NCBI GenBank assembly: GCA_963575745.1
Contig: CAUYUJ010000103.1
Location: 1 to 64,000, forward strand
Length of the DNA stretch: 64,000 nucleotides
Source of the DNA: Prorocentrum cordatum
Lineage: Eukaryota
Direction of reading: 5' to 3'
In this document: piece by piece, positions 1 through 64,000 of the stretch
How positions within the stretch are numbered: position 1 is the first letter of the stretch
How the letters are laid out: each line of letters begins with the position of its first letter
The notes under the pieces: generated by a model
What the model saw: only the letters and a program-made list of their open reading frames with translations
The model's database searches: none
Told to the model about the DNA's origin: nothing
Position numbers and translations under genes: made by a program

Positions 1-751
1 GGGTCCTGGGCGCCTTCTGGGGCGGAGGGCTCGATTTTTCAGTTCTTGGTTCCCTTCTTGAGCCCCTCTTGGGCCCGTCTTGGGGCCTCTTGGTCCGCCT
101 TGGGCAGCACTTGGGCCGTCTGGGGGGCGCTCTTGGGCCGCTCCGGGGCCGTCTTGGGAGCCTCGTGGGCCGTCTTGGAGCAGTTTTGAAGGCCTCTTGG
201 GCCCTCTTGGAGCGTCCGGAAGCGAAAGCCAGAACGCAAAAAAAAAACATAGAAAAAACCAAATGAAAATCAACGATTTTGGCAACTTGGGGCCCTCTTC
301 GGAGGCCTCTTGGAAGGCCCTTGGAGCGTCTTGGAGGCCTCTTGGGCTGTCTTGGGGCCATCTGGGGCGTCTTCGGGCGATCTTTGGCCGTCTCGGGCCT
401 CTCTTGGACCGTCTAGAAAGCTTCTCGGGGCCCTCTTGGACCGATCTGGAGCCCTCTTGGACTCCGAAACAGAACTCCGGCATCTCTGGCCCGACCTTGC
501 CGGGACCTTGCCGGGGACTTGCCGGGACCTTGCCGGGGTACTTTTCGTCCGGGGACCCCCAGGGGCCGCCCCGCGCGCGCGAACTAGAAATACTGTTAAC
601 CAGTTACCGGAGATCTTAGCACGCCCTGGCCCATGACATTTCTTTTACTACTGTTATTTTCTTTGTTCGTTTCTAGACTTCCTTAGGACTGGCGCGGGCA
701 ACGACGAATACGACGACAGCGTCTCACACACGCCGCCTGGGTCGGCGGATT
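1..751 (+). repeat. Dispersed element made of degenerate TCTTGG/GGGCC units, ending in CACACGCC...GGCGGATT
   Basis: Dozens of gtcttgg/ctcttggg/gggcc units at 1-470, then gggaccttgcc x4 at ~495-535. The terminus cacacgccgcctgggtcggcggatt (~727-751) resembles the end of the element at 5110-6003. Confidence 0.75.
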
Positions 752-1020
752 TGCTGCAATTCTATGTGGTGGGCATATGAGCAGAGAGTTACCAGCATGA
801 TATCAACTTATGAATCGAATAGGTGGGTACGCATGCACACAATTGATATACATAAAGGTTTGTGTTTTTTGCCCAGACGACCTTCAGCTCATAGTCTGGA
901 TCCTCCTCTGGAATCAGACGGGCTGCGGTTCCTTGTCCTCTTCCTCCCCCTCCGCCCGGAGGACCTCGTGCTCTTGCCCCTCCCCCCTCTTCCTGCTGCT
1001 CTCTGGCTCTTGCTCCACGG

Positions 1021-1385
1021 TGACATTCGGAGGCTTTCGACCCCGTCTGCCTGACCCCCGCAATCCACGCGAGGGGCGCGCCGATACCTCTGCGGTTCTC
1101 GGTGGCCCCCAGGGCCCCAACCAATTGGGCGTTGCTACATTCGCAAACCTTGGGCCCCGTCCGCCTGGCCCCGCGGTCCGCGAAAGGGGCGCGCCGAAAC
1201 TCATGCGGCACTCGGTGGCTCGCAGTTACATTCGGAGGCCTTCGGCCCCATCCGCCTGACCTGGCGATCCACGCGATGGGTGCCCCGAAACTTCAGCGGT
1301 TCTTGGGGGATTTTGGGTTCTGCTGCGTTCGGATGTCTTCGGCCCCGTCCGCCTGACCCCGCGATCCGCGCGAGGGGCGCGCTCA
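1021..1385 (+). repeat. Four degenerate copies of a ~60-bp unit (acattcggaggccttcggccccgtccgcctgacc...gaggggcgcgcc)
   Basis: Copies start near 1021, 1136, 1227 and 1326, with spacing of ~90-115 bp. Confidence 0.8.
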
Positions 1386-2253
1386 CCAAGGTTCCAGGAT
1401 GTTTGGGGGCCTCCCGGGGCCCATCGCGGCTAACGCCGCGACGCACTCAGGCACGCGTGAAATCATGAGTTACCGCCTCTCAGAAAACAGTTACGATGAC
1501 ATGAGGCAGGCGTGCGTGCGCGGAGTCGTGGTGTGTGTGTGTGGGGCTGCGAAACGACGCCCGTAATTTGAATAACGCTGGCGATATACCGCCGTGGGGT
1601 CAAATTTCACTTCGTAAAGTCGCTTTCGGCTGTTGTCGTCGATTTCCTCGAACGTGGACATGCAAGTATTTAGAAGTCCGTTTTCATATTGTTTGGAGTC
1701 GTCGCGAAACAGTTATCGTTTTGAGTTTTGAAATTTTTGGCGGGCCTCCTCCTTGCCGAGGATCAGGGCCGTTCGGGCGCAAGTGTCTGCTCGGGCCGAG
1801 TGGCGGGCTCGTGGTTCGCTTGCTTCTCGTCTGCGCGCGCCCGCGGCTGCGGCCTCGCCGCGAATCGGGCGCAACGGTCGAGCCGATGAGCAGACGTCAG
1901 TCAGACTGATGCGACGACGGCCACGGCCAGATGCTGCGCGGTCGGCGACGGGCCCGCACGCGCCCGCGCGCGCGGGCGCGCGCGCGCGCGCGCCCCCCTT
2001 CCGCTAAATTCGAAGAGCGACGCGGGCGCGGCAGAAAGCGCGGGCAGGGATGGCCCAGGGATGGCCCTGAGCCCCTGAGCCTGAGGGGTAGCATTTCGGC
2101 GCGCCTCAACGCCGAGCCAGCCTGGGGCCATATTGTATTCGTATTACGTAGCACCCCGCAGTTGCGGATAAGAGTGAGGGGGCGGGCGCGGGCGACGCGG
2201 GCGTCGTCGAGCCGGGGGACCTCGTGGCCCCCACCTTCCCTGTCGATGACGCT

Positions 2254-2635
2254 CTCCTCCTCCTCCTCCTCCTCCTCCTCCTCCTTCTCTTCCTCGTCCT
2301 CGTCGTCATCGTCATCGTCATCATCCTCCTCCTCCACCTCGTCCTCCTCCTCCTCTTCTTCCTCGTCCTCCCTCCCCACCCCTCGTCCTTCCATCATCGT
2401 CCTCCCATTGTCGTCCTCCCCCTCATCGGCCTCCGTCATCGTCCTCCCATTGTCGTCCATCCACATCCTCCTCCCCCTCCTCCCCCTCCTTCCCCTCCTC
2501 GTGCTCCTCCTCCCCCTCCTCCCCCTCCCCCTCCTCGTCCACCTGCTCCTCTTTCTCCACATTATCCTTACATCCTCTCTTCTTCCGCGTCCTCCTCGTC
2601 CCCTGTTTACTCCTCCTGCCTCCCCCTCCTTTCCC
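2254..2635. repeat. (CCT)n/(TCG)n pyrimidine-rich microsatellite tract
   Basis: Seen directly. It produces the spurious poly-S/E/R ORFs in the track. Confidence 0.95.
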
Positions 2636-2789
2636 AAGATAACGGCAACGCAATCCTTTTTTTTCCACTTTATGCTCCCCGACTTCTCTGATCAAGGCAA
2701 CCCGCCAGGGCAAAGTTGCTGGACGGGCTGGTGTGGATGCGCGGGGCTTCAAGAGGTCGTTGCGGGCTCAGACGGCATGCAAAAATCTG

Positions 2790-3585
2790 CCACCGCGCTT
2801 GTGCGGCATTGGTTTGTTCAGTGAACGTGGTTTAGGTCGCGGGTGGGTCGCGGGTCTCCACCTCCACCGGGAAGGAATGCAAAAGCAGCCCGCCGCAGGC
2901 GCCGAACAATTTGGTTCGTACCCTGAACGTGGTCGCGGGTGGGCCGCGGGCTCTCCACCTGAAACGAATGCAACAGATGCCCGCCGCAGGCGCCGAAAAA
3001 TGTGGTTTGTATCCTGAACGTGGTTTGGGTCGCGGTGTTGGTCGAGAGTTGGTCGCGGGGTGGGCCGCGGGCTCTCCACCTGGAAGGGGTGCAAAAAAAA
3101 CCCGCCGCAGGCGCCGAAAATTGTGGTTTGTACCTTGAACGTGGTTTGGGTCGAAGGTGGGTCGCGGGTGGGTCGCGGGGTGGGTCGCGGGTGGGTCGCG
3201 GGTGGGTCGCGGGTGGGTCGCGGTGGGTCGCGGGTGGGTCGCGGTGGGTCGCGGTCGCGGGTGGGTCGCGGGTGGGTCGCGGGGTGGGTCGCGGGTGGGT
3301 CGCGGGTGGGTCGCGGGTGGGTCGCGGGGTGGGTCGCGGGGTGGGTCGCGGGGTGGGTCGCGGGGTGGGTCGCGGGTGGGTCGCGGGTGGGTCGCGGGTG
3401 GGTCGCGGGTGGGTCGCGGGGTGGGTCGCGGGGTGGGTCGTGGGTGGGTCGCGGGTGGGACGACGACAACAAACAACAACAACAACAAACAACAACAACA
3501 ACAACGAGAATCCGCACCGCGGAATCCCATTTCAGCCACGCACCCAGGGACAGTGAATGACCGTTCGGCCCCCTCACTCTGACAA
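2790..3585 (-). repeat. Composite repeat element: ~3 copies of a ~100-120-bp unit, a GGGTCGCGG(G)T tandem array (3155-3460), (CAA)n and a conserved ~80-bp head
   Basis: 11/12-bp tandem array. The unit cccgccgcaggcgccgaa...ctgaacgtggt recurs near 2889, 2980 and 3101. The head at 3510-3585 recurs inverted at 10572-10646. Confidence 0.85.
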
Positions 3586-5109
3586 TGCCAACCACATGGG
3601 TAAGACAAAGGCAGGGAAACATATTGTTCTATATTTTGTGGGGGGTATTTTTTGCGTTGGTGCAGATAAATAGATCCCCCGGGGGGCCAGCCTGCGTTTC
3701 CTTCCCGCACGCGTCGACTGCCCGGAGGGCTTTCCTATTTTGGCGCTTTGCGTATTCGTGGCGGGCGGTGTTAAGGGGCGCGGCGCCAGCGCGGCATTTC
3801 CCCGTCGGGTGGATTGCGGCAGCCACGAGACCGCCTCGGCTCGCATTTCGCAGTTGCCCCGCGTGGAGATACAAGGCGCGCAACCCGCTCGTCGGACGCG
3901 CCTTCGCCAGCTCGCTCAGGAGCAGTCGCCGCTGTCGTCGCCGCGGCGCGGGCTCGAAGGATCAAAGAGTCAAAGAGTCAAAGGAGTGGTCGGGTGGTCT
4001 GATTGGCCGCCCTGCACCTTGTTGCGCCCCCTGGTGCCCAGGTGCGCCGCCCCATTTCCGCCCCCCGTTGAGGCGCATCAGCAGTCGATCATCCGCCGTG
4101 GGCGGACCCCCGATCTCGCGGCGAGCTTTCCCGACGCGGCCAGCCGCCCCCCCCCTCCCCCGACGAGCTCGCTCGAGGGGCGAGCTCCGCAAGCCGTGGG
4201 CCGTGCGAAGGGCCCGACTTCGGCGGCGAACCCGAGCCAGGGCCCAACCTTGCAGCTGTGAGCGCTGCGAGCTACGCGCGCAAAATCCTTGTTGATTCGT
4301 GGTCCCTCCAAGATCCGTCGTCCATTGCCGTCTGGCTGCTACCCAATGGCAGCGAAAGAAGAGTTCCGCGCGGCCGCCGAAACTCTCGGCTTTGGGCCCC
4401 CATGCGTGAAACCGCAGTCTGACGACGCATTGCACCCCGTGTCGAGCACTTGGGAAGCCTTTGGGCATTGGGCCGCTCGGGTAACCTTCTGGGGCCCAGA
4501 GGGCGGGTGTAGGGCGGCTGCCGCGTTCCCTTGCTACTTTTCAGCTGCATTTCGATGCCCCTGATCTAGAGGCCAGGCGCAGCCTGCACAGAGCAAGAGG
4601 CAACCGCGTGCAGGCTGCCACTCCTCAGACATATGGTATTGTATTGTTTGCATAAGCTCGATGCCGATGGGTATACTTTGCCTGATCTTGTAGGATGGGC
4701 CGGTCTCGTCTTATGTATTGTTTGACTGTTCGTATGAAGTGTTCAGGTAAGATGTGGGATTATGTTTTGCTTTGCTTGCATCTACTGTCGGATTTGCCGT
4801 ATATGGTATAGTTTTGCATGTGTCGCGGGGCTGCGTGCTATTTTTTGTATGTTTATTATTGATATTGTGTTTCCAATTGCTTAGACATCACATAATCAGT
4901 ATTCATATGCAAACAGTATCACATTACTACTATTCGAATAAGTGCCGCGACCTGATACGCATGGTATTATTACTTACACGTACAACGCTTCCCATGTTTC
5001 TTGCAATATTGTAGAAGCATCCGGCCGGTGCCGCCGATCCGGGACGATCCCGCTGTCAGAAGGACGCTATCGCCCCAGCGCGCTTGTTCAAACGTAAGTG
5101 ATTTGAAAA

Positions 5110-5258
5110 CAGCTTGGAGGCATTGCGTGGGATTCTTGATGGGCCTTCACGACGCATCTTCGAGGCCTCCTGGGGTGGCGTCTTGGAGGTGATTGTTGAG
5201 CTTCTTGGAAGCCTTTTGGGCTTCTTGGGGGGCATGCAGGAGGCATCCTGGAGGCCTC

Positions 5259-5297
<39 letters not shown>

Positions 5298-6003
5298 TAG
5301 GAGGTAATTTTCAAGCCTTCGGGAGCGCTTTTGGGCGCCTTTTGGGGCCTCTTGAGGGACACTTGGAGCCTCTCAGGTTTTCTTGGGGACTTCTAGGGCA
5401 ATTTTGTGCCTCCTGGGCGCCGCTTGGGCCGTCTTGGGCCCCTGGGGCGTCATGGAGCTCTCTTGGGCGCTGCTTGGGCCCGTCCTGGGGCCCGCTTGGG
5501 CTGTCTTGGGGGCCTCCCGGGCCGTCTTGGGCCCTTCTTGGGCCGACTTGGGTCCCTCTTGAGAGCCTCTGGGCCTGTTTTGGGGGTCTCTTGGGTCGTG
5601 TTGGACACTGCGAAGGCCGAAGAAGAGGAAATGCAAGACATGTACGTTTTCTTTGGGCACTCGTAGGAGGTGTCGGGAGGGTACGTTGGAGGCTTCTGGA
5701 GCCGTCTGAGTAACATATTGGGTGTCTTGGAGCGATGTTTCGGCCACTCAGGGCCCTCTTGGGCCGTCTGGGCGGCCGCTGGGTTTTTTATGAGCCCGCG
5801 TTCGAGCTCTCCGGGGCGAGGGGCCGACCCGCATTGAGCTGGAGCTCCGATTTCGCCACCAAAATTGACTCGGACCCCCCCGCCCCCCCCGAACCCCGGC
5901 AGAGCCACCCCGGCACCCACCCCCCAGCAGAGCTGAAGCTCAAGAACGGAGGCTCGGGCTATATCTGAGGGTCTTTGAAATTCACACGCCAGATCTGCGG
6001 ATT
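5110..6003 (+). repeat. Second TCTTGG/GGGCC-family element with an internal (GT)n and the CACACGCC...GCGGATT terminus
   Basis: Same degenerate units as 1-751, (GT)n at ~5261-5298, and terminus ttcacacgccagatctgcggatt at 5981-6003. Confidence 0.7.
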
Positions 6004-6858
6004 AGGGGGTTCACGCTTCGCATTGTTTCGAAAACAACAGGGGGCGGCTTGTTTTCGGCTTCTCTTACGCTTTCCCATTCCTAATGCTGCAAAACGGGGC
6101 TCTTGCCGGGATTGCGGGCCATCGCTCATCTGTTAAGGGATACGCTTCCCACGATGAGAAGGTGCACGTGCACCGGCTTATGATGAGACTTGGGACGGTA
6201 GGGTGTATTGCAGCATCGTTGATGCATCTTTGGTTTATTCTGGTCCTCCTCCTCTTCCTCCTCTCCCTCCTCTTCCTTCTCCTCCTCTTCCCCCCTTCTT
6301 CTCCTCTTCCCCCCCTCTTCAATTTCGGTCGCCACGAAGGGAGGGGGTCTTGCCGGAAACGGGTCCTAGACCCCAGTGCTTTCCCATGGTCCTGAGGGAG
6401 ACGGGTCCAGAGTGCTTCTTTCCAGGCCTTCCAGATGGAACCAAAACGCATCGGGTCGGCAGATCACGCCGCGTCGCCGATGCATCGGCAATGTGTCGCG
6501 ATCTGGAGTCTGTTCTTCTGCATCCCGCCGTCGCCGATGTATCTTCGATGCATCCACGCTCTGGCCCCAATCGGGAGGCCTCCACTGATGGGCCCGAGCG
6601 GCCCCGTGGGCGCCAGCGCACTCTGTCACGCGTGAGGAGAGATTTCCGGCATGCTTATATGAACAAATCCGAAAGTCTTCGCAACAAATCGTGCAGCCTC
6701 CCAGTCAGGAAATTTGCCATAGTGTACAATGCTTGTTCAGAGGTGGGGGTAAGTTGAGCCCAATTCATCCGATTTGATCCTCCTCCTCCTTCTCTTGCTT
6801 CACATTCGAGTTGCACTGAGCAGCAATGCTCGTTGCGGGAGGGTCGTCCACGTTTCAC

Positions 6859-7006
6859 CGAGCGCGTTCCACTACTCGCAAAGTGCCTACTCGCAAACGT
6901 CCGAAAAACAAACGTCTGCCTCGATGTAATTAATGGATCGCAAATCCTCCTCGACGGATCCAGGCCATTTGCGAGTAGTTACTTTGCGAGTAGTGGAACT
7001 CGCTTG
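6859..7006. mobile_element. MITE-like element (~148 bp) with 37-bp terminal inverted repeats
   Basis: 6861-6897 agcgcgttccactactcgcaaagtgcctactcgcaaa matches the reverse complement of 6968-7004 (agcgagttccactactcgcaaagtaactactcgcaaa) with 3 mismatches. No clean TSD. Confidence 0.8.
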
Positions 7007-7789
7007 TCTAACGTTGAGGTCGTGTCCGAGCGTCGGGAGGAAAAGGATTTCCACCGAACGCACACCCTCCTGTATGTGGATGGCTTTGCCTTGTATGTTT
7101 GCTTTTCCTGTGGGTGCTGCAGTAGCCTGCTTGCTGCCTCCCTTGCAGAGCCCCGTATAAACATAGCGCGGCTAAAGGAGAGCAAGACCTCAGGCGTCTT
7201 AGTAAAGGCCTGTGGCCCCATCCTGCAGGTATGTCCGCCAGAGTTCGTGAGGTGTTGCATGAGAGAGACGCCCTGAGGGCGATCTCGGTAGTGTCGCCAC
7301 CTGTTGCTTGCAGCGTCAGAGTGCCAGCGTGGGAGGGGGCATAGCTGCGTCCATCCCCGTTGCCAGCAGTGTCAGCAGTGCCAGCATGGAAGTTGCAGCA
7401 ACAGTGAAAGCACAGGCTACAGGAACCTTCCAGTGCTAGCGCAGCCTTCGGCTTCTCAAAGTAATCCCCAGGGTAATCCTCCTCCTCTTCCTCCTCCTCC
7501 TCCAGGAGCAAAAACAATGGAAGCCGTTTCGGTCACCCAGGACTCGCAGGCCTCCTTCGGGGCTCGGTTGTTTTCTTTCGGCTACCGCCAGAACGCAAAA
7601 AGAGGTCCTGGTCCCACGCCTCTGCGGTTATAACGCCAGTCGCAAGTTTTACTCAGCCGAGGTCGGTGGTGCCAGAGTGACCCCCCGCACGCGTTACCTC
7701 GGGCCCCAGTTTTTGCCGTCTGGAGCGTTCTCCCATCAGCTGCACCTGAGCAAACAAGCGGCCAGTTGTGGCTGGCTCTCGTGTAAGTT

Positions 7790-9540
7790 TCTGTGGCCTT
7801 CGGGGGCCCCGGTGTGCGCTATTGTCTGGCCGCACCCCAGTTAGATCTTGCGTTGCTAGGTACAATTAGTTGGGTGCTTCGTGCGATCGGTCGGGGGCCC
7901 ATCCCAAGTCTTGGGAGAACCACCGTGTCTGGAAGTGGATGGACATTGTCCCACGTGGGACTTCTGATCCAGAGGCTACGTTGGTATCAGGCCATCGTCC
8001 GCTGGCCCGACCAGCGCCGCCAGGTCGTCGCTCTCTTGTTTGGGCAGTCCGGCTTCGAGGGCTCACCTACGTTGCTCCAGGGCCGTCTTTCTGATCGTGC
8101 CAACGCTTTCGCTGTTCGGTTCGTTTCGGACGTCTACTACCTTCGGTTGGTCACTGACTACGAGGATTGGCCTCTGGTCTGGTGGTAGAACGTGTGCGAC
8201 CTATTTCACGACGAGCACGTTTCGCATTTGCTTCTTTCGGCAGACGTTTCAGCGTTTCGTGAAATTCTGCAGGCTGGTTGCACCGAGCTCGACACCATCG
8301 AGTTCGGCAACCCCCTCGATTCCTGGAAGCGGGACCGTGGTTTCAGCGAGTCCTCTCTCGAGTTCCTGGGCTCCGCGGGCTGCGTCTTCACGTGTGATTG
8401 CACTACCGAGGATGGGAGCGTCTGCGGTGCTAAGTTCCTCGCACATGCTGCGCTCATCGCGCGCAAGGCGCACGCTACCGAGGGGTCCAACGGCGACTGC
8501 GCTGAATGTGTGGTTACTAACGAGTGCCCAGCATGTCGGTCCTCCTTCGTTTTCAAGAGAACTGCCAGGGCCCACCTCTGCCGAGCGCTTCGTCGAGAGT
8601 TTTTTGCTACCGAGTCGGCTCACGCCATCCACCCTGTCGTGCCTCCCAAGCTCGGTGCTCCGTTTGCAAGGTCGACTCCTTCGCCGACTTGGCTCAGCTC
8701 CAGTTGCATATCTGCGAGCTGCGTCTCCCTTTCGTGCCGGAGCGCGCCGTGTCGAGGGGTTGCGACGCCGGAACGGCAGCTGCCCAAGCGGGCGGCCGCC
8801 CCCCCCGCGGGCAAGGCCAAACCCCCCGCCAAGTCCAGCGGGAGCGGCGCAGCGTCGTCGACTTTCCGGGCGCAGCTCGCCATCGCGGGAGGCCAGCAAC
8901 ACGACGAGGGCGACAAGAAACAACGCAACAGACACCTCGGCAAGGTGACATGAAGCAGGCGGGCTTCATCGGCGCGCTCAAGCAGGCCCTCCTGACTTCG
9001 CAGATGGTTTGCGGCCTGTGGGCGGCGAGGGTGGGCGCGTTCTTCGTGGGCGCGGACGCTCCAGAGATCGGCGCGGCCCAGGAATGCGGGGCGACGTATT
9101 CGCGCGAAGTCCGAGCCCGCCGGAAAGGCTAGCTGCGTCCTCCTCACCCGCATATGTTCAATGGGTTTCTCGCCAAATTGCTCGAGCGTGGAATCGCGCT
9201 GGGGCAGGAGACGCACTCGCCGCTCAATGTGTGGCGCGCCAGGGTACTGGTGTACTGGTGGAGTTGCAGCCAGACGAACTGTATAATTTCCGACGCCTTT
9301 TCCGAATGATGAAGTGTTTCGACCCGTCGAAGCGCGAGTGCACATCACGTTGAGAGAAGTTCCGATGGGCCAGCCCTCGCCCGAGTCCGGCGAACAGCCT
9401 CTGCCTTCGCCCGCGCTCGCGCGCAACTTGCTCCGAAAGGCGCTGGCCGAGGCCGGGGCATGCAGGGCGCTGGGCGCGGTTCCGCCAGGCGCCGTGGGGG
9501 AGATCACTCATGAGAACGCGGCCGACGGTGAGGCAGAGGG
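7790..9540 (+). mobile_element. 5'-truncated, decayed LINE 3' region (post-RT helices, Cys/His zinc-finger C-terminus) plus a broken downstream ORF
   Basis: Translation CDC...CGAKF...(H)ATEG...VVTNECPACRSSF...ARAHL at ~8390-8580 resembles the C2H2-type C-terminus of non-LTR ORF2. Stops and frameshifts lie upstream. No RT core is visible. Confidence 0.55.
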
Positions 9541-9555
9541 CTAGCTCGACTCCTT

Positions 9556-9722
9556 CCTGCTGCAAAATCCTAGCTTGCTTAGGTTCTGTCGTCGCTGTTT
9601 TGCTGCAGCTTGAACTAGCTAAGTCCAAGCTTGTCTAGGTTCGGTCGTCGCTGTGTTGCTGCAGCTGGTGTTGGCAAATCCTAGCTTCACCTAGGCTCAG
9701 TCGTCGCAGATTTGCTGCAGCT
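9556..9722 (+). repeat. Three ~55-65-bp direct repeats (taggttc.gtcgtcgctg..ttgctgcagct)
   Basis: Cores near 9580, 9636 and 9691. Confidence 0.75.
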
Positions 9723-10571
9723 CGATGCGGCCGCGTGGTGCCGTACCTATGGGCGTTGCTCTGACGTGGAGCTGCTGGTGGCCCTACCGCGCGTCGTTCG
9801 ATTGACGCGGGCCTCGCGCTGTGCCGCCTCTGGGGCATCATCAGGAAAGAGCAGGTCGATGACGTTGGCTTCTAGGGGCTCATCGTGTACGGTTCGGCGT
9901 GGCCCCGCCTGTTAACATATCGCAGCCGTCGCTGCGAGGTGAGCCCCCGGTCGCACGCGTCGCCGACCCTGGGGGCCCCTCCTCTGCCAGTGTTTCTGCC
10001 TTCGCTCCCCTCGCTCTCCTCGCCTCCTGCCTTTTGGCTCCCCTCGCCAGCCTCGGCCCCTGGGTGTAACTTGAATATTCTACGGCCTCGGGCCTGCTGC
10101 CCCTTCCTGTTTCGGGTTCGCCGCGCCCCATCAGTCGGTGCGCGTGTCCCTGGGGCCCAGATTCTCGGTCCGTCAGGGCCCGTTTGGCCCTGCCTGCCCG
10201 ATCCCCTGCGGGAAATTATTTGTCGCCCGACTGGTGCACTTTCTGATGTGGTCGATATTGTTGTTCAAATCGTAAACCTTTTAGTTGAACTTTCTATTTT
10301 TGCAGGCGCGCGCCGAGCGCGGCCTTGTGGCTGCCACCGCCGCCGCGCTTTTGCATGTTAGACCGAGAGCTGCGGACCCATAGTCGTGTCTTGTCATATC
10401 TCCTCCTCCTTCTTTTGCCTTTCCTCCTGCATTTTTTCCTCCTCTCCTACTGTTTCACCCTCCTCTGCCATCCTCCATATTATCCATCCTCTTCCATTTT
10501 CCTCCATCCTCCTTTCATATTCTTTTCGTCCTCTTCGGCCCTCCCGTTCCATCGGTTTTCTACATTTTCTT

Positions 10572-10700
10572 ATCAGAGGGAGGGGGCCGAACGGTCATTC
10601 ACTGTCCCTGGGCGCTTGGCTGAAGTGGGGTTCCGCGGTGCGGATCGTTGTTGCGCTGTTGTTGAATTCTCGTTTCTCAAAGATAGTTGTTGTTGATTTT
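10572..10700 (+). repeat. Inverted copy of the ~80-bp head from 3510-3585 followed by a short GTT-rich tail
   Basis: gagggggccgaacggtcattcactgtccctggg...tggctgaa.tggg.ttccgcggtgcggat is the reverse complement of 3510-3580. Confidence 0.85.
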
Positions 10701-11244
10701 GCTTTGTCGGTGCCCATTTTTTTATTGAAAGTGCCGCTTCCAGGGCTCGCACCCTGTTTTGTATACGGGTTCCCGGTTTACAACAACAGCGGTTCCCGCC
10801 TGATATTTCCTCACACGTTATTCCGAAACTGCGTTCTCGTGCAGGACGTCCTCGCAATTCATATAGGAATCGCGCTGCCGCGTGGGACTTCCTCGCAACT
10901 TATTCAGACGTCGCACTTTCGACACTCAGGAACCACACTCTCACTGTGGATTTCTGCACGATTTATTTGGGAATCGTGCTCTCGCTCAAGAGTTCCTCGT
11001 GGTTTTTGCCAGACGCACGCTTCGGCAACCCGCCTGCTCGACCTGCCCGCCTGTGCCCGCATTCCCGACCCGCCCGTTAGGGTCTACCCGCTCTATTTGC
11101 CCGTTTGTTTTTGCCACGGGTTTCCGTTCGTAGTCCCCTGTTTTTGTATTTTCTTTCGTGCTCCATTCTCTTCCATCCCCCTTGTCTTCCTTCCATATGT
11201 GCTTTATTCCCGTACCTTAGGGGTTGCAGGGATACACGTTGCGA

Positions 11245-11421
11245 GTAAGACAGATATACCCCGGAAGGGGTACGATCGAAAACGAAGAGGGCGGGTATCA
11301 ACAGTTTGGGATATCCGTGTTGGTTGGCCCGCGAACTGGTAAAATCTACCTGTCTTACATGTGTTGTGTTGTTGCTGTTGTTGCTGTTGCTGCTGCTGCT
11401 GCAGTTGTTGTTGTTGTTGTG

Positions 11422-11452
<31 letters not shown>

Positions 11453-11500
11453 TTGAACTCTCATGTCGAGAGAATAATTACTGTTGATTCCCCCCCACCA
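11245..11500 (+). repeat. Head + (GTT)n + tail element, copy 1
   Basis: Head gatataccccggaaggggtacgatcgaaaacgaagagggcgg, then (GTT/GCT)n, then agaataattactgttg. Homologous to 12310-12675. Confidence 0.75.
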
Positions 11501-11864
11501 GTGCATATGTTTTCTCAATCAAAGTGCACCCCTCGACGCTCGCACCCTGTTTTTTGACAGGGAAGGTCTTGATGCTCAAACTGGGCCCCTGGCCCCTGGA
11601 TTACAACAACAACGGCTCCCGCCTGTTACTTCGTCCAAATGTATTCAGGACCCCCGCTCCCGCCCGAGACTTCCTTGCATTTTATTTAGGAATCGCGCTC
11701 TCGCTTGAGACCTCCGTACCATTTATTCAGGAATCGCTCTCCTGGCGCTCTGGAGTCGCACTCTCGCTGGAGACTTGCTTGCAATTTACTGAAGAATAAC
11801 GCCCTTGAGTTGGATTTTTTTTTTGCAATTTGCTCAAGCGCCGCGCTCCTGACACTCAGGCACC

Positions 11865-12100
11865 CAGGAGTCGCCCCCGTTGTGGCCCCATGTGCATGCC
11901 CTTCGTGGCCCCGCTGTCGCTCACTGTCCTAAGGCGGCCCAGTTGCTACCCTCAGTGGCCCCATCGCTGCCTTCTGTGGCCCCGCATTATCTGCCCTTCG
12001 TGGCCCCCGCTCGTTCGCGCTCTTCGTGGCCCCATACGCATTCCCTTCGTGTCCCCGCTGTCGCCCTTCATGGCCTACCTCGTGTCCTTCGTGGCCCTGC
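11865..12100 (+). repeat. Degenerate tandem CTTCGTGGCCCC-type repeats
   Basis: About 9 copies of a gtggcccc-like core at ~20-30-bp spacing. Confidence 0.75.
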
Positions 12101-12309
12101 GGTCGTTCTCTCTCGCTCTCGCTTTCGCTCGTCGTCGCCGTCGTCGTCGCCGTCGTCGTCGACGTCGTCGTCGTCGTCGTGGTCGGTCCCCTGTCCGTCC
12201 CTCTTGGGGTCGGGTCGACGGTCCGCGGCCGCCCCGCCGATCAGCGCTGCCGCTGGCCAGGCCGACGGTCCGCGGCCGCCCCGCCGCTTGCCGGGGCCCG
12301 GCCTGCAGG

Positions 12310-12675
12310 GAAGAAAGGTATACCACCCAAAAGAGGTTCGATCGAAGACGAACAGGGCGGTCATCGAGGGTTTGGGAAATACGCGTTATTGGACTTTCGA
12401 GCAGATAAGGGCGAACAGTCTTAACATGATTGTTGTTGTTGTTGTTGCGGTGGTTATTGCTGTTGTTGGTGTTGTTGTTGTTGCTGTTGCTGCTGTTGTT
12501 GATGTTGCGATTGTTGTTGCTGTTGTTGTAGTTGTTACCGTTGTTGATGTTGCTGTTGTTGGGGATGATGATTGTGCTGGTGATGGTGATGATGATGCTG
12601 TTGTTGATGATGCTGATGTTGTTGTTGTTGTTGAACATTATTAATTCTAAAGAATAATTATTGTTGGGCCCCCTG
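12310..12675 (+). repeat. Head + (GTT)n + tail element, copy 2
   Basis: Head ggtataccacccaaaagaggttcgatcgaagacgaacagggcgg, then (GTT/GAT)n, then agaataattattgttg. Confidence 0.75.
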
Positions 12676-13379
12676 GTGCGCGCCCCCCCCGCCGCGCCTA
12701 GGCCGCAGCCACGTTTTCATCATTTTCGTGAGGAAGCCTCAGGTAATTCGAGGTGATCAAGATCCGGTTGTTTTGTTCCCCCCCCGCTTTCCCTTGCAAA
12801 AAACACTATAAAATGAAATTTCTTGTTCAAATATTATCAAATTTCAAGAATCCCTTGTAAAAAATAAGGTAAAGTGGACATTCGCGCGCGCAAGACGAAA
12901 TCCTTCCAAAAGCTTAGTGTTCGGAGCGATTTTAACATAAAAACATCAAAAAACCAATGGTTTTTCAACAAAAAAATGTCAAAATCTCATCCCGCGCGCT
13001 CTTGCGGATTCGTAGGAAACCCAACACTTTTTAAACATTTCTGTCAAACGGGCTTTTGCGAGCAACTTTTTCGAACTTCTGCGACAACGGTTGCGCACCT
13101 GCCAGGGCCATCATCCCTGTCAAATAATACCATGCGGGACACATTCGTTTTTTCTTCGCGCGCGCACGCCGAAATCTCCAAAAACCATTGGGTTCTGTGG
13201 GTGTGTACCCCACGCCAGTGTAGTAGCCACGGTCGTCCGCACGCCACGAAGTGAAGTGTCCCAACGTCATAGGGCGGGAAGCTGGGTTTGGGTGGTCGCG
13301 AAGAGTCGTTTGGATATTTGGTAGAGCTTGTAATGCCCCCCCACGAAGTGGGGGTATTGCCTGGTGTCGTATGAAAACC

Positions 13380-13417
13380 CTGGCACTGGGGAGAACACCA
13401 CGCGTTCGGGTAAAATG

Positions 13418-13449
<32 letters not shown>

Positions 13450-13720
13450 GGTTGTGGTTGTTGTTGTGGTGTTGGTTGTTGCGGTTGTTGTTGGTGTTGT
13501 TGCGATGTGGTTGTCGTCGTCCTCGCCCGCGACCCGCCAACCACCCACACGCGACCCACCCTGCGACCCACCCCGCGACCCATGCGCGATTCACCCGCGA
13601 CCCACCAATTTTGCTTTTGACGGCAATTCGGCGCCTGTGGCAGGCTCGTTGCGCAATGCGCAAAAATAATGGTGTTTGCGGAGGGTTTCTCCAGGGCCTC
13701 GCTGGTTGCCGGCGACCCCA
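13380..13720 (+). repeat. Relative of the 2790-3510 element in opposite orientation: (GTT)n, then CGACCC units, then ggcgcctgtggcagg
   Basis: Reverse-complement motifs of the GGGTCGC array and of cccgccgcaggcgcc. The head sequence differs. Confidence 0.65.
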
Positions 13721-14572
13721 TCGCCCCATCACTCTTATCCGCGCCTGCGAGGTGTTACGCATTTCCTCTTCTATCCGCTTCCGCTGGCCCTGGCGCTTGA
13801 GATTTCAACGATTATACGGATTGAGGGCGAATCGTGTTCAAAATGTGGCTCTCGCCTTAGCGCCCCCCCCACATTCGTTATGATAACAGCTCCCGACAGT
13901 CACAGGGACGGAGGGCGGGTATATGATTCTCGCCGCAGCGCCGCGCACATTCGTATGAAATAGTCCAGCAGCTACATTGATGGAGGGTGGCTTCATTCTA
14001 AGGGCAGAGTTGTGAGCCTCTTGGACCCCTCGTGGACCATCTGGGGTCGTCTTGGGGCGATCTTGGGCCGTCTTGGGCCCTCTTTAGACCGAGAAGGCGA
14101 GCGTGCGAAATTCTCACAACAGCCTACAGTGTTTCAGCGATTCTGGCGTCATGGGCCAGCACCGAGGGCTCCCAAGACTGGCCGAGAGGCCCACGAGCGG
14201 GCTCCAGGACGACGAACTGCGTGCCCTGAACGACTCTTTCCAGGCCTCTGGAAAAGTCACGCGACACATCCAGTCAGATCTGGAACACGGGGGTCTGGGA
14301 CCCTTCCTGACTATCTTACGACCTTCGGCCAATTCCGCAACCATGGCTGGGTCGTGGGGCCTCTTGGGGATCCTCTCGGGTCTTGGGAGCCTCTTAGAGG
14401 ATCTTGGGGGGCACTGGGCCTATGTGGCAACTTCGGAGCCTCATGGGGGCCTGCTGGCCGTCTCGGGGGCAATGTTCAGGGAACAGGCTCGACATGCCAG
14501 TTCGGGTTCCCCCTCTTGGGATGGGCCCTCTTGGGCCTCTAGCGCGCCCCCATGAGCCGTCTTGGTGGCCTC

Positions 14573-17361
14573 TTGGGCCGTCTTGGAGCGTTTGAAGGCT
14601 GGAAAGGCGAGAACGGTCAAATCTTTCAAGAATCAGCCGGTCAATGTTTTTGCCCTCTTGGGGTTATGCGAGGACCTCCCAAGAGGGATCCAGAACACCT
14701 GGCGTGCTGATCCCAAGGCTACAACGAATTATGGTGTTTTGGGTGGGGGACGGGGGGACCTTCTGGGCCTTCGCGGGGTGCACTCGTCGCCACGGATGGA
14801 CACGTCTCGAGGTCCTGGTCAACACGCGCTCCAGAAGGGACTCGGGGTATCGGTTTGAGGTGGGGGGCGAGGGGTGGAGGAGGGAGGAACGAGACGGAAC
14901 GAGTAGGGGGAGCAGCGCTGCGACCCTCCCCCCCCTTCTCCCTCCCCATTCCCCCTTCCCCTGTCCTCTCCCCCTCTCACCTCCCCCTTTCTCCTCCCTC
15001 CTCTCCCTCCATCCCCCCCTATACCCCTCATCCCCCTCCTCCTCCTCCTCCTCCTCCTCCTCCTCCTCCTCCTCCTCCTCCTCCTCCTCCTCCTCCTCCT
15101 CTTCCCATTGTTGCTCCTCCTTGCCGTCAGGCCGAGGCAATTTGCAAATGCCTCGCTACCGCGGAAAGCGGTGCTTCCCGGGTTCCGCGTTCCGAGTGGC
15201 ACCGCCTGAATGCTGCGTGGGTCCAAATGATGTCAGGCTCCTTATCACGCCCACTCGCGGGTGCTACAAGAAACCTGCGGAGAAAGGCGTCTCTTTTGGG
15301 AGGCTTGTGATCGTTCGTTGTCGTCCTGCGTGTCTTGCTTTGTCGTCGTATCCGTCGCCCCCATACCTCTTTGGGAGTTGCGGCGCGGCCCTGGATTAAG
15401 TTCCAGGGTGAGCGTTGTTTGCGTTCCCGGGCCAGATTGTGGCCCTCCCGACCCCCTTCCGCCGCCCCCTGCTACCGCCGCTGTCGCCGTTGCAGCTGCC
15501 AGGCCAGGGTTTTTAGTGCCCTACCACCTCGGCCAAGAGGCGCGGCTTGGGCGCGAGGTGAACCGCCGTTGACGTTCACGCGGGCGGGGCCCGCGGCATC
15601 CCGCTTGTAACCTCTTGATCGCGGTGCTCTCTGCCGCGGGCATACTGCTGCAGTGCTAGTGGGGGCGCGGGTGCTGGGCAACGCCCCGCGTTTCGCCCTT
15701 TGGGTTCCGATCCCGAATTCCCATGCGACAATTTGGCGCGGGGCGTAGGGCGTTCCTTGGTTTGCTTTTATTTTTCTTGGTTTTCTCCCTAAGGCGTAGC
15801 GTTGCTGGCGCTATTGGGATTTAGTCAGGGAAAGTAAACCGGAGGTTAGGTCCAAGCTTGTGCCCGTGACCCCTTTTCTGCGCGAGTGCCTTTGGTGTTG
15901 GCCGTTGGGCGCCCTTAGTCTTGGCTAGGGCGCGTCGGCCCGCGCTCGTTGAGCGCCACGGTTTTGGGCCGTCTTGGAGCGTTTGAAGGCTGGAAAGGCG
16001 AGAACGGTCAAATCTTTCAAGAATCAGCCGGTCAATGTTTTTGCCCTCTTGGGGTTACGCGAGGACCTCCCAAGAGGGATCCAGAACACCTGGTGTGCTG
16101 ATCCCAAGGCTACAACGAATTATGGTGTTTTGGGTGGGGGACGGGGGGACCTTCTGGGCCTTCGCGGGGTGCACTCGTCGCCACGGATGGACACGTCTCG
16201 AGGTCCTGGTCAACACGCGCTCCAGAAGGGACTCGGGGTATCGGTTTGAGGTGGGGGGCGAGGGGTGGAGGAGGGAGGAACGAGACGGAACGAGTAGGGG
16301 GAGCAGCGCTGCGACCCTCCCCCCCCTTCTCCCTCCCCATTCCCCCTTCCCCTGTCCTCTCCCCCTCTCACCTCCCCCTTTCTCCTCCCTCCTCTCCCTC
16401 CATCCCCCCCTATACCCCTCATCCCCCTCCTCCTCCTCCTCCTCCTCCTCCTCCTCCTCCTCCTCCTCCTCCTCCTCCTCCTCCTCCTCCTCTTCCCATT
16501 GTTGCTCCTCCTTGCCGTCAGGCCGAGGCAATTTGCAAATGCCTCGCTACCGCGGAAAGCGGTGCTTCCCGGGTTCCGCGTTCCGAGTGGCACCGCCTGA
16601 ATGCTGCGTGGGTCCAAATGATGTCAGGCTCCTTATCACGCCCACTCGCGGGTGCTACAAGAAACCTGCGGAGAAAGGCGTCTCTTTTGGGAGGCTTGTG
16701 ATCGTTCGTTGTCGTCCTGCGTGTCTTGCTTTGTCGTCGTATCCGTCGCCCCCATACCTCTTTGGGAGTTGCGGCGCGGCCCTGGATTAAGTTCCAGGGT
16801 GAGCGTTGTTTGCGTTCCCGGGCCAGATTGTGGCCCTCCCGACCCCCTTCCGCCGCCCCCTGCTACCGCCGCTGTCGCCGTTGCAGCTGCCAGGCCAGGG
16901 TTTTTAGTGCCCTACCACCTCGGCCAAGAGGCGCGGCTTGGGCGCGAGGTGAACCGCCGTTGACGTTCACGCGGGCGGGGCCCGCGGCATCCCGCTTGCA
17001 ACCTCTTGATCGCGGTGCTCTCTGCCGCGGGCATACTGCTGCAGTGCTAGTGGGGGCGCGGGTGCTGGGCAACGCCCCGCGTTTCGCCCTTTGGGCTCCG
17101 ATCCCGAATTCCCATGCGACAATTTGGCGCGGGGCGTAGGGCGTTCCTTGGTTTGCTTTTATTTTTCTTGGTTTTCTCCCTAAGGCGTAGCGTTGCTGGC
17201 GCTATTGGGATTTAGTCAGGGAAAGTAAACCGGAGGTTAGGTCCAAGCTTGTGCCCGTGACCCCTTTTCTGCGCGAGTGCCTTTGGTGTTGGCCGTTGGG
17301 CGCCCTTAGTCTTGGCTAGGGCGCGTCGGCCCGCGCTCGTTGAGCGCCACGGTTTTGGGCC
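14573..17361. repeat. Tandem segmental duplication, 2 x 1,391 bp (14573-15963 and 15964-17354)
   Basis: The same ORF set recurs offset by 1,391 bp. TTGGGCC sits at both outer ends and at the junction. Only 4 differences were seen by eye. Confidence 0.97.
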
Positions 17362-17539
17362 TTGCAAGAATTCTTCCTCCTCGCCGTCGTCGTCGTCGTC
17401 GTCATCCGCCTTCTCCATTCCTTCTCCTTATGAATAATTTCTCCCTGTCGCACCCCGAGGCCAGTTTTCAGGGCGGGCTGGGCGTTTCGCTTGAGACTTC
17501 CTCGCTTGAGATTTCCTCGCCACTGATGACCCTGAAGGT

Positions 17540-18140
17540 TCAACATTGACGACAGCTTCACAGATTGAGGGCGGGTGGTTTTCAACATGTGGCTTTCGCC
17601 TTAACACCGCGCGCGTTCGTTTTCAACGCGTGTAAGAGTTTCACGGATTGAATGCGGGTGGTTTTCAAAATGTGGTTTTTGCTTTAGCGCCGCGCACATT
17701 CGTTGTCAACATTTGCAAGAGTTTCACGAATTGAGGGCGGTTTCTTTTCAAAATCTGGTTCTCGCCGTAGCGCGGCGCACATTCATGTCCAACATTTGCA
17801 ACAGCTTCACGGGTAGAGGGCGGGTCGTGTTTAACATTTGATGCTCGCCGTAGCGCAGCGCACATTCGTTTTTCAACATTTGCAAAAGTTTCACGGGTAG
17901 AGGGCGGGACGTTTTCAGCATGTGGCTCTCCCCTCAGCGCCGCGGTTAAATTTGCGCAAGAGCTTCACGGATTGTGGGCGGGACGTTTTCAACATGCGGT
18001 TCTCTCCTCAGCGCCGCGCGCATTCGTTGTAACATTGCGAAAAGGGCTTCAAGAATTGAGGGTGGTTCTTTGCAGCAGGTGGGTCTGGCTTTAGCGCCGC
18101 GCGCAGTTTTGGTAAACATTTGCAAGAGTTTCACGGGGTC
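17540..18140 (+). repeat. ~83-bp satellite, about 7 degenerate units (related units at ~13800-13990)
   Basis: Consensus caacatttgcaagagtttcacgg..gagggcgg...tggct.tcgcc.tagcgccgcgcacattcgtt recurs near 17541, 17624, 17707, 17790, 17874, 17948, 18030 and 18115. Confidence 0.9.
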
Positions 18141-19259
18141 CCATGATCGACGTACCATACATGGTGTTTGGAAAGGGTTCACGATATATGAAGGCGCAAC
18201 ATTCACGATGATTCGCGGTGTTGAAGTCCCAGCTATGGCGTTCTGGCGCGATCCAGGAACGTCAACACGCAACAGTCAGGTTTATCCGTGGAGTTGGAAT
18301 ACCGAGAGCAATGTCTTGGCATGTTTCAGGGTCATCAATCGGTTGTCTTCCACCGAGGCAGGTCCTTTTGTGGAGATGAACCGATGCAGGGGCCTATGAA
18401 AAAGGGCACTTGGGGGAGGGCTTACTCCGGCATCGTTGGTGAACCTCCTGTCCTCCTCCTCCTCCTCCTGTCCCTTCCTCCCCCTCCTCCTCCTGTCCTC
18501 TTCCTCCAGTCCCTTCCTCTCCTTCTTCATCCCCCTCCTCCTGTCCTCTTCCTCCCGGCATACTGGTCCTGCTCCTCCTCCTCCTCCTCCTCCTCCTCCT
18601 CTTCCTCCTCCTGTCTCCCGTCCAGCCATTTTTCCAGACACATCCGACGCCCCAAGCGCATGGGGGCCGCTCAGCCTGCCAACCCCCCTGTGGCCCTCCC
18701 AGGTCAGAAACGGCCCGGGGCCCTCTGGGCCAGGATGGCTCCGCCAGTCGGCCCCCTCCAAAGGGCCCCCCCCGTTAGACAGTGCCCCCCCGAAGGGGGA
18801 GGGGGCTCTCGCCTGCCTCGTCGCCTGCCCCACTGCGGCGCGCAGGCGACGCTGGCGTACTTGGCCGGGCTACAGCTGCCCGCCGCCCCCGTGCCTGCCG
18901 GACCTGGCGCGGCTGGTCCTCCTGGCACCCCCTGGGCCATTGGGGGGATGGTGGGCTTATGCCGTTTCGACCCGCCGTGTGGATGCGTTTCCAGTACAGT
19001 CGCACGGGGTCGTTTGGGAATCGGTCCCTCTCCCCCCCTCCTCATCCTCCTCCTCCTCCTCCTCCTCCTCCTTCCTCCTCCTTTTCCTCCTCCTCCTCCT
19101 CCGCCTCCTCCAGGCTGCCATTTGGGTGTGGACGTCCAGAATGACCCCTGCTTCTCATCATGGAAGTTGCTATCGTTTTTTTTTTTTTTTTTTTTTTTTT
19201 CTCCTGGTGCATCGCCTGTGTAGTGGTATAAGGCAATATGTAGAGCGACATCGACATGG

Positions 19260-19595
19260 TATGTTTTTTTCTTATGGCGTTGAGCGTCCTTCTGCTTAAA
19301 AACATGACATAACATAAGAAAACAAGGTTTTTTTTGAACGTTATGTTGTATTTCGTCTGGGGAAAATCATGCGATCAATACGAAACCGTTGTTTTTTTTC
19401 AACGCAACGTGTCATTTCGTTTGGAAAAAAAGACAGCGAACACACAAATTCCACATGCAAAATGTGCGACGCTCGAATTTATTTTGTAGAACGACAATAT
19501 CTTGCACATCTGTTCTTTGTGAAAAAAAAAAAAAACGACACATCGCGTTGGAACAAACCCTGCGTTTTCGTATTGATCGCACGGTTTGCCACTTG
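19260..19595. repeat. AT-rich region with imperfect inverted repeats
   Basis: tgcgatcaatacgaaa (~19370) is inverted as tttcgtattgatcgca (~19566), and the similarity extends ~55 bp. ttttcttatg/cataagaaaa form a second pair at ~19267/19314. Confidence 0.75.
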
Positions 19596-20065
19596 CGATT
19601 TTGGATTCTCCGCCCTCATATTCCATTCAGGTATGTCGCTCCACGGCGAAGACGCTTGCATTGACTTGCCTTGCCTACGAAATCAAAATAAATTTGTGCA
19701 CGTATACACATTCTCCTGGGAGTGCGAAGCAGATGGCCCGAAAAGCTGGGCCCAAAACGGCCCTACCCTGAGGTGCCCGGAGCGGCCTGGAGAGTCACGG
19801 AGAGCGGGGGGGTAGGGGAGAAGGGACAACCCACCATATCATAATATCATTAATAGATCGTACTCTGGCGCGCCCTACCGTGACACAGCCTACAAGAGTT
19901 TGTCACAAGGTCCTGACCGCAGGATGGCAAGTTGTGCACAACCCATTCGCGGTTTTCCCAGAACGTCCTTATGATTTGCTTTGGGCTGCCCCCAGAAGAA
20001 ATGCTGAACTTTGATTTCCCACAGTTTTGGTATCGAGATTCAGATCTCTTAAAGGGAGGGAAACC

Positions 20066-20098
20066 TGTTTCCAGATTCTCCGGGGGAATCTGGAAACA
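20066..20098. promoter_or_regulatory. Perfect 13-bp-stem hairpin ~220 bp upstream of the transposase start
   Basis: TGTTTCCAGATTC-tccgggg-GAATCTGGAAACA. The structure is seen directly, but its function is unknown. Confidence 0.6.
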
Positions 20099-20302
20099 AG
20101 GTCGTGCCCGCTGAATTGCCCTTTGTGATCAATACACTCGCGTTACACAGGCGGCACAGAGTTGAAAAGGAGGACGACGAGGAGGAAGAGGAGCAGGAGG
20201 AGGAGGAGGACGAGGGGGAGTAGGGGAACTAAAGGATTAGGCTCGTGAGTGAATAGTGCGTAAACCAAGATCATTGCGAGGATGTGTCAAACGAACGCGC
20301 AG

Positions 20303-20321
20303 TCATAGCATTTTGGCCCAA
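20303..20321 (+). other. Relict dinoflagellate spliced leader abutting the transposase ATG
   Basis: tcatagcattttggcccaA(TG) compared with DinoSL ccgtagccattttggctcaag. Confidence 0.65.
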
Positions 20322-23300
20322 TGGCTGCACATGCTCTTGCTTGCTTAACCCGCGCTGTGTGGGCGTGCAACCCCGCCGTCGCCGATGGGGATGGCAATGG
20401 GCTCGGCGGCTTCAGGGTGTCCCTCACGACGGCTGATTGCAACAGAATCGTAGCGGAAACCGTGATCGGTTTGAGCGGGGATGCGGTGGATGACGCCCTA
20501 CTTCACGACATAAGAAGGGACTGTCACAACCACGTCCACGAGGTGGGAGGGGGAGAGGGTTGAGGGGAGGCGGGGAGGAGGAGGGGAAGGAGGAAAAGGA
20601 GGGGAAGGGAGGAGGAGGAAAAGCAGGAGGGAGAGGGAAGGGAGTTGGGGGGGAAAGGGGGAAGGAGGGAGGAGGACGAGGGGGAGGAGGAAGAGGAGGA
20701 GGAAAAGGGGGAGGAGGAGGAAGAGGAGGAGGAAGACGTCTCTTCCTCCTCCGCCACAGAGCGGGCCCTGGGCAGGCACTTCGTCACAAAGCTGTTCCTC
20801 ACACAATCTTGGACGTGCGCGATGTTTTGGCGAATATGGGGAGTTGTGACATTCCCGAGGCACGGTCGGCTTTCCAAAGCGAGTGGGGCCACGAGGTTCC
20901 TTCGGATCCCGGGCCAGGGGGGTCCTTCGGGTCCCAGGGGTCCAGTGGATTCCAGAAGTCCCTGGGTAATCATCACCGACCCCGCTTACTTTCTCCAAAG
21001 GCATCGTGTCGGGCACTCGACGTCGCCGTGTCTCGTCGGGCGGCGGCGGCTGCTGCTCCTGTGGCTGCCGCCGCAGGCGCACGTCCTCCTTCTACTCCTC
21101 CTCCTCCTTCTCATCGTCCTTATCCTTCTCGTTTGCTCCATTATTCGCCCCTCCCCCTCATCCTTAAACCTCCGCCCCCCTTCGGTGCCCGACTGAGACC
21201 CGCCGCCCCATCTGGCAGAGGGGCCAGGGGCCGAGGGCGCGCTGGCGCGCGAGGGAGAGGCCGTCGAGCTCACGGCGGCGACGGAGGATCCGACGGCGGC
21301 GACGAACCTGACGAGGATGGTGCTGACCCCTGGGAGATCATTCGGCAGTTGAAACTTAAGGTTCATCGCTTGCAAATGGATGTCAGATATTGGCGGCTGA
21401 AGGCCGAGGGTTTGTCTGATAAGCTTCAGGATGCCAAGGATGACCACAATTCATACCGAGACAGGACTTCCTTGGAGTGTCATCTCGGCGGCGGTCCGAC
21501 GGGGGTCGGGGGTCGGAGAATGGGGGGGGGGGGGACTTTCAGAAACCAGGGCTTCCAAGAAGCCCCCGATAGTTTTAACGCAACGCCCGCGGGATTACAA
21601 GTATTCACCCTGGCTTTCAGGACCCCGGGGCCCCTTCTGGGCGCCGCCGATGCATCCAAAGAAAATGCGGCGAGACGGGCGAGTGCCTTCATTAAGTGTT
21701 TCTGGCGGGTACACTTTAGCAATGCGGCGTAATCAGTCTCACACTGGGTGCGATGCCATTTTGCTTCAACAAGAAAAAAAGGGGAGCCGACAGAATGCAT
21801 CGCGGTGGGAACGACTGATGTCAGCCAATATCGTTCTGCAGTCTAGAGATTACTACTTTGAGAATTACGAATACATCATGAACTTAGCCCATCGTCAGAT
21901 ACCCTCTTCTGGCATGTCTTACGAAATACATTGCATCCGCGGCGACGGGACCAACACCACCGTGGCTGGGAACAAGGCGCCTCTCTGCCATCCTCCAACA
22001 AACCTTATCATCCCACCGACCCCCCCTGGGGTGAAGTGGGATCCCGCCCAGCGTTCGCGCGATCCTGGATCCCTTATTTGTTGGGGTGGAGGGAAGGATG
22101 GGAGGGAGGGAAGGGAGGGGGGGAGGAGGAAGAGGAGGAGGAGGAGGAGGTGGTGGTGGAGGGAGAGAGGGGGGGGGGCTGGAAAAATTCAGTCGGACGG
22201 TCAATCGCCCCCTCGATTTATGCCCCACCCAGAGTGTTTTGGATTGCCGCGGGACTTTGGGTTCCTTATCCGATGGTGTACTTCGCTGACAATTGCTAGT
22301 CGTTTCAATTTTACCTATTGCCCTCAGGCCCATACGTGTGAGGTACGGAGCTGGTTCCGCCACGCTTCCATTACAGATGATGGGCGCCCTGATTATCTTC
22401 CTGCGCCGCCCAGCCGCCTGCGCGTGTGTCATGCGGATTTGGCAAAAATCCACGAGAGTTACGGGGGTGAGGAGGCGAGGGCTACATATATCAAGCAACT
22501 ATTGGGCCTTGGCATTTTCCCTTGGACATCGGAAGCTGTGTATTTCGATCAGCCAAACATGGAGACCACGAGCGACAAGCTGCCTCCCTACATGCACGTG
22601 CGGTGGTTCATTATGTGTGCAGACCAGGGCCCGGACCAGTTGGGTTGCGACAAATTAGCGTCGGGAGATGTCAGCGACATGCTGTGCACAGTGAAACTCA
22701 GAAGTTGGTGTTTGCGGCACATTGCGAATCTGATTAGAAAAACACAGCTGACGAGACTGGACAGATACAAATATTTCGGGACTTGTGCAAAAATCGCAAA
22801 CCTCTGGAGATCTTCTGGACATCCCGCCAAGATATATAACGCATATAAAGATATTACCAGCAAGGCTCGGGCGGATGAGGTGGCGAAAGTCCTTCCCCAG
22901 CGGGCTCTGCGGAACAGATGGGGATCAATCGCGAAACTTGAAGAGAAAATACTCAAGTGCGGCCGAGACGAGCTCCCTGCCGTGATTCGTCACGCCCTGG
23001 TTCCCAAAGCTAAACGTGTTGCCAGGGGCCGCAAACGCAACCTGGTCGATGACGAAGACAATGACGAGTTCGCTTATTCGGAAAAAATTTCCAGATGGGT
23101 TAAGGAAGTCGACCAGGGCTTGCACACGAATGATTTTTGGGCTTGCTTGTATATCGCAAATAAATGTTCTGGGCCGCTGGTGCATTTGGAGCGTTTTCTC
23201 GAAGGCGCCTGGAGGGGTCGGGCGCCTTGCCAAAGCTTCGGGTCGGCGAAGAACTGAGTGGGTTTTGAATCCCTGACTCCACCGAGAGGGGGAGTGGTTG

Positions 23301-26300
23301 GACTTGCAGGTGGAAGGCTGCTGAGGAGGAGGGGGTGGAGTTGGGCGCAGGAGGAGGGAGAAGGAGCGAGGAGGGGGATTTGTTCGGAGAGGATCACCGA
23401 AACTCGTTCCCTGCCCCCCCTGGCGGCGGAATGCGCAACAGCGCTCCATACGGCTCAATGGAGCTTGTTCGTCGCCAGCTTCTTCGCCGACGCGACGGCT
23501 GTGCCTGGCGCGCGCTCCGTCCATTCCCTATCCCTATCCCAGGCAGCAGCCGCGCACAGCAGCATCGGCACGGCGTTTGGAAGGATGATGACCCCATGCC
23601 AATGTTAGAGCTTGTATCGCATAAAGCACAACTCTTTTATGACGAATTCCATTATCTTCTAGTCCGTGATCCCTGGGATGATTTGATGAATGGTGGGGTG
23701 ATGGTTTCTCTTGAGCCTGGTGAGCCGTTCGAGACGTTCGTGGAACTAGCTGCCTGCTGCGTCTTAGAGATGTGGGCAGACTTCTATTGTCGAGTATACG
23801 AGCCATGCCAGAGGTATCCCAGGAGAATGATGCTTCTCGTGAAGGAAAGCCCATTGGTTGAGGATGTCACGCGCAAGCAAGTAGCGAGAGAGATGGTTGG
23901 CCCTGGGAGATCTAGGAGTCTCGACCCTGCTTCGGAGAAGGTTTCAATCTTATTCAAATCGCAATTGGAACGAGCACGGGATACGGGCGTTTTGGATCAA
24001 GGATTATGGGACTGTCTTCGGGAAGTCGCACACATGTGGCTGGTTGACACGCAAGACATCGAAGGATGTAACTCCATTCTGCGGCGCGGTGAGGGGGTCC
24101 GGGAACGCATGGAGGGGGGCCAGTGGTTGGGGCGGGGGCTTCTTCGGCTTGTTGCTTGTTGGGGGCGTTCCGATGGCTTCTTAAAGAAACCTGAGCATCA
24201 AAGAAGCGACCTGCAATATTACCGACCCCCCTCAGCCCCTATTCTCCCTCCCACCCCCAACCCCCTCGCAGCGCCGCAGACTCTTAATAAAGAGCGTGTC
24301 CAAACTGGCGCCGAATATTGGCTGGCCGCTCCTGTCCTCGCGAATCACAATCAAACGGCGGGGACTTCAGAATCTGAATCGAGATGACCGGGACGATCTT
24401 GTGAGCGCATGTGTGCATTATCATAAGGCTGCAAATGATATGATCAATGCCGAGAACGATGCCGATAGCAACGAATACAACAGATGGGCTTTTGCCAGCG
24501 TGGATGAGGTGCCCCCGCCCAAGGTCCCCCCCGAGAACCCACCGCTTCCTGCGTGTGCTTGCTCTGCCCGTGTCCTTGCAACTTTGAATAGGATCATCCA
24601 TCAGACGTTGTCACCGGCAGATGACGAAGATGATGGTGAGCCTGGAACTCGTCGCCCCAGGAAAAATTTCAACACTGAGATGGGGAAGGTTGTTCTTTGC
24701 ATCGAGTCCTGCAATGCAGCTGCGAGATATTTCGTGCCGTGTAGATATTATCGCAAGGTTCAATGGTTTTCCGAAGCCCGCTTTGTTGATTCTGTTGATG
24801 AGAGTTGCTTATTGGGGGAGATCGATCTCGACGCTGGGCGCCCCTTCCAGCCTCGGAAGGCCTTGGGCGTCATTACTGCAGCCCATTCCTCTGCCGTCAA
24901 CGAAGGGCCCGCAGGTGACTTCCAGTGCAGTCTCTGGTCATTATCTTGGGATCGCAGAAGTATTCGCTATGCTAGACTGGTCGGTGCTGTGGCTGAGCCT
25001 ATCAATATGATTGATTTGTGTTCGTGTCATGGCCGCCGGCGGCGCGGCGGAGGCGGCGGCGGCGGCAAGGGCGGCGGCGGCGGCACGGGTGGCGGCGGCT
25101 CCAGAAGAGGAGGCGGTGGAGAAGGAGACCCTGAACCACGCGAGGAGGCAGAGGGGGAGGCCGAGGAGGCAGAGGAGGAAGAAGAGGAGGAAGACCCTGA
25201 AGCCGCCGCCATCATGCGCGCATGGGGGGCCGCTGAAGCAGACTCGGACTGCCTCGAGTCAGATGATGGAGGTGACGAAGGCGATGACGACGGCTGTGGA
25301 TGGGGATCGCGACGAGGATATGTCCAGGGCTTTCGCTTGGGGGTCTGGAGACGGGCTGCGCTCGATTGAGGATATCATTAATGGCGCCATTGATGATGAG
25401 GAGGCAGTGACCGCCATGCTCAGTGCAAAGCTTGTGAGTGAACTTGGCGACGCTGGAGAGGCTGCTGATGACGGCTGCACTTCAGAGGCGCCACGGGCGG
25501 CTTCGTGGAGGGGGGCGGAGGGAGGAGGAGGAGGAGGGGGAGGGGGATGAGGAGGAGGAGGAGGAGGAGGAGGAGGAAGAGGAGGAGGAGGGGGAGGTGG
25601 AGAAGGAGGAGGAGGAGGTCTTAGAGTCCGGGGCCTTCCCAGAAACCGTCGGCAGGCCCCGAGAGAGAGAGAGAGAGAGAGAGAGCACCAATATAGATGG
25701 CCTGTTATGGGGCCCGAGCACATCCCAGGAGAAGGGCCCGGGGCCCACGCAAGGTCCAAAACGCACTTCCGCGCGTCAGGCTGAAGGAGGCGGCGTCGGC
25801 CGAGGTGGCAGAGGCCGTGGCCGAGGGGGCGGCCGAGGGCGCCATGCTGTGGCCGCTGGAGGCCCCCCGGAGCCACCGCCCGCGGGCCCTGGCGGCTCGC
25901 CCGACGGAGGCGACGAGGATGTTCGTCACGATCAGGCCCCTCTCTCCTCATCCTCTCATCCTCTCCTTCCTATTCCCTCGCCTTCCCGACCTTCCTTCGC
26001 CCCTCGCTCCAGGACTGGATCCGAGGGATTGAAAGCTTGATCTTGGCCCTGGCGTGGTTTGATAACGCGGACGTTCAGACCGCTTGCGACCACTACATAT
26101 CGTTAGCAGTCGAGCGTCTTGAGGACGACGGCTGCGTGAGCCACATTCCTCGGTGGATATATAACGACAGCGTGGACATGCAGCAAGGTCGTTTTGTGCA
26201 CGTGAGTGGCGGTGACCACAAGATGTCGGCGGCGCCCCGTTGGCGGGAAAGGGGGCAATTGCAGCAGCCCCCATCGGGGCGCTCCTGAGAAGTATCCGTC

Positions 26301-26819
26301 CAATCACTGCCCCCCTCCCCACCCGCATGCCACCGCAGCCCCCCCCCCATCTTCGGCGCGCCGCCGAATATTGGCTACGCGCGCCCGCCGCCCCCAGATA
26401 GGCTTTGGGAGCTCTCGCTTGCTGCTGATATTGAGTCGGGAAAGCTGCAGGTTGTAATCCCGAACTCAGGTGAAAAGATGTACAGGCCTTTCCACCTTCG
26501 AGGGAATATGACTTTGAACGCAGTTCGCTTCTCTCGCACAATCGGTTGTGGCAATGATCCGTCAATCCCGTGCTGCGCTTGCGGCGTTGCTGATGCCGAG
26601 TGCTGCCCTTTGTGTTTGAGGCATTTGCACGCTTGGTGCCAGCACGACGACCCTTTGCGAGTGCTGTTGGTGAGCATCGATGTCCTGAAAGAGGCTGTCG
26701 GTGATAACCTTGCGCAGTTTCACTCACATTCGGAATTGATTGCAAAGCTCGTGGAGTGGTCTGGTGCGGCCAGGTCTCTGTGCTCACTATGTAACGAAGC
26801 AATGAAGACTGAATTCTGA
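20321..26819 (+). CDS. Multi-exon hAT-superfamily-like DDE transposase with an acidic linker and C-terminal Cys-rich (zinc-finger-like) domain. One apparent frameshift near 25290
   Basis: Motifs in hAT order: EIHCIRGDGTN (D1, 21944), IMCADQGPD (D2, ~22622), WCLRH (CxxH, 22709), RWGS (22916), DTQDIEGCNS (E, 24061). C-terminus CCACG...CPLC..H.H..C...CSLC. Approximate exons: 20321-20543, 20760-20859, 21001-21076, 21219-21464, ~21630-21976, 22328-23204, 23543-24083, 24295-25487, 25780-25935, 26014-26201, 26452-26819. Donors are mostly GC/GA. Confidence 0.8.
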
Positions 26820-27426
26820 AGTCGTCGAAAACTTGGGAGTGATCGGAGGCTCGGAACGCCGTCCGAGATTTTCTTATTCTCTTCTTCCATCAAGTCTTGA
26901 CTTCACATCCCTTCCCATCGTGCCGCCCATCTCGGCCCCACCCTCCTGGTCATGCAGCTCGCCCTCCTATCTTGCCTCCCCTGCGTCCCCCCTCCTCGCC
27001 CCGCCATCTCGATTGCTTCCCTGGCTGCCCCTCCCCTCCCCCGCGCCGCGCCGCCTGACACCGCGGCCGCCGTGACCAACAGAGGCTTCCAAGTGGTCGT
27101 CCCGCCTGCCGGGGGCGAGGGGGGGGCACGGGGGGAAGGGAGGTTGAGGGACGAGGAGCGACTTACCCCCTCAAGCTGAATAGCCTAGAAAGCCAAAGCA
27201 GCAGCCCTCGACCGACGACGAACGAAAAGAGAGCGGCGCAACGCAAAGCAAGCAGGACGGATGGTTAAGTTAAGAGGTTGTGGGAGGAGGAAGAGGGGGA
27301 GAGTGGTGCGTTGTTCAATTCTACGAAGCTTGATCATGTATCATGGAACCCAAGTCATTTAGTGGCTCTCTGTCCCTCTGTTTAGCTCGACCACCCTCGG
27401 AAGCCCCAGTGCTCTCATCGGCCGCC

Positions 27427-27813
27427 ATGGCCGAGGTCGATCCCGCGCCTCAGCGCCTTCGCTCTCGCTCGCCGCATCCATATAGATTCAGAAACATCGG
27501 CGGTCAGCTCGTCCGCTACATCGACGACTTGGATCTGGATGACATGCCTGACATGCCTTCGGTTGCACTGTGGTCACGCAATCTGGCAAATTTCCCAGAC
27601 GCACGCTTCGTGGATATCACGCACCGCTTGCGCTCATACAGAAACGTGATGTTCTGCATCAAGTGTGGTGCGTGGAGTCCCGAACCTGGTAGGCTGGAAC
27701 ATCTGCTGGTGACTCCTTGCCGCGGGGACCCAACTGATCACGGCGCTTGGGTGCTTCGCGCGCTCCGTAGGGGGCAGTATCCGCGGAGGGGTAATCGCGG
27801 ATCTTTTCGCTAG
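27427..27813 (+). CDS. Small intronless protein (128 aa) with an H...CxxCGxW...C zinc-knuckle like the C-terminus of LINE ORF2
   Basis: GCCGCCATGG start context and uninterrupted frame. The motif THRLRSYRNVMFCIKCGAWS...LLVTPCRG parallels HRC...FLCIRCGCWA in the LINE at ~52040-52100. AATAAA lies at ~27826. Confidence 0.6.
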   Translation: MAEVDPAPQRLRSRSPHPYRFRNIGGQLVRYIDDLDLDDMPDMPSVALWSRNLANFPDARFVDITHRLRSYRNVMFCIKCGAWSPEPGRLEHLLVTPCRGDPTDHGAWVLRALRRGQYPRRGNRGSFR

Positions 27814-28819
27814 ATCAACCGCTGCAATAAAAGTTGGTATCGCTTCGCCTGCCATGGCAGTCGCAGTTGCCATGAGATTTGCGTATTCAATGTAGGTTTT
27901 GTGGCGCTTCCAACATCAATGAATATGTGTATGTGTATGTGCAGTATTGACAGTTGGAGCATGTAGGAAGTCCAATGCTAGTCAGCTGCTTGTGGGCAGT
28001 GCAGCTGAGACTGGGCTAAAACGTCGGAGATGAAGGGATCAACTGCAAAGCATTTCGTCAGTCGGTGGAGCGCGGGTGCGTGCCCCCTCCGCATCTCCCG
28101 TTCCTCCTCCTCCTCCTCATCCTCCTCGTCCCTTCCGTCGTCCTCATCTCCTTGTCCATCGCTTCTTCTCGGCACCTCGCCATCTTGAGAGCGGTGCAGA
28201 GAGGAATAGCAGGAAGTGGAAAAGTGGCAGCAGTAGCAGCAGAAGCTGAAGCAGAAGCAGGAGCACGAGAGTGAAGAGGAGGAGGATGAGGAGGAGAAGG
28301 TGGGGGGTGAGGAGGTGAGCGAGGTGGTTAATGAATGATACAAATCTGTACTGATGGCTTCTGTTAGCGAATGAGTTTTTCTCAAGAACCTGGGGTTTCT
28401 CGGAGAGGCCGTCTCTCTGGACTGCGTGCGGAGAGCGTAGAAACTGTTTCTTTGTTCGAATGGAAACACGCATCACTAATATGATTGTATGCTAGGTGAG
28501 GGACGCCAAGAAAGATGCAACTCCAGAAACAATGCCAGCTGGTCGCGCCTTCGCGCGCTCGGCGCAGAAGACGCGAGCGCATGCAGGGCGCGGTCGGCAT
28601 CGGCGTCCACGCGAAGGTGCTCCTCTGCTCAGGGCGAGGAATAATATCAACAGAAAACATGCGAGAGAGAGGAATAACATTATGAATAAAGAAAATGATG
28701 ATGATGATATCTAGCAAAGAATAGCTGTTTCCACTGGAGATGACTTGAGCCCCTTACATCTCAATGCGTGTGGAGCGAGACGGCATGCCATCACTTGTGT
28801 TGATGGGAACCCTGACCTC

Positions 28820-29830
28820 ATCATGCGTGTGGAGGGAGTCCCAACGCACATATGTGTGTGGAGCGGGTCCACGCACTACCATGTGTGTGGAGGGGGTCCC
28901 AACGCAGCCATGTGTGTGGAGGGGGTCCCCACGCGCTCTATGTGTGTGGAGGGGGTCACCACAACCCTATGTGTGTGGAGGGTCTCCCAACGCTCTCATA
29001 TGTGTGGAGGGGGTCCCCGCAGCCTCACGTGTGTGGAGGGGGTCCACACACTCCACATGTGTGTGGAAGGGGGTCCACACGCACACTATGTGTGTGGAGG
29101 GGGTCCCCACACCCTCATGTGTGTGGAGGGGGTCCCCACGCATACTATGTGTGTGGAGGGGATCCCCACACCCCCATGTGTGTGGAGGGGATCCCCACAC
29201 TCTGCATGTGTGTGGAGGGGGTCCCCACACTCCCCATGTGTGTGGAGGGGGTCCCCACAACCCTCTGTGTGTGGAGGGGGTCCCCACGCCCTCATGTGTG
29301 TGGAGGGGGTCCCCACTCACCCCATGTGTGTGGAGGGGGTCCCCACACACTCATGTGTGTGGAGAGGGTCCCCACACCCTCATGTGTGTGGAGGGGGTCC
29401 CCACTCACCCCATGTGTGTGGAGGGGATCCCCACGCCCTCATGTGTGTGGAGGGTGTCCCCACTCACCCCACGTGTGTGGAGGGGGTCCCCACGTCCTCA
29501 TGTGTGTGGAGGGGATCCCCACACCCTCATCTGCATGGAGTGGGTCCCCACATCCTCATATGTGTGGAGGGGGTCCCCATGTCCTCATGTGTATGGAGGG
29601 GGTCTATGCACTCCCCATGCGTGTGGAGGGGATCCACACACCCCGGCGCACGTGGAAGGGGTCTCCACACACCACCACGTGTGTGGAGGGGGTCCCAACA
29701 TCACTCATGTGTGTAGAGGGATTGCTCATGTGTGTGGAGGGTGTCCCAACGCTATCATATGTGTGGAGGTGGTCCCAACGCTCTCGGGCGCGTGGAGGGG
29801 GTCCACGCGATCACATGCGCGTGGGCATGA
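28820..29830. repeat. 29-30-bp minisatellite, ~33 copies, core atgtgtgtggagggggtcccca with dyad symmetry
   Basis: Seen directly. TGTGTGG...CCACACA arms occur within many units, with a variable 7-9-nt segment between cores and decay at both array ends. Confidence 0.97.
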
Positions 29831-30041
29831 TCCCGACATCATCCACTGTGTCTCACATGTATTGGAATAGATCCCTTCACAAACGGTATGCTGAGGAACG
29901 TCACACACTCCTCATCTGTTGGTGCTGTGTAGAGAATGGTTTTTGTCAGTAGTCATTTGTCCACAGCCATTTCAGCATAATGCTTAGCAGGTACAACAGT
30001 ATATCACCAACGCCTGCTGATTGAGTTGCGCATCATTCACG

Positions 30042-31721
30042 ATGAGCCTATCTCGGCCGCTGTGCTTCAAGCCTGGTGTTGATAACGTTGCTGATCTGGA
30101 TAGTGCATTCAGATGGTTCCAACAGGGTGTCGCTAAAATCAACGCAGATAGGTATGACATTGCACGCTTGCTGTCTGGACGCAGGCTTGATACCTCTGGA
30201 GCGTTCTTCGGCGTAGGAGCAGCAGAAATTGGTGACCGAATCATTGAATCATGTAGCCGCAACTTCTGTGAGAACACCTCTGGTTTCTCGACGCCACCAG
30301 TGCGCTTCGTTTCTAAATGGGCCATTGAGAAGAGTAGCACGTGCAGGGCAGAGATCATGCATGGCAGCCTTGCTGAACACATATTCGGTGACATTACAGA
30401 CTTCCTGCCAGCCGTGTGGAAGAGCCGATGTGGGCTGCATTCAGCAGCTGACAAGTGGTCACCTGCGCAACTGAGAGCTGAGCTACCATGCGCGAAGCTG
30501 CTGCTTCGGGCCAAGTGCTTCAAATGCAATGGAAGCTATTGCGCGCTCTCGCGCACGCATATTCACCGGGCTGGATCTCCCTGCGTCCTTCACAGCAGGT
30601 TTGGTAACCAACTCAGAGAATTTGGGAACAGTCATTTCTTATTCTACACATGGGTTGCACTTACGAGACAGCTACTTCATACGGTTGTTCTTCACGAGAA
30701 CGTGCCCGAGTTCGGAGACGAAGAACTCACCACCTTGTTCGGAGACTTATATTACGTCTTCAGAATTGAATTGACACCTGCGCAATTCGGCTGGCCAAGC
30801 CAGCGGTCTAGGCAATTCGTCATTATGATCCTGAAAGATTACATTGGTGCTGGCGCGGTGGTTCCTGAACGTGCTTCTGAGGAGATGAATGACGTCCTCG
30901 ACATGGAGCATACCTTGAAGGGCATGTTTTTTCGTTCGCGTTCGCCGCTGTTCACGTGGTCGAACTACCTGATAGCCACGGACGAAGAGGTCGAGCGCGA
31001 GACGAGATGGGCCAAGAATCGTGAGTCTGTCTTGTCACGCTGGACACCAGAGGACGGAGTGTTTCCTAAGAGCCCCGTGGACAAGGATTTCCCATCCGAT
31101 GTTTACGGCGTCGGCCTCGGGTGCCCCAGCAAAGAAGAGAGGACAGTTTATGAGTCATACCGAAAGAAGTGGCCTCGCAGCGCTTGCAACGTGAGTCAGA
31201 ACCCCATGGCAATGGGTGGAAGTAAATCATTGGCTGACGGGTCGCTGCAGACCTTGTGCAAAAGCGGCGGACTTGTCGTACTCCCAGCCCCGCCCTACAA
31301 TCCTCTTGGAAACACTAGCCCCAGGTGGATGCTTCCAGAGGAGTTATTTACTAGCATGGGGTTCCCAATCTCTTTCGAGGCGCAGCGTGCTTGCTGCGGT
31401 GCAGTTTGTTCTTTCTCTCGCGGGCAGCAAGCTCCCTCTGTCCGAAGCCCTGCATGCCAACGCTCGCAGGTGGGAAATAGCATCCACGTCAACATGATTG
31501 GCGCAATTTCAACAGTAATTGTTCTGAGAATGCAGAATCTAGGTGAGCGTCTGCAAGCGCCAGCAGCTCAGACTGGTGTCTCGTCCACCCCGGACTCCGC
31601 TCCTCCCTCCTCTGCAGCGGCAGACAGGTTTCGGCGTATTTTGACTCGAGTAAATTCGGGGTCGACGTCCCCTTCGACGGGGCCCCAGAAGAGGCGCCGC
31701 GTGCGTGGGAAGACGCACTAG
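30042..31721 (+). CDS. Intronless DNA (cytosine-5)-methyltransferase, ~559 aa
   Basis: C5-MTase motifs in canonical order: I-like SGAFFGVG (~30195-30218), II AIEK, III IFGDI, IV AGSPC (Cys at 30582), VI HENV (30693), VIII FGWPSQRSR (~30790-30812), IX RWMLPEELFTSMGFP, X QVGNSI (31473). No stops. Confidence 0.9.
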   Translation: MSLSRPLCFKPGVDNVADLDSAFRWFQQGVAKINADRYDIARLLSGRRLDTSGAFFGVGAAEIGDRIIESCSRNFCENTSGFSTPPVRFVSKWAIEKSSTCRAEIMHGSLAEHIFGDITDFLPAVWKSRCGLHSAADKWSPAQLRAELPCAKLLLRAKCFKCNGSYCALSRTHIHRAGSPCVLHSRFGNQLREFGNSHFLFYTWVALTRQLLHTVVLHENVPEFGDEELTTLFGDLYYVFRIELTPAQFGWPSQRSRQFVIMILKDYIGAGAVVPERASEEMNDVLDMEHTLKGMFFRSRSPLFTWSNYLIATDEEVERETRWAKNRESVLSRWTPEDGVFPKSPVDKDFPSDVYGVGLGCPSKEERTVYESYRKKWPRSACNVSQNPMAMGGSKSLADGSLQTLCKSGGLVVLPAPPYNPLGNTSPRWMLPEELFTSMGFPISFEAQRACCGAVCSFSRGQQAPSVRSPACQRSQVGNSIHVNMIGAISTVIVLRMQNLGERLQAPAAQTGVSSTPDSAPPSSAAADRFRRILTRVNSGSTSPSTGPQKRRRVRGKTH

Positions 31722-32352
31722 TGGCGAGTAGTTTGCTTATTCGCACGCACAGGCGAATCGCTACGGCAATGCACGCACGCTCGAGCACTGGCACTGTGAT
31801 ATCATGATGGAATAGGAGAATGATGGAGGAAGCGAGGGATAGGACGAGCCAGATGGGAGGGGGAGGGAGGGCCGACGCCACAGTCTTCGTCGCCACCATA
31901 CAATGCCGCTCTCTTTCGTCTCTGGTTCCACAGGCCAACGCCCCGGGGGACTTCCAGAACTCTCTGAAATCTCTTGGGCGTCTTCTGGGCGAGCGGCCCA
32001 AAGTCGGGGGCTCTAGGCGCCCGCGGCGCGTTGCAACTGGGTAAATCACACCACGGTCGTAACCATCATTGTCACAGAGCAGGAGGCCCAACCGCCCTCC
32101 TTGGTCGCCTCGCTGGACTAAGCTCGGAAATCTGCGCGACGTTCTTGCCCTGGCCTCTAAGGGGGCCTCTGGCGCGTCGCAACTGAGATCCAACCGTCCT
32201 CTGGCCCCTGCCTCCTGCCATCGATGCCGCGGTCGCAGCCGCTTCCCAAACTTTGGGATCAAAGCTTTGAGGCTCAAGCTCTGGTCGCTCGCCGACCGTC
32301 CAAGACTGCCCAAGAAGACTCCCTGCCACCGCGCATCTTGTCGCCGAGCGCC

Positions 32353-35300
32353 ATGGCTGCAGCGAAAGCTCCGGAGTGGATGGGCGACACCTTCGTGCCT
32401 GCAGTTGATGGCAATCCGTACGAGGATCGTAACTATGCTTCGCTCGAGGAGATGCCTGGGGCTGGAGCTCTCCTCCTCCTCCTCCTCCTCCTCCTCCTCC
32501 TCCTCCTCCTCTCCTCCTCCTCCTCCTCTCCTCCTCCTCCTCCTCCTCGTCCCCCCCCTCCTCCTCCTCTCCTCCTCTCCTCCTACTCTCCTCCTCCCCC
32601 CTCTCCTCCTGACCCCCTGCGCCGTTTCGGGTGGCCAGGGTGCTCTCGCAGGTTCTGTTTGGGCGCTCTCTGTGCCTAGGGGGCCTCTGTGGCAAGAATC
32701 CTACGAACGCCGCGCCCCTATCAACTTTAGGAAACAATCGAAAGACCGTCGCCTCTGAAGTTTGATAGCCCAGGGGCTCATCCTGGCTTTTTCAAAACCC
32801 TCATGGGCACCAAGAAGAGCTCAAGAGGGGGCCCACGAGCCCTCCTGGGTCCAAAGAAGACCCCAAGAAGAGCCCAAGAGGGGATCGGACAGGGTCCCAC
32901 GAGAGGCACCGAAAGGGCCCCCCTGCTGTCAAGATGGCGGCCCTCGTCCTTTACGGAAGGCCCTAGAAACATCCCTCAGGCATTCTCGTAGGCGTCCATC
33001 TCCCTCCTGTCTTCACTCTGCGTGCCCAGAGGAGCGGTGGTTCCCCTTGACCGGGCGCGTCCTGCAGAACAAGGCTCGCGCCTGCTACGTGGTGAAGGAC
33101 AGCGTTGAACCTAACGCGGGGTTGGAGAGGAGAGGAGGCGGCGCGGTCGGAGCAAGAACGGCCGGGAGGCAAATGAGGATTGAGGGCGGAGGCTCGTGAA
33201 AAGGACGGGAGAAGGAGGAGGACTTTCGTTTTCGGCCTTTCTTGGTCCTCCTGGGGGTTCCTCCTTGTCACCGCTGGATTCGCTTCGAAATTCTAGTCAG
33301 AACGCGCGCCAAGAGAGGTCCGGGGACAACGCGGACTCGGATGAGGATTGCCTAACCAGGGCCCTCGTCTTCGACGACGTCGAGGGCGACAGTGACGATG
33401 TCGAACGGCGACGAATGTCTTGGCCAGGAGCACGAGAAACTCCCATTCTTCGATCCCGACGGCGGGGAGATGTGGGAGCGCCACCCGCTCAACGACCGTG
33501 ACCAGAGTCACACCAGGGAGGAGTACGTCGCCAAGCTCGTTGACAAGGGCTGGATTATCGGCGCGAGGGGCGAAGTCACCTTCATTGAGGGCACGGATTG
33601 CTGGGATGCAAATTCACCCCCCAATGCCGACCTCGCCGTCTATCTCCCCATACTTCCTCCCCACCCTCTCCTCGCCTCCTCACTTCCTCGCCCCTATGCC
33701 ATACCTCATCCCTCCCACTCGCCCTCTTTTCCTTCCTGGGCCCTCACGCCCCGAGGAGGACCAAGAGTTTTTTTCTGGTTCGGTTCGCCCGCGTCGGGGT
33801 CCGCGGTCCGCTCCAAGTATGTTCCGCTTCGGGCCGACGATGAGCATACTGTTCAACAGACGCCAGTGCCGACCTTCCCCCATCCAGAATGATGCCCGCC
33901 CCTCATTCGTTGCTAAATGTGTCTTTTGTGTGTGGTGGGGGGGTCCGTTTCCAGGAGTACAAGACGAAGAGCGGAGTCGTCTGCAACAAGAAGCTTATTC
34001 TCGGCGGCGCCCACCTGATAGAGGCGTTCTACATCGCTCTGAAACAGCATCCGAATGCTCCGCAGTTGCACGCGAGCCTTGTCGAAGGCGTGCCTGACTG
34101 CACGCGCGTCGATGCCCGAACCCCTTCGGACGGCCTCAAGTACTTCGTCGACATCAGCAACGAGCTCAACGGTTTCGCGTCGAGGACTTCCTTCTTGCAG
34201 ATGTATCGGCGCGTTGAGGACATTGGGAAAGGCTACACCAACCACCTGAAGCGCGAGACGCAGCAGCAGCAGCAACACCAGCAGCAACGCAAATTGGCCG
34301 CCGCCGCCGCCACTTTCGAGGGGGCGCTTGCGGGCGGTGAGGGCGGCGAACCAGATGCCGCGGATCAGAAGCCAGCGGGCGCGGACAGCAGCAAACGCAA
34401 AGCCGATGACGCCGCTGACAATGCTGGCGGCGAGCAGCCTGCTTCCAAGAAACTTCGGAGTCAGGCTGGCTACGAGACCGAATACCTTAACTGGATGAAG
34501 AAGGCCTTTCCAAACACCTTCACGCACATGACTGTGTTTAAGGCGGCTCGCGCGTTCAAGGCGAAGATGGTTGAACTCAAGCAGTGGGAGCCGTTCGCGG
34601 ACTACATGGAGGCCCACGTCAAGTTCACTGAGACCTTCGATCAAGGAAACGTTATCCATTGTCAGGCGGCCGTTTTGAACGCGTTCGCAGCAGAAGCAGA
34701 AAGGCCTGACATCATGACAGAGTTCTTGGTGCCTGCATTGCGTCTTTGCGCGCCGACCAACGACGGAGTGCCCCAGGTGTGCTTCTCTGTGCGGAACACG
34801 GCTGTCAAGCTGTTCTCAGGCTTCGTTGACGTCAGGATGTCGAAGTGCGCCGAGGCAGTGGCCAAGGCTAAGGCAAGTGGAAAGACAAAGAAGGGAGCCG
34901 CCAAAGCGAAGGCCATGGGCAAGGTTGGGGACAAGGCTGTGGCCGCTATGCCGCTGCCGCCCGCTGCCAGCAAGACAACTTTCTGGGGCGACGCCCTCAA
35001 CGTGATCGCGATGGTCACCAAGGACGCAAAGAGTGTTCTCGCTGAGGTCACCTGCTGCTGCTGCTGCTGATTCAAGGCTGTCCGCCCAACCTCCCCCTTG
35101 TCCTCTTCTCTCCTCCTCCTCCCCCTCCTTCTCCCTTTAGTCCTCCTCCTCCTCCTCCACCTCCTCTCCTCCGTCTGCTCCTCCTCCTCTCCCCCTCCCT
35201 CCTCCTCCCTCCTCCTCCCATTGGGAAACGCCGAAAAAGATTATGTGACGAACCCATCGATCTTCAAGTATTCCAAACAAGTGCGGTACGAAACCTCGTT

Positions 35301-38300
35301 TTTCTAGCCGCCTTGAGCGACCCCGGGCGGTAGGCGGAGGAGGAGGCGGAGGAGAAGGAGGAGGAGAAGGAGGAGGAGGTGGAGGAGGGAGAGGTTGGAA
35401 TGCGTGGGGAGAGAAGGAGAGGAGAGGAGGAGTAGGAGTTTTTTTTATCCATCTGCGCGTCCCTCAGGTCGTGGAGGACGCGAAGTGCTACGTGATCATG
35501 CAGATCGTGCAACACGAATGCACGCTCCCGATTCGCAATGAAGGCGACGTGCAGGTCTGCTCGCGGGAAGGGGCCGTGCCAGCCCGATTTGGCGTTCCAG
35601 CGTTCCCTTGCCATGAGAAAAAACAGAAGGGCGGCGAGAAGGCCCCAGGAGGGCCTGGGCCCTCAAGGAACCACCCTTGGGCGTTCTTGAGGCTCCTTTG
35701 GAGCCCATCGCCGCAATTCCACGATTGTCCTCAGGCCGTCACGGGTCGTCATATCACCGCCTTGGGGGCCCAGGGAGGCCCGAGCCGCCATTGCGATCCC
35801 AGGCTGCTGCCAGGGAGCGTCGCGGCGGACGTTGCTTTCTGTCTTAGGTTGTCGGGCCCTAGCCTCTTCGAGCATCCTCTGGTACCTCCTGGTACATCCT
35901 CTTGGTACATCCTTCGCGGCCTTTGGAGCCTTGCAGCTTTGGGCGCTCGTGCGGGCCCGAAAAGGACCGAAGGGCGGCCCGAGAGATGGCCTGGATTCAA
36001 GGACCTTCTTGCCCCCCCAAGACGATCCTGCGGCGGCCTCAGGCCCTCGGCGTTCGTCTTCTGTGGCCCATCACCTAGGTCAAAGGCTGGACCAAGTTCA
36101 GGAAGGCCCTCGCGCGGTTCGTCATTGCCCAGCACGAATACAACGACGGCGTCAACTTGCATTTCGAGAAATTCAAGGATACGGGGTCGGCTGGCGAGCA
36201 GGGCATTGATGATGCGTCTTCTACTATTGCGGTCATGGGCCCTGTCCCTGAGGCCTTCCACGAGGGGATGGTGGTAACTTTGCGCGACTACTTGGAGAAG
36301 GATCCCGTCGATATTTCGACGTGGGACGAGGCTGGGGACTTATCCAAAGTGCTGGGGAAGGACTCTTCCATCGCCGTCGCCCGCGTCGTGTCGGCGAGCA
36401 AGGGCGCATGGGCCAGCAAGTCTCACATTTGGTCGCCAGCGATGGCAGAGGCATTGGAACCTGCAGCCGATGTCGACGCCTGCGTCAGTGAAGTGTTGAA
36501 CCAAGTCTGGCTTGCCGTAGAGGGACTGCAGCCATCGGCGGTGTGTAAGGTACTGAGCAAGTTTGTGGAATTGCCGAAAGCTGACAACTTCGAGGATCTA
36601 TCTGCCTTGGCCGACGTCCATCCAGTGTTTTGCCAGCCCCTGAAGTATTTCAAGAGTTGCGCCGACGCCGTCGTCTACTTGAACTTTCGGTCACGTTTCG
36701 TGATGTCACTGATCGACGAATCGTGCAGTGCGATGCAGGACATGATCCAGAAGAAGCAGGGCAAGCCCTCTGCGTTGGAGAACACTGTGGCGTATTTGAA
36801 GAAAGGCCTCTCTTTCGTCCGTGCAAACACAGAGAAAGTTGCGGTATCTGATTTTCGGTTGGCAGACGACTCCAGTTGGAAAAGCTTGTGGGCGAGGCTG
36901 ATGAAAAAGGCCAACGAGGAGGCTCCGAAGGAGGAGTTCGCTGCACAGAGGGAGAAGCCGTCTCAGCATTGCGGCGTGGACTTGGAATCAATGACGGCTA
37001 AAGATCTGAAGGGGTTGGCCTCCCATTTCAGCATAGCCTTCGAGAGTAGCATCAAGAAGGCGGAGCTGGTCAAGCTCATTTCTGACAAGAAGGCGACGAT
37101 TGCAGCTGCAGATGAATCGTTGCAGCAGTCTGGGCCAAACGTTGACGACTGGTGGGAGCGCCTTGCTGGTGAGTTTACTTCGGGCGTGGACGTCATCGAG
37201 AGGGCACTGGCAGAGGAAGATGAGAAGCTGACCATTGGCGAATACTATTTTCCCTCTGCGGCTCCGTCTGCGAGCGGTCTGAAGGCTCTTGGTACTGTGG
37301 CGTTCGCAATGAACGCGACCCTGAGCATGATCGACGACATCAAGGCCCACAGGGAGACCAACGTCGAGTGGATGTCTTTCAAGGCCGACGCGAACAACAA
37401 CGGACAGGTTGCAAGGCCTGTGAAGTTTCTTGGGCCATCGAAGGCCGAACTCGAAGCAGATCCGACTATCTTGGCTAAGCTCCCGTCATGCCGTCTGTTG
37501 ATGCGTGGCCGCGTCACCGCCATCCCTGCTGGAACTTCTGCGGGGCTTAGTAAGTTCTACGTCGGGAAGGCGCTCGGCGGCTACAACTTGGTCGTGACGC
37601 CGCTGAGCCCGAATCAAGACATTGGTTGGTCCATGAAGGTGGTGACGGGCGAGGACTGCTTGCCCACGATGGTCGTCGACGACGAGAGCAGCTACGATAT
37701 CGTGACAAAGGGCCCCGACGGCACGGACTGCGCTATCAAGGTCATCACGTTGATGCCGAACCCCGAGTGGATCGCCTCCCTGGCCAACCGCGTGCGCAAC
37801 GATGAGTCCGCGGACAGCGCCCGGGACGTCATGAGTAGGCGCGCCTTTCCTGAGGAGCAGGATGCGATGGACAAGGTTGCCAAGGCGCCACGGTGGAGGT
37901 GGAGGGGGGGAAGAGGAGGGGGAGGAGGAGGAGGAGGAGGAGGAGGAGGAGGATGAGAAAGAGGAGGAGGAGGAGAAAGAGGATGAGGAGGGGAGGAGGA
38001 GGGGGGGGAGGAGGGGGGGGGACAAGGAGGAGGAGGAGGAGGAGGAGGAGGGTAGGAGGAGGAACCTGGCGTCTGGGCACTCCGCCGAACGCTTGAGAGC
38101 GAGGCTCTGATGATGATGTGGAGGAGGAGGAGAAAGAAGAGGAGGAGGAGGAGGAGGAGGAGAGGACGAGGAGGAGGAGGAGGAGGAGGAGGAGGAGGAG
38201 AGGAGGAGGAGAGGAGGAGGCGAAGGAGGGGGAGGAGGAGGAGGACGGGAGGCGGGCCCCCCCTCCTGGCGGCCTCAGGCGCTGGCCGACAAGAAGGCCG

Positions 38301-38550
38301 CCAGGGAGATGAAGAAGAAGATCCTCGGTCCTGCCGACGAGACTGAGGACTCGCGGTTGGTGGGGAGAAGAGGAGGAGAGGAGGAGCAGGAGGAGGAGGA
38401 GGTGGTGAGAGGAGGAGGAGGAGGAGGAGTCCCGAGGAGGAGGAGGAGGAGGAGGAGGAGGACGAGGAGGAGGAGGACGAGGAGGGAGCAGGAGGAGGAG
38501 GAGGAGAGGAGGAGGAGGATGGAGGAGTCTGAAGATGCGGAGGTGGAGGA

Positions 38551-38581
<31 letters not shown>

Positions 38582-38719
38582 GAGGAGGAGGAGAAGGAGC
38601 AGCAACAGCAGCAGCAGCAGCAGTCCCCCTTGCCCCGAGAGGAATGGGAGCCATCCAAGATCGACAACGAGTCGAAGATGGCCCTTGCGGCAGGGCACCT
38701 TCTGGAGAAGAAGGGTTGA
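32353..38719 (+). CDS. Multi-exon protein (~1,150 aa) with a ParB/Srx-like N-terminal domain and an HeH/Rho-N-like motif. Function unknown
   Basis: Approximate exons: 32353-32448, 33032-33097, 33429-33589, 33955-35046, 35468-35554, 36079-37885, 38279-38347, ~38640-38719. Two long clean coding exons. YVAKLVDKGWIIGARGEVTFIE...LILGGAHLIEAF resembles the ParB 'G..P..V...i.dG.hR..A' pattern. DLESMTAKDLKGLASHFSI.....KKAELVKLI (~36979-37080) matches HeH/Rho-N. Confidence 0.7.
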
Positions 38720-39559
38720 GGGGTTGAGGTCGCCCGCGCATTCGGGCGCCGCTCGCAGGTGAATTGGAGGAGATGGGAGGAGGAAGAGGAATAGAACAGC
38801 ACTGGGTGACGTGGGGACTTGGCGGCGTCTTTGAAGGCCGCCTGTTCCTCCTCCTCCTCCTCCTCCTCCTCCTCCTCCTCCTCTCCTCAGCCTGTTCAGC
38901 GGTTTTCGGGCCAGCTGCAAATCCGAAGCTCCGAAGCTCCTCCTCCTCTCCTCTCCCTCCTCCTCCTTCCTCCTCCTTCTTCTCCAGCCGAATTTCCCCA
39001 ATCCTCTTTTTTATCACCGTCCTCCTCTTCCTCGTTCGCCATTCTCCTCCCCCTCCTCGCCCTGCTCCTCCTGCATCCGCTGCTCCTGCTCCTGCTGTTG
39101 CTGATGGTGTGTTGTTGTTGTGCCTGCCTCAGCTCCCTCCTTCTCTCTCATCCTCCTCCTTTCCTCCCCCCTCCTGTTTCACTTCCTCCTGTCCCTCCTC
39201 TTCCTCTCCCTCCTTCCCCTTCTCCTCCCTCCTCCTCCTCCTGAGGAGAAGGAGGGGGGGGGGGAGGAGAAGCCTCCCCGCACCTGTGAGCCCCCCAGCT
39301 GGCGCCCCCCCGCAGCTCCTCGTCGCAGGCCCGGGCGCGCGGAGGCGCGAGACTCGGGACCAGACCGCGGGCTCGGAGGGCCGAGCCACTGAGCGTGCGG
39401 TGGTCGTCGTCGTCGTGCGGCTGCGTCGGCGTCGTTCGTCCTCCTTCCTCCTCTTCCTCCTCCTCCTCCCACCTCTCCCTCCTCCTCCTCTCCTCCTCCT
39501 CTTTGTCCTCATCCTCATCCTCCCTCCCTCCCTCCCTCCCTCCCTCCCTCTCTCCCTCC

Positions 39560-39900
39560 CGAGTCGTCCAATGGTGGTGGCGGTCAGTTCGTCGTCGTTT
39601 GCCTCGGTGGCCTCGTCATCGTCGTCGTCGGCTTCGTTCGTCGGACTGCAGTTCAGGCCCGCCAGACAAGGACCCCCCCTACAACTCGCGGTCTGGAATC
39701 TAGAATGGCCGACGGGTTCGTCGTTGTCGTCGCCGTCGGAAGCTTCGTCGAGGTCATCGGCCTCGGAGTCGTCGTATCCGTCGTCGGAGGCGTGTTTCAT
39801 CGGCCTCAAGGCGGCCTCGCGTTGTGCGGTCGTCATCGTTCGGTTCGGGCTCGTGAGTGTCCAGCGGGGTGCGTCGTCCTCAGGTTTCGCCGTCGTTCGT
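39560..39900 (-). other. Possible acidic (D/E-rich) coding exon on the minus strand
   Basis: MTTAQREAALRPMKHASDDGYDDSEADD...CRGGPCLAGLNC, followed by a purine-rich intron-like tract. No recognisable domain. Confidence 0.3.
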
Positions 39901-40377
39901 CGTTAGCGAGTCGTTAGGCAGCGGCGTCGTTGTCGTCGAGGCGGCGGTTTCGTCGAGTCGGCCGTCGAGTCGTCGCCGCCGCCGTCGCTGCCGCCGCCGC
40001 CGCGGGTAGGAGGCGGGCAAGAAAAGAGGAGTGGAAAACGGAAGGAACAACCCAGATCTTACGAGGGGGAAAAGCGACGCGCCCTCTGCGGGCATGATTT
40101 CTACGCCTTCGTTTTTCTTGGGCCGCAAGATTTCGACGGAAATCTCGATGCGGCATCGCTTGCCGCAGTGCTTTTTCCCAGCGGTTTTGAATAGATACGT
40201 GATTTCTGTTGCGTGCTTTCCCGTTCGCTTCAAACGAAAGCGCCGCGGCCGCGGCGGCCGCTTAAGAAGAGATTCCTGAATAATCCAACGCTGAGCTGCC
40301 TCCTCCTTTTTTTTTTTTTTTTTTTTTTTTGGTCCTCCGTTCTATGATGGCACTTTCTTCCTAATATGGACGTCCCC

Positions 40378-43300
40378 ACCATTTGGGCTCTGTGCCCCCC
40401 AGTGGGGCGAGGGGCGGGCGCATCCATCTGGCCCCAGCCAGCTGCCCGAGATCCGGCGCTGGTGCACACGACGCCATTCCTGGATAGCGGCCCAGGAACC
40501 GCTCCCGTGCCTGACATCGGCGGCCTCGCCGCGCGAAGGCCGCAGGGCGTCGCCAGCTCAGGCTCGACGCGACGCGGCGGTTGCTGCGGAGGCACCACGG
40601 CGAGCGCATGGCGAGCAAGAGCACCGTAGGCGTTGGTGATGCAGGCGGTGGCGAGGCGACGCTCCGTGACGCCAGCAGGGGCCACCAGCGGCGTCATGGG
40701 CTTGCTCGGCCACCAAGGCTTGCAGTTCCAGGAGCAGCTTTGCAACGAGGACGACCTGCTTGAAGTGCGGCCGCAGCAAGGACGGCAGACGCCCGAGCAG
40801 CAGGACCCCATCGCGCGGCACTCGTGATCGTGGCAATCGTCCCGAGCGGGATGGCGCAGCAAACAAAGAGCCAGCAACCGCCCCACCTTCGGAAGTTGTG
40901 CGATGCATGGGGGGCGGTGCAGTCTGTGCGGCGGCTTCGCTACGACGACGGGCGCGAGCCCTTACGCATGGCCGTGGAGGAACTAGGACGAGCCGAGATA
41001 CAATAACACGTGAGTCCATGGCCCCAGAGCGCGTGTTGCGCTGGCGCCAAGAGCGCAGCGCACGAGAAACTGGTCCAGCATATCGGTGGCGTCGAACAGC
41101 AGCTGGTGGAGGTCAAGTCCAAACAGGAAGGCGTCGCCAAGGAGATCGCGATGCTCGAATGGGATGTGGCCCGTGCAGAGGCCGCCATGGCCAGGCAGCT
41201 CCCCAAGTCGACAACATTCAGTCCGTGGCCGCCGCGGTGCAGAGGGTTCCAAAATAACGCCCCCGCAGCGCAGCAGTCTGTGCATTGTGGCCAGTCGCGT
41301 GGCTTCGCCGGCGGACAGCCCAGCATCCAGAAGCTGGGCCCCATCCTGGGGGAGGCAACGGCAGGCGCTAAAGTCCTCGTCGAAGGCGACGATATTCGCC
41401 CCTCACTGCCAGCATTCGCCCCGGCAGTTCCACAGCAGTCATGGGCTCCTGCAGCAAGCGGAGACGCGGCAAACGGAGACGCAGTCGCATCAGTCACGGG
41501 CGCGGCCACCAGTGGACCCCCAGCCGCCATGGAAACATACCCCCCCCCCCCGCGGCATGGGAGCATTTCTAGTCGACGACGCGCTCCCAGGAGCGCACGC
41601 AGGCACAACTGTGGCTTGGTTACTTTCGATGGGTCATGCTGGAGCACGCTGCAGCAAGTTTTGCTCGAAGGTGTAGGGGATGCTCAGATTTTGTATTCAC
41701 GAGAGTTGAAGCTGGACGGCGAGGCGCTCGATCGAGCACAGAAGTTGGCTTTGCGACATGGGTGGCAGCCGTTCGTATCCGCATGTAAGAGGTTGCAATC
41801 CAATTTGCCGCCGTCTGGGGTCGCGGTCTTGGTGGAGGCTCACAGTTCCGTCACCATGCTCACGGGCTGCGAATGTGATGAAGAGTTTCGATATCCCCCC
41901 AGCGTGGTCGATGGCCGTGCATGAGCACGCGGGGCTCTGTGCATGAAGTCGGTCGGCTTGGCGGATTACCTGTGCGTCAACTACGGTCGGTTCACGAGGA
42001 TGGCCACCTGTTTGTGTCACTTCGCGGCGCCTTTGATTTTCGGTGGCGACTGGAACGCGAGCGCAGCGGACGTCGACGCCATTGGCGTCGTGGATGCCGT
42101 GCGATCTACTCATTCCCCAACGTTGTGATGGGACGCGCAGGAGTGCCAAGGGCCGCTGCAGCGTGCTCGACTAGTGGATGGCGTCGGCGGACTTGGCGCA
42201 GGCTTGCGAGAGGCCTCGAGCGCAGGAGAACTGGGCGACTAGACCCCGTGGCCCCGTTCGTCTCGATTCCTCGGCGCAGTCGCGACGCCGCGAACTGCTC
42301 GCGCGGGTGGCGCCGACTGCTTTTCCGCGAATCTCCCCTGCCGTGGCAGGTGCCGCCCGCTCCGGGGCCCACCTGCAGATCGAGGGTATCTCGACAGAGT
42401 GCCGGACTCGGCGCGGCCCGCCCGAATGCAGCGTGGAGGCGCAAGCAAGGATCGACATCTTGCGCGGGGGCATGTCGTTGCATTCCGCGGGGCAGGGCCT
42501 CTACCGCATGTGATCGGGTCGAAGATCCTGGGCGCTTCTGCGGGCGCGGCCAGGGCCCGCGCGACGCATGGCGGCCGATCGGGGGCCCCGCCCGAGGCGG
42601 CCGTCCTGCTGCAGGAGCAGAGCCAGGGTGCTTGATAACTGCGGCCGCGGCGTCCAAAAATGTTCTCACTTCCGATCCTCAGCGCCTCCAGCCTCGGACG
42701 CGATGGGAGAGACTGGGGCGTGCACTTCGGCCGGGCCATCTGCGGGGCGTTTGCGCTGATGATGGCGAGATCCTCATCGGCCGGGCGCGGGTCGCATTTC
42801 GCCAGGCCTTGCGTGGCGAGGCGATCGCGGGCGCCATCGTGAAGGCGCGCGCGGGCGCCTTCGATCAGCGCGCTGCCTGCCTCGGGGGCATCGCCGCCAG
42901 GCAGCGCGCCCAGGCTTTCCAGGGGGAGGGGGGGGGGGGGGGGGCGGGGGCGCCCCGGTCATGGGGGCCCTTGCCACTTTTTGCCATGGCGAAGCCAAAG
43001 GGTTGGGCGCGCCGGAGGTCGACAGGTTCGGCGTCCCGTCTTCGCTCCTACAGGCGGCGCTGCCAGATGAACTACTGGGGCGACATCTGCGATGGCGCGT
43101 CTACAAGCTCGAAGGCCACGCAGGAGGAGGTCTTCGGCGAGATTGGCCAGGATGCCGCGGGCCAGGATCCCGTCGCAGGGCGCGCCTCGAACCCCGCGGC
43201 GGGCGCGCCGCCGCGGCCGCTGCTGGGGCGTTCGGCGGCTCGAGAGGGCGCGGCTCAGCATTGTCGAGACGCGGGCCGATTCTTTGCCGTCTTTCACCTG

Positions 43301-46300
43301 ATGGGCCAGGGCAGTGAGGTCGCCGACTTCCCGCGAGGCTCCCCTTGTGATGCGCTGGAGGTGCCCGGGGTGGGGGGCCTCGGGCGGGCGGCCGCTTCCT
43401 CTGCTTGGCGCGCTGGCGCGGGGTCCGACGCTCTTTCGCCTGGGATTGTCTCCCTGCCCCCAGACCACGCGCTGGCGATAGTCGCGCGCGCGCGGTGGGC
43501 AGCGCGGGCTCGGTCAGGATGGCCGGCGGCTGTCTTGTCAGTGCGCGTCGCGCTGCTCGGCAGGCCTGCTGAAGGCCTTCGGCGCGTCGCCCTTCTCCTG
43601 CGCCCTACGGGCTCCACGCAGAGGCCCGAGTCGTGCGCGTCAGGCGGTGGGCGGCGCGGAATGCTAGGCCCTTTTTCGCCCTTGGCCAGGGCGGCGAGTT
43701 TGCGGCGGGCGTCGCAGCCCGCGCCGCGGTGCGCGCCGAGGCAGTGGGCAAGAAGGGCGGCGACGCCATCGTCGCCGTGCGGGTCGACATCAGCGCGTGT
43801 TTCGGCAGGGTCGCGCGGGTGGAGATCACGACGGCGGCGGGGGCGCGCGGGTTCCCAGTCGCCATCTTGAGGGCGGTGATGAGCATGCGTTGCGCGCCGC
43901 GCCGTGCACGCCTGAGGAGCGCTGACTCCTGCGCGGCGCAGGTTCGGCGGGGCGTGCTGCTGTGATGCGCGGCGGCAGTGTGCCTGCTCAGGCTCGTGAT
44001 GCTCGCGATCTGTGATGTGCCCCCACTTCCTGCGCGCTCGGGTCCATCGACGTGTGTTCTGACGACGTCGCAGTGCAGATGATTGAACGCATCAGTGCCG
44101 TCGTGGATACGGCGTCGGCAATGCCCGCCAGGCTCGCGGTCGTGCTCAGGGCGCTGCAGCTGTCTATAGCAAGGGACAAAGCAAAGGTGCCCAGCTCGGA
44201 CATCGACGCGGCCAGGCAGGCGGTGGCGCGCGCGAAGGCCCAGCGCTTCAGAGTAGCTGCGTCTGTGAATGTCTTGGCATGGAGACGCTTGCAGGCAAGG
44301 CCATCTTGCTTGGCAGTTCAGGCGAGGATCCGTCGCCAGCTGCTACTTTGATTTTGCTGGCGTTGCAGCTCCAGCCGTCGCCTCGCCGGCTGCCGGGGTG
44401 CATTGCCCCGTTCGATATCATTTTCGCGTGGGTTCAGCTGGTCATGGAGGGCGTGGCCAGTCATGATGTTCTGGCAGGAGCGTGGGGCCGCCAGTGTTGT
44501 TTGTTTCATGGGTTCAGATCGCCGTGGAAGTTCCTCGTGGGGCCAGCCAGCGCGGTGGTAACTTGCCTAAAGAATCTGAACTGGAGTTGCGCGGGTTTCG
44601 CGGCGAGGGCCACGGGCGCGGGCGTCGAGCTGGACCTGGCGTCGCAGGCGCCCACGTGGATTCATGGGGTGGCGCGCTGGGTTTGCGCCCGCGCGAAGTA
44701 GGGGGCCTGGGCGAGGAAAGCGGACGCGGCTCCAAAGACGGCGTCCCCGCCGCGGGATCTCCGAGGCTACCGGCTCGAGCCGCTGCGCCCGATGCTCGAC
44801 GCCCCGCCGACGGCTAGGCTGCGGCGGCCGGGGGTGCGAGCAGCGGGCGCCCCGCGCTCCGCCCTCGTCGGCTGCCAGTTGTCTTGGCGGCGCCTGGCAA
44901 ATCGCAACTTCTCGGGCGTGAATCACTGCCAGATTTGTGAAGATGGCTGGAGCGGCGCGCTCCACCGCTGAATTTTGCGCTGCCCCGGAGCGCGCAGAGC
45001 GCGCGCCGAGGCGGCGGGTGCTGACGTTGTCGCGAGAGCCAGAGAAGCAGCCGTCAACGACCTCCTCTACGCGCGCGCCCTCGTGCCCGGGGCTCGCCTG
45101 CCCCAGGTGCCGCCGCCCATTGCGAGCGAGGCGCGGCGCTGCGACAGGTTGGGGAACGGCCTCGCCATTGCGGGGGCCGCGTTCGCAGACGGGTCGGGCC
45201 GGTCCCCGATAGGCTGGCCAGAGGCGAGCAGGGCCAGCTGGGGCTTGGCCACCGCGCAGTCACACCGATGCAAGGCGTAGCCCACGGGCCGCTGCCAGGC
45301 CACGAGCGGTGGTTTCCGAGAGCCGAGCTGCATGCCATCATGCAAGTTGTGAGGCGCGGCATCTTGCCCTTGGCTATCAATGCAGATTGCCTCCACGTAG
45401 TGGAAGCCATTCAGAAAGGAGCCTGCCTGGTGTCTACGCGTTCGCAAAGATCATTTCGATGTGTGGAAGCAGTTCTGGAGCGTGGTGCAGGATCAAGGAG
45501 GGATCTCAGACGATCTTCGCATATAGTGGGTGGGGTCTCTTCGATCGGGGCTGGCGATGTCGGCTGGGCTGGGCAAGTTGACAACGAGAGGGCGGGCGTT
45601 GCGGCCGAGCGGAGGCCCCGATGTGATGATATCCGCGAGTCGATCCCGAGCTCGCGCTAGTTGTTGTTCCGCATGCCCCTGGGATGCACAGACTAGGGTG
45701 AACATGCTCTAGGTGCCCTAGGTTTGCCGGGTCCTGGGTTGGGAGTGGGCGCGTGTGTGCTTGGCCGCGCAATGCGCGGCCGTGCCGTGCCCGTCCTCCT
45801 GCGCTGCCCGCGGAAGAAGCCCTGGGGCCCATTGTGAAGCGAGCCCTCGAGAGAGCCTCGAATGCCGAATATGTTCGAGCCGTCCGCGGGAGGTTTAGCT
45901 GTGAGCGGCCTCCCCAGGGCCCCGCGCCCCCCTCGGCGTCCTCGGGCGCGCCTGTCCCCGGGCCCCCCTCTCGCCTTGGGGAGGCGATCCAGGGCCCTGG
46001 TCAGGTCCAGGAACGGGAATTCATTGACGGCCAGGCGCAGGAGCAGCCTGGCCTGGACCCCGCCCCCGCCCGCGGAGGCCCTGTGGAACGCGGTGGATGT
46101 TGCCTCGAAGAAGCGCCCGCGGCTGGCCTTCCTTCCCGGCGGGTGCCGCGCCGTTCCTCCTGGGGCCTGGCTGTCCCATGCCGGCCCCGCCCCGCCGGGG
46201 TGCCTCCGCGGTCGTCGCTCTTATGTTGCCGATTACCTGGGCGGCTGTGCTCTCTATTGCGCGCGTTTGGCTCGCGGTGGCCGCTCGAAAGTTCGCGACC

Positions 46301-46460
46301 GATGCGACCCTGGCCTGCTGGTCGACAGCGATCAATTGCATGTCGGTGGTCCACCCTGTAGGCGCGAAGGGTGGATCCGCCATTCCTGCCCCCCGAATGC
46401 TCGAGGTCACTGGCGAGGCCGTGCGATGGCTGGGTTTCATTTGAATTCTGTACTTTCTGT
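40378..46460 (+). mobile_element. Decayed LINE: ORF1 (coiled-coil), APE endonuclease, RT, RNase H, Cys-rich C-terminus
   Basis: APE: LVTFDGSCW...RELKL (~41615-41715), FGGDWN (~42040). RT: DISACFGRV (~43787), SDD (~44060). RNase H: FADGSG (~45182), RAELHA, INADC, NERA. Many stops and frameshifts. SL-like accatttgggctc at the 5' end. Confidence 0.85.
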
Positions 46461-46692
46461 ATGAGCCTGTTCGGCCTTAGGGCGTCCTTGTTCGGGGCTG
46501 CGCCGAGCCCCGACGACTGCGTCGGCGACGTCGCGCCCCCCTGGAGTGGCAGCGCTAATTGTTTATCTTTGCGAGGCCTTGGCGTTGTCCTTGTTCTGTG
46601 ATCGATTTTGCTGCGATGCGCGTCCGATCGCCCCGTTTAATGCCCGGGCCCGAACTCGGCGCGTCTTCCCGCGTGCTCGCCCCCCCCTTCCC

Positions 46693-49600
46693 CCGGTCAC
46701 TTTGGCTCGAGATGTCTGCGCCTCGGGCCTCCCGCGCCCTCGTGCCGAGGAGGGTCTGCTTTGTTCCCCGAGCCGGCTTTCCAACCTATTCGGCCCCCCC
46801 CCCCGGCCCCGGCGCGGGTTCAGTGGCTCCTGGCGGAGTCCGCGCGTGGAGCGGGTGTCGCGAGCCCCGCGGCCCCTCTCCCCGGTGCCCTCGGCGGGCC
46901 GGGGCCTCCAGCGCGGGGCTGCTCGCGCGGGGCCGACAAGCTCTGGGCGCCCATGGCGCGGCGCCGGCGCGGGCGAAGCGCCCCTGCTCGGATTGCGGCC
47001 GAGGCCGAGGCGGGGCGCGCCGAGGCCGCGTCGGAGAAGGGCAAGTCAGCCCCGGGCGATGGTCGGCGCCGCGCCGCCCCCGCCCCGCGGGCGAAGAGCC
47101 GCGATGAACTATCCGCGAGCTTCGCAGGCATGGCGCAGAGCTTCGCGAGGGGCCTGCGGCGGGCGAGAAGTTCGGCAAGCAGTCGGCAGATTCTGCAGTC
47201 GGTGATGATGGGGTAAGTCAACCGCGCCGAGCTGCTCGCTGCAATTCAATGCCATGAGAAGGCCATCAAAGACTGAGGAACCAGTGTTGGTCAAGCAGAC
47301 GCGCACCTTGGAGCTCGAGACGTTGCGCGTTCAGTTCGAGAGCGCCCAGCCCCCCGAGGCCGCCCGCCGTCGCGCCCGGACAAGCTCGAGAACGCGCTGC
47401 AGCAGCCCGGGGAGTTGGAGTCTGATGCGGAGAAGATTGCCATGCAGTTGGATGAGCTGAAGGCGGCGCTCGAGAATCAGAAGGCAGTCGCCCTCTCCTG
47501 GCAGGCGGAGGTTGAGGCTGTCCGCAAGTCCTTCGCGGACGCAGCAGAGGCCTTGGCCCCTGAGGACAGAGGTGGCGCGAGATCAAGTTTGCCGCGACTG
47601 AGTTGCCGGAGGGCGCCCGACGGGCCGTCGCCACTCTTGGCGACGACGCCGTCACCGAGCTCCGCAGTTGTTTTGGGTGGGGTGTGTGGGTGGGGTGGGG
47701 TGGGGGGGGGGGGGGGGGCGTCGCGAGGCCGCCGTGGCCCGGCCTCAACCCGCGCCGCAATATGAGCCTGGTCCTCAGGACGCTGCCGATGATGCTGATG
47801 ACGTGCCTCGGGGTCAGCCAGCAGGAGTGGGGTCAGACGTCATGGGGCAGAATGCATTTCCAGAGTGGAGCTGCAGGAACTCATTGAGTAGGCAGCGAAA
47901 GGTGACGCAGGTGTCGGCGACAATGGGAGCGCGTTTGTGCAGCAGTTCAATGATGATCTCCCAGGATTCAAGGCAGGAGCTTTGACGGCCCTTTGCTCGC
48001 CACCTGCCTCCCTGTGCGTCGCGGACATGTGCGTCCGCCGCCTGATCCTGGTTCTTGCGGCGTTTTCTTCGTCGAGTCGTTCAATGCCAATCGTGGCGCC
48101 CGCGCGCTGAAGGAGAGGGTGCCGGCGTCATGTGCGATGTTCTCTGTTGGCCAAGGGGCGGGATTTACGGGCGGAGAAGCTGATGATTTCGTGGCGCGGG
48201 CTGGTCGCTGGGGCTCGAAATGTCTGACCATCCCAGTGGCAGTGTCTAGTGGGGCCACCCCCGCCTGGGGAGCTGCTATCCCGGTTTGTGATCATGTTGG
48301 ACTCCGTGGGCCAGATACTGATAGCTTGATTGCGCACTCAAGGAGGGCCCTCCATGCAGTTGTCCACCTTCCTGGGCGGCCATCGCTGCGCGTCGTGATT
48401 GTCCTTTTGTTCGTGAAGCAAGTTAATCGAGGCAGAAATGCAAGCACCTGGTCTCAGATTGCATTTCGCGCGTCTGCTATTGCCCACCCAGTTGTCTTGG
48501 CTGGTGGCTGGAATGCGGCCCCTCGAGACATCGAGGGCTCGGGGTTTCTTCGCGAGGCCAAGTTGGTTCTGGTCGCCCCTGCCTTGCCGGCGTGCGTCAC
48601 TTCGAAGGCGAACCGGGCCATCGATTTTCCAGTGTGGACGGCGTTGCATGGGGGCTTCCTCGAGCCAGTTAATGTTGATGCGACTTGGATGCAGAGACCG
48701 CATCGCCCAATCGTCTTCGGTCTTTCCACGGAGGGCCCGAGACAGCAGTGCCTCGCCTATGCCGTGGCCACGAAGTACCGCGCTGAGCGGGTGAGTGGAC
48801 TTGTCCGTCCTGGGCCAGATTGGAGCCATTCAAATGCTCTGGCGGATGCCGCTGTCAATGCTTGCTATAGGCAATTGGCCCGTGCCGCTCGGTGCTTATT
48901 GTCGCGTGCTTGGGATGAATTTGCGCGCGCTGCCGAGCAGGTGGTTCGAACCGTGACTGATGCGCATTGAGGTCGCTCCATGTGGGGCGCTCCGCCTAAG
49001 ACGCGATGGGTTCACTGCAGTTCCTGTCCAGAGTCCATTTCTGATGCCAGGGCTACTGCTCGCGGTTGGGCGTGGCGCAGCTAGCCAGTTGGCAACTTCG
49101 TCAAGATGCGCAAGCGCAGCTGCGCGACCTTACCGTGCCTGAAAGCGTTCACGAAGGCAAAGTATTTTGGCCAAGGACTTGGCGCTAGACTTACCGCGCG
49201 CGCGCTGGGAGCCAGAGTCACATCGGGTCATAGCACGGTTCGCGCCGCAGGCGCTGGAGGTCAGATGCCAGTCCCGGCTACTGCGCACCTGGCCGAGGGC
49301 AACGCCTAGTTTGCTCAATCGGATGGTGCACCTGTATGGAGTGCCCTTGCTGGGTCGGATGCCCTGGAAGTTCGGCAAGAGCATCCAGGTTTCGATGCTG
49401 ATGAGGTTTTCGGTGCCCACCGCGTCCCGCATATCAATGGTGCTGGTGGGGCAGCTGCCCCGTCACCGTCAACAGCTGCGCCTCAGAATGGTGGTCCTGA
49501 CATTGGATCCAGGCTGGGCGCCTCTCCGCACCTCCTGGGCGCCGTGATTCTGCGCAGCCTCCCATGGCCAGCGACGCGGGAGCCAGTCCGCAGGGCCGGG

Positions 49601-52540
49601 GAATGGCAGAGAATCCGAATCATTGTCTGTGCCGCATGTATTGGGGTGCTTGTGCTGGCAGAAGTGCGCTTAGCCTGGCGTGTATCCAGGCGGCTCGAAG
49701 TGAGTTTGAAGCGAGCGAAGGCAGGCGCAGCTTCTTGTTGCTAATGGACTACAGCAAGTTCAGTGAGAGCATGCCCCTCGCTGTCTTGGGATATCGATTG
49801 CCACTGCGTGGCATGTCCATGCCGGCGCTCAAATCGGTCTTCGATGCGTGGCGAGCTCCTCGCAGCATCCGTCTCGTGGTCGTGTCCTTCAGCTGTCTAC
49901 GGTCAACCGGCTGATTTTGCTTATGCTGGCGTGGCAGGCCTAGCTTTTCATTGTGCATGATGGGTTCATACAGCGAAACCCGTAGGTCGATTGCATGAGC
50001 TGCATGAATGACACGGCTTTCATGTGAGTGTCAAAAACAATGATATCGTTGTTGGTGTGGCTGTCCAGGCTGGGATTCAATTTCAGGAGTCTCGCTGGCG
50101 GCTGGAGGCGACCCTCGGCGACCAGGTGGCCATCGTGTCAAGTGACGCGCAGATCGGACCGAAAATTGCGGATGATATTGGCGTATCCAAGAACAAGGCT
50201 AAAGTGGCCGCTTCTTATTAGGGTGCGAATTTTGCTTGTAGTCGTCGCCACGCACGCCCGCTTGCTGCCGGGAACGGGGCACTCGGCCGCGCAAATCCTC
50301 GCGGCGCCCTGCTGAGGTGACCAGATTCAAGTAGATGAAGAACATCGATGGCTGATTTGGACGTGTCTATACGAATTGCACCAACACTATTGCGCAATCT
50401 GGCGTTGAGATCAATGGTGTTGTCGACGTGGAGCTGCCCGCCATCCGCCGCGAGGCCACGTCCAACCTGGCGCCGGTGGCCCGAGGCGCCAGCCTCCGCG
50501 CCAATGTTGCCCTGCGATGTGAGCCAGCTGTGCGAGACGCCGTGGCTCCAGTTTTTCAGCGGCGCAAAATGATCTGGCAAGCTGCGTCTTTTCCCGAAGT
50601 GGCCACCGCGAGAATGCTTGAGCTCGTGCGTATGTGGGAACAAGTTTTTTGCCCACGCATGAGCTGGGGCCAGATTTCCAGGGCGCCGCTTTGCCTTGCC
50701 CGAGTTGGGTGGTACCCTGCTTCGGTCATTGCGTGGGTGAACCAGGATGGTTGCACGATTCAACTCACTCAGTACCCCCCCTGCCATGTTTCGTCGGATG
50801 TTTGGCGCCGCTTTCCAGGGTGTCAAATGAGGGCTCACCTGGAAGCGGCCAGGAACTGTTTGATGGCCAAGTCGGCAAAGTTCACGAAGTGCCAACAGCG
50901 TCTAGTCCGCGCCGCTGCTGGCGACTGCCCATGGACGGAGCAGATGGCCCATGCAAGTGGGTGCCGCGCCTCCGAGGCGGGGCTCTGCGAACGTTGTGTT
51001 CCCCGGCGCTGCGCGTCGCCGCCTATCCTGTTGTTCCTGTTGTTTCACTGGCTCGATCGGACTCCGAAGCCCCTTCTTCCTATATCGAGGAGGCCCGATG
51101 GGGGCCCGTATTTTTTCTTCTGCGTGTAAAGGCGTGGTTTCGGTTCTCCCAAGGGGCGTCCCTCCCGTGCTCGGAGCTCCGTGCGCTCACGTGCTGAATG
51201 GTGAAGGAGAGTTGTTCCCCGACCTCGAGCCCCCTGGGGGGCCGCCGGTTTCGCTGGCCCAGGTGCCAGACTACTCCCGCGGTGGACGGCAGTGGCTCGA
51301 TGTTTTTTTCTCTGTTTCCAGCGAGCTGCCTTGGCCGTGTTCCGGTCCAGCCCCCAGACCGAGGCCGCCCAATCCGTTGTGCGCGGCACTGTGCCTGGAA
51401 GGTTTCCGCAGACTCCCGCTATGGCTGGGATTTTGTCCTTAGCCGTTGCTGGCCGAAGAGCTGACCGCAGCACCGGCATCCATGCGGAGTGTAAGGCGGC
51501 CATCGCCCAGGCGCTGTCGCCCGGGCACGAACAGCTTCGTGCCAGTCGAGTGTTTGCTGGTGTTTCATGTTTTGCTGAGCTCATCCAACATGTCAAAATC
51601 CACCGGAGCGGACTTCAGCGAAGGCTAGCCGGGCTGCCGACATCCGCGCTAAAGAGGCGCTGAAGTTACATCGACCTGTTGGCCCAGAGGCTAGCTGGCT
51701 CGAAGACGATGTCAAAAAGGCCTCCCCGTTTGACAAGCTTGCTGCTGCTGTGCTCCCCCCCGGTCTTTCAGTCCAGATCCTAGAGAGAGCGATCGTTTGC
51801 TCGCTTCAGGTCGGTCAAGTTTTCTCCTGGCCGGCACGAGTGGGGGCAGTGCCCGCTTGGAGCACAGAGCAAGCATTGTCTGATGGTTCATCGCGGGGGA
51901 TCCCCGAAGGAGGCCACGGGTTGCTCTGGGTACCCTGTTTTCGTTCGTATTGTCGTTCGCTTTTCTTCGGGGTACCTTATCGTTGGCGTGGCCTTTCATG
52001 ACATCCACCCCGGGGCTCAGGTGCCCATCAGTGCCCACCGGTGCCCACAGATCAACCGCTTTCAGTTTTTGTGCATTCGGTGTGGTTGCTGGGCCCAGCG
52101 GGGCTCCCGTAACCTCGAGAAGGTCTACGTGCGGCCCGCGCGGAAAAGCCGAGAGGTGCTTAGTAAATACGTCAAAGGCCTAGGCCCCAGCAGCCGTGTC
52201 TGGCAGTTCATTGGCAGAGCCGCTGCGGTGTCCGAGTTGCATGTGCAGCCCCTGCCGCGGTGTACGACTCTGGCTCGTACGTCCGTTCCCTCTGACCATT
52301 CCTGTGCCCCTTCTACTCCAGAGTATGAGCGACGGGTGGCGGTACTCTAGGAACGCGTTCGAGCCAGAATGGCTCGAACAGCGGGGGAATAGTTTCGGTC
52401 TCGGTACCCTGTCGCGGCCCTGGTCGGAGTGTTGGGAGCTCTGTCCTCCACGGTGACAAATCCCTTCTGATGGGTACCTTGACCCCAGTTTCAGACTTGC
52501 GAGTCTCTCCCCCTCGGGACTGTCCGAACCTAACCTAGCC
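46693..52540 (+). mobile_element. Decayed LINE: ORF1-like region, APE endonuclease, partial RT, C-terminal zinc-knuckle
   Basis: APE: VESFNAN (~48070), LAGGWN (~48500), AIDF, PHRPI. RT: WGACAGRSA, LMDYSKFSE (~49745). C-terminus HRC...LCIRCGCW (~52040-52095). SL-like ggtcactttggctcgag at 46695-46711. Confidence 0.8.
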
Positions 52541-52639
52541 TCCTCTTCCTCTTCCTCCTCATTCTCTTTCTCCTCTTCCTCCTCCTCCATTTCCTCGCTC
52601 GCTCGCTCGGTTTTAAGGCCGTTAATGACTGTGGCCTAC

Positions 52640-55600
52640 TCTTAGGAAAAAAATGGAGGCAGAGAGCAGGGGTCAGACATAGAGGTTGCCCACCATGGGG
52701 CAGCCCATTCGGTGCACGGCCGTCGTGACAGCGTCGGTCCCATCCAGCAACCGCATCCAGGGCACGAGACGGAAGCCGACCCTTCGAGCAAGGTCCAGAA
52801 GGGATTCAGGGGCCTCCAGAAGTCCAGGCACACAAGGGGGCCTCCAGGTTCTAGCCTCGACCTTTTCTCGCTTCATTTCGCACAGTCGGTCACAGAAAGC
52901 TTCGGCTACCAGTCTGACAACTGGCAGGGCAACGAGATCTGCAAGCACTCTCGCCCCCCTTCCCTAAGCGCATGCTCATGTCCACCCTTGCACATCCCTC
53001 CAGCTCTCAACCTATTCAAGTTGTCTTCCAGTCGTGGCGCACGCACTGTGATCAGCAAAATCGGGTCAAGGATCAGTCCAGCTCCTAAGGCACATTGGTG
53101 CACTTCCCTCACCTGAGCAAGCTCTTGCTTCTGGATTTGCCTTACCCGCGGGAACTCCGCCCCATCTTTTGTCCCAAATGTTGCCCCATCTTTTGTTCTC
53201 CTACGCACAGCAAAGGCAAACTCTGCTTCCTGGCAGCCAGCAACAGGGTCAAACCACCTCTGATGCAGGCATTCTCCAGTTCCAGCTCTCCTCTCTCCCT
53301 AGCCTTGGCACACTGGCTGCCCCAGGGTTTCTGCGGAGATCTCAACTCTCTCTGGCCATTCCCGCACTCTCCAAGAAGGGCAAGAAGGCCCCGCCAGCCA
53401 GTCACCCAACCCTGACACATTCCAACCATTTCTCCATGCTTTGGGTCGCCCACTCTTGGTGGGTTATGTGGACAACATTCACCTCGCACTCTTGTCTGCT
53501 GCAGGTGCTGCCGATTTTGTCCCGGAAATCAGTCTGGGCTCGCTGCCCCCTGCCAACAATCAAAAAAGGGGGAAGAAGTCTGACAAATTTGTTGCAACAC
53601 TTGGACAGCCGCGCTATCTTCACGTGGAGCGGCGGGCGGCATATAGACCATTGGTGCGTCCAGCTGAGCTTTGTCGCAAATGGGTGGCCCAATGGCTCTA
53701 TAGTCGGCGCGCTCAACAGCGTGCTCGTGCTTTCCTGCGGCCCGACTCCTCCTCCCTCCACCACGTGACGTTCTTCGAGATCGACGCCCCTGCCCGTCGC
53801 AACGTAACTTGCCGAACACACTCTATTCCTCTTGAGATGTTTGGCAAGGCGGCCATACGTGTGAAGTTGCGTCATGCAAACGTTACAGCACGTGCTTACC
53901 GTCCAGCTAGCAGGATCATCCTTATCTTTGTGATACTTGCCACCATGTATGGCCATGCCTCTCTGAGTGGCAGTGACATGACCACGCTCATAACATATGA
54001 AGCCTCCCTCCCCGTGGCCATCTCCCCCATCCCTATCCGAAGCCTCTCCTTCCTCCTTCTTCTCTTTCAGTCCAACAGCCTTCAACTCCTTGGCGGCCTC
54101 CGAAGTGAGACTCCTTTGCCTCTGCCTGCTCAATTCTCCCTTGGCGGCTTCAGGAACAAGAATTCACTTCTTGCTGGAAGATCTGGCAAACTCAATCCAC
54201 TCCTGAGCTGTGCCGTTCCCAGGGACATGTTTTTTGCCAACAATCCCGTTCAGTCATCCCAAATCCTTCCTCAACTCCTTGACCCAGCTCGCCTCATCAT
54301 TACACAACTTGTCAAGGCACACTCTGAGACCTCTTGGGCCATTGTTCAAAACTCTGGTGAGATGTCGCAGCCTGGCAATTCTCATGAGAGCTCTGTGTTC
54401 CGGCTTCCCAGCTAGATGCACGATCTTGGCTCATGATTATTTCTTCTCGTTATTGCCCCCGAGCGGCTTACCCGTGGCAGCCCTGTGCGCAGTGGCTTGC
54501 GCGGCAACAACCTTACGATGAGTACGCTTGGGGAGGGGTTCCCAAACCGCCACATTGAACCACAACCTGGACAGCGCATAAGCATCAGCATACTTTGTTT
54601 TAACCCACATGCACAGCTCTTTTCTTCTGCCTGAAGCCACTTGGATAGGACGGAGCTCCCTGCGCATTTGACTTATCCTGTGCGCCACCTCTGGGTTTGG
54701 GCTGCTTTTTTCTATGAGCATCGTGCCCAGCCTCTTGATCTGCTTGACCCTAGACACCCTAACGCCATGCTGCTCTGACACGATGTTCTCTTCGCCAGCA
54801 ATGGCCATGGCTTGTCTGGTCCTCTTTGCATTGGTTCAGACAAGGGACATACTTAGGTACGTCTTAGTAGAGTTGAGCTGCAATCCGCATCTGGACACGC
54901 ACTCATACACAATATCAATGAGCTGTGCCGCCTTCTCTGGCACCATTGCCGCATCCTTGATCTCTGCGACTGGTGTCAGATCGTCAGCAAAGGACACTGA
55001 GCAGCCTAGATCCTCCCAGTCACTTTCACAAGAAAAATGGTGCTCGACCGGGCGGGGTTCCCACTGGAGCTCACACTCTCTCTCATGCGCGTATCGATGC
55101 TAGACATGATCGGACTGACTGCGATGTTGAAACCATCCGTCGCCAGAATCGTGCCCGGCCTGGTCCTCAGTATGGGGCGGACACAGCTTGTGACATCTCT
55201 CACTTTCCACCACCCTCCCGCTTGAGTCTCCTTTACCAGCTCCAAGAGATGCTTATCATCAACGACAGTGTCTAACTCTCCCTCGGTATCAAGAGCCACT
55301 AAGGCTGAAAAAAGGGCCTCTGGTATCTGTGCATCTTTGAGCGCGTGTCTGAAATCTTCTTCCTCCCCAAGGAGTCACATCACACACTGCTTTATGACCT
55401 TATACATTGCCGCCGTTAAATCTAAGAAAAGGATAATGGTGCTCAGGCCCTCCCTTTTTTGAGCCCGAAACCTGGAACGAACCCAGTGAGTGGCGACGTC
55501 AGTGCCTTTGCCCTGGAGCCCCCCGCGTTGTGGCTCAACCATGCACATCTCGTGGTGAACCTTGGCCGGAGTGTTCCCCAGGAGGATACTCCGCTGGGCA

Positions 55601-58600
55601 GCCGCTTTTCTTTGATCTCCCTTCCATTTGTATAAGCTCACAGCCTCCCCCTGCTTCATACAGCATGGCTCACGTCCAACGAGATTCGTCTTCATTCGGA
55701 CAGGATAGTATACTCTCGCCAAGCCTGCAGGGTCTGCGAGATACAGATCATTTAGTCCAGCGGCCTTGCCTCTCTGGAGTCGTCCAAGTGCTCTCTGTAG
55801 CTCTTGGCTCGGCATGACGTTGTCCAACTGCCTAGTCTCAGTTGGCTTCAGTACGGTTCCTCTTCCGCTATATTGCTGAACGATCTCGGCTCTAGTGGCA
55901 GGCGCGGCTTTCTCTATTTCCCCGATGTGTTTTTGAAGATCATTGGCGTCCTCCTCAGGGGTGACGAGCGGGATGCCTTCAGGGGGAACTCTTAGGGGAA
56001 ATCATGGGTTCCTTGTGCCTTTTAACCCCCAGGTGTGAGCAGTTGCCTAGCTAGCTTCCACCCCGCCTGCGGAACATTGCCATCGATAGTTACATCGATT
56101 TGTTATGCTTGCTTTTCCAGATATCTGATGTAATCAAGATCCAGTGCCTTCAGGAGGTGCTCGCTTGACTCTTAAATGAATCTAGCCACGCCCAGCACCA
56201 TCTCCTCTGGTTCCCTCTTTTTCGACAGGAAGTCGCCTGCCATCTTTTTCAGCTGCGTCAAGCTGTGGCCCATACGAGTCCAGAATTCTCCAGAGAAGGC
56301 GCCAACGTTCTGCCCTGCAGTGTGCAAATCTCCTCCCGTGACGCTGTATACTACAAAAAAGACGCTGTTCACATGTTGTGCGATACCACCTTGTCTTCTG
56401 ACTTTCTGCAACACTCTCTGTATGCTCCGACGCTCTCGAATTAGCCAAAACGTGGAGTCTTCTATGTACGGCTTCCTAGCTCGCACCGGCTCTTTAGCAA
56501 AGGCTGCTCTTGCAGCTTGGTCATTCTCGGCATTCGCAGACTCCGGATGTTGGTTGAGTTCCGTGTTCCAGCTCGGAAGGTCAATCTTCGAAATTCTCTC
56601 TGTGAAGTCCTTAATGCAATCGGGGTCGCTCATCTTCCTGGGGTCCAGCCTACTGTTACTTCTAGTTTTTCTCGCAACGTTTCTCGTCCACTGGAGCCTC
56701 GCCATGACAGGAAAACGATCATCAGCCTTTCTGACCAAGTCGATCCCGTGATCGGCCTCAACCTCAATCATGGCCGCAAAGGTCAGCTCGTCACAAATGA
56801 TAAATTGTATTCTATGCCTGCTTCCCGTCTTGTTGGCTACGAAGGTGTAATCCTCCTCCTCCCCAAGAAGCGTTTTGGCAGCCTTTAGCTTGTTTTCGTT
56901 TAGCCAATTCTTTTTGCTTGGTGCTCCCCGCCGACAGAGTCCCACGGGTCCCTTTCTTGCCCGCCACGTCGGATTTCCCCTTTCTCCCTCAAGATGGCAG
57001 TTCCCATCTACAAAGCACAGTGGCGGTTCCCATCGCTCAGTCACTCCTTCTAGGTCTGCCCAAAACTTACACTTCTCATCAGCACTGTTGGCAGCATGTG
57101 GTATATATATAGTACCATGACCGTTATGGCGAAGCCTGATGCATCAAACTTGAACGCCAAGGTGCGTGGGGATCGTCACAAAATCCGAATGTGCTGCTTG
57201 CAAAACACCAGCGGCTTTCCTTGTTATCCTGCCATACGGTGTGGCTACATTTACCAAGAGCTCGCATCCTCGCCCAAAGTTCTCATGCCCCCCTGCAAAG
57301 CATATCCAGTCCCCAGCTCTCCTCGTTCCTTGTTCATTCCTCCCCTCGTGTACTCCTAGCACGTGTATCCCTTGTTGGACATCTGAGACCTGCTGGCTGC
57401 TGCTCGCCTGGCACGGTTGCGCCCTCGTGCCCCGCGCCTGAAATTTTGGCGCATGGACTGCACATTGAAACATGCAATTCTTTCTCATGTCCACAGCAGC
57501 AGCAACTGTGGCTCTGGCTTGGCTTGTCTGCCCTCGAGCTCTCCCCCTCCGTCGGTGGCGCAAGCTGGCAAACCAGCTTCAATAACAAGCCTGCCATCGC
57601 AAAAAGAAAAGATGGGGTACGAATGAGCGTCCCGGTCAAGAGTGGCTGCCCACTCCCACAAACGCGAGTTCTCAAACCTTATTGCTTGGACCCAGCTTTC
57701 AGGAAGCTCTCGTGTCAAGGGGAGGAGGTTCGTTGCCGTAGCCTTAGCTATATTTTCTGCGAGTATGTTCCACGGATGCTCATCGTGTGCTTTGACGTGT
57801 GCTATGTGTATGTCACTCTTGGTGGTGCAAATATCCCAGGCCACCTGAACTAGCTTCGCAATTTGGAGGTCCGATGCTGGCAGTCCTGTCCCTGCTGCTG
57901 TTCGGATTGTACTGAGTGAGTTGCTGTCTACTGTGATCGGGCATTGAGGTCTCTCAGCTATCGCCCACATGAGCGTCCACAGAACAGCCAAGCATTCCAG
58001 CGTGGTGCTTGTCGCCACTGATGGCACCAGCCCCATGGCATTGCTGCCCGCAAGTTCCCCTCTCAGCACCCCTCCATACGTGTACTCTCCTCCCCTCTCT
58101 GTAATCTTTACTACTGCCCATGCCCCCTTCCCCTCCCCTCTCTGATACAGGGAGCCGTCCGTGAAACAGTGGATGGCAGTGGCCTCGCCGACCGTGTCGG
58201 AGTGAAGGTAGGCTTTTAGCGCTGCCTTGGCCTCCTGCTCCAGCAGGCCTGCAGACCTGAGATCCGCAAGCCTCACGAGCTCACATGCAACTCGATCTGT
58301 TGCAATCTCTCCTTCAAACATGGGTAATGCTTGCTCACTTAGCTTCGCCGAGGCCCCTGCATGTGAACCTCTGTTGGCCTGCACAGGAGCCCGCTCACTG
58401 GACGACTCACTCGCTTCGCACGCCCTGGTCACAGTTGCCGTGGGAGAGACCACTTGTCCCGACATCTCTCCGTCAGCACATGTACCGGCCGCTTGATTTC
58501 TCTCCGTTGGTCGGCCGCCGTCCATCCTCGAATCAAGGCTTGTAGTATGTCTAATTGAAATTCGACTCCCAGCTCTGGATATAACGTCTCTGCCTCCCAA

Positions 58601-60600
58601 AATCGATTCAGGTTCTGGGGAGCCTTTACTTGGTCCCAGGTGTTTTAATTCAGTGTCATTATTTTCTAAGTCTGTTGCCCAGCTCACCTGCTTTCTCACG
58701 CGCCGCCCAAGGCTACCTTCTTGGCGATCTTGTGGGCTGGGCTGCGCACCTCCTCGTCTGTAGTGGCTGGTCCGCTCGGTGTCGCGCTTGCCTTTGTCGC
58801 TGCCGTGGACCCTGGTCCCGCCATTGCCCGTTCGCAGGCACCCTCGGCTGCGGCACAGGCTGCCTCTATCCTGGCCACCTCGTGCTCGAGCTGCGACGAC
58901 GTCATCTGTGAGATGTCCGTCTCCTCCTAACGCGTTGCTGTAACTGACTCTGTCGGTGCCGCTGCCGCCAGGTACGGGTCCTCCTGCGTCGTGGCGTGCA
59001 TCGGCTTTGTTGGGGTGATGGGCGTTGCTCGCTGCAGTGGCGGCGGCGGCTGAAAAGGCTGTGTCGGTACCCATGGCCTCGGCGTTCCTCCCATCGCCGC
59101 AGGCTCGGTCGGCGTGCATAAGTTGACTTCGTCCCGCCATGGTGGTGACGTGCGCTGCCCTGGCTTTATACTCGATGGCGTCGGCTGTGGTGGCATCTTC
59201 TGGGGAGTTGCCGTGCCCCAAACTCCTGCTGGCGTCGACACCCCTCCCGATGTAGCTTTGCCCATTGGCGTGAGTGGCTCTGTCACCCCACCATCGCCTG
59301 TCTGCGGCCCCGCCGCTGCTGCAGTAAACCCCACCGATGCGGCAGCTGGCTGCATCTGGTTCGGCACGTTGGTCGTAGCCTGGTGATGGATCCACTGCAG
59401 CATGGAGGTCACGATGCCGTCCTGCCTCTGCTGCCGCTGGTTGATCTCGCTGATGAGGTTCATCATCTGCTGGTTCTGCATCAGGTGCTGCTCCATGGCC
59501 GTCGGCGCTGGCGCTGCTGGCTGCTGATGGGCGTGCTGGACAGCATCCCCTGCCTGGGTGGGCGCGGCTGCGGCAACTGATGCCGCTGCGCCTACTGTCC
59601 CCGCACCCGCCGTCGCTGCCGCAGCCGCTGCCTGCTGCATCCACTGCTGCTGCGCCGTGAGCGGGATCTGCTGGTGCATCGAGCCTGCAACGCCCCACAT
59701 GTACTGCGGCTGTGGTCCCAACGGCCAAGTCAATCCACCGGACGCATACGATGGCCCAGTTGACGATGCCATTCCATGGTTCGCAGGTTCGCCACCACCT
59801 GCGTATATTTGCTCGTCCTCCTTGTCGTCTGGCATCTCTAGCGACTCGTTCATGCAACTCTCCAGCTGATCTAACTCTATCTCGATCTCGCGTTCCTGAT
59901 CTCGTAGATCTCGTACTCTGGCTTGTGTTGCTATCAGTCGATCTCTCGCTTTGTCCTGCTTGAACTTTCTCTCGTCCTTCTGTTTCCCCACCGTGAGCAA
60001 CGCAGTGAGGCACGGCTTTTCACCATCAGCTCCATGTCGTGTTGCTTCGCGTCCTCCTCTTTGGCCGCCCGTCTGGCCAAGATGGCCATGCTGGCGATGT
60101 CCTTCATCTTGTTCTCTGCCTCGATCCCGGACGAGCTGAGGTCTGTTGCCCTCGCTGGGGGCGGGCAGTACGCACTGTGCGTCTTGGCCGCCCTGTGTGG
60201 CATGGGCGGGAGCTTCAGAATGTAGCTTCGGATATTGTTCTCCTGCTGCTGCTTCTCTTTGCCTCCGCTCGCACTTCTTGTTCTCTGGCCGCTTGGACGT
60301 GATTGCTGATTACAGTACTGGCCGCATAGACAGCGATTGTGATAGTTCTTCACATTCCTCGAACAGTTCTGGCATCTCCAGGTCATAGACATCTTTCTGA
60401 CACTCTCTTGCGCAGAATGATGAGCTGCCAGTCTTTGGTATGCGCTGTCTATCGCCACCAGAAGCCGTGCTTGGTGACGCTTTGCCCTCTCCCTGCGATG
60501 CCTTGCAGGCTCGCGGGGGGCAAGAAGAGAGTCAGGCCTGTGGGTTCGAAAAGAGAGGGATTGCAGTCTCGGATGTGTCCTGTGGATCTCAGGCCAAACC
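52640..60600 (-). mobile_element. Near full-length decayed LINE: Zn-ribbon/coiled-coil ORF1, RNase H, APE, RT, C2H2-like fingers, degenerate DNMT-like domain
   Basis: ORF1: WRCQNC...RCLCG (~60320-60380). RNase H: HCFTDGS (58151-58174), TLECLAV, VDSNS, HVKAH..HPWN. APE: GVHEGR (~57345), VDGN, RIQFI, DDRFPV. RT: GKAAG, QRGG, FLDLTAA, RPG, SFADDL (54974-54997). Zinc region at ~53800-54010. Confidence 0.88.
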
Positions 60601-63149
60601 CTCTCCTCTTCCTCTTCTTCCTCCTCCTCTTCCTCCTCGTTCCTCTAGACGTATCACCAAGAGGTCTTGGAGCCTTTTCTCGTCTTCTTTTTTGATTTAC
60701 GCTTTCGTGAAGCTGTAGCCGGTGCTGATGAGCGGGCGCGCCAGGCTCACTTTGGAATCGAGTGGATTGAGCCGATGCGCCTCGGGCCAGCCCTGCTTTT
60801 GCTGTTGTCCGATGCGGCTTCGTGGACGGCTCACTGCCGTAATTGCTTGCGAGGCCTTACGGCCAACAGGTAATTGTGTCAGCAGCGATTCGCCGAGCGC
60901 TGCCAGGACCTTTCGCCGTTACGTCTGTTGTGCAGCGAGGGCCGCGGGACACTGCTTCATCGTCGAGATAGGTGCCTGGCACACGCCGCGTGGCGCAGGG
61001 ACTGCCTTGACTCTGACCTGGAGGCGGCGTCGGTCATCGTGTCGGACTTGTCCCCACGGGCCCTGGAGCTTTTTGCTCGCGGGATCCTGCCTGAACCGAC
61101 CTGCTGGTTCAGGGACCCGCCTGACCCTGCCTCGGATTCGGGCTGCGGGATGGGCGGTGGTTGTGACGGGCGGATCTGGGGTCGTGAGCCCCGCAGCGCT
61201 GCCCCCAACCAGGTTCCTTTTGAGGGTGAGGATTTCACCATTGTTTACCTCGTTCGCCACGCTGTGGTCTCGCCTGGAATCAACCTTCATGTCGGTTGCT
61301 GTGGTACGGCCGATCTGGCCCGCGATCCGTAAAATCTCCGGTCGCACCTCTTGCAGCATGTGCGCGCAAAGTTGGACGAAGTTCGCCCACAAGGTGAATG
61401 CTCACTGCTCTAAGCGGGACTCGCTGGAAGAAATTGAAACGCCTCCAGTTGCTGGGCAACCATGCCGCGGATTCGTTTGCGGAAAATGGTGCCGAGCTGA
61501 GTAGGCTCGCCCATCAGGACCTCCTTATGATGAGGGTTGGCATGACATGACCCATCTTGTTTCCAATTCCGCGGCTGTGCAGGAGGCTCGGATCGGTAAT
61601 TCGAAGGCGTTTGACCCCGTGAGTCGAGCCTGGATTGGCCCAAGCAGGTTGACCTCTACCTTGACCCTGCCCTCCATCGTCGTCCTCTTTGTGTCGGAGA
61701 GTGGTGGGAGGGGCGGGGCGGAGCGGGGGCTGTCAAACGACGACACAGGATGAGTTGGCTTCGAGGAAGGTGACACATTTTCTCAGGCCCCTTTCGAAGC
61801 CCGTCGCCAGGTCCTCGAAGGTGACAATCTCTTGCTCCAGGGTCTCGAGTCCATGTTGTCGGTTTCTTTCGCCTTAGTTAAGCAAGCCTCGTCTTGGTAT
61901 GGTGTGGCCGCCAAGGGTAACCGTCAGGAGGAGGCAAACAGTCGTGCAGCCCAATCCCGCCAGGACCATCGAACGAGGCTCGATCAGCTGACGTTCTTGA
62001 GCCAGCATCAGGTTGAGCAGAGATCCCGTGTCCCCTGGCGTAGCCCCTGGATGCCGGAATGTTTTTTTTTTTCCGGTCTGAGTGTCGCGGTTTGTTTTCT
62101 CAGATCGATTCTTCCCATCGGTTGTTCTTCCGCGGGGTGTACCAGTGCCAGCTCTGTGGGGGGACTGGCGCCCTCACTCGAGGTAAGCTCCAGAAACTTG
62201 GCCGAGCCTTGTACCCTTGTTTTTTTCCGCCCATGGGAAATTTGTTTTAAGCTTTTTGGTTTCAAGGAATATCCCTTCATATTTCAGGGCTTGGTGTGAT
62301 TGATCGGTGAAGGCTGGGTCGCCTCCTGTCGCGGCCTCTCGCGGTGGGGTGGAACCTCCAGCCTGGGATGACAAAGACCGCAGCCCAGTTTTGTCCTCCC
62401 CTCTTTGTCGGGTACCCCCATTGGGCCCTCCGCAGGCCAGCGCGAGGTTGAGAGGAGGATTGATGGATGGAACGGCCCTGAGGAGAGGGTCTCGCGAGAA
62501 GCGAAAAACAGGATGCTGCGGCCGTCAGGCCATTTTTACTGGTCCCAGGCCGGGGGTGCCATCCCACCTGGGCACTACGACAGGCCACTACCGCACCCTC
62601 AGCAAAGCCGCCAGGCTTCTCGAGCCTTCTCCGAGAGGAGGTGTAATGGCGAGGGCAGGTATAGAGGTGCGGAGCGGGAGCAGATGGGCCGAGCTGGGGA
62701 TCAGCGGAGAGGCCACGGTCGGCCTGCTGACCCCGCAGACAGAGAGCCCCCGCAGGTCGGACATGTGTTCCAGCCGCGCCCCCGCCGACTGCCACCGGGT
62801 GCCCTCCGTGCTCCACGCCCGCGGCCGCGGCGCCCCTGGACGTCCTGTCGTTCCTGGCCGCGCGCCCCTAGCTGCTTCGGGGGTTCCCCCAGAGAACGTG
62901 GCCGCGTCCAGTCGGCATCCTCCGCTCCGCATCCTCTGGGCTTTGCCTCCCCTGCTGTCCTTCGCGCTCTCTCTTGCCCCTCTCCCCCCTGCCTTCCCTC
63001 ATTCACCCTCCACCTCCATCTCTCCCTCCGTCTCTGCTCCTTGTCGAAGATGCCTACGGCGACCTTTTGGAAGCGCGTGTGCAGTGAAGTGTAGAGCGAG
63101 AGTGCGGCCACACTAGTGGACTGCGTGTCCCCCCGGGGGGAACACTGGG

Positions 63150-63275
63150 GAGGGGCCCTCTGGGGCCGTTTTGGGTTGTTTGGGGAGCTCTGGGTTCGGG
63201 TCTTTTGGGCTCTCTTGGCGACCTCTCAGGACCCTCTTGGACCATCTTGGGGTCATCTGGGGCCGTCTCAGGGCG
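63150..63275 (+). repeat. Short TCTTGG/GGGCC-family fragment
   Basis: Same degenerate units as 1-470 and ~14015-14600. Confidence 0.6.
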
Positions 63276-64000
63276 CCCTGCCGCACTCACGGTGCCCGTG
63301 TATCTTACCGCCTCAGCAGGGGAGCAGCTCATGCTGCCAGGGGCTCCCCAGGGCTTGCCGCGGTGGCAGCGGGAGCTTCTTGAGCATAAGCCCTGCCAGA
63401 CCTGTGAGACTCCAGGGACCAGAACTCTCCGCGCGTCTGTGGGAATGGGCTCTTAGCCGCAGGCAGGGCCTCCAACTCGAAGGTGTCCCCGCCCAGCAGG
63501 CCACAGAGCTCTGGCGGGTGCTGTTTGGTTCACAAACCATTGTGCGCTCTCCGCAGCGCGCGTGACACCCATTTTGCGCCATCGCTCGGCGGTGAATAGG
63601 TACAGCTTGGTGCAAATAGCCTGCGTTGTGGGAGGATGAATGACGCAGATGGCTGCGGCTGGTGTGTATGTGTGTGTATGCCCAGCCCGTCTAAATCAGC
63701 TTCGCACCCCAGCAATTTTTTTCCTGACACGCGAGTTAGCTGCACAACTTCCCAGAAGTGCCGAACGCAGCCTGCGCAGGTTTTCAGCTGCATCCGAACG
63801 CTTGCCGTGTCTTTCTTCGCCGCTTTTGTTGCTAGCGCGCCTCAGCCTCCAGGTCCTTTTCGTCGCTGACGTAGTCGGCCAGATCAGAAACGTATATAAG
63901 ATAGACGTCGTCCTGGTCTCTTCGACCAGCGCATCCTCGAGCTCGTCGTCCAGGTCATGGGCTTTTATGGTGCCCATCGTAAAGCGCATCTGGGCTCTGT

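Follow-up and report, generated by a model that had tools for sequence, protein, structure and literature searches.

A candidate 21-kb hAT-like transposon with a cytosine methyltransferase passenger in Prorocentrum cordatum

Three co-oriented genes, encoding a transposase, a C5 cytosine DNA methyltransferase (C5-DNMT), and a protein with a HeH-like motif, form a block within the 64-kb window (the whole stretch of Prorocentrum cordatum DNA that we analyzed; Table 1). The long open plus-strand frames described in an earlier sequence-only reading are present, but they amount to three genes rather than the four intact genes it had counted. Candidate transposon ends enclose the block, which most likely sits in nuclear DNA, and a satellite lies between the transposase and DNMT genes.

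Table 1. Features of the window and their coordinates, counted from its first nucleotide
Feature	Position	Strand	Remarks
Left candidate target-site duplication (TSD), CATTTGG	19119..19125	.	Sequence read directly
Left terminal inverted repeat (TIR), GTGTGGACGTCCAGA	19126..19140	+	
Left subterminal region	19176..19600	.	T26 run (19176-19201), then AT-rich stretch, GC 0.39-0.40
Spliced hAT-fold DDE transposase gene	20836..26819	+	Start uncertain; exon joins predicted by homology and by G[TCA]..AG sites
Transposase, inferred exon with coiled coil	~21325-21476	+	
Transposase, inferred exon with first D	21697-21976	+	
Transposase, inferred exon with second D, CxxH, and RW	22328-~23200	+	
Transposase, inferred exon with E	~23560-24083	+	
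Transposase, inferred exon, tail	~24295-25125	+	
Transposase, inferred exon	~25918-26213	+	
Transposase, inferred exon with PHD-like Cys/His finger and stop	~26412-26819	+	
Small open frame with CxxC motif	27334..27813	+	Without family match
Satellite	28822..29720	.	~30 units of 29-30 nt
C5-DNMT gene	30042..31721	+	Intact, single exon, 559 aa, orphan lineage
Spliced gene for protein with HeH-like motif	33398..37956	+	Protein >1000 aa; 3' end uncertain
HeH-motif gene, exons	33398-33607, 33955-35058, ~35459-35557, 36079 to at least 37827	+	
Long GGA/GAG low-complexity run	37895..38599	.	Downstream of HeH-motif gene
T24 run	40308..40331	.	~50 bp inside right end
Right TIR, reverse complement GTGGGGACGTCCATA	40365..40379	-	13/15 identical to left TIR
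Right candidate TSD, CATTTGG	40380..40386	.	
RNase H match in 844-aa open frame	57488-60019	-	Pfam

The first gene has several exons and codes for a DDE transposase that appears intact. The motif order D...D...CxxH...RW...E, on which the sequence-only reading had based its hAT assignment, was confirmed, with GDGTN in 21650-21988, DQGPDQ, CLRH, and RNRWGS in 22325-23206, and IEGCNS in 23602-24084. The exon at 22301-23257 matched 633 representative relatives (clusters at 50% identity) at E<=1e-3, 215 of them at E<=1e-10; none of the proteins in the library was >=50% identical to it. Columns D260, G262, D264, C289, H292, and R356 were nearly invariant across the family.

The C-terminal part of this gene comprises ORFs 24185-25369, 25785-26288, and 26289-26819, the last of which had been taken for a separate zinc-knuckle gene and is instead the final exon. 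One relative (P0027) spans ORFs 24344-25030, 25785-26288, and 26289-26819 in order, and profiles built without the window sequence matched 24185-25366 (E 7e-28), 26289-26816 (E 1.3e-10), and 25785-26285 (E 3.6e-6). Frame-keeping G[TCA]..AG junctions were available for all six exon pairs tried, and splicing at 21977/22327 recreates the family motif K-A-H-x-C-E-V-R-S. At its N terminus the predicted protein bears a coiled coil, and a PHD-like Cys/His finger closes its ~500-aa C-terminal tail; five long family members keep both the finger and the long tail. The N-terminal domain that some long members possess was not found upstream in the window, where the coiled coil was the only match (E 7e-4).

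The fold was compared on relatives, to one of which, the full-length P0005, the window exon is tied at E 5e-44. An AF2 model of P0005 (pLDDT 88.1, pTM 0.84) was used for a Foldseek search, in which the top 11 rows were all Hermes (best 4d1q_A, E 5e-6, probability 1.00). By VIA, the model aligned with Hermes residues 136-609 at Z 17.3 (385 residues, rmsd 3.9), and the runners-up, ISCth4 and the P element, scored 9.0 and 7.4. In the predicted family fold, as in Hermes, a large helical insertion domain interrupts the RNase-H-like core after strand 5, and Atlas structure neighbors of a second family member (P0025) were hAT clusters in 10 of the 10 listed. The hAT affinity of the transposase was thus upheld at the level of fold. 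No sequence-level match to the transposase was obtained in Pfam, PHROGs, NCBIfam, or by phmmer against the PDB; the Pfam hAT models (Dimer_Tnp_hAT PF05699, hAT-like RNase-H, BED) gave nothing above cut-off in the window exons, and a Pfam scan of 107 family members matched 0/107. Since the structural alignment reaches Hermes residue 609, it covers the C-terminal region despite the missing Pfam match. A search of viral contigs found no transposase relatives.

The DNMT gene was called essentially intact by the sequence-only reading, and we find it intact. Its ORF (30021-31721) matched PF00145 at E 3e-9 (37.2 bits, cut-off 22) and PHROG 116 at E 1.8e-12, and motifs I (FxGxG), IV (PC), VI (ENV), VIII (QxRxR), IX, and X (GN) are kept and invariant in an alignment with relatives P0001 and P0002. 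A family search with alignment A1 returned five proteins only, and there was no close relative among proteins of 311-991 aa, nor any relative in viral contigs or prokaryote genomes. The enzyme belongs to an orphan lineage that is rare. The contigs on which relatives are found measure 2-3.5 kb and resemble transcripts. None of the 15 ORFs neighboring the DNMT encodes a reverse transcriptase (RT) or other retroelement domain.

The third protein matched Pfam HeH (PF12949) at E 0.19, below the cut-off, and six PHROG families matched residues ~250-340 of its last exon at E<=0.01 (best 4e-6). The ParB-like character proposed in the sequence-only reading has no statistical backing. The putative ParB/Srx-like domain is split by an intron, and its sole likeness to ParB is LILGGAHLIEAF, noted by eye; ParBc (PF02195) had no match in the two exon pieces or in the relative P0003, even with the threshold relaxed to E<=10. 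An AF2 model of P0003 (pLDDT 32.5) was unusable, and neither PDB sequences nor viral contigs yielded a match or relative.

We ran four variants of a search for termini. Among 41 TIR-like pairs in a space fixed in advance (left 18900-21350, right 26820-41500), only 19126/40379 has a flanking repeat longer than 5 bp, with 15-bp imperfect inverted repeats (13/15) bordered by an exact 7-bp direct repeat, CATTTGG, or an 8-bp repeat (CCATTTGG) if one base is counted as common to the terminus. In 80 shuffles the best repeat was <=5 bp, and in 15 slid controls on real sequence it was <=6 bp. Across the whole window, this pair was the only one of 2,423 TIR-like pairs with a 7-bp repeat; the chance expectation of such pairs is ~0.004 in the preset space and ~0.15 in the whole 64 kb. 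An exact 13-mer of the TIR occurs in the window at the two ends only, and a second match between the ends (9/10) lies at offset 31-40. T-runs near both ends are on the same strand and so are not part of the inverted repeat. The pair encloses 21,254 bp and lies within ~75 and ~50 bp of the boundaries of the ~21-kb block that the sequence-only reading had independently proposed at 19200..40330, almost exactly the same coordinates, and, as a candidate TIR/TSD pair, it overturns the caveat there that no TIR pair or TSD could be found. Before the terminus at 19126 came to light, 19.2-19.6 kb had been viewed as a divergent strand-switch region in an array of host genes; that view was then abandoned.

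A strict hAT scan (exact 8-bp repeat plus 12-nt TIR) gave 0 matches, a relaxed scan returned GAG/CTC low-complexity artefacts only, an inverted-repeat search returned low-complexity inverted repeats only, and the hypothetical empty-site sequence has no occurrence elsewhere in the window. Five matches to the terminus pattern in viral contigs were taken as chance. hAT termini usually begin YARNG, which the candidate termini do not. hAT TSDs are canonically 8 bp, with 5-7 bp in the hAT5, hAT6, and hAT7 groups.

The satellite echoes these ends. Both octamers from the candidate's termini return in its unit core, GTGTGGAG-GGG-GTCCCCAC; of their 34 and 21 occurrences in the window, 29 and 16 fall inside the satellite.

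Homologous loci gave a divided answer on whether the transposase-DNMT order recurs. In a distant metagenomic relative (L001), a DNMT of this lineage, 30% identical to that of the window, is preceded by an ORF that ends 1.2 kb before it and matches the transposase tail profile. The match was obtained with hhalign (probability 76%, P 2.3e-5, score 47.7), against <=27.4 for 50 local shuffles and <=18.5 for 51 comparisons with ORFs of a second contig (L002), and was stable on rebuilding the profile; its confident part covers ~90 columns at 13% identity, and the likeness is invisible to BLAST and hmmsearch. In contrast, the 16-kb contig L002, whose DNMT is related more remotely, lacks any ORF of the transposase-like or HeH-like kind. 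The L001 arrangement suggests that the adjacency of transposase and DNMT is old.

Base composition was also compared. GC is 50-56% in the transposase exons (50-52% in all but one) and 54% in the DNMT gene, both well below the mean coding GC of 65.9% reported for the species (PMC10666404). GC3 is 0.53-0.69 in the transposase exons (0.53-0.59 in all but one), 0.58 in the DNMT gene, and 0.73-0.80 in the HeH-motif gene. Matches to a relict spliced-leader motif upstream of the genes (7 at 3 mismatches, 2.4 expected) were not significant.

We read positions 19126-40379 as a single cut-and-paste transposon, very large and from a divergent lineage of the hAT superfamily, with a DNMT passenger, and put the probability of this reading at about 0.6. 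Judged from the single copy in the 64-kb window, the element may be mobile by cut-and-paste. Its transposase would bind termini of the GTGKGGAC type and probably the internal satellite as well, which consists of the same octamers; excision would take the hAT route, with hairpins on the flanking DNA, followed by reinsertion via a staggered 7-8-bp cut. The DNMT would be an old passenger of this lineage, because in L001, too, an ORF resembling the family tail precedes a DNMT, one with only 30% identity, while the HeH-motif gene, more host-like in codon composition, was probably captured more recently. We speculate that the DNMT might methylate CpG in the palindromic GGACGTCC termini or in the satellite and thereby tune transposition or, alternatively, that it might contribute to the host's pervasive methylation. 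More tentatively, and with real doubt, we suggest an ancient giant hAT-like lineage, spread over dinoflagellates and other marine protists, that already carried an orphan C5-DNMT of its own before the divergence of its hosts and has kept it (the DNMTs now being only 30% identical), that uses it on CpG-containing palindromic termini and satellite to gate its own transposition, and that can capture host genes, the HeH-motif gene being an example.

The block could instead be three ordinary neighbors in a unidirectional gene array. The transposase gene would then be an isolated or degenerate hAT-like element, or one that has been domesticated, the DNMT and HeH-motif genes would be unrelated to it, and the TIR and 7-bp repeat would have arisen by chance. 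Most genes of P. cordatum are reported to be unidirectional (PMC10666404), so co-orientation alone means little here; the same paper reports 64.8% as dispersed duplicates. The block is known from a single copy, the GC3 of the HeH-motif gene differs, the DNMT lineage occurs without a transposase in L002, and a 7-bp repeat like this one has an expectation of ~0.15 over the window. At the independently proposed boundaries, however, that expectation falls to ~0.004, and the 9/10 likeness of the two ends at the same offset, the recurrence of the terminal octamers in the satellite, and the second transposase-tail-then-DNMT order in L001 also speak against this explanation. We consider it unlikely.

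Still less probable is that two units abut, namely an autonomous hAT-like element with only the transposase, running from 19126 to the satellite at ~28.9 kb, and a non-autonomous cargo segment with the DNMT and HeH-motif genes, running from the satellite to 40379. The satellite would then be an amplified end-to-end junction, and the outer ends would, on one occasion or more, have mobilized both units jointly as a macrotransposon. Every satellite unit contains an inverted pair of the terminal octamers and could therefore act as an internal end, and since the outer 7-bp repeat flanks the whole, both halves would have been inserted together. Against this, the terminus scans found no flanking repeat around either half, and L001 suggests that transposase and DNMT were already adjacent long ago, their DNMTs being only 30% identical. 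A domesticated, immobile host gene pair, in which a hAT-derived protein with a PHD-like chromatin-reader finger and a DNMT serve, for example, to target methylation and stay adjacent for co-regulation, would suit the intron-rich gene, the finger and tail conserved in five long members, the adjacency in L001, and the transcript-like contigs of relatives, but is very improbable given that every catalytic residue is retained, that 633 clusters at 50% identity resemble a transposon radiation, that the block has TIR/TSD-like ends, and that its GC is lower than is typical of coding sequence in the host.

Compared with the hAT elements Hermes, Ac, and Tol2, the candidate shares the Hermes fold across the catalytic and insertion domains and the motifs D, D, CxxH, RW, and E; its TIRs, too, are short and imperfect, and a candidate TSD of 7-8 bp flanks them. 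It differs in that its transposase family, over the 107 members scanned, has no Pfam hAT, BED, or Dimer_Tnp_hAT match and adds a coiled coil and a ~500-aa tail with a PHD-like finger, and in its two passenger genes and internal satellite of terminus-like octamers. The usual hAT element measures 2.5-5 kb, whereas the candidate is 21 kb long, which, if our reading is right, would be unusually large for the superfamily. hAT would also gain a large family of 633 clusters at 50% identity, of which Pfam matched 0/107 scanned members.

The sequence-only reading took the architecture to be without precedent, and this does not stand. Arrangements with a DNMT passenger have so far come chiefly from retrotransposons and from elements borne by viruses. 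Mariner-1_OLpv, described by Bao and Jurka in 2013 (PMC3627910), is likewise a cut-and-paste transposon encoding a transposase and a C5 cytosine methylase; unlike the candidate, it is a small Tc1/mariner element of a giant-virus genome and also has a restriction-endonuclease-like gene, giving an R-M-like module. TET/JBP genes are reported as passengers of hAT7 and further DNA transposons in rust and mushroom fungi (PMC12730594). As described there, fungal hAT7 resembles the candidate in having 7-bp target duplications and a DNA-modifying-enzyme gene co-oriented with the transposase, but its transposases are recognizable as hAT by sequence and it was defined from many copies. Its passenger is a dioxygenase that removes or oxidizes methylation, whereas the C5-DNMT here writes it; if our reading is correct, the fungal pattern would extend from methylation erasers to writers.

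Dinoflagellate genomes are described as heavily methylated, and Symbiodinium has expanded intronless DNMTs inside retrotransposons (de Mendoza 2018, PMC5890265). SymbioLINE-Dnmt and SymbioDIRS-Dnmt3 from that report resemble the candidate in placing an intronless, orphan-type DNMT in a dinoflagellate mobile element. Unlike it, they are RT-bearing retrotransposons; the partner here is a DDE transposase, with RT in 0/15 neighboring ORFs. If our reading is right, DNA transposons were recruited as retrotransposons were, through a DNMT of their own on a cut-and-paste element. Should the ancient-lineage suggestion also hold, this would be the first case of a cytosine methylation "writer" borne by a DNA transposon in the genome of a cellular eukaryote. 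The element also lends itself to experiment, since its 15-bp ends are defined, its CpG core is palindromic, and its transposase and DNMT are intact, so that the effect of self-encoded methylation on transposition is directly testable.

Two smaller points concern the surroundings of the block. GAG/GGA runs are located in inferred introns, as the proposed GAG/CCT-rich intron style would have it, but this style is not peculiar to the block, as the complementary CTC runs also fill the left flank (2-19 kb). Flanking retroelements had all been described as riddled with stops; in the sample of 39 flank ORFs that we scanned, the one relevant Pfam match above cut-off, an RNase H, sits in an open frame of 844 aa.

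The block between 19126 and 40379 is most likely a single 21.25-kb hAT-like element with an intact transposase and an intact orphan DNMT, a reading to which we assign a probability of about 0.6. Long open frames were present on the + strand where the sequence-only reading had placed them, and neither the transposase nor the "zinc-knuckle" ORFs had a sequence match in Pfam, PHROG, or PDB. Using phmmer, we searched the exon at 22301-23257, which contains the second D, CxxH, and RW, against 1.84 billion representatives. The search recovered 633 relatives with E<=1e-3, of which 215 had E<=1e-10 and 13 had E<=1e-30; identity to the best match was only 38%. None of the 107 family members scanned (29 + 78) matched a Pfam family above cut-off, and the 29 of the first scan gave two weak, irrelevant rows. 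Models built on sequence thus fail to detect this family.

Structure prediction for a full-length member of 681 aa (P0005), from a 43-row alignment in which the window exons were among the rows, produced a model with pLDDT 88.1 and pTM 0.84. In the Foldseek search with this model, Hermes transposase filled rows 1-11 (best E 5e-6, probability 1.00). VIA-align matched model residues 76-648 to Hermes 136-609 (Z 17.3, 385 residues, rmsd 3.9), with ISCth4 (9.0), P element (7.4), and RAG1 and Transib (~6.3) as runners-up. In the model, the first D is on strand 1, the second D comes right after strand 4, and CxxH right after strand 5, followed by an all-helical insertion of ~300 residues and then the helix bearing E. 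As modeled, this is the hAT layout, and the D, D, CxxH, RW, and E residues are all kept in the window copy. With Hermes the best match by both methods, the earlier assignment of these motifs to hAT was right at the level of the fold, as judged from the model of a relative. As a lead only, 10 of 10 structure neighbors listed in the Atlas for another member, P0025, were hAT clusters. The long members P0011, P0020, P0025, P0066, and P0068 have an extra N-terminal region of ~130-250 aa ahead of the coiled coil, which the window copy lacks; in the three that were aligned (P0011, P0020, and P0025), an RC(F/V)F motif is conserved within it, and a SAP/HeH-like stretch can be made out by eye.

Where four genes had been claimed, we found three, with the "zinc-knuckle ORF" assigned to the transposase gene as its final exon on the basis of the following matches. 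An 841-aa member (P0027) spans ORFs 24344-25030, 25785-26288, and 26289-26819 in order (E 1.3e-10, 5.7e-4, and 5.6e-4). A family profile of nine tails, built without window sequence, matches ORF 24185-25366 at E 7e-28, and a profile of six family C-termini matches 26289-26816 (E 1.3e-10) and 25785-26285 (E 3.6e-6) among 1,252 ORFs. The C..C...C..C...H..C finger of ORF 26289-26819 also ends five long family members. The transposase gene is probably spliced: frame-keeping G[TCA]..AG junctions are available for all six exon pairs tried, a GC-AG intron at 21977-22327 restores a family motif (…NK|AHTCEVRS), and the in-frame stop at 26286 is spliced out if an intron is placed at about 26214-26411. 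The E5-E6 junction falls in low-complexity sequence and its position is uncertain. The predicted product would be ~1,250 aa, akin to long members of 1,100-1,550 aa. Between the transposase gene and an internal satellite, a small open frame (27334-27813) with a CIKCG…C motif had no match in any library searched or among 155 retrieved proteins.

The sequence-only reading saw no terminal inverted repeat or target site duplication, and our first scans, with an exact 8-bp repeat, returned no terminus pair. A later scan used 15-nt inverted matches with <=2 mismatches, excluding low complexity and allowing any flanking repeat, in a search space fixed in advance (left end 18900-21350, right end 26820-41500). 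Among the 41 pairs in this space, one candidate stood well above the rest, with an exact CATTTGG directly outside both ends, at 19126 and 40379. The flanking repeat becomes 8 bp (CCATTTGG) if the terminus shares one base, which is why the strict scan missed the pair. No flanking repeat of any other pair in the space exceeded 5 bp, and every pair with a repeat of 3-5 bp was this same pair shifted by one base. So bounded, the element is 21,254 bp long, and its ends lie ~75 and ~50 bp from those first proposed. Beyond the repeat, direct reading shows no inversion of, or similarity between, the two flanks, as expected for an insertion.

The best flanking repeat was <=5 bp in 80 local-composition-preserving shuffles and <=6 bp for the same geometry at 15 other places in the window. 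The whole window held 2,423 such pairs, one with a 7-bp repeat (19126/40379) and one with 6 bp. By simple arithmetic, the number expected by chance is ~0.004 for the pre-set space and ~0.15 for the window as a whole; four search variants were run. The other 13/15 pair of 15-mers with a direct repeat of at least 6 bp (CCGCGG), at 3523-10632, encloses 7.1 kb and could be another element or chance. Runs of T26 (19176-19201) and T24 (40308-40331) lie ~50 bp inside the candidate ends, both on the + strand and direct rather than inverted; they count against the terminus reading.

The main rival explanation, that these are chance ends around ordinary neighboring genes, seems unlikely to us. The element was seen in one copy only, and P. 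cordatum typically has its genes in unidirectional arrays and as dispersed duplicates, but the rival sits poorly with a second match of 9/10 between the ends at the same offset, 31-40 (CATCATGGAA versus CATCATAGAA), with an exact 13-mer (GTGKGGACGTCCA) found at the two ends only, and with an internal satellite whose core halves are the terminal octamers of the element as an inverted pair. Of the 34 GTGKGGAS occurrences in the window, the satellite accounts for 29 and the left end for 1; of the 21 STCCMCAC occurrences, it accounts for 16 and the right end for 1. The satellite could be an array of putative sites for transposase binding, or it could have arisen by amplification of an end-to-end junction. 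Also counting against a single mobile unit, the protein library had no member >=50% identical to the transposase exon, nor, among proteins of 311-991 aa, any close relative of the DNMT. Neither gene therefore has annotated paralogues, in contrast to the HeH-motif gene, which is annotated.

Features of the candidate element and its surroundings
Feature	Position	Strand	Description
Tandem duplication segments	14573-14872 = 15964-16263; 14926-15093 = 16317-16484		
83-nt satellite	17539-18136		~7 units
Candidate left terminal inverted repeat	19126-19140		GTGTGGACGTCCAGA
Internal satellite	28822-29720		~30 units of 29-30 nt; core GTGTGGAG-GGG-GTCCCCAC
C5-DNMT	30042-31721	+	single exon, 559 aa, all motifs
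HeH-motif gene, exon 1	33398-33607	+	start codon, GC donor at 33608; from P0003 comparison and sequence reading
HeH-motif gene, further exons	33955-35058; about 35459-35557; 36079 to at least 37827	+	from P0003 comparison and sequence reading
Candidate right terminal inverted repeat	40365-40379		reverse complement GTGGGGACGTCCATA; 13/15 identical to left
Retroelement-like region	55400-61500	-	long open frames

The DNMT was the sole ORF of the sequence-only reading recognized by Pfam (ORF 30021-31721, PF00145, E 3e-9, 37.2 bits versus a cut-off of 22). Its alignment contains SGAFFGVG..E, AGSPC, HENVPEFG, GWPSQRSRQ, RW..PEEL..MGFP, and GNS.H.N, and no RT or other retroelement domain was found in 15 neighboring ORFs. 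Only two protein relatives (P0001, 41% identity; P0002, 29%) were detected among 8,000 scored candidates from a 5.8-billion-protein collection, along with two metagenomic loci and none in viral contigs or prokaryote genomes, so the DNMT belongs to a rare lineage. The transposon lineage may have carried it as a passenger for a long time, and methylation of GGACGTCC-containing DNA is a speculative activity for it.

Linkage was tested at the two loci, L001 and L002, obtained by a metagenome scan with the DNMT alignment. On L001 (3,963 nt), a DNMT with 30% identity to that of the window is represented by its first 314 codons. An ORF of 602 codons lies 1.2 kb upstream in the same orientation and has a C..C…C..C…H..C finger at its end. 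BLAST and hmmsearch detected no similarity between this ORF and the transposase family. Using hhalign, a nine-member tail profile without window or L001 sequence matched it with a probability of 76% (P 2.3e-5, score 47.7), compared to maxima of 27.4 in 50 local-composition shuffles and 18.5 in 51 comparisons with L002 ORFs, and 18.4 for the reversed sequence. After realignment, the confident part was ~90 columns at 13% identity; rebuilt profiles gave P 2.8e-5 and 1.5e-4, and the finger region alone scored 30.2 (P 1.3e-3), where the highest of 60 shuffles reached 19.7. These profile comparisons are moderate evidence that the order of transposase tail with finger, then orphan DNMT, recurs in an organism related only very distantly. 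No transposase-like or HeH-like ORF was present on L002 (15,987 nt; DNMT 22-25% identical), which extends 9.5 kb upstream of its DNMT and 5 kb downstream of it, so the same order was seen in one of the two relatives with usable flanks. The modest L001 similarity and the missing link in L002 both weigh against a single mobile unit. At 47% GC, L002 (1-15987) has an intact, distant orphan-lineage DNMT among co-oriented ORFs without a family match.

The third gene possibly represents captured cargo of the hAT-like element. Its last exon is 98% identical to P0003, a 975-aa "unnamed protein product, partial [Prorocentrum cordatum]" whose 90% cluster has 5 members; ~24 positions differ between P0003 and the window product, indicating that a second copy or diverged allele exists. 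Sequence searches of Pfam, PHROG, and PDB matched nothing to the "ParB/HeH" ORFs apart from a HeH-like PHROG group, which matched a short stretch (residues ~250-340 of ORF 36079-37956, best E 4e-6). Together with Pfam HeH at E 0.19, these matches point weakly to a HeH motif. The sole ParB resemblance was a pattern seen by eye (…LILGGAHLIEAF…): ParBc was absent from Pfam results even at E<=10 on each exon piece separately, the putative domain being split by the first intron, and phmmer against PDB returned no ParB-like relative. An AF2 model of P0003 was unusable (pLDDT 32.5).

The window is eukaryotic nuclear DNA, and its GC of 52-71% agrees with the species' genome mean of 59.7% given in PMC10666404, which puts mean coding GC at 65.9%. 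Transposase exons have GC 50-52% and GC3 0.53-0.59, one short exon (56.5% / 0.69) apart, and the DNMT has 54% and 0.58; the two look similar to each other and un-host-like. The HeH-motif gene (GC 57-60%, GC3 0.73-0.80) looks more host-like, which fits later capture or unrelated origin.

Cargo-carrying DNA transposons with a DNA-modification gene are an element kind already known. The article texts describe a giant-virus Mariner element with a C5-DNMT (PMC3627910), fungal hAT7 and other DNA transposons with TET/JBP genes (PMC12730594), and DNMTs inside dinoflagellate retrotransposons (PMC5890265). In the literature searched, including passages of PMC12344493, PMC11453091, and PMC5890265, no DNMT-bearing hAT or other DNA transposon was described from a dinoflagellate or other cellular eukaryote, though one may still be in print.

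To the left of 19.1 kb (2-19 kb), low-complexity trinucleotide runs read CTC/CCT on the + strand; within the block (20-40 kb) they are mostly GAG/GGA, the switch falling at the left terminus. There are none at 40-52 kb and few at 52-64 kb. The CTC-rich left flank also carries a 1,391-bp tandem duplication (14573-16484) with 99-100% identity. Flanking retroelements had been described as riddled with stops, which does not apply to the retroelement-like region on the right, where the long open frames include an 844-aa ORF (57488-60019, - strand) with an RNase H match above cut-off (E 3.8e-6).

Follow-up and report, generated by a model that had tools for sequence, protein, structure and literature searches.

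Two neighboring genes of Prorocentrum cordatum are described here, both on the forward strand of a 64,000-nucleotide stretch of contig CAUYUJ010000103.1 (hereafter, the window). The first, at 30042..31721, is a C5 cytosine DNA methyltransferase (DNMT) contained in a single open reading frame of 559 amino acids (MSLSRP...KTH, then stop). The preliminary description of this DNA had named a DNMT as neighbor, and this identification is borne out by a match to PF00145 (E 3e-9 and 37.2 bits, the cut-off being 22). A phmmer comparison of the DNMT with PDB sequences gives no match. The second gene, also on the forward strand, follows the DNMT stop codon after 630 bp, has its own ATG, and encodes a large protein headed by a ParB-like domain.

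The second gene is spliced, as previously proposed, on the evidence of tblastn exon matches to a homologue (P0004) and of exact identity to a public P. cordatum gene model (P0172). Window segments 33955-35046, 35468-35554, and 36079-37827 reproduce P0172 over 976 of 976 residues, establishing the gene structure of exons 4-6. The public model is incomplete at both ends, starting at the 33955 acceptor and stopping at 37827, and lacks both the first ~110 residues, which contain half of the ParB-like domain, and the last exon. Homologues point to three unannotated 5′ exons and one 3′ exon, for a predicted total of ~1,126 codons. The resulting coding sequence of 3,378 nt is in frame and inside the family length range of 1,000-1,240 aa. 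We read the locus as an intact seven-exon dinoflagellate gene, with the details of exons 1-3 and 7 predicted from sequence.

All exons lie on the forward strand. Exon 1 (32353..32417) is a predicted exon that opens with ATG, reads MAAAKAPEWMGDTFVPAVDGN plus two bases, and is followed by a GT donor at 32418. Its placement draws on sequence, frame, and phase fit to exon 2, and it weakly resembles the W-D..CP..R[FY]P N-termini of the family. Exon 2 (32992..33091) has a predicted start, which an alternative acceptor would move to 32980, and ends in ..ACPEERWFPLTGRVLQNKARACYV ahead of a GT donor at 33092; in tblastn searches of the 64-kb window, P0004 residues 10-27 match 33038-33091 with 72% identity (E 1e-4). 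Exon 3 (33428..33589; EHEKLPFF...GARGEVTFIE) follows an acceptor AG at 33426-27, with G as the next base, and its 3′ end is uncertain between 33586, 33589, and 33595. In the same searches, P0004 residues 29-84 match 33425-33592 with 64% identity (E 3e-22), and exon 4 is matched with E 2e-39. A search for longer proteins with exon 3 as query gave no match. Exon 4 (33955..35046), identical to P0172, encodes the second half of the ParB/sulfiredoxin (Srx)-like domain, an acidic and Q-rich linker, and a helical middle domain that is conserved and includes GYETEY..FP..F and PTND motifs.

Exon 5 (35468..35554; VVEDAKCYVIMQIVQHECTLPIRNEGDVQ) is likewise identical to P0172 and has GT-AG introns on both sides. 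Exon 6 (36079..37875) encodes a helical region, a HeH-like motif, and a conserved beta-rich C-terminal region, and is followed by a GT donor at 37876. The transcriptome-derived fragment P0173 is identical to exon 6 at 164 of 168 positions and ends exactly at 37875, while fragment P0174, spanning 36733-37365, is identical at 208 of 211. The predicted last exon (38642..38719, or from 38597 with an alternative start) reads EWEPSKIDNESKMALAAGHLLEKKG followed by a stop codon and fits in phase. It resembles the family ending ...H(L/I/V)(L/M/V)x before the stop, as found in P0015 (HHLLR), P0039 (FHLMQ), and P0013 (KHIMS).

The junction of exons 3 and 4 divides the ParB-like domain. The strings quoted for it and for the downstream motif in the preliminary description are all present at the positions given there: EEYVAKLVDKGWIIGARGEVTFIE at 33518-33589, EYKTKSGVVCNKKLILGGAHLIEAFY at 33955-34032, RVDARTPSDGLKYFVDISNELNGF at 34105-34176, and DLESMTAKDLKGLASHFSIAFESSIKKAELVKLI at 36979-37080. 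Homology favors the proposed join of the two exons: homologues that lack this intron have both halves contiguous (for example, P0004, ...GARGEVTYIEGEPYKSSTGMQWTKKLTIGGGHLIEAFY), tblastn recovers them, and the acceptor between 33954 and 33955 is the start of P0172. The exact donor at 33589 is doubtful; a cut between 33589 and 33590 would mean a GG-AG intron. For dinoflagellates, a review names GT and GC/GA donors besides unnamed “other boundaries” (PMC11453091), and genes of P. cordatum were annotated with a pipeline adapted for GC and GA donors (PMC10666404). In-frame GA donors are located at 33587, joining VTFI to EYK, and at 33596, joining VTFIEGT to EYK, the latter equal in length to P0004. 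A GT donor at 33575 was rejected for this intron, as its use removes the strand VTFIE, which aligns with homologues.

Exons 2-4 encode a domain of ~170 residues (33038..34254) that is split by two introns and matches P0004 residues 10-184. The earlier assignment of this domain to the ParB/Srx fold is upheld by structure prediction, in which P0004, 59-65% identical to the window exons, stands in for the spliced protein of the window. The AF2 model of P0004 has a pLDDT of 92.8 and a pTM of 0.82, and three structure comparisons, along with viral models, match it to ParB/Srx proteins. With Foldseek against the PDB, ranks 1-36 among the matches listed are all ParB, Noc, PadC, KorB, or Srx (best E 1.2e-2; probabilities 0.57-1.00). 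With VIA-align against 48,161 chains, the top eight (Z 8.1-5.6) are all of ParB/Srx fold, after which Z drops to 3.9. A second look with VIA-align gives Z 9.2 for M. xanthus ParB-CTPγS (rmsd 2.2 Å over 94 residues) and Z 8.9 for B. subtilis ParB-CDP, where a Z of 8-9 alone is not decisive; Z is ≥ 5 for 46 chains, and among the matches listed at that level, all 23 entries belong to the ParB/Srx superfamily. Foldseek against a viral model library also ranks ParB-like proteins first, including some with a DNA methylase annotation.

Sequence searches do not reveal this relationship. Pfam gives no ParB match, ParBc (PF02195) included, for the window exons or 13 homologues, and NCBIfam gives 0 matches, and no ParB model, for four proteins. 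An hmmsearch of PDB sequences with the N-domain family profile likewise returns 0 matches at E ≤ 10. Since neither Pfam nor NCBIfam nor sequence searches of the PDB detect the family, it would be overlooked in surveys based on domains.

The predicted ParB/Srx domain has lost the signature arginine of the GxxR motif (P-motif, box II). The window reads G-G-A-H-L, and across 59 family sequences the arginine column holds Leu in 45 and Arg in five, in agreement with the Arg-to-Leu divergence pointed out previously. A short glycine loop followed by a helix (G-G-A-H-L-I-E-A) occupies what we take to be the box II position of ParB, and a conserved N-x-x-N presumably marks the box III position. Other conserved residues are E108 (55/59), Y111 (54/59), N153 (57/59), N51 (39/40), R47 (37/39), and R53 (37/40). 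On our assumption, N51, R53, R47, R76, E108, N153, and N156 lie roughly at ParB box I and box III. The active-site loop of sulfiredoxin carries the motif G-G-C-H-R. The family G-G-x-H resembles this loop, and five of the 59 members read ...H-R as Srx does; the column of the catalytic cysteine, in contrast, is Ala in 42 and Gly in 13 of 59 sequences, and the domain in the window, with Ala, lacks this cysteine as well.

Bacterial ParB, Noc, KorB, and PadC share the alpha/beta fold of the modeled domain over ~95-117 residues (Z 9.2-7.3; rmsd 2.2-3.8 Å), whereas the family protein is without their box II arginines. Unlike canonical partition ParB, it shows no HTH, C-terminal dimerization domain, or ParA partner motif by matching to Pfam and NCBIfam models. 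It further departs from bacterial ParB in being eukaryotic, intron-bearing, and ~1,100 aa long, with unrelated helical and beta regions downstream. Sulfiredoxin has the same fold (Z 6.6-5.3) and is a single-domain enzyme of ~100-130 aa, whereas the domain here heads a 1,100-aa protein. Among eukaryotic proteins with the ParB fold, sulfiredoxin is the commonest according to a survey of the fold (PMC12704722).

Parallels to the placement of a ParB fold next to a methyltransferase are found in phages. On double-stranded DNA, the thymine dioxygenase of a phage depends on a ParB-like activator, which still functions with its NTP-site residues mutated (PMC13229309); in other phage proteins, fusion of the ParB fold to N6/N4 methyltransferases is frequent (PMC12704722). 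The phage activators of 5-methylpyrimidine dioxygenases and the ParB-methyltransferase fusions resemble the window in that a ParB fold is beside or fused to a DNA-base-modifying enzyme. They differ in their partner, which here would be a eukaryotic C5-DNMT rather than a dioxygenase or an N6/N4 methyltransferase; here there are also two separate genes, and the ParB-like protein is several times larger. Phage and IMG/VR collections contain no sequence-level relative of the family (searched with P0004 by tblastn and with P0150, respectively). A second parallel is provided by the Symbiodinium retrotransposons SymbioLINE-Dnmt and SymbioDIRS-Dnmt3, in which a C5-DNMT likewise directly precedes another large ORF and which are multi-copy (PMC5890265). 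In contrast to theirs, the downstream gene in the window contains introns, and its product has a predicted ParB fold but no domain of a reverse transcriptase, endonuclease, or tyrosine recombinase.

Downstream of the ParB-like domain, a helix-extended-helix of HeH/SAP/Rho-N type is a weak candidate at 36979..37080. It had been called clear, which the Pfam result does not sustain: the HeH match is sub-threshold (E 0.14; 12.4 bits, where the cut-off is 28.9), and at E ≤ 1 such sub-threshold matches occur in three of 22 members, two to HeH and one to Rho_N. Alongside these matches there is a predicted helix-loop-helix. An AF2 model of exon 6, built from 22 sequences and with a whole-model mean pLDDT of 49.6, places helices at 307-316 and 327-349, separated by a loop, at a local pLDDT of 78-84. 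Foldseek with this model returns only helical-bundle noise (best E 0.08), and a protein atlas search with exon 6 gives no usable match; the C-terminal two thirds of the protein thus yield no fold assignment. The exon ends in the conserved beta-rich C-terminal region (37510..37875; family alignment A2), which contains ..YNLVVTPL..GWSMKV.. and a stretch, ..MSRRAFPEEQD, aligned with the family ELTRPxxPEE. The strands predicted at 478-560 in this region have pLDDT < 60.

The family to which the gene belongs is large, fast-diverging, and without a name in Pfam and NCBIfam. Exon 4 is matched at E ≤ 1e-3 by 146 representatives of clusters at 50% identity. These matches concentrate in two blocks of conservation, one at query residues 15-100 and the other at 150-330. 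All members with a species name come from P. cordatum. A description of the family was not found in literature on ParB with dinoflagellates or DNMT. Proteins of 3,186-5,000 aa give no match to family alignment A3, and metagenome contigs give no relative of window exon 4. With P0005 as query, metagenome contigs yield two 11-residue pattern matches, against which tblastn of all collected proteins finds no match. Near-identical copies, P0002 (96-98% identical) and P0172 (identical), are present on at least two contigs, and P0173 is a third transcript variant; the 64-kb window holds one family copy. Domain surveys would miss this ParB-fold family despite its size of no fewer than 146 clusters at 50% identity; dinoflagellates are not mentioned in the available portion of the ParB-CTPase fold survey (PMC12704722).

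A second locus connects the family to a DNMT. The public model P0153 (1,820 aa) matches PF00145 at residues 190-463 with E 8e-4 and 19.3 bits, under the cut-off of 22, and this DNMT half is followed by the family N-domain at residues 533-706. The window DNMT is 29% identical to P0153 residues 10-482 (E 6e-55), with similar N-termini. The two align in their FxGxG, PC, ENV, QRxR, and GN(S/C) stretches, which we take to be the classical C5-MTase motifs. On the ParB-like side, the family half of P0039, a cluster-mate of P0153, shares 27% identity with window exon 4. Identities of 29% and 27% indicate that both genes diverged similarly with their order kept, and the combination of a divergent DNMT half with a family half in P0153 suggests that the pairing is old. 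By these comparisons, the DNMT-then-ParB-like order recurs in one old paralogous locus, and DNMT adjacency is documented at two loci, the window and P0153. The latter may represent two neighboring genes merged by the gene predictor. It is the only one among 164 proteins examined to have a DNMT part, and inspection of the N-terminal extensions of eight other members revealed no DNMT.

The best explanation, to which we assign a probability of about one half, is that the gene encodes a ParB-fold family protein whose most likely role is to associate with DNA and to regulate or target the upstream C5 methyltransferase as its partner. Such a protein would consist, in order, of a degenerate ParB/Srx-fold domain, a helical middle, a probable HeH/SAP-like DNA-binding pair, and a beta-rich C-terminus. 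Its N-terminal domain, which is predicted to resemble the nucleotide-binding N-terminal domain of bacterial ParB, may serve as an interaction or switch module rather than as a canonical CTP-driven clamp. The closest precedents would be the phage ParB-like activators of DNA-modifying enzymes and the ParB domains fused to methyltransferases. We infer both the binding of DNA by the protein and its functional coupling to the DNMT. An accessory role for the methyltransferase had been put forward before, and the gene order shared with one divergent paralogous locus hints in that direction.

If the link to the DNMT is true, the gene gives a tangible entry point to the targeting of cytosine methylation in dinoflagellates, and ParB-fold partners of DNA-modifying enzymes would extend from phages to eukaryotes. 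Dinoflagellate chromatin is described as histone-deficient (PMC6723414), and Symbiodinium is reported to have hundreds of DNMT copies (PMC5890265). A bolder idea, which we offer as speculation, is that dinoflagellates possess a large and hitherto overlooked family of ~1,100-residue nuclear proteins with a degenerate ParB fold as their core, co-inherited with a C5 DNMT as a two-gene module. Such a module would be a eukaryotic counterpart of the phage activator pairs, the ParB-like protein loading on DNA and directing or licensing cytosine methylation in histone-poor chromatin; alternatively, it would represent a new class of DNMT-bearing mobile element.

Several other explanations compete with a methyltransferase partner. 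The protein could be a stand-alone nuclear or chromatin protein unrelated to the DNMT, the two adjacent loci deriving from one old segmental duplication. This explanation is credible though unlikely: the restriction of the DNMT part to P0153 among the proteins examined would be expected from it, the gene has its own ATG beyond a stop codon and a 630-bp spacer, and in P. cordatum, dispersed duplicates make up 64.8% of the genes and gene arrangement is unidirectional (PMC10666404). However, order and orientation have been kept down to ~27-29% identity, which is long for neutral linkage in a genome described by its authors as extensively rearranged, and phages provide known ParB-fold partners of DNA-modifying enzymes (PMC13229309, PMC12704722). 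It is also doubtful that the N-terminal domain is still an active CTP, ATP, or GTP switch or enzyme, with a protein that loads and slides on DNA like ParB, KorB, and Noc, with or without the DNMT. The Leu at the arginine position in the window protein and in most of the family argues against nucleotide binding, which was abolished by mutation of the conserved P-motif arginine according to the fold survey (PMC12704722), and a clamp of this kind is further disfavored by the lack of an HTH, a ParB C-terminal dimerization domain, and an NCBIfam ParB match. Nonetheless, the structures most similar to the model are ParB N-domains with nucleotide bound (Z 9.2-8.7), the polar residues N51, R53, R47, R76, E108, N153, and N156 are conserved, five of 59 members keep Arg at GxxR, and the fold is able to bind ATP, GTP, or CTP (PMC12704722).

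An origin of the gene pair as cargo or accessory of a mobile element, with the ParB-like protein serving maintenance or targeting of the element, seems improbable. A hAT-like transposon that includes the multi-exon gene at ~22.2-25.4 kb would be one example, and a link to a transposase had been suggested earlier; it fails to find support, as this upstream gene has no Pfam match and its segment 22271-23254 yields a hAT-like atlas hit (DUF659/ZBED RNase-like) with a score of 0.89, below 0.9 and graded as a lead only. Delimiting terminal repeats were not found in the window, where the repeats are low-complexity and satellite arrays and the listed inverted repeats are all low-complexity. Pfam scanning of the ORFs at 30-38 kb gives no reverse transcriptase, endonuclease, or recombinase match, so that the DNMT differs from those of SymbioLINE and SymbioDIRS in having no reverse transcriptase beside it; the only RNase H match is at 57488-60019 on the opposite strand. 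The single family copy in the window, the at least six introns, and the long conserved non-enzymatic domains speak against an element as well. In its favor are the near-identical copies on at least two contigs together with the transcript variant P0173, the great size and divergence of the family, the hAT-like lead itself, the DNMT-carrying retroelements of Symbiodinium (PMC5890265), and the frequency of the ParB fold on mobile elements in the survey (PMC12704722).

Far less probable than any of these is a decaying pseudogene copy in which the apparent exons 1-3 are relics, as might be suspected from a public annotation that is partial at both ends and from the non-canonical best-fitting donor of intron 3. 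Against decay, ~3.4 kb of coding sequence is open and in frame across the seven exons, the locus is identical to the annotated model P0172, the conserved residues of the family are retained, and transcriptome fragments are 97-99% identical to exon 6.

The ParB-like gene (32353-38719, forward strand) is almost certainly a real gene. Its public Prorocentrum cordatum model, P0172, is the translation of 33955-35046, 35468-35554, and 36079-37827 in order, with 976 of 976 residues identical, and both of its internal introns are GT-AG with a G after the acceptor. P0172 is partial at both ends, and its first residue lies exactly at 33955, the acceptor named in the preliminary description. The large exon (36079-37890) is 98% identical to a P. 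cordatum "unnamed protein product, partial". P0172, which ends at 37827, and P0002, the model of a near-identical paralogue, both miss the 3′ end as well as exons 1-3, and with those exons half of the ParB-like domain. Exons 2 and 3 were located by tblastn with P0004, a 187-residue homologue: residues 10-27 match 33038-33091 (72% identity, E 1e-4) and residues 29-84 match 33425-33592 (64% identity, E 3e-22). Splice signals place intron 2 from GT at 33092 to AG/G at 33427 on the forward strand. Exon 1 would start at ATG 32353 and end at a GT donor at 32418, in a phase that fits an AG/G acceptor at 32990-91 or 32978-79. Downstream, P0173, a fragment from transcriptome data with 164 of 168 residues identical, stops precisely at 37875, directly before a GT donor. 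The frame terminating at 38719 ends in AAGHLLEKKG and a stop, similar to the C-terminal endings of family members, which makes the end coordinate first proposed a reasonable one. Taken together, these exons make a coding sequence of 3,378 nt (1,126 codons), compared with 1,000-1,240 residues in full-length relatives.

The proposed joining of exons 3 and 4 stands in part. Both peptide halves quoted for it are present and are contiguous in intron-less relatives, but a cut after the exact donor, 33589, gives a GG-AG intron 3. Dinoflagellate donors are given as GT, GC, and GA, besides unnamed "other boundaries", in one review (PMC11453091), and the P. cordatum annotation pipeline is described as modified for GC and GA donors (PMC10666404). 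In-frame GA donors lie at 33587, yielding VTFI/EYK, and at 33596, yielding VTFIEGT/EYK, equal in length to the VTYIEGEPYK of P0004. A GT donor at 33575 was rejected because it would delete the strand VTFIE, which aligns with homologues. The intron-3 donor is thus predicted to within about 10 nt.

Because the window's own N-terminal domain is split by introns, its fold was modelled on P0004, the closest uninterrupted homologue (65% identity to exon 3, 59% to the start of exon 4). The model, built from a 60-sequence family alignment, has a pLDDT of 92.8 and a pTM of 0.82. In a Foldseek search of the PDB, the listed ranks 1-36 are all ParB, Noc, PadC, KorB, or sulfiredoxin (Srx), with a best E of 1.2e-2 and probabilities of 0.57-1.00. 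VIA-align, which is independent of Foldseek, was run against 48,161 representative chains and ranked PadC (Z 8.1), KorB (7.3), free serine kinase (SerK, 7.0), pNOB8 ParB-N (6.8), Arabidopsis Srx (6.6), SbnI (6.2), Atu1540 (6.0), and human Srx (5.6) highest, Z values of 7-8 being common among its best matches. These eight we take to be ParB/Srx-fold proteins; below them is a gap to Z 3.9, with Osa, BrxU (a GmrSD protein), SspE, and Spo0J among the matches that follow. SerK, SbnI, and Srx are assigned to the ParB/Srx fold in a survey (PMC12704722). When VIA-align was applied to Foldseek's best 1,000 chains, Myxococcus xanthus ParB-CTPγS led (Z 9.2, rmsd 2.2 Å over 94 residues), followed by Bacillus subtilis ParB-CDP (8.9), Caulobacter ParB (8.7), and Noc (8.5); Z reached at least 5 in 46 of the 1,000, and every one of the 23 entries listed with such a score belongs to the ParB/Srx superfamily. 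Against viral models, Foldseek placed ParB-like proteins first, headed by one from Cafeteria roenbergensis virus (E 5.7e-4); some of the matches carry the annotation DNA methylase. The four comparisons are concordant. Given a single superfamily in the lists, the gap beneath it, and the low rmsd, the modelled domain very probably has the ParB/Srx fold; the matches, with Z up to 9.2, bear out the assignment originally made from the sequence.

The corresponding loop reads G-E-R-R-x-R-A in ParB and G-G-C-H-R in sulfiredoxin, and G-G-A-H-L-I-E-A in the window. The leucine already noted at the arginine position recurs across the family: among 59 aligned sequences (P0004 numbering), 45 carry L and 5 carry R in the arginine column, and 42 carry A and 13 carry G in the cysteine column. 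Conserved elsewhere in the second half are E108 (55/59), Y111 (54/59), G129 (54/59), P141 (58/59), D143 (50/59), N153 (57/59), and N156 (48/59), and in the first half R47 (37/39), N51 (39/40), R53 (37/40), and R76 (44/50). Judged by its residues, the domain is neither a canonical CTP-binding ParB nor a sulfiredoxin.

In an exhaustive search with HMMER, exon 4 matched 146 representatives of 50%-identity clusters at E ≤ 1e-3, 42 of them at E ≤ 1e-10. These have two conserved blocks in common, query residues 15-100 and 150-330. All named NCBI/UniRef members among the 29 representatives looked up are from P. cordatum, counting P0153, a 1,820-residue model, within the cluster of P0039. A further group stems from a transcriptome in EukProt under the label Pyramimonas sp. 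CCMP1952; its entries form 90% clusters with P. cordatum proteins and are probably cross-contamination; the remainder are from environmental assemblies. The window holds one family copy. An alignment of 22 long members has one architecture throughout: the N-terminal domain, an acidic or basic linker, a helical domain (G[YF]ET...FP..F, PT.D), a lysine-rich linker, a long helical region, a short motif, a beta-rich region (P.W.V, ELTRP..PEE), and a short tail. Members gave no significant Pfam or NCBIfam domain beyond low-complexity matches and the methyltransferase of P0153. Three P. cordatum members (P0061, P0156, P0157) carry the automatic UniRef name "NAD(+)--protein-arginine ADP-ribosyltransferase", with no Pfam match to such a domain at E ≤ 1; the name might point to the C-terminal region. 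A literature search of full-text articles found no description of this dinoflagellate family.

The short motif is the site at which a "clear" HeH/Rho-N helix pair had been described. Its position is conserved and a helix-loop-helix is predicted there, but Pfam HeH at exon 6 residues 304-334 is below cut-off (E 0.14, 12.4 versus 28.9 bits). At E ≤ 1, HeH is found in 2 of the 22 members, the window protein and its near-identical paralogue, and Rho_N in one (E 0.018). The AF2 model of exon 6, from only 22 sequences, has a pLDDT of 49.6 overall and 78-84 at residues 300-340, with helices at 307-316 and 327-349 separated by a loop; a fold search with this model gave no match. The site is compatible with a putative helix-extended-helix DNA-binding motif, not an established one.

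The C5 cytosine methyltransferase (DNMT) reported beside the gene is indeed there: 630 bp upstream, in the same orientation, the ORF 30042-31721 scores 37.2 bits with PF00145, whose cut-off is 22. In P0153, a sub-threshold PF00145 match (residues 190-463, E 8e-4, 19.3 bits) precedes the family N-terminal domain (533-706). Over about 480 residues, the DNMT half of that model and the window DNMT have 29% identity (E 6e-55); they begin alike (MSRP and MSLSRP, respectively) and have FxGxG, (P/N)C, ENV, QRxR, and GN(S/C) in common. Window exon 4 is 27% identical to the family half of P0039. The order of DNMT and then ParB-like gene is kept at two loci, though both genes are less than 30% identical. 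This order is the sole, thin evidence suggesting a functional module: it comes from two loci, P0153 may be a predictor's fusion of two genes, and no other protein compared has a DNMT part. We give about even odds, roughly 0.5, to the ParB-like protein cooperating with the DNMT as a DNA-associated partner in regulation or targeting. That it is an unrelated neighbour is less probable.

ParB-fold proteins beside DNA-modifying enzymes are a known theme, as is the fold itself. One thymine dioxygenase subclass of phages depends, on double-stranded DNA, on a ParB-like activator, and mutation of this activator's NTP-site residues leaves it unimpaired (PMC13229309). N6/N4 methyltransferases are often fused to phage ParB folds, with sulfiredoxin the most common eukaryotic representative and dinoflagellates unmentioned in the passages of that survey (PMC12704722). 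What is new is the eukaryotic family, its loss of the arginine motif, its architecture, and its pairing with a C5-DNMT. The DNMT-carrying elements described in Symbiodinium are LINE and DIRS retrotransposons with a reverse transcriptase (PMC5890265). A mobile-element accessory would have precedent there, but is unlikely, less probable even than an unrelated neighbour; in contrast to those elements, the ORFs scanned here between 30 and 38 kb show no reverse transcriptase.

The window is dinoflagellate nuclear DNA, with a GC content of 0.52-0.71 per 2-kb block, many low-complexity arrays, and split reading frames. Upstream of the ParB-like gene is a multi-exon, coding-looking gene at 22271-25369 (forward strand). 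The label "transposase" given to it has no Pfam match behind it, and its lead to hAT-like families (DUF659, ZBED1 RNase-like) has a protein atlas score of just 0.89, under 0.9. Two cysteine-rich forward frames, 26289-26819 and 27334-27813, lie between it and a minisatellite and have no family match (top, Rad50 zinc hook, E 0.076). The minisatellite (28715-29870, period ~29-30 bp, at least 26 copies), directly upstream of the DNMT ORF, reads CVWRGSPH-like in three frames, so long ORFs there are repeat artefacts. An 844-residue frame on the reverse strand (57488-60019) contains an RNase H domain (PF00075, E 3.8e-6) and probably belongs to a retroelement; lying on the opposite strand, it appears unrelated to the ParB-like gene. 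Repeats include a 300-bp direct pair of 99% identity (14573-14872 and 15964-16263, spacing 1,391 bp), a tandem array of six 83-bp units at 17554-18135, and an 11-bp GGGTCGCGGGT-type microsatellite at 3110-3476.
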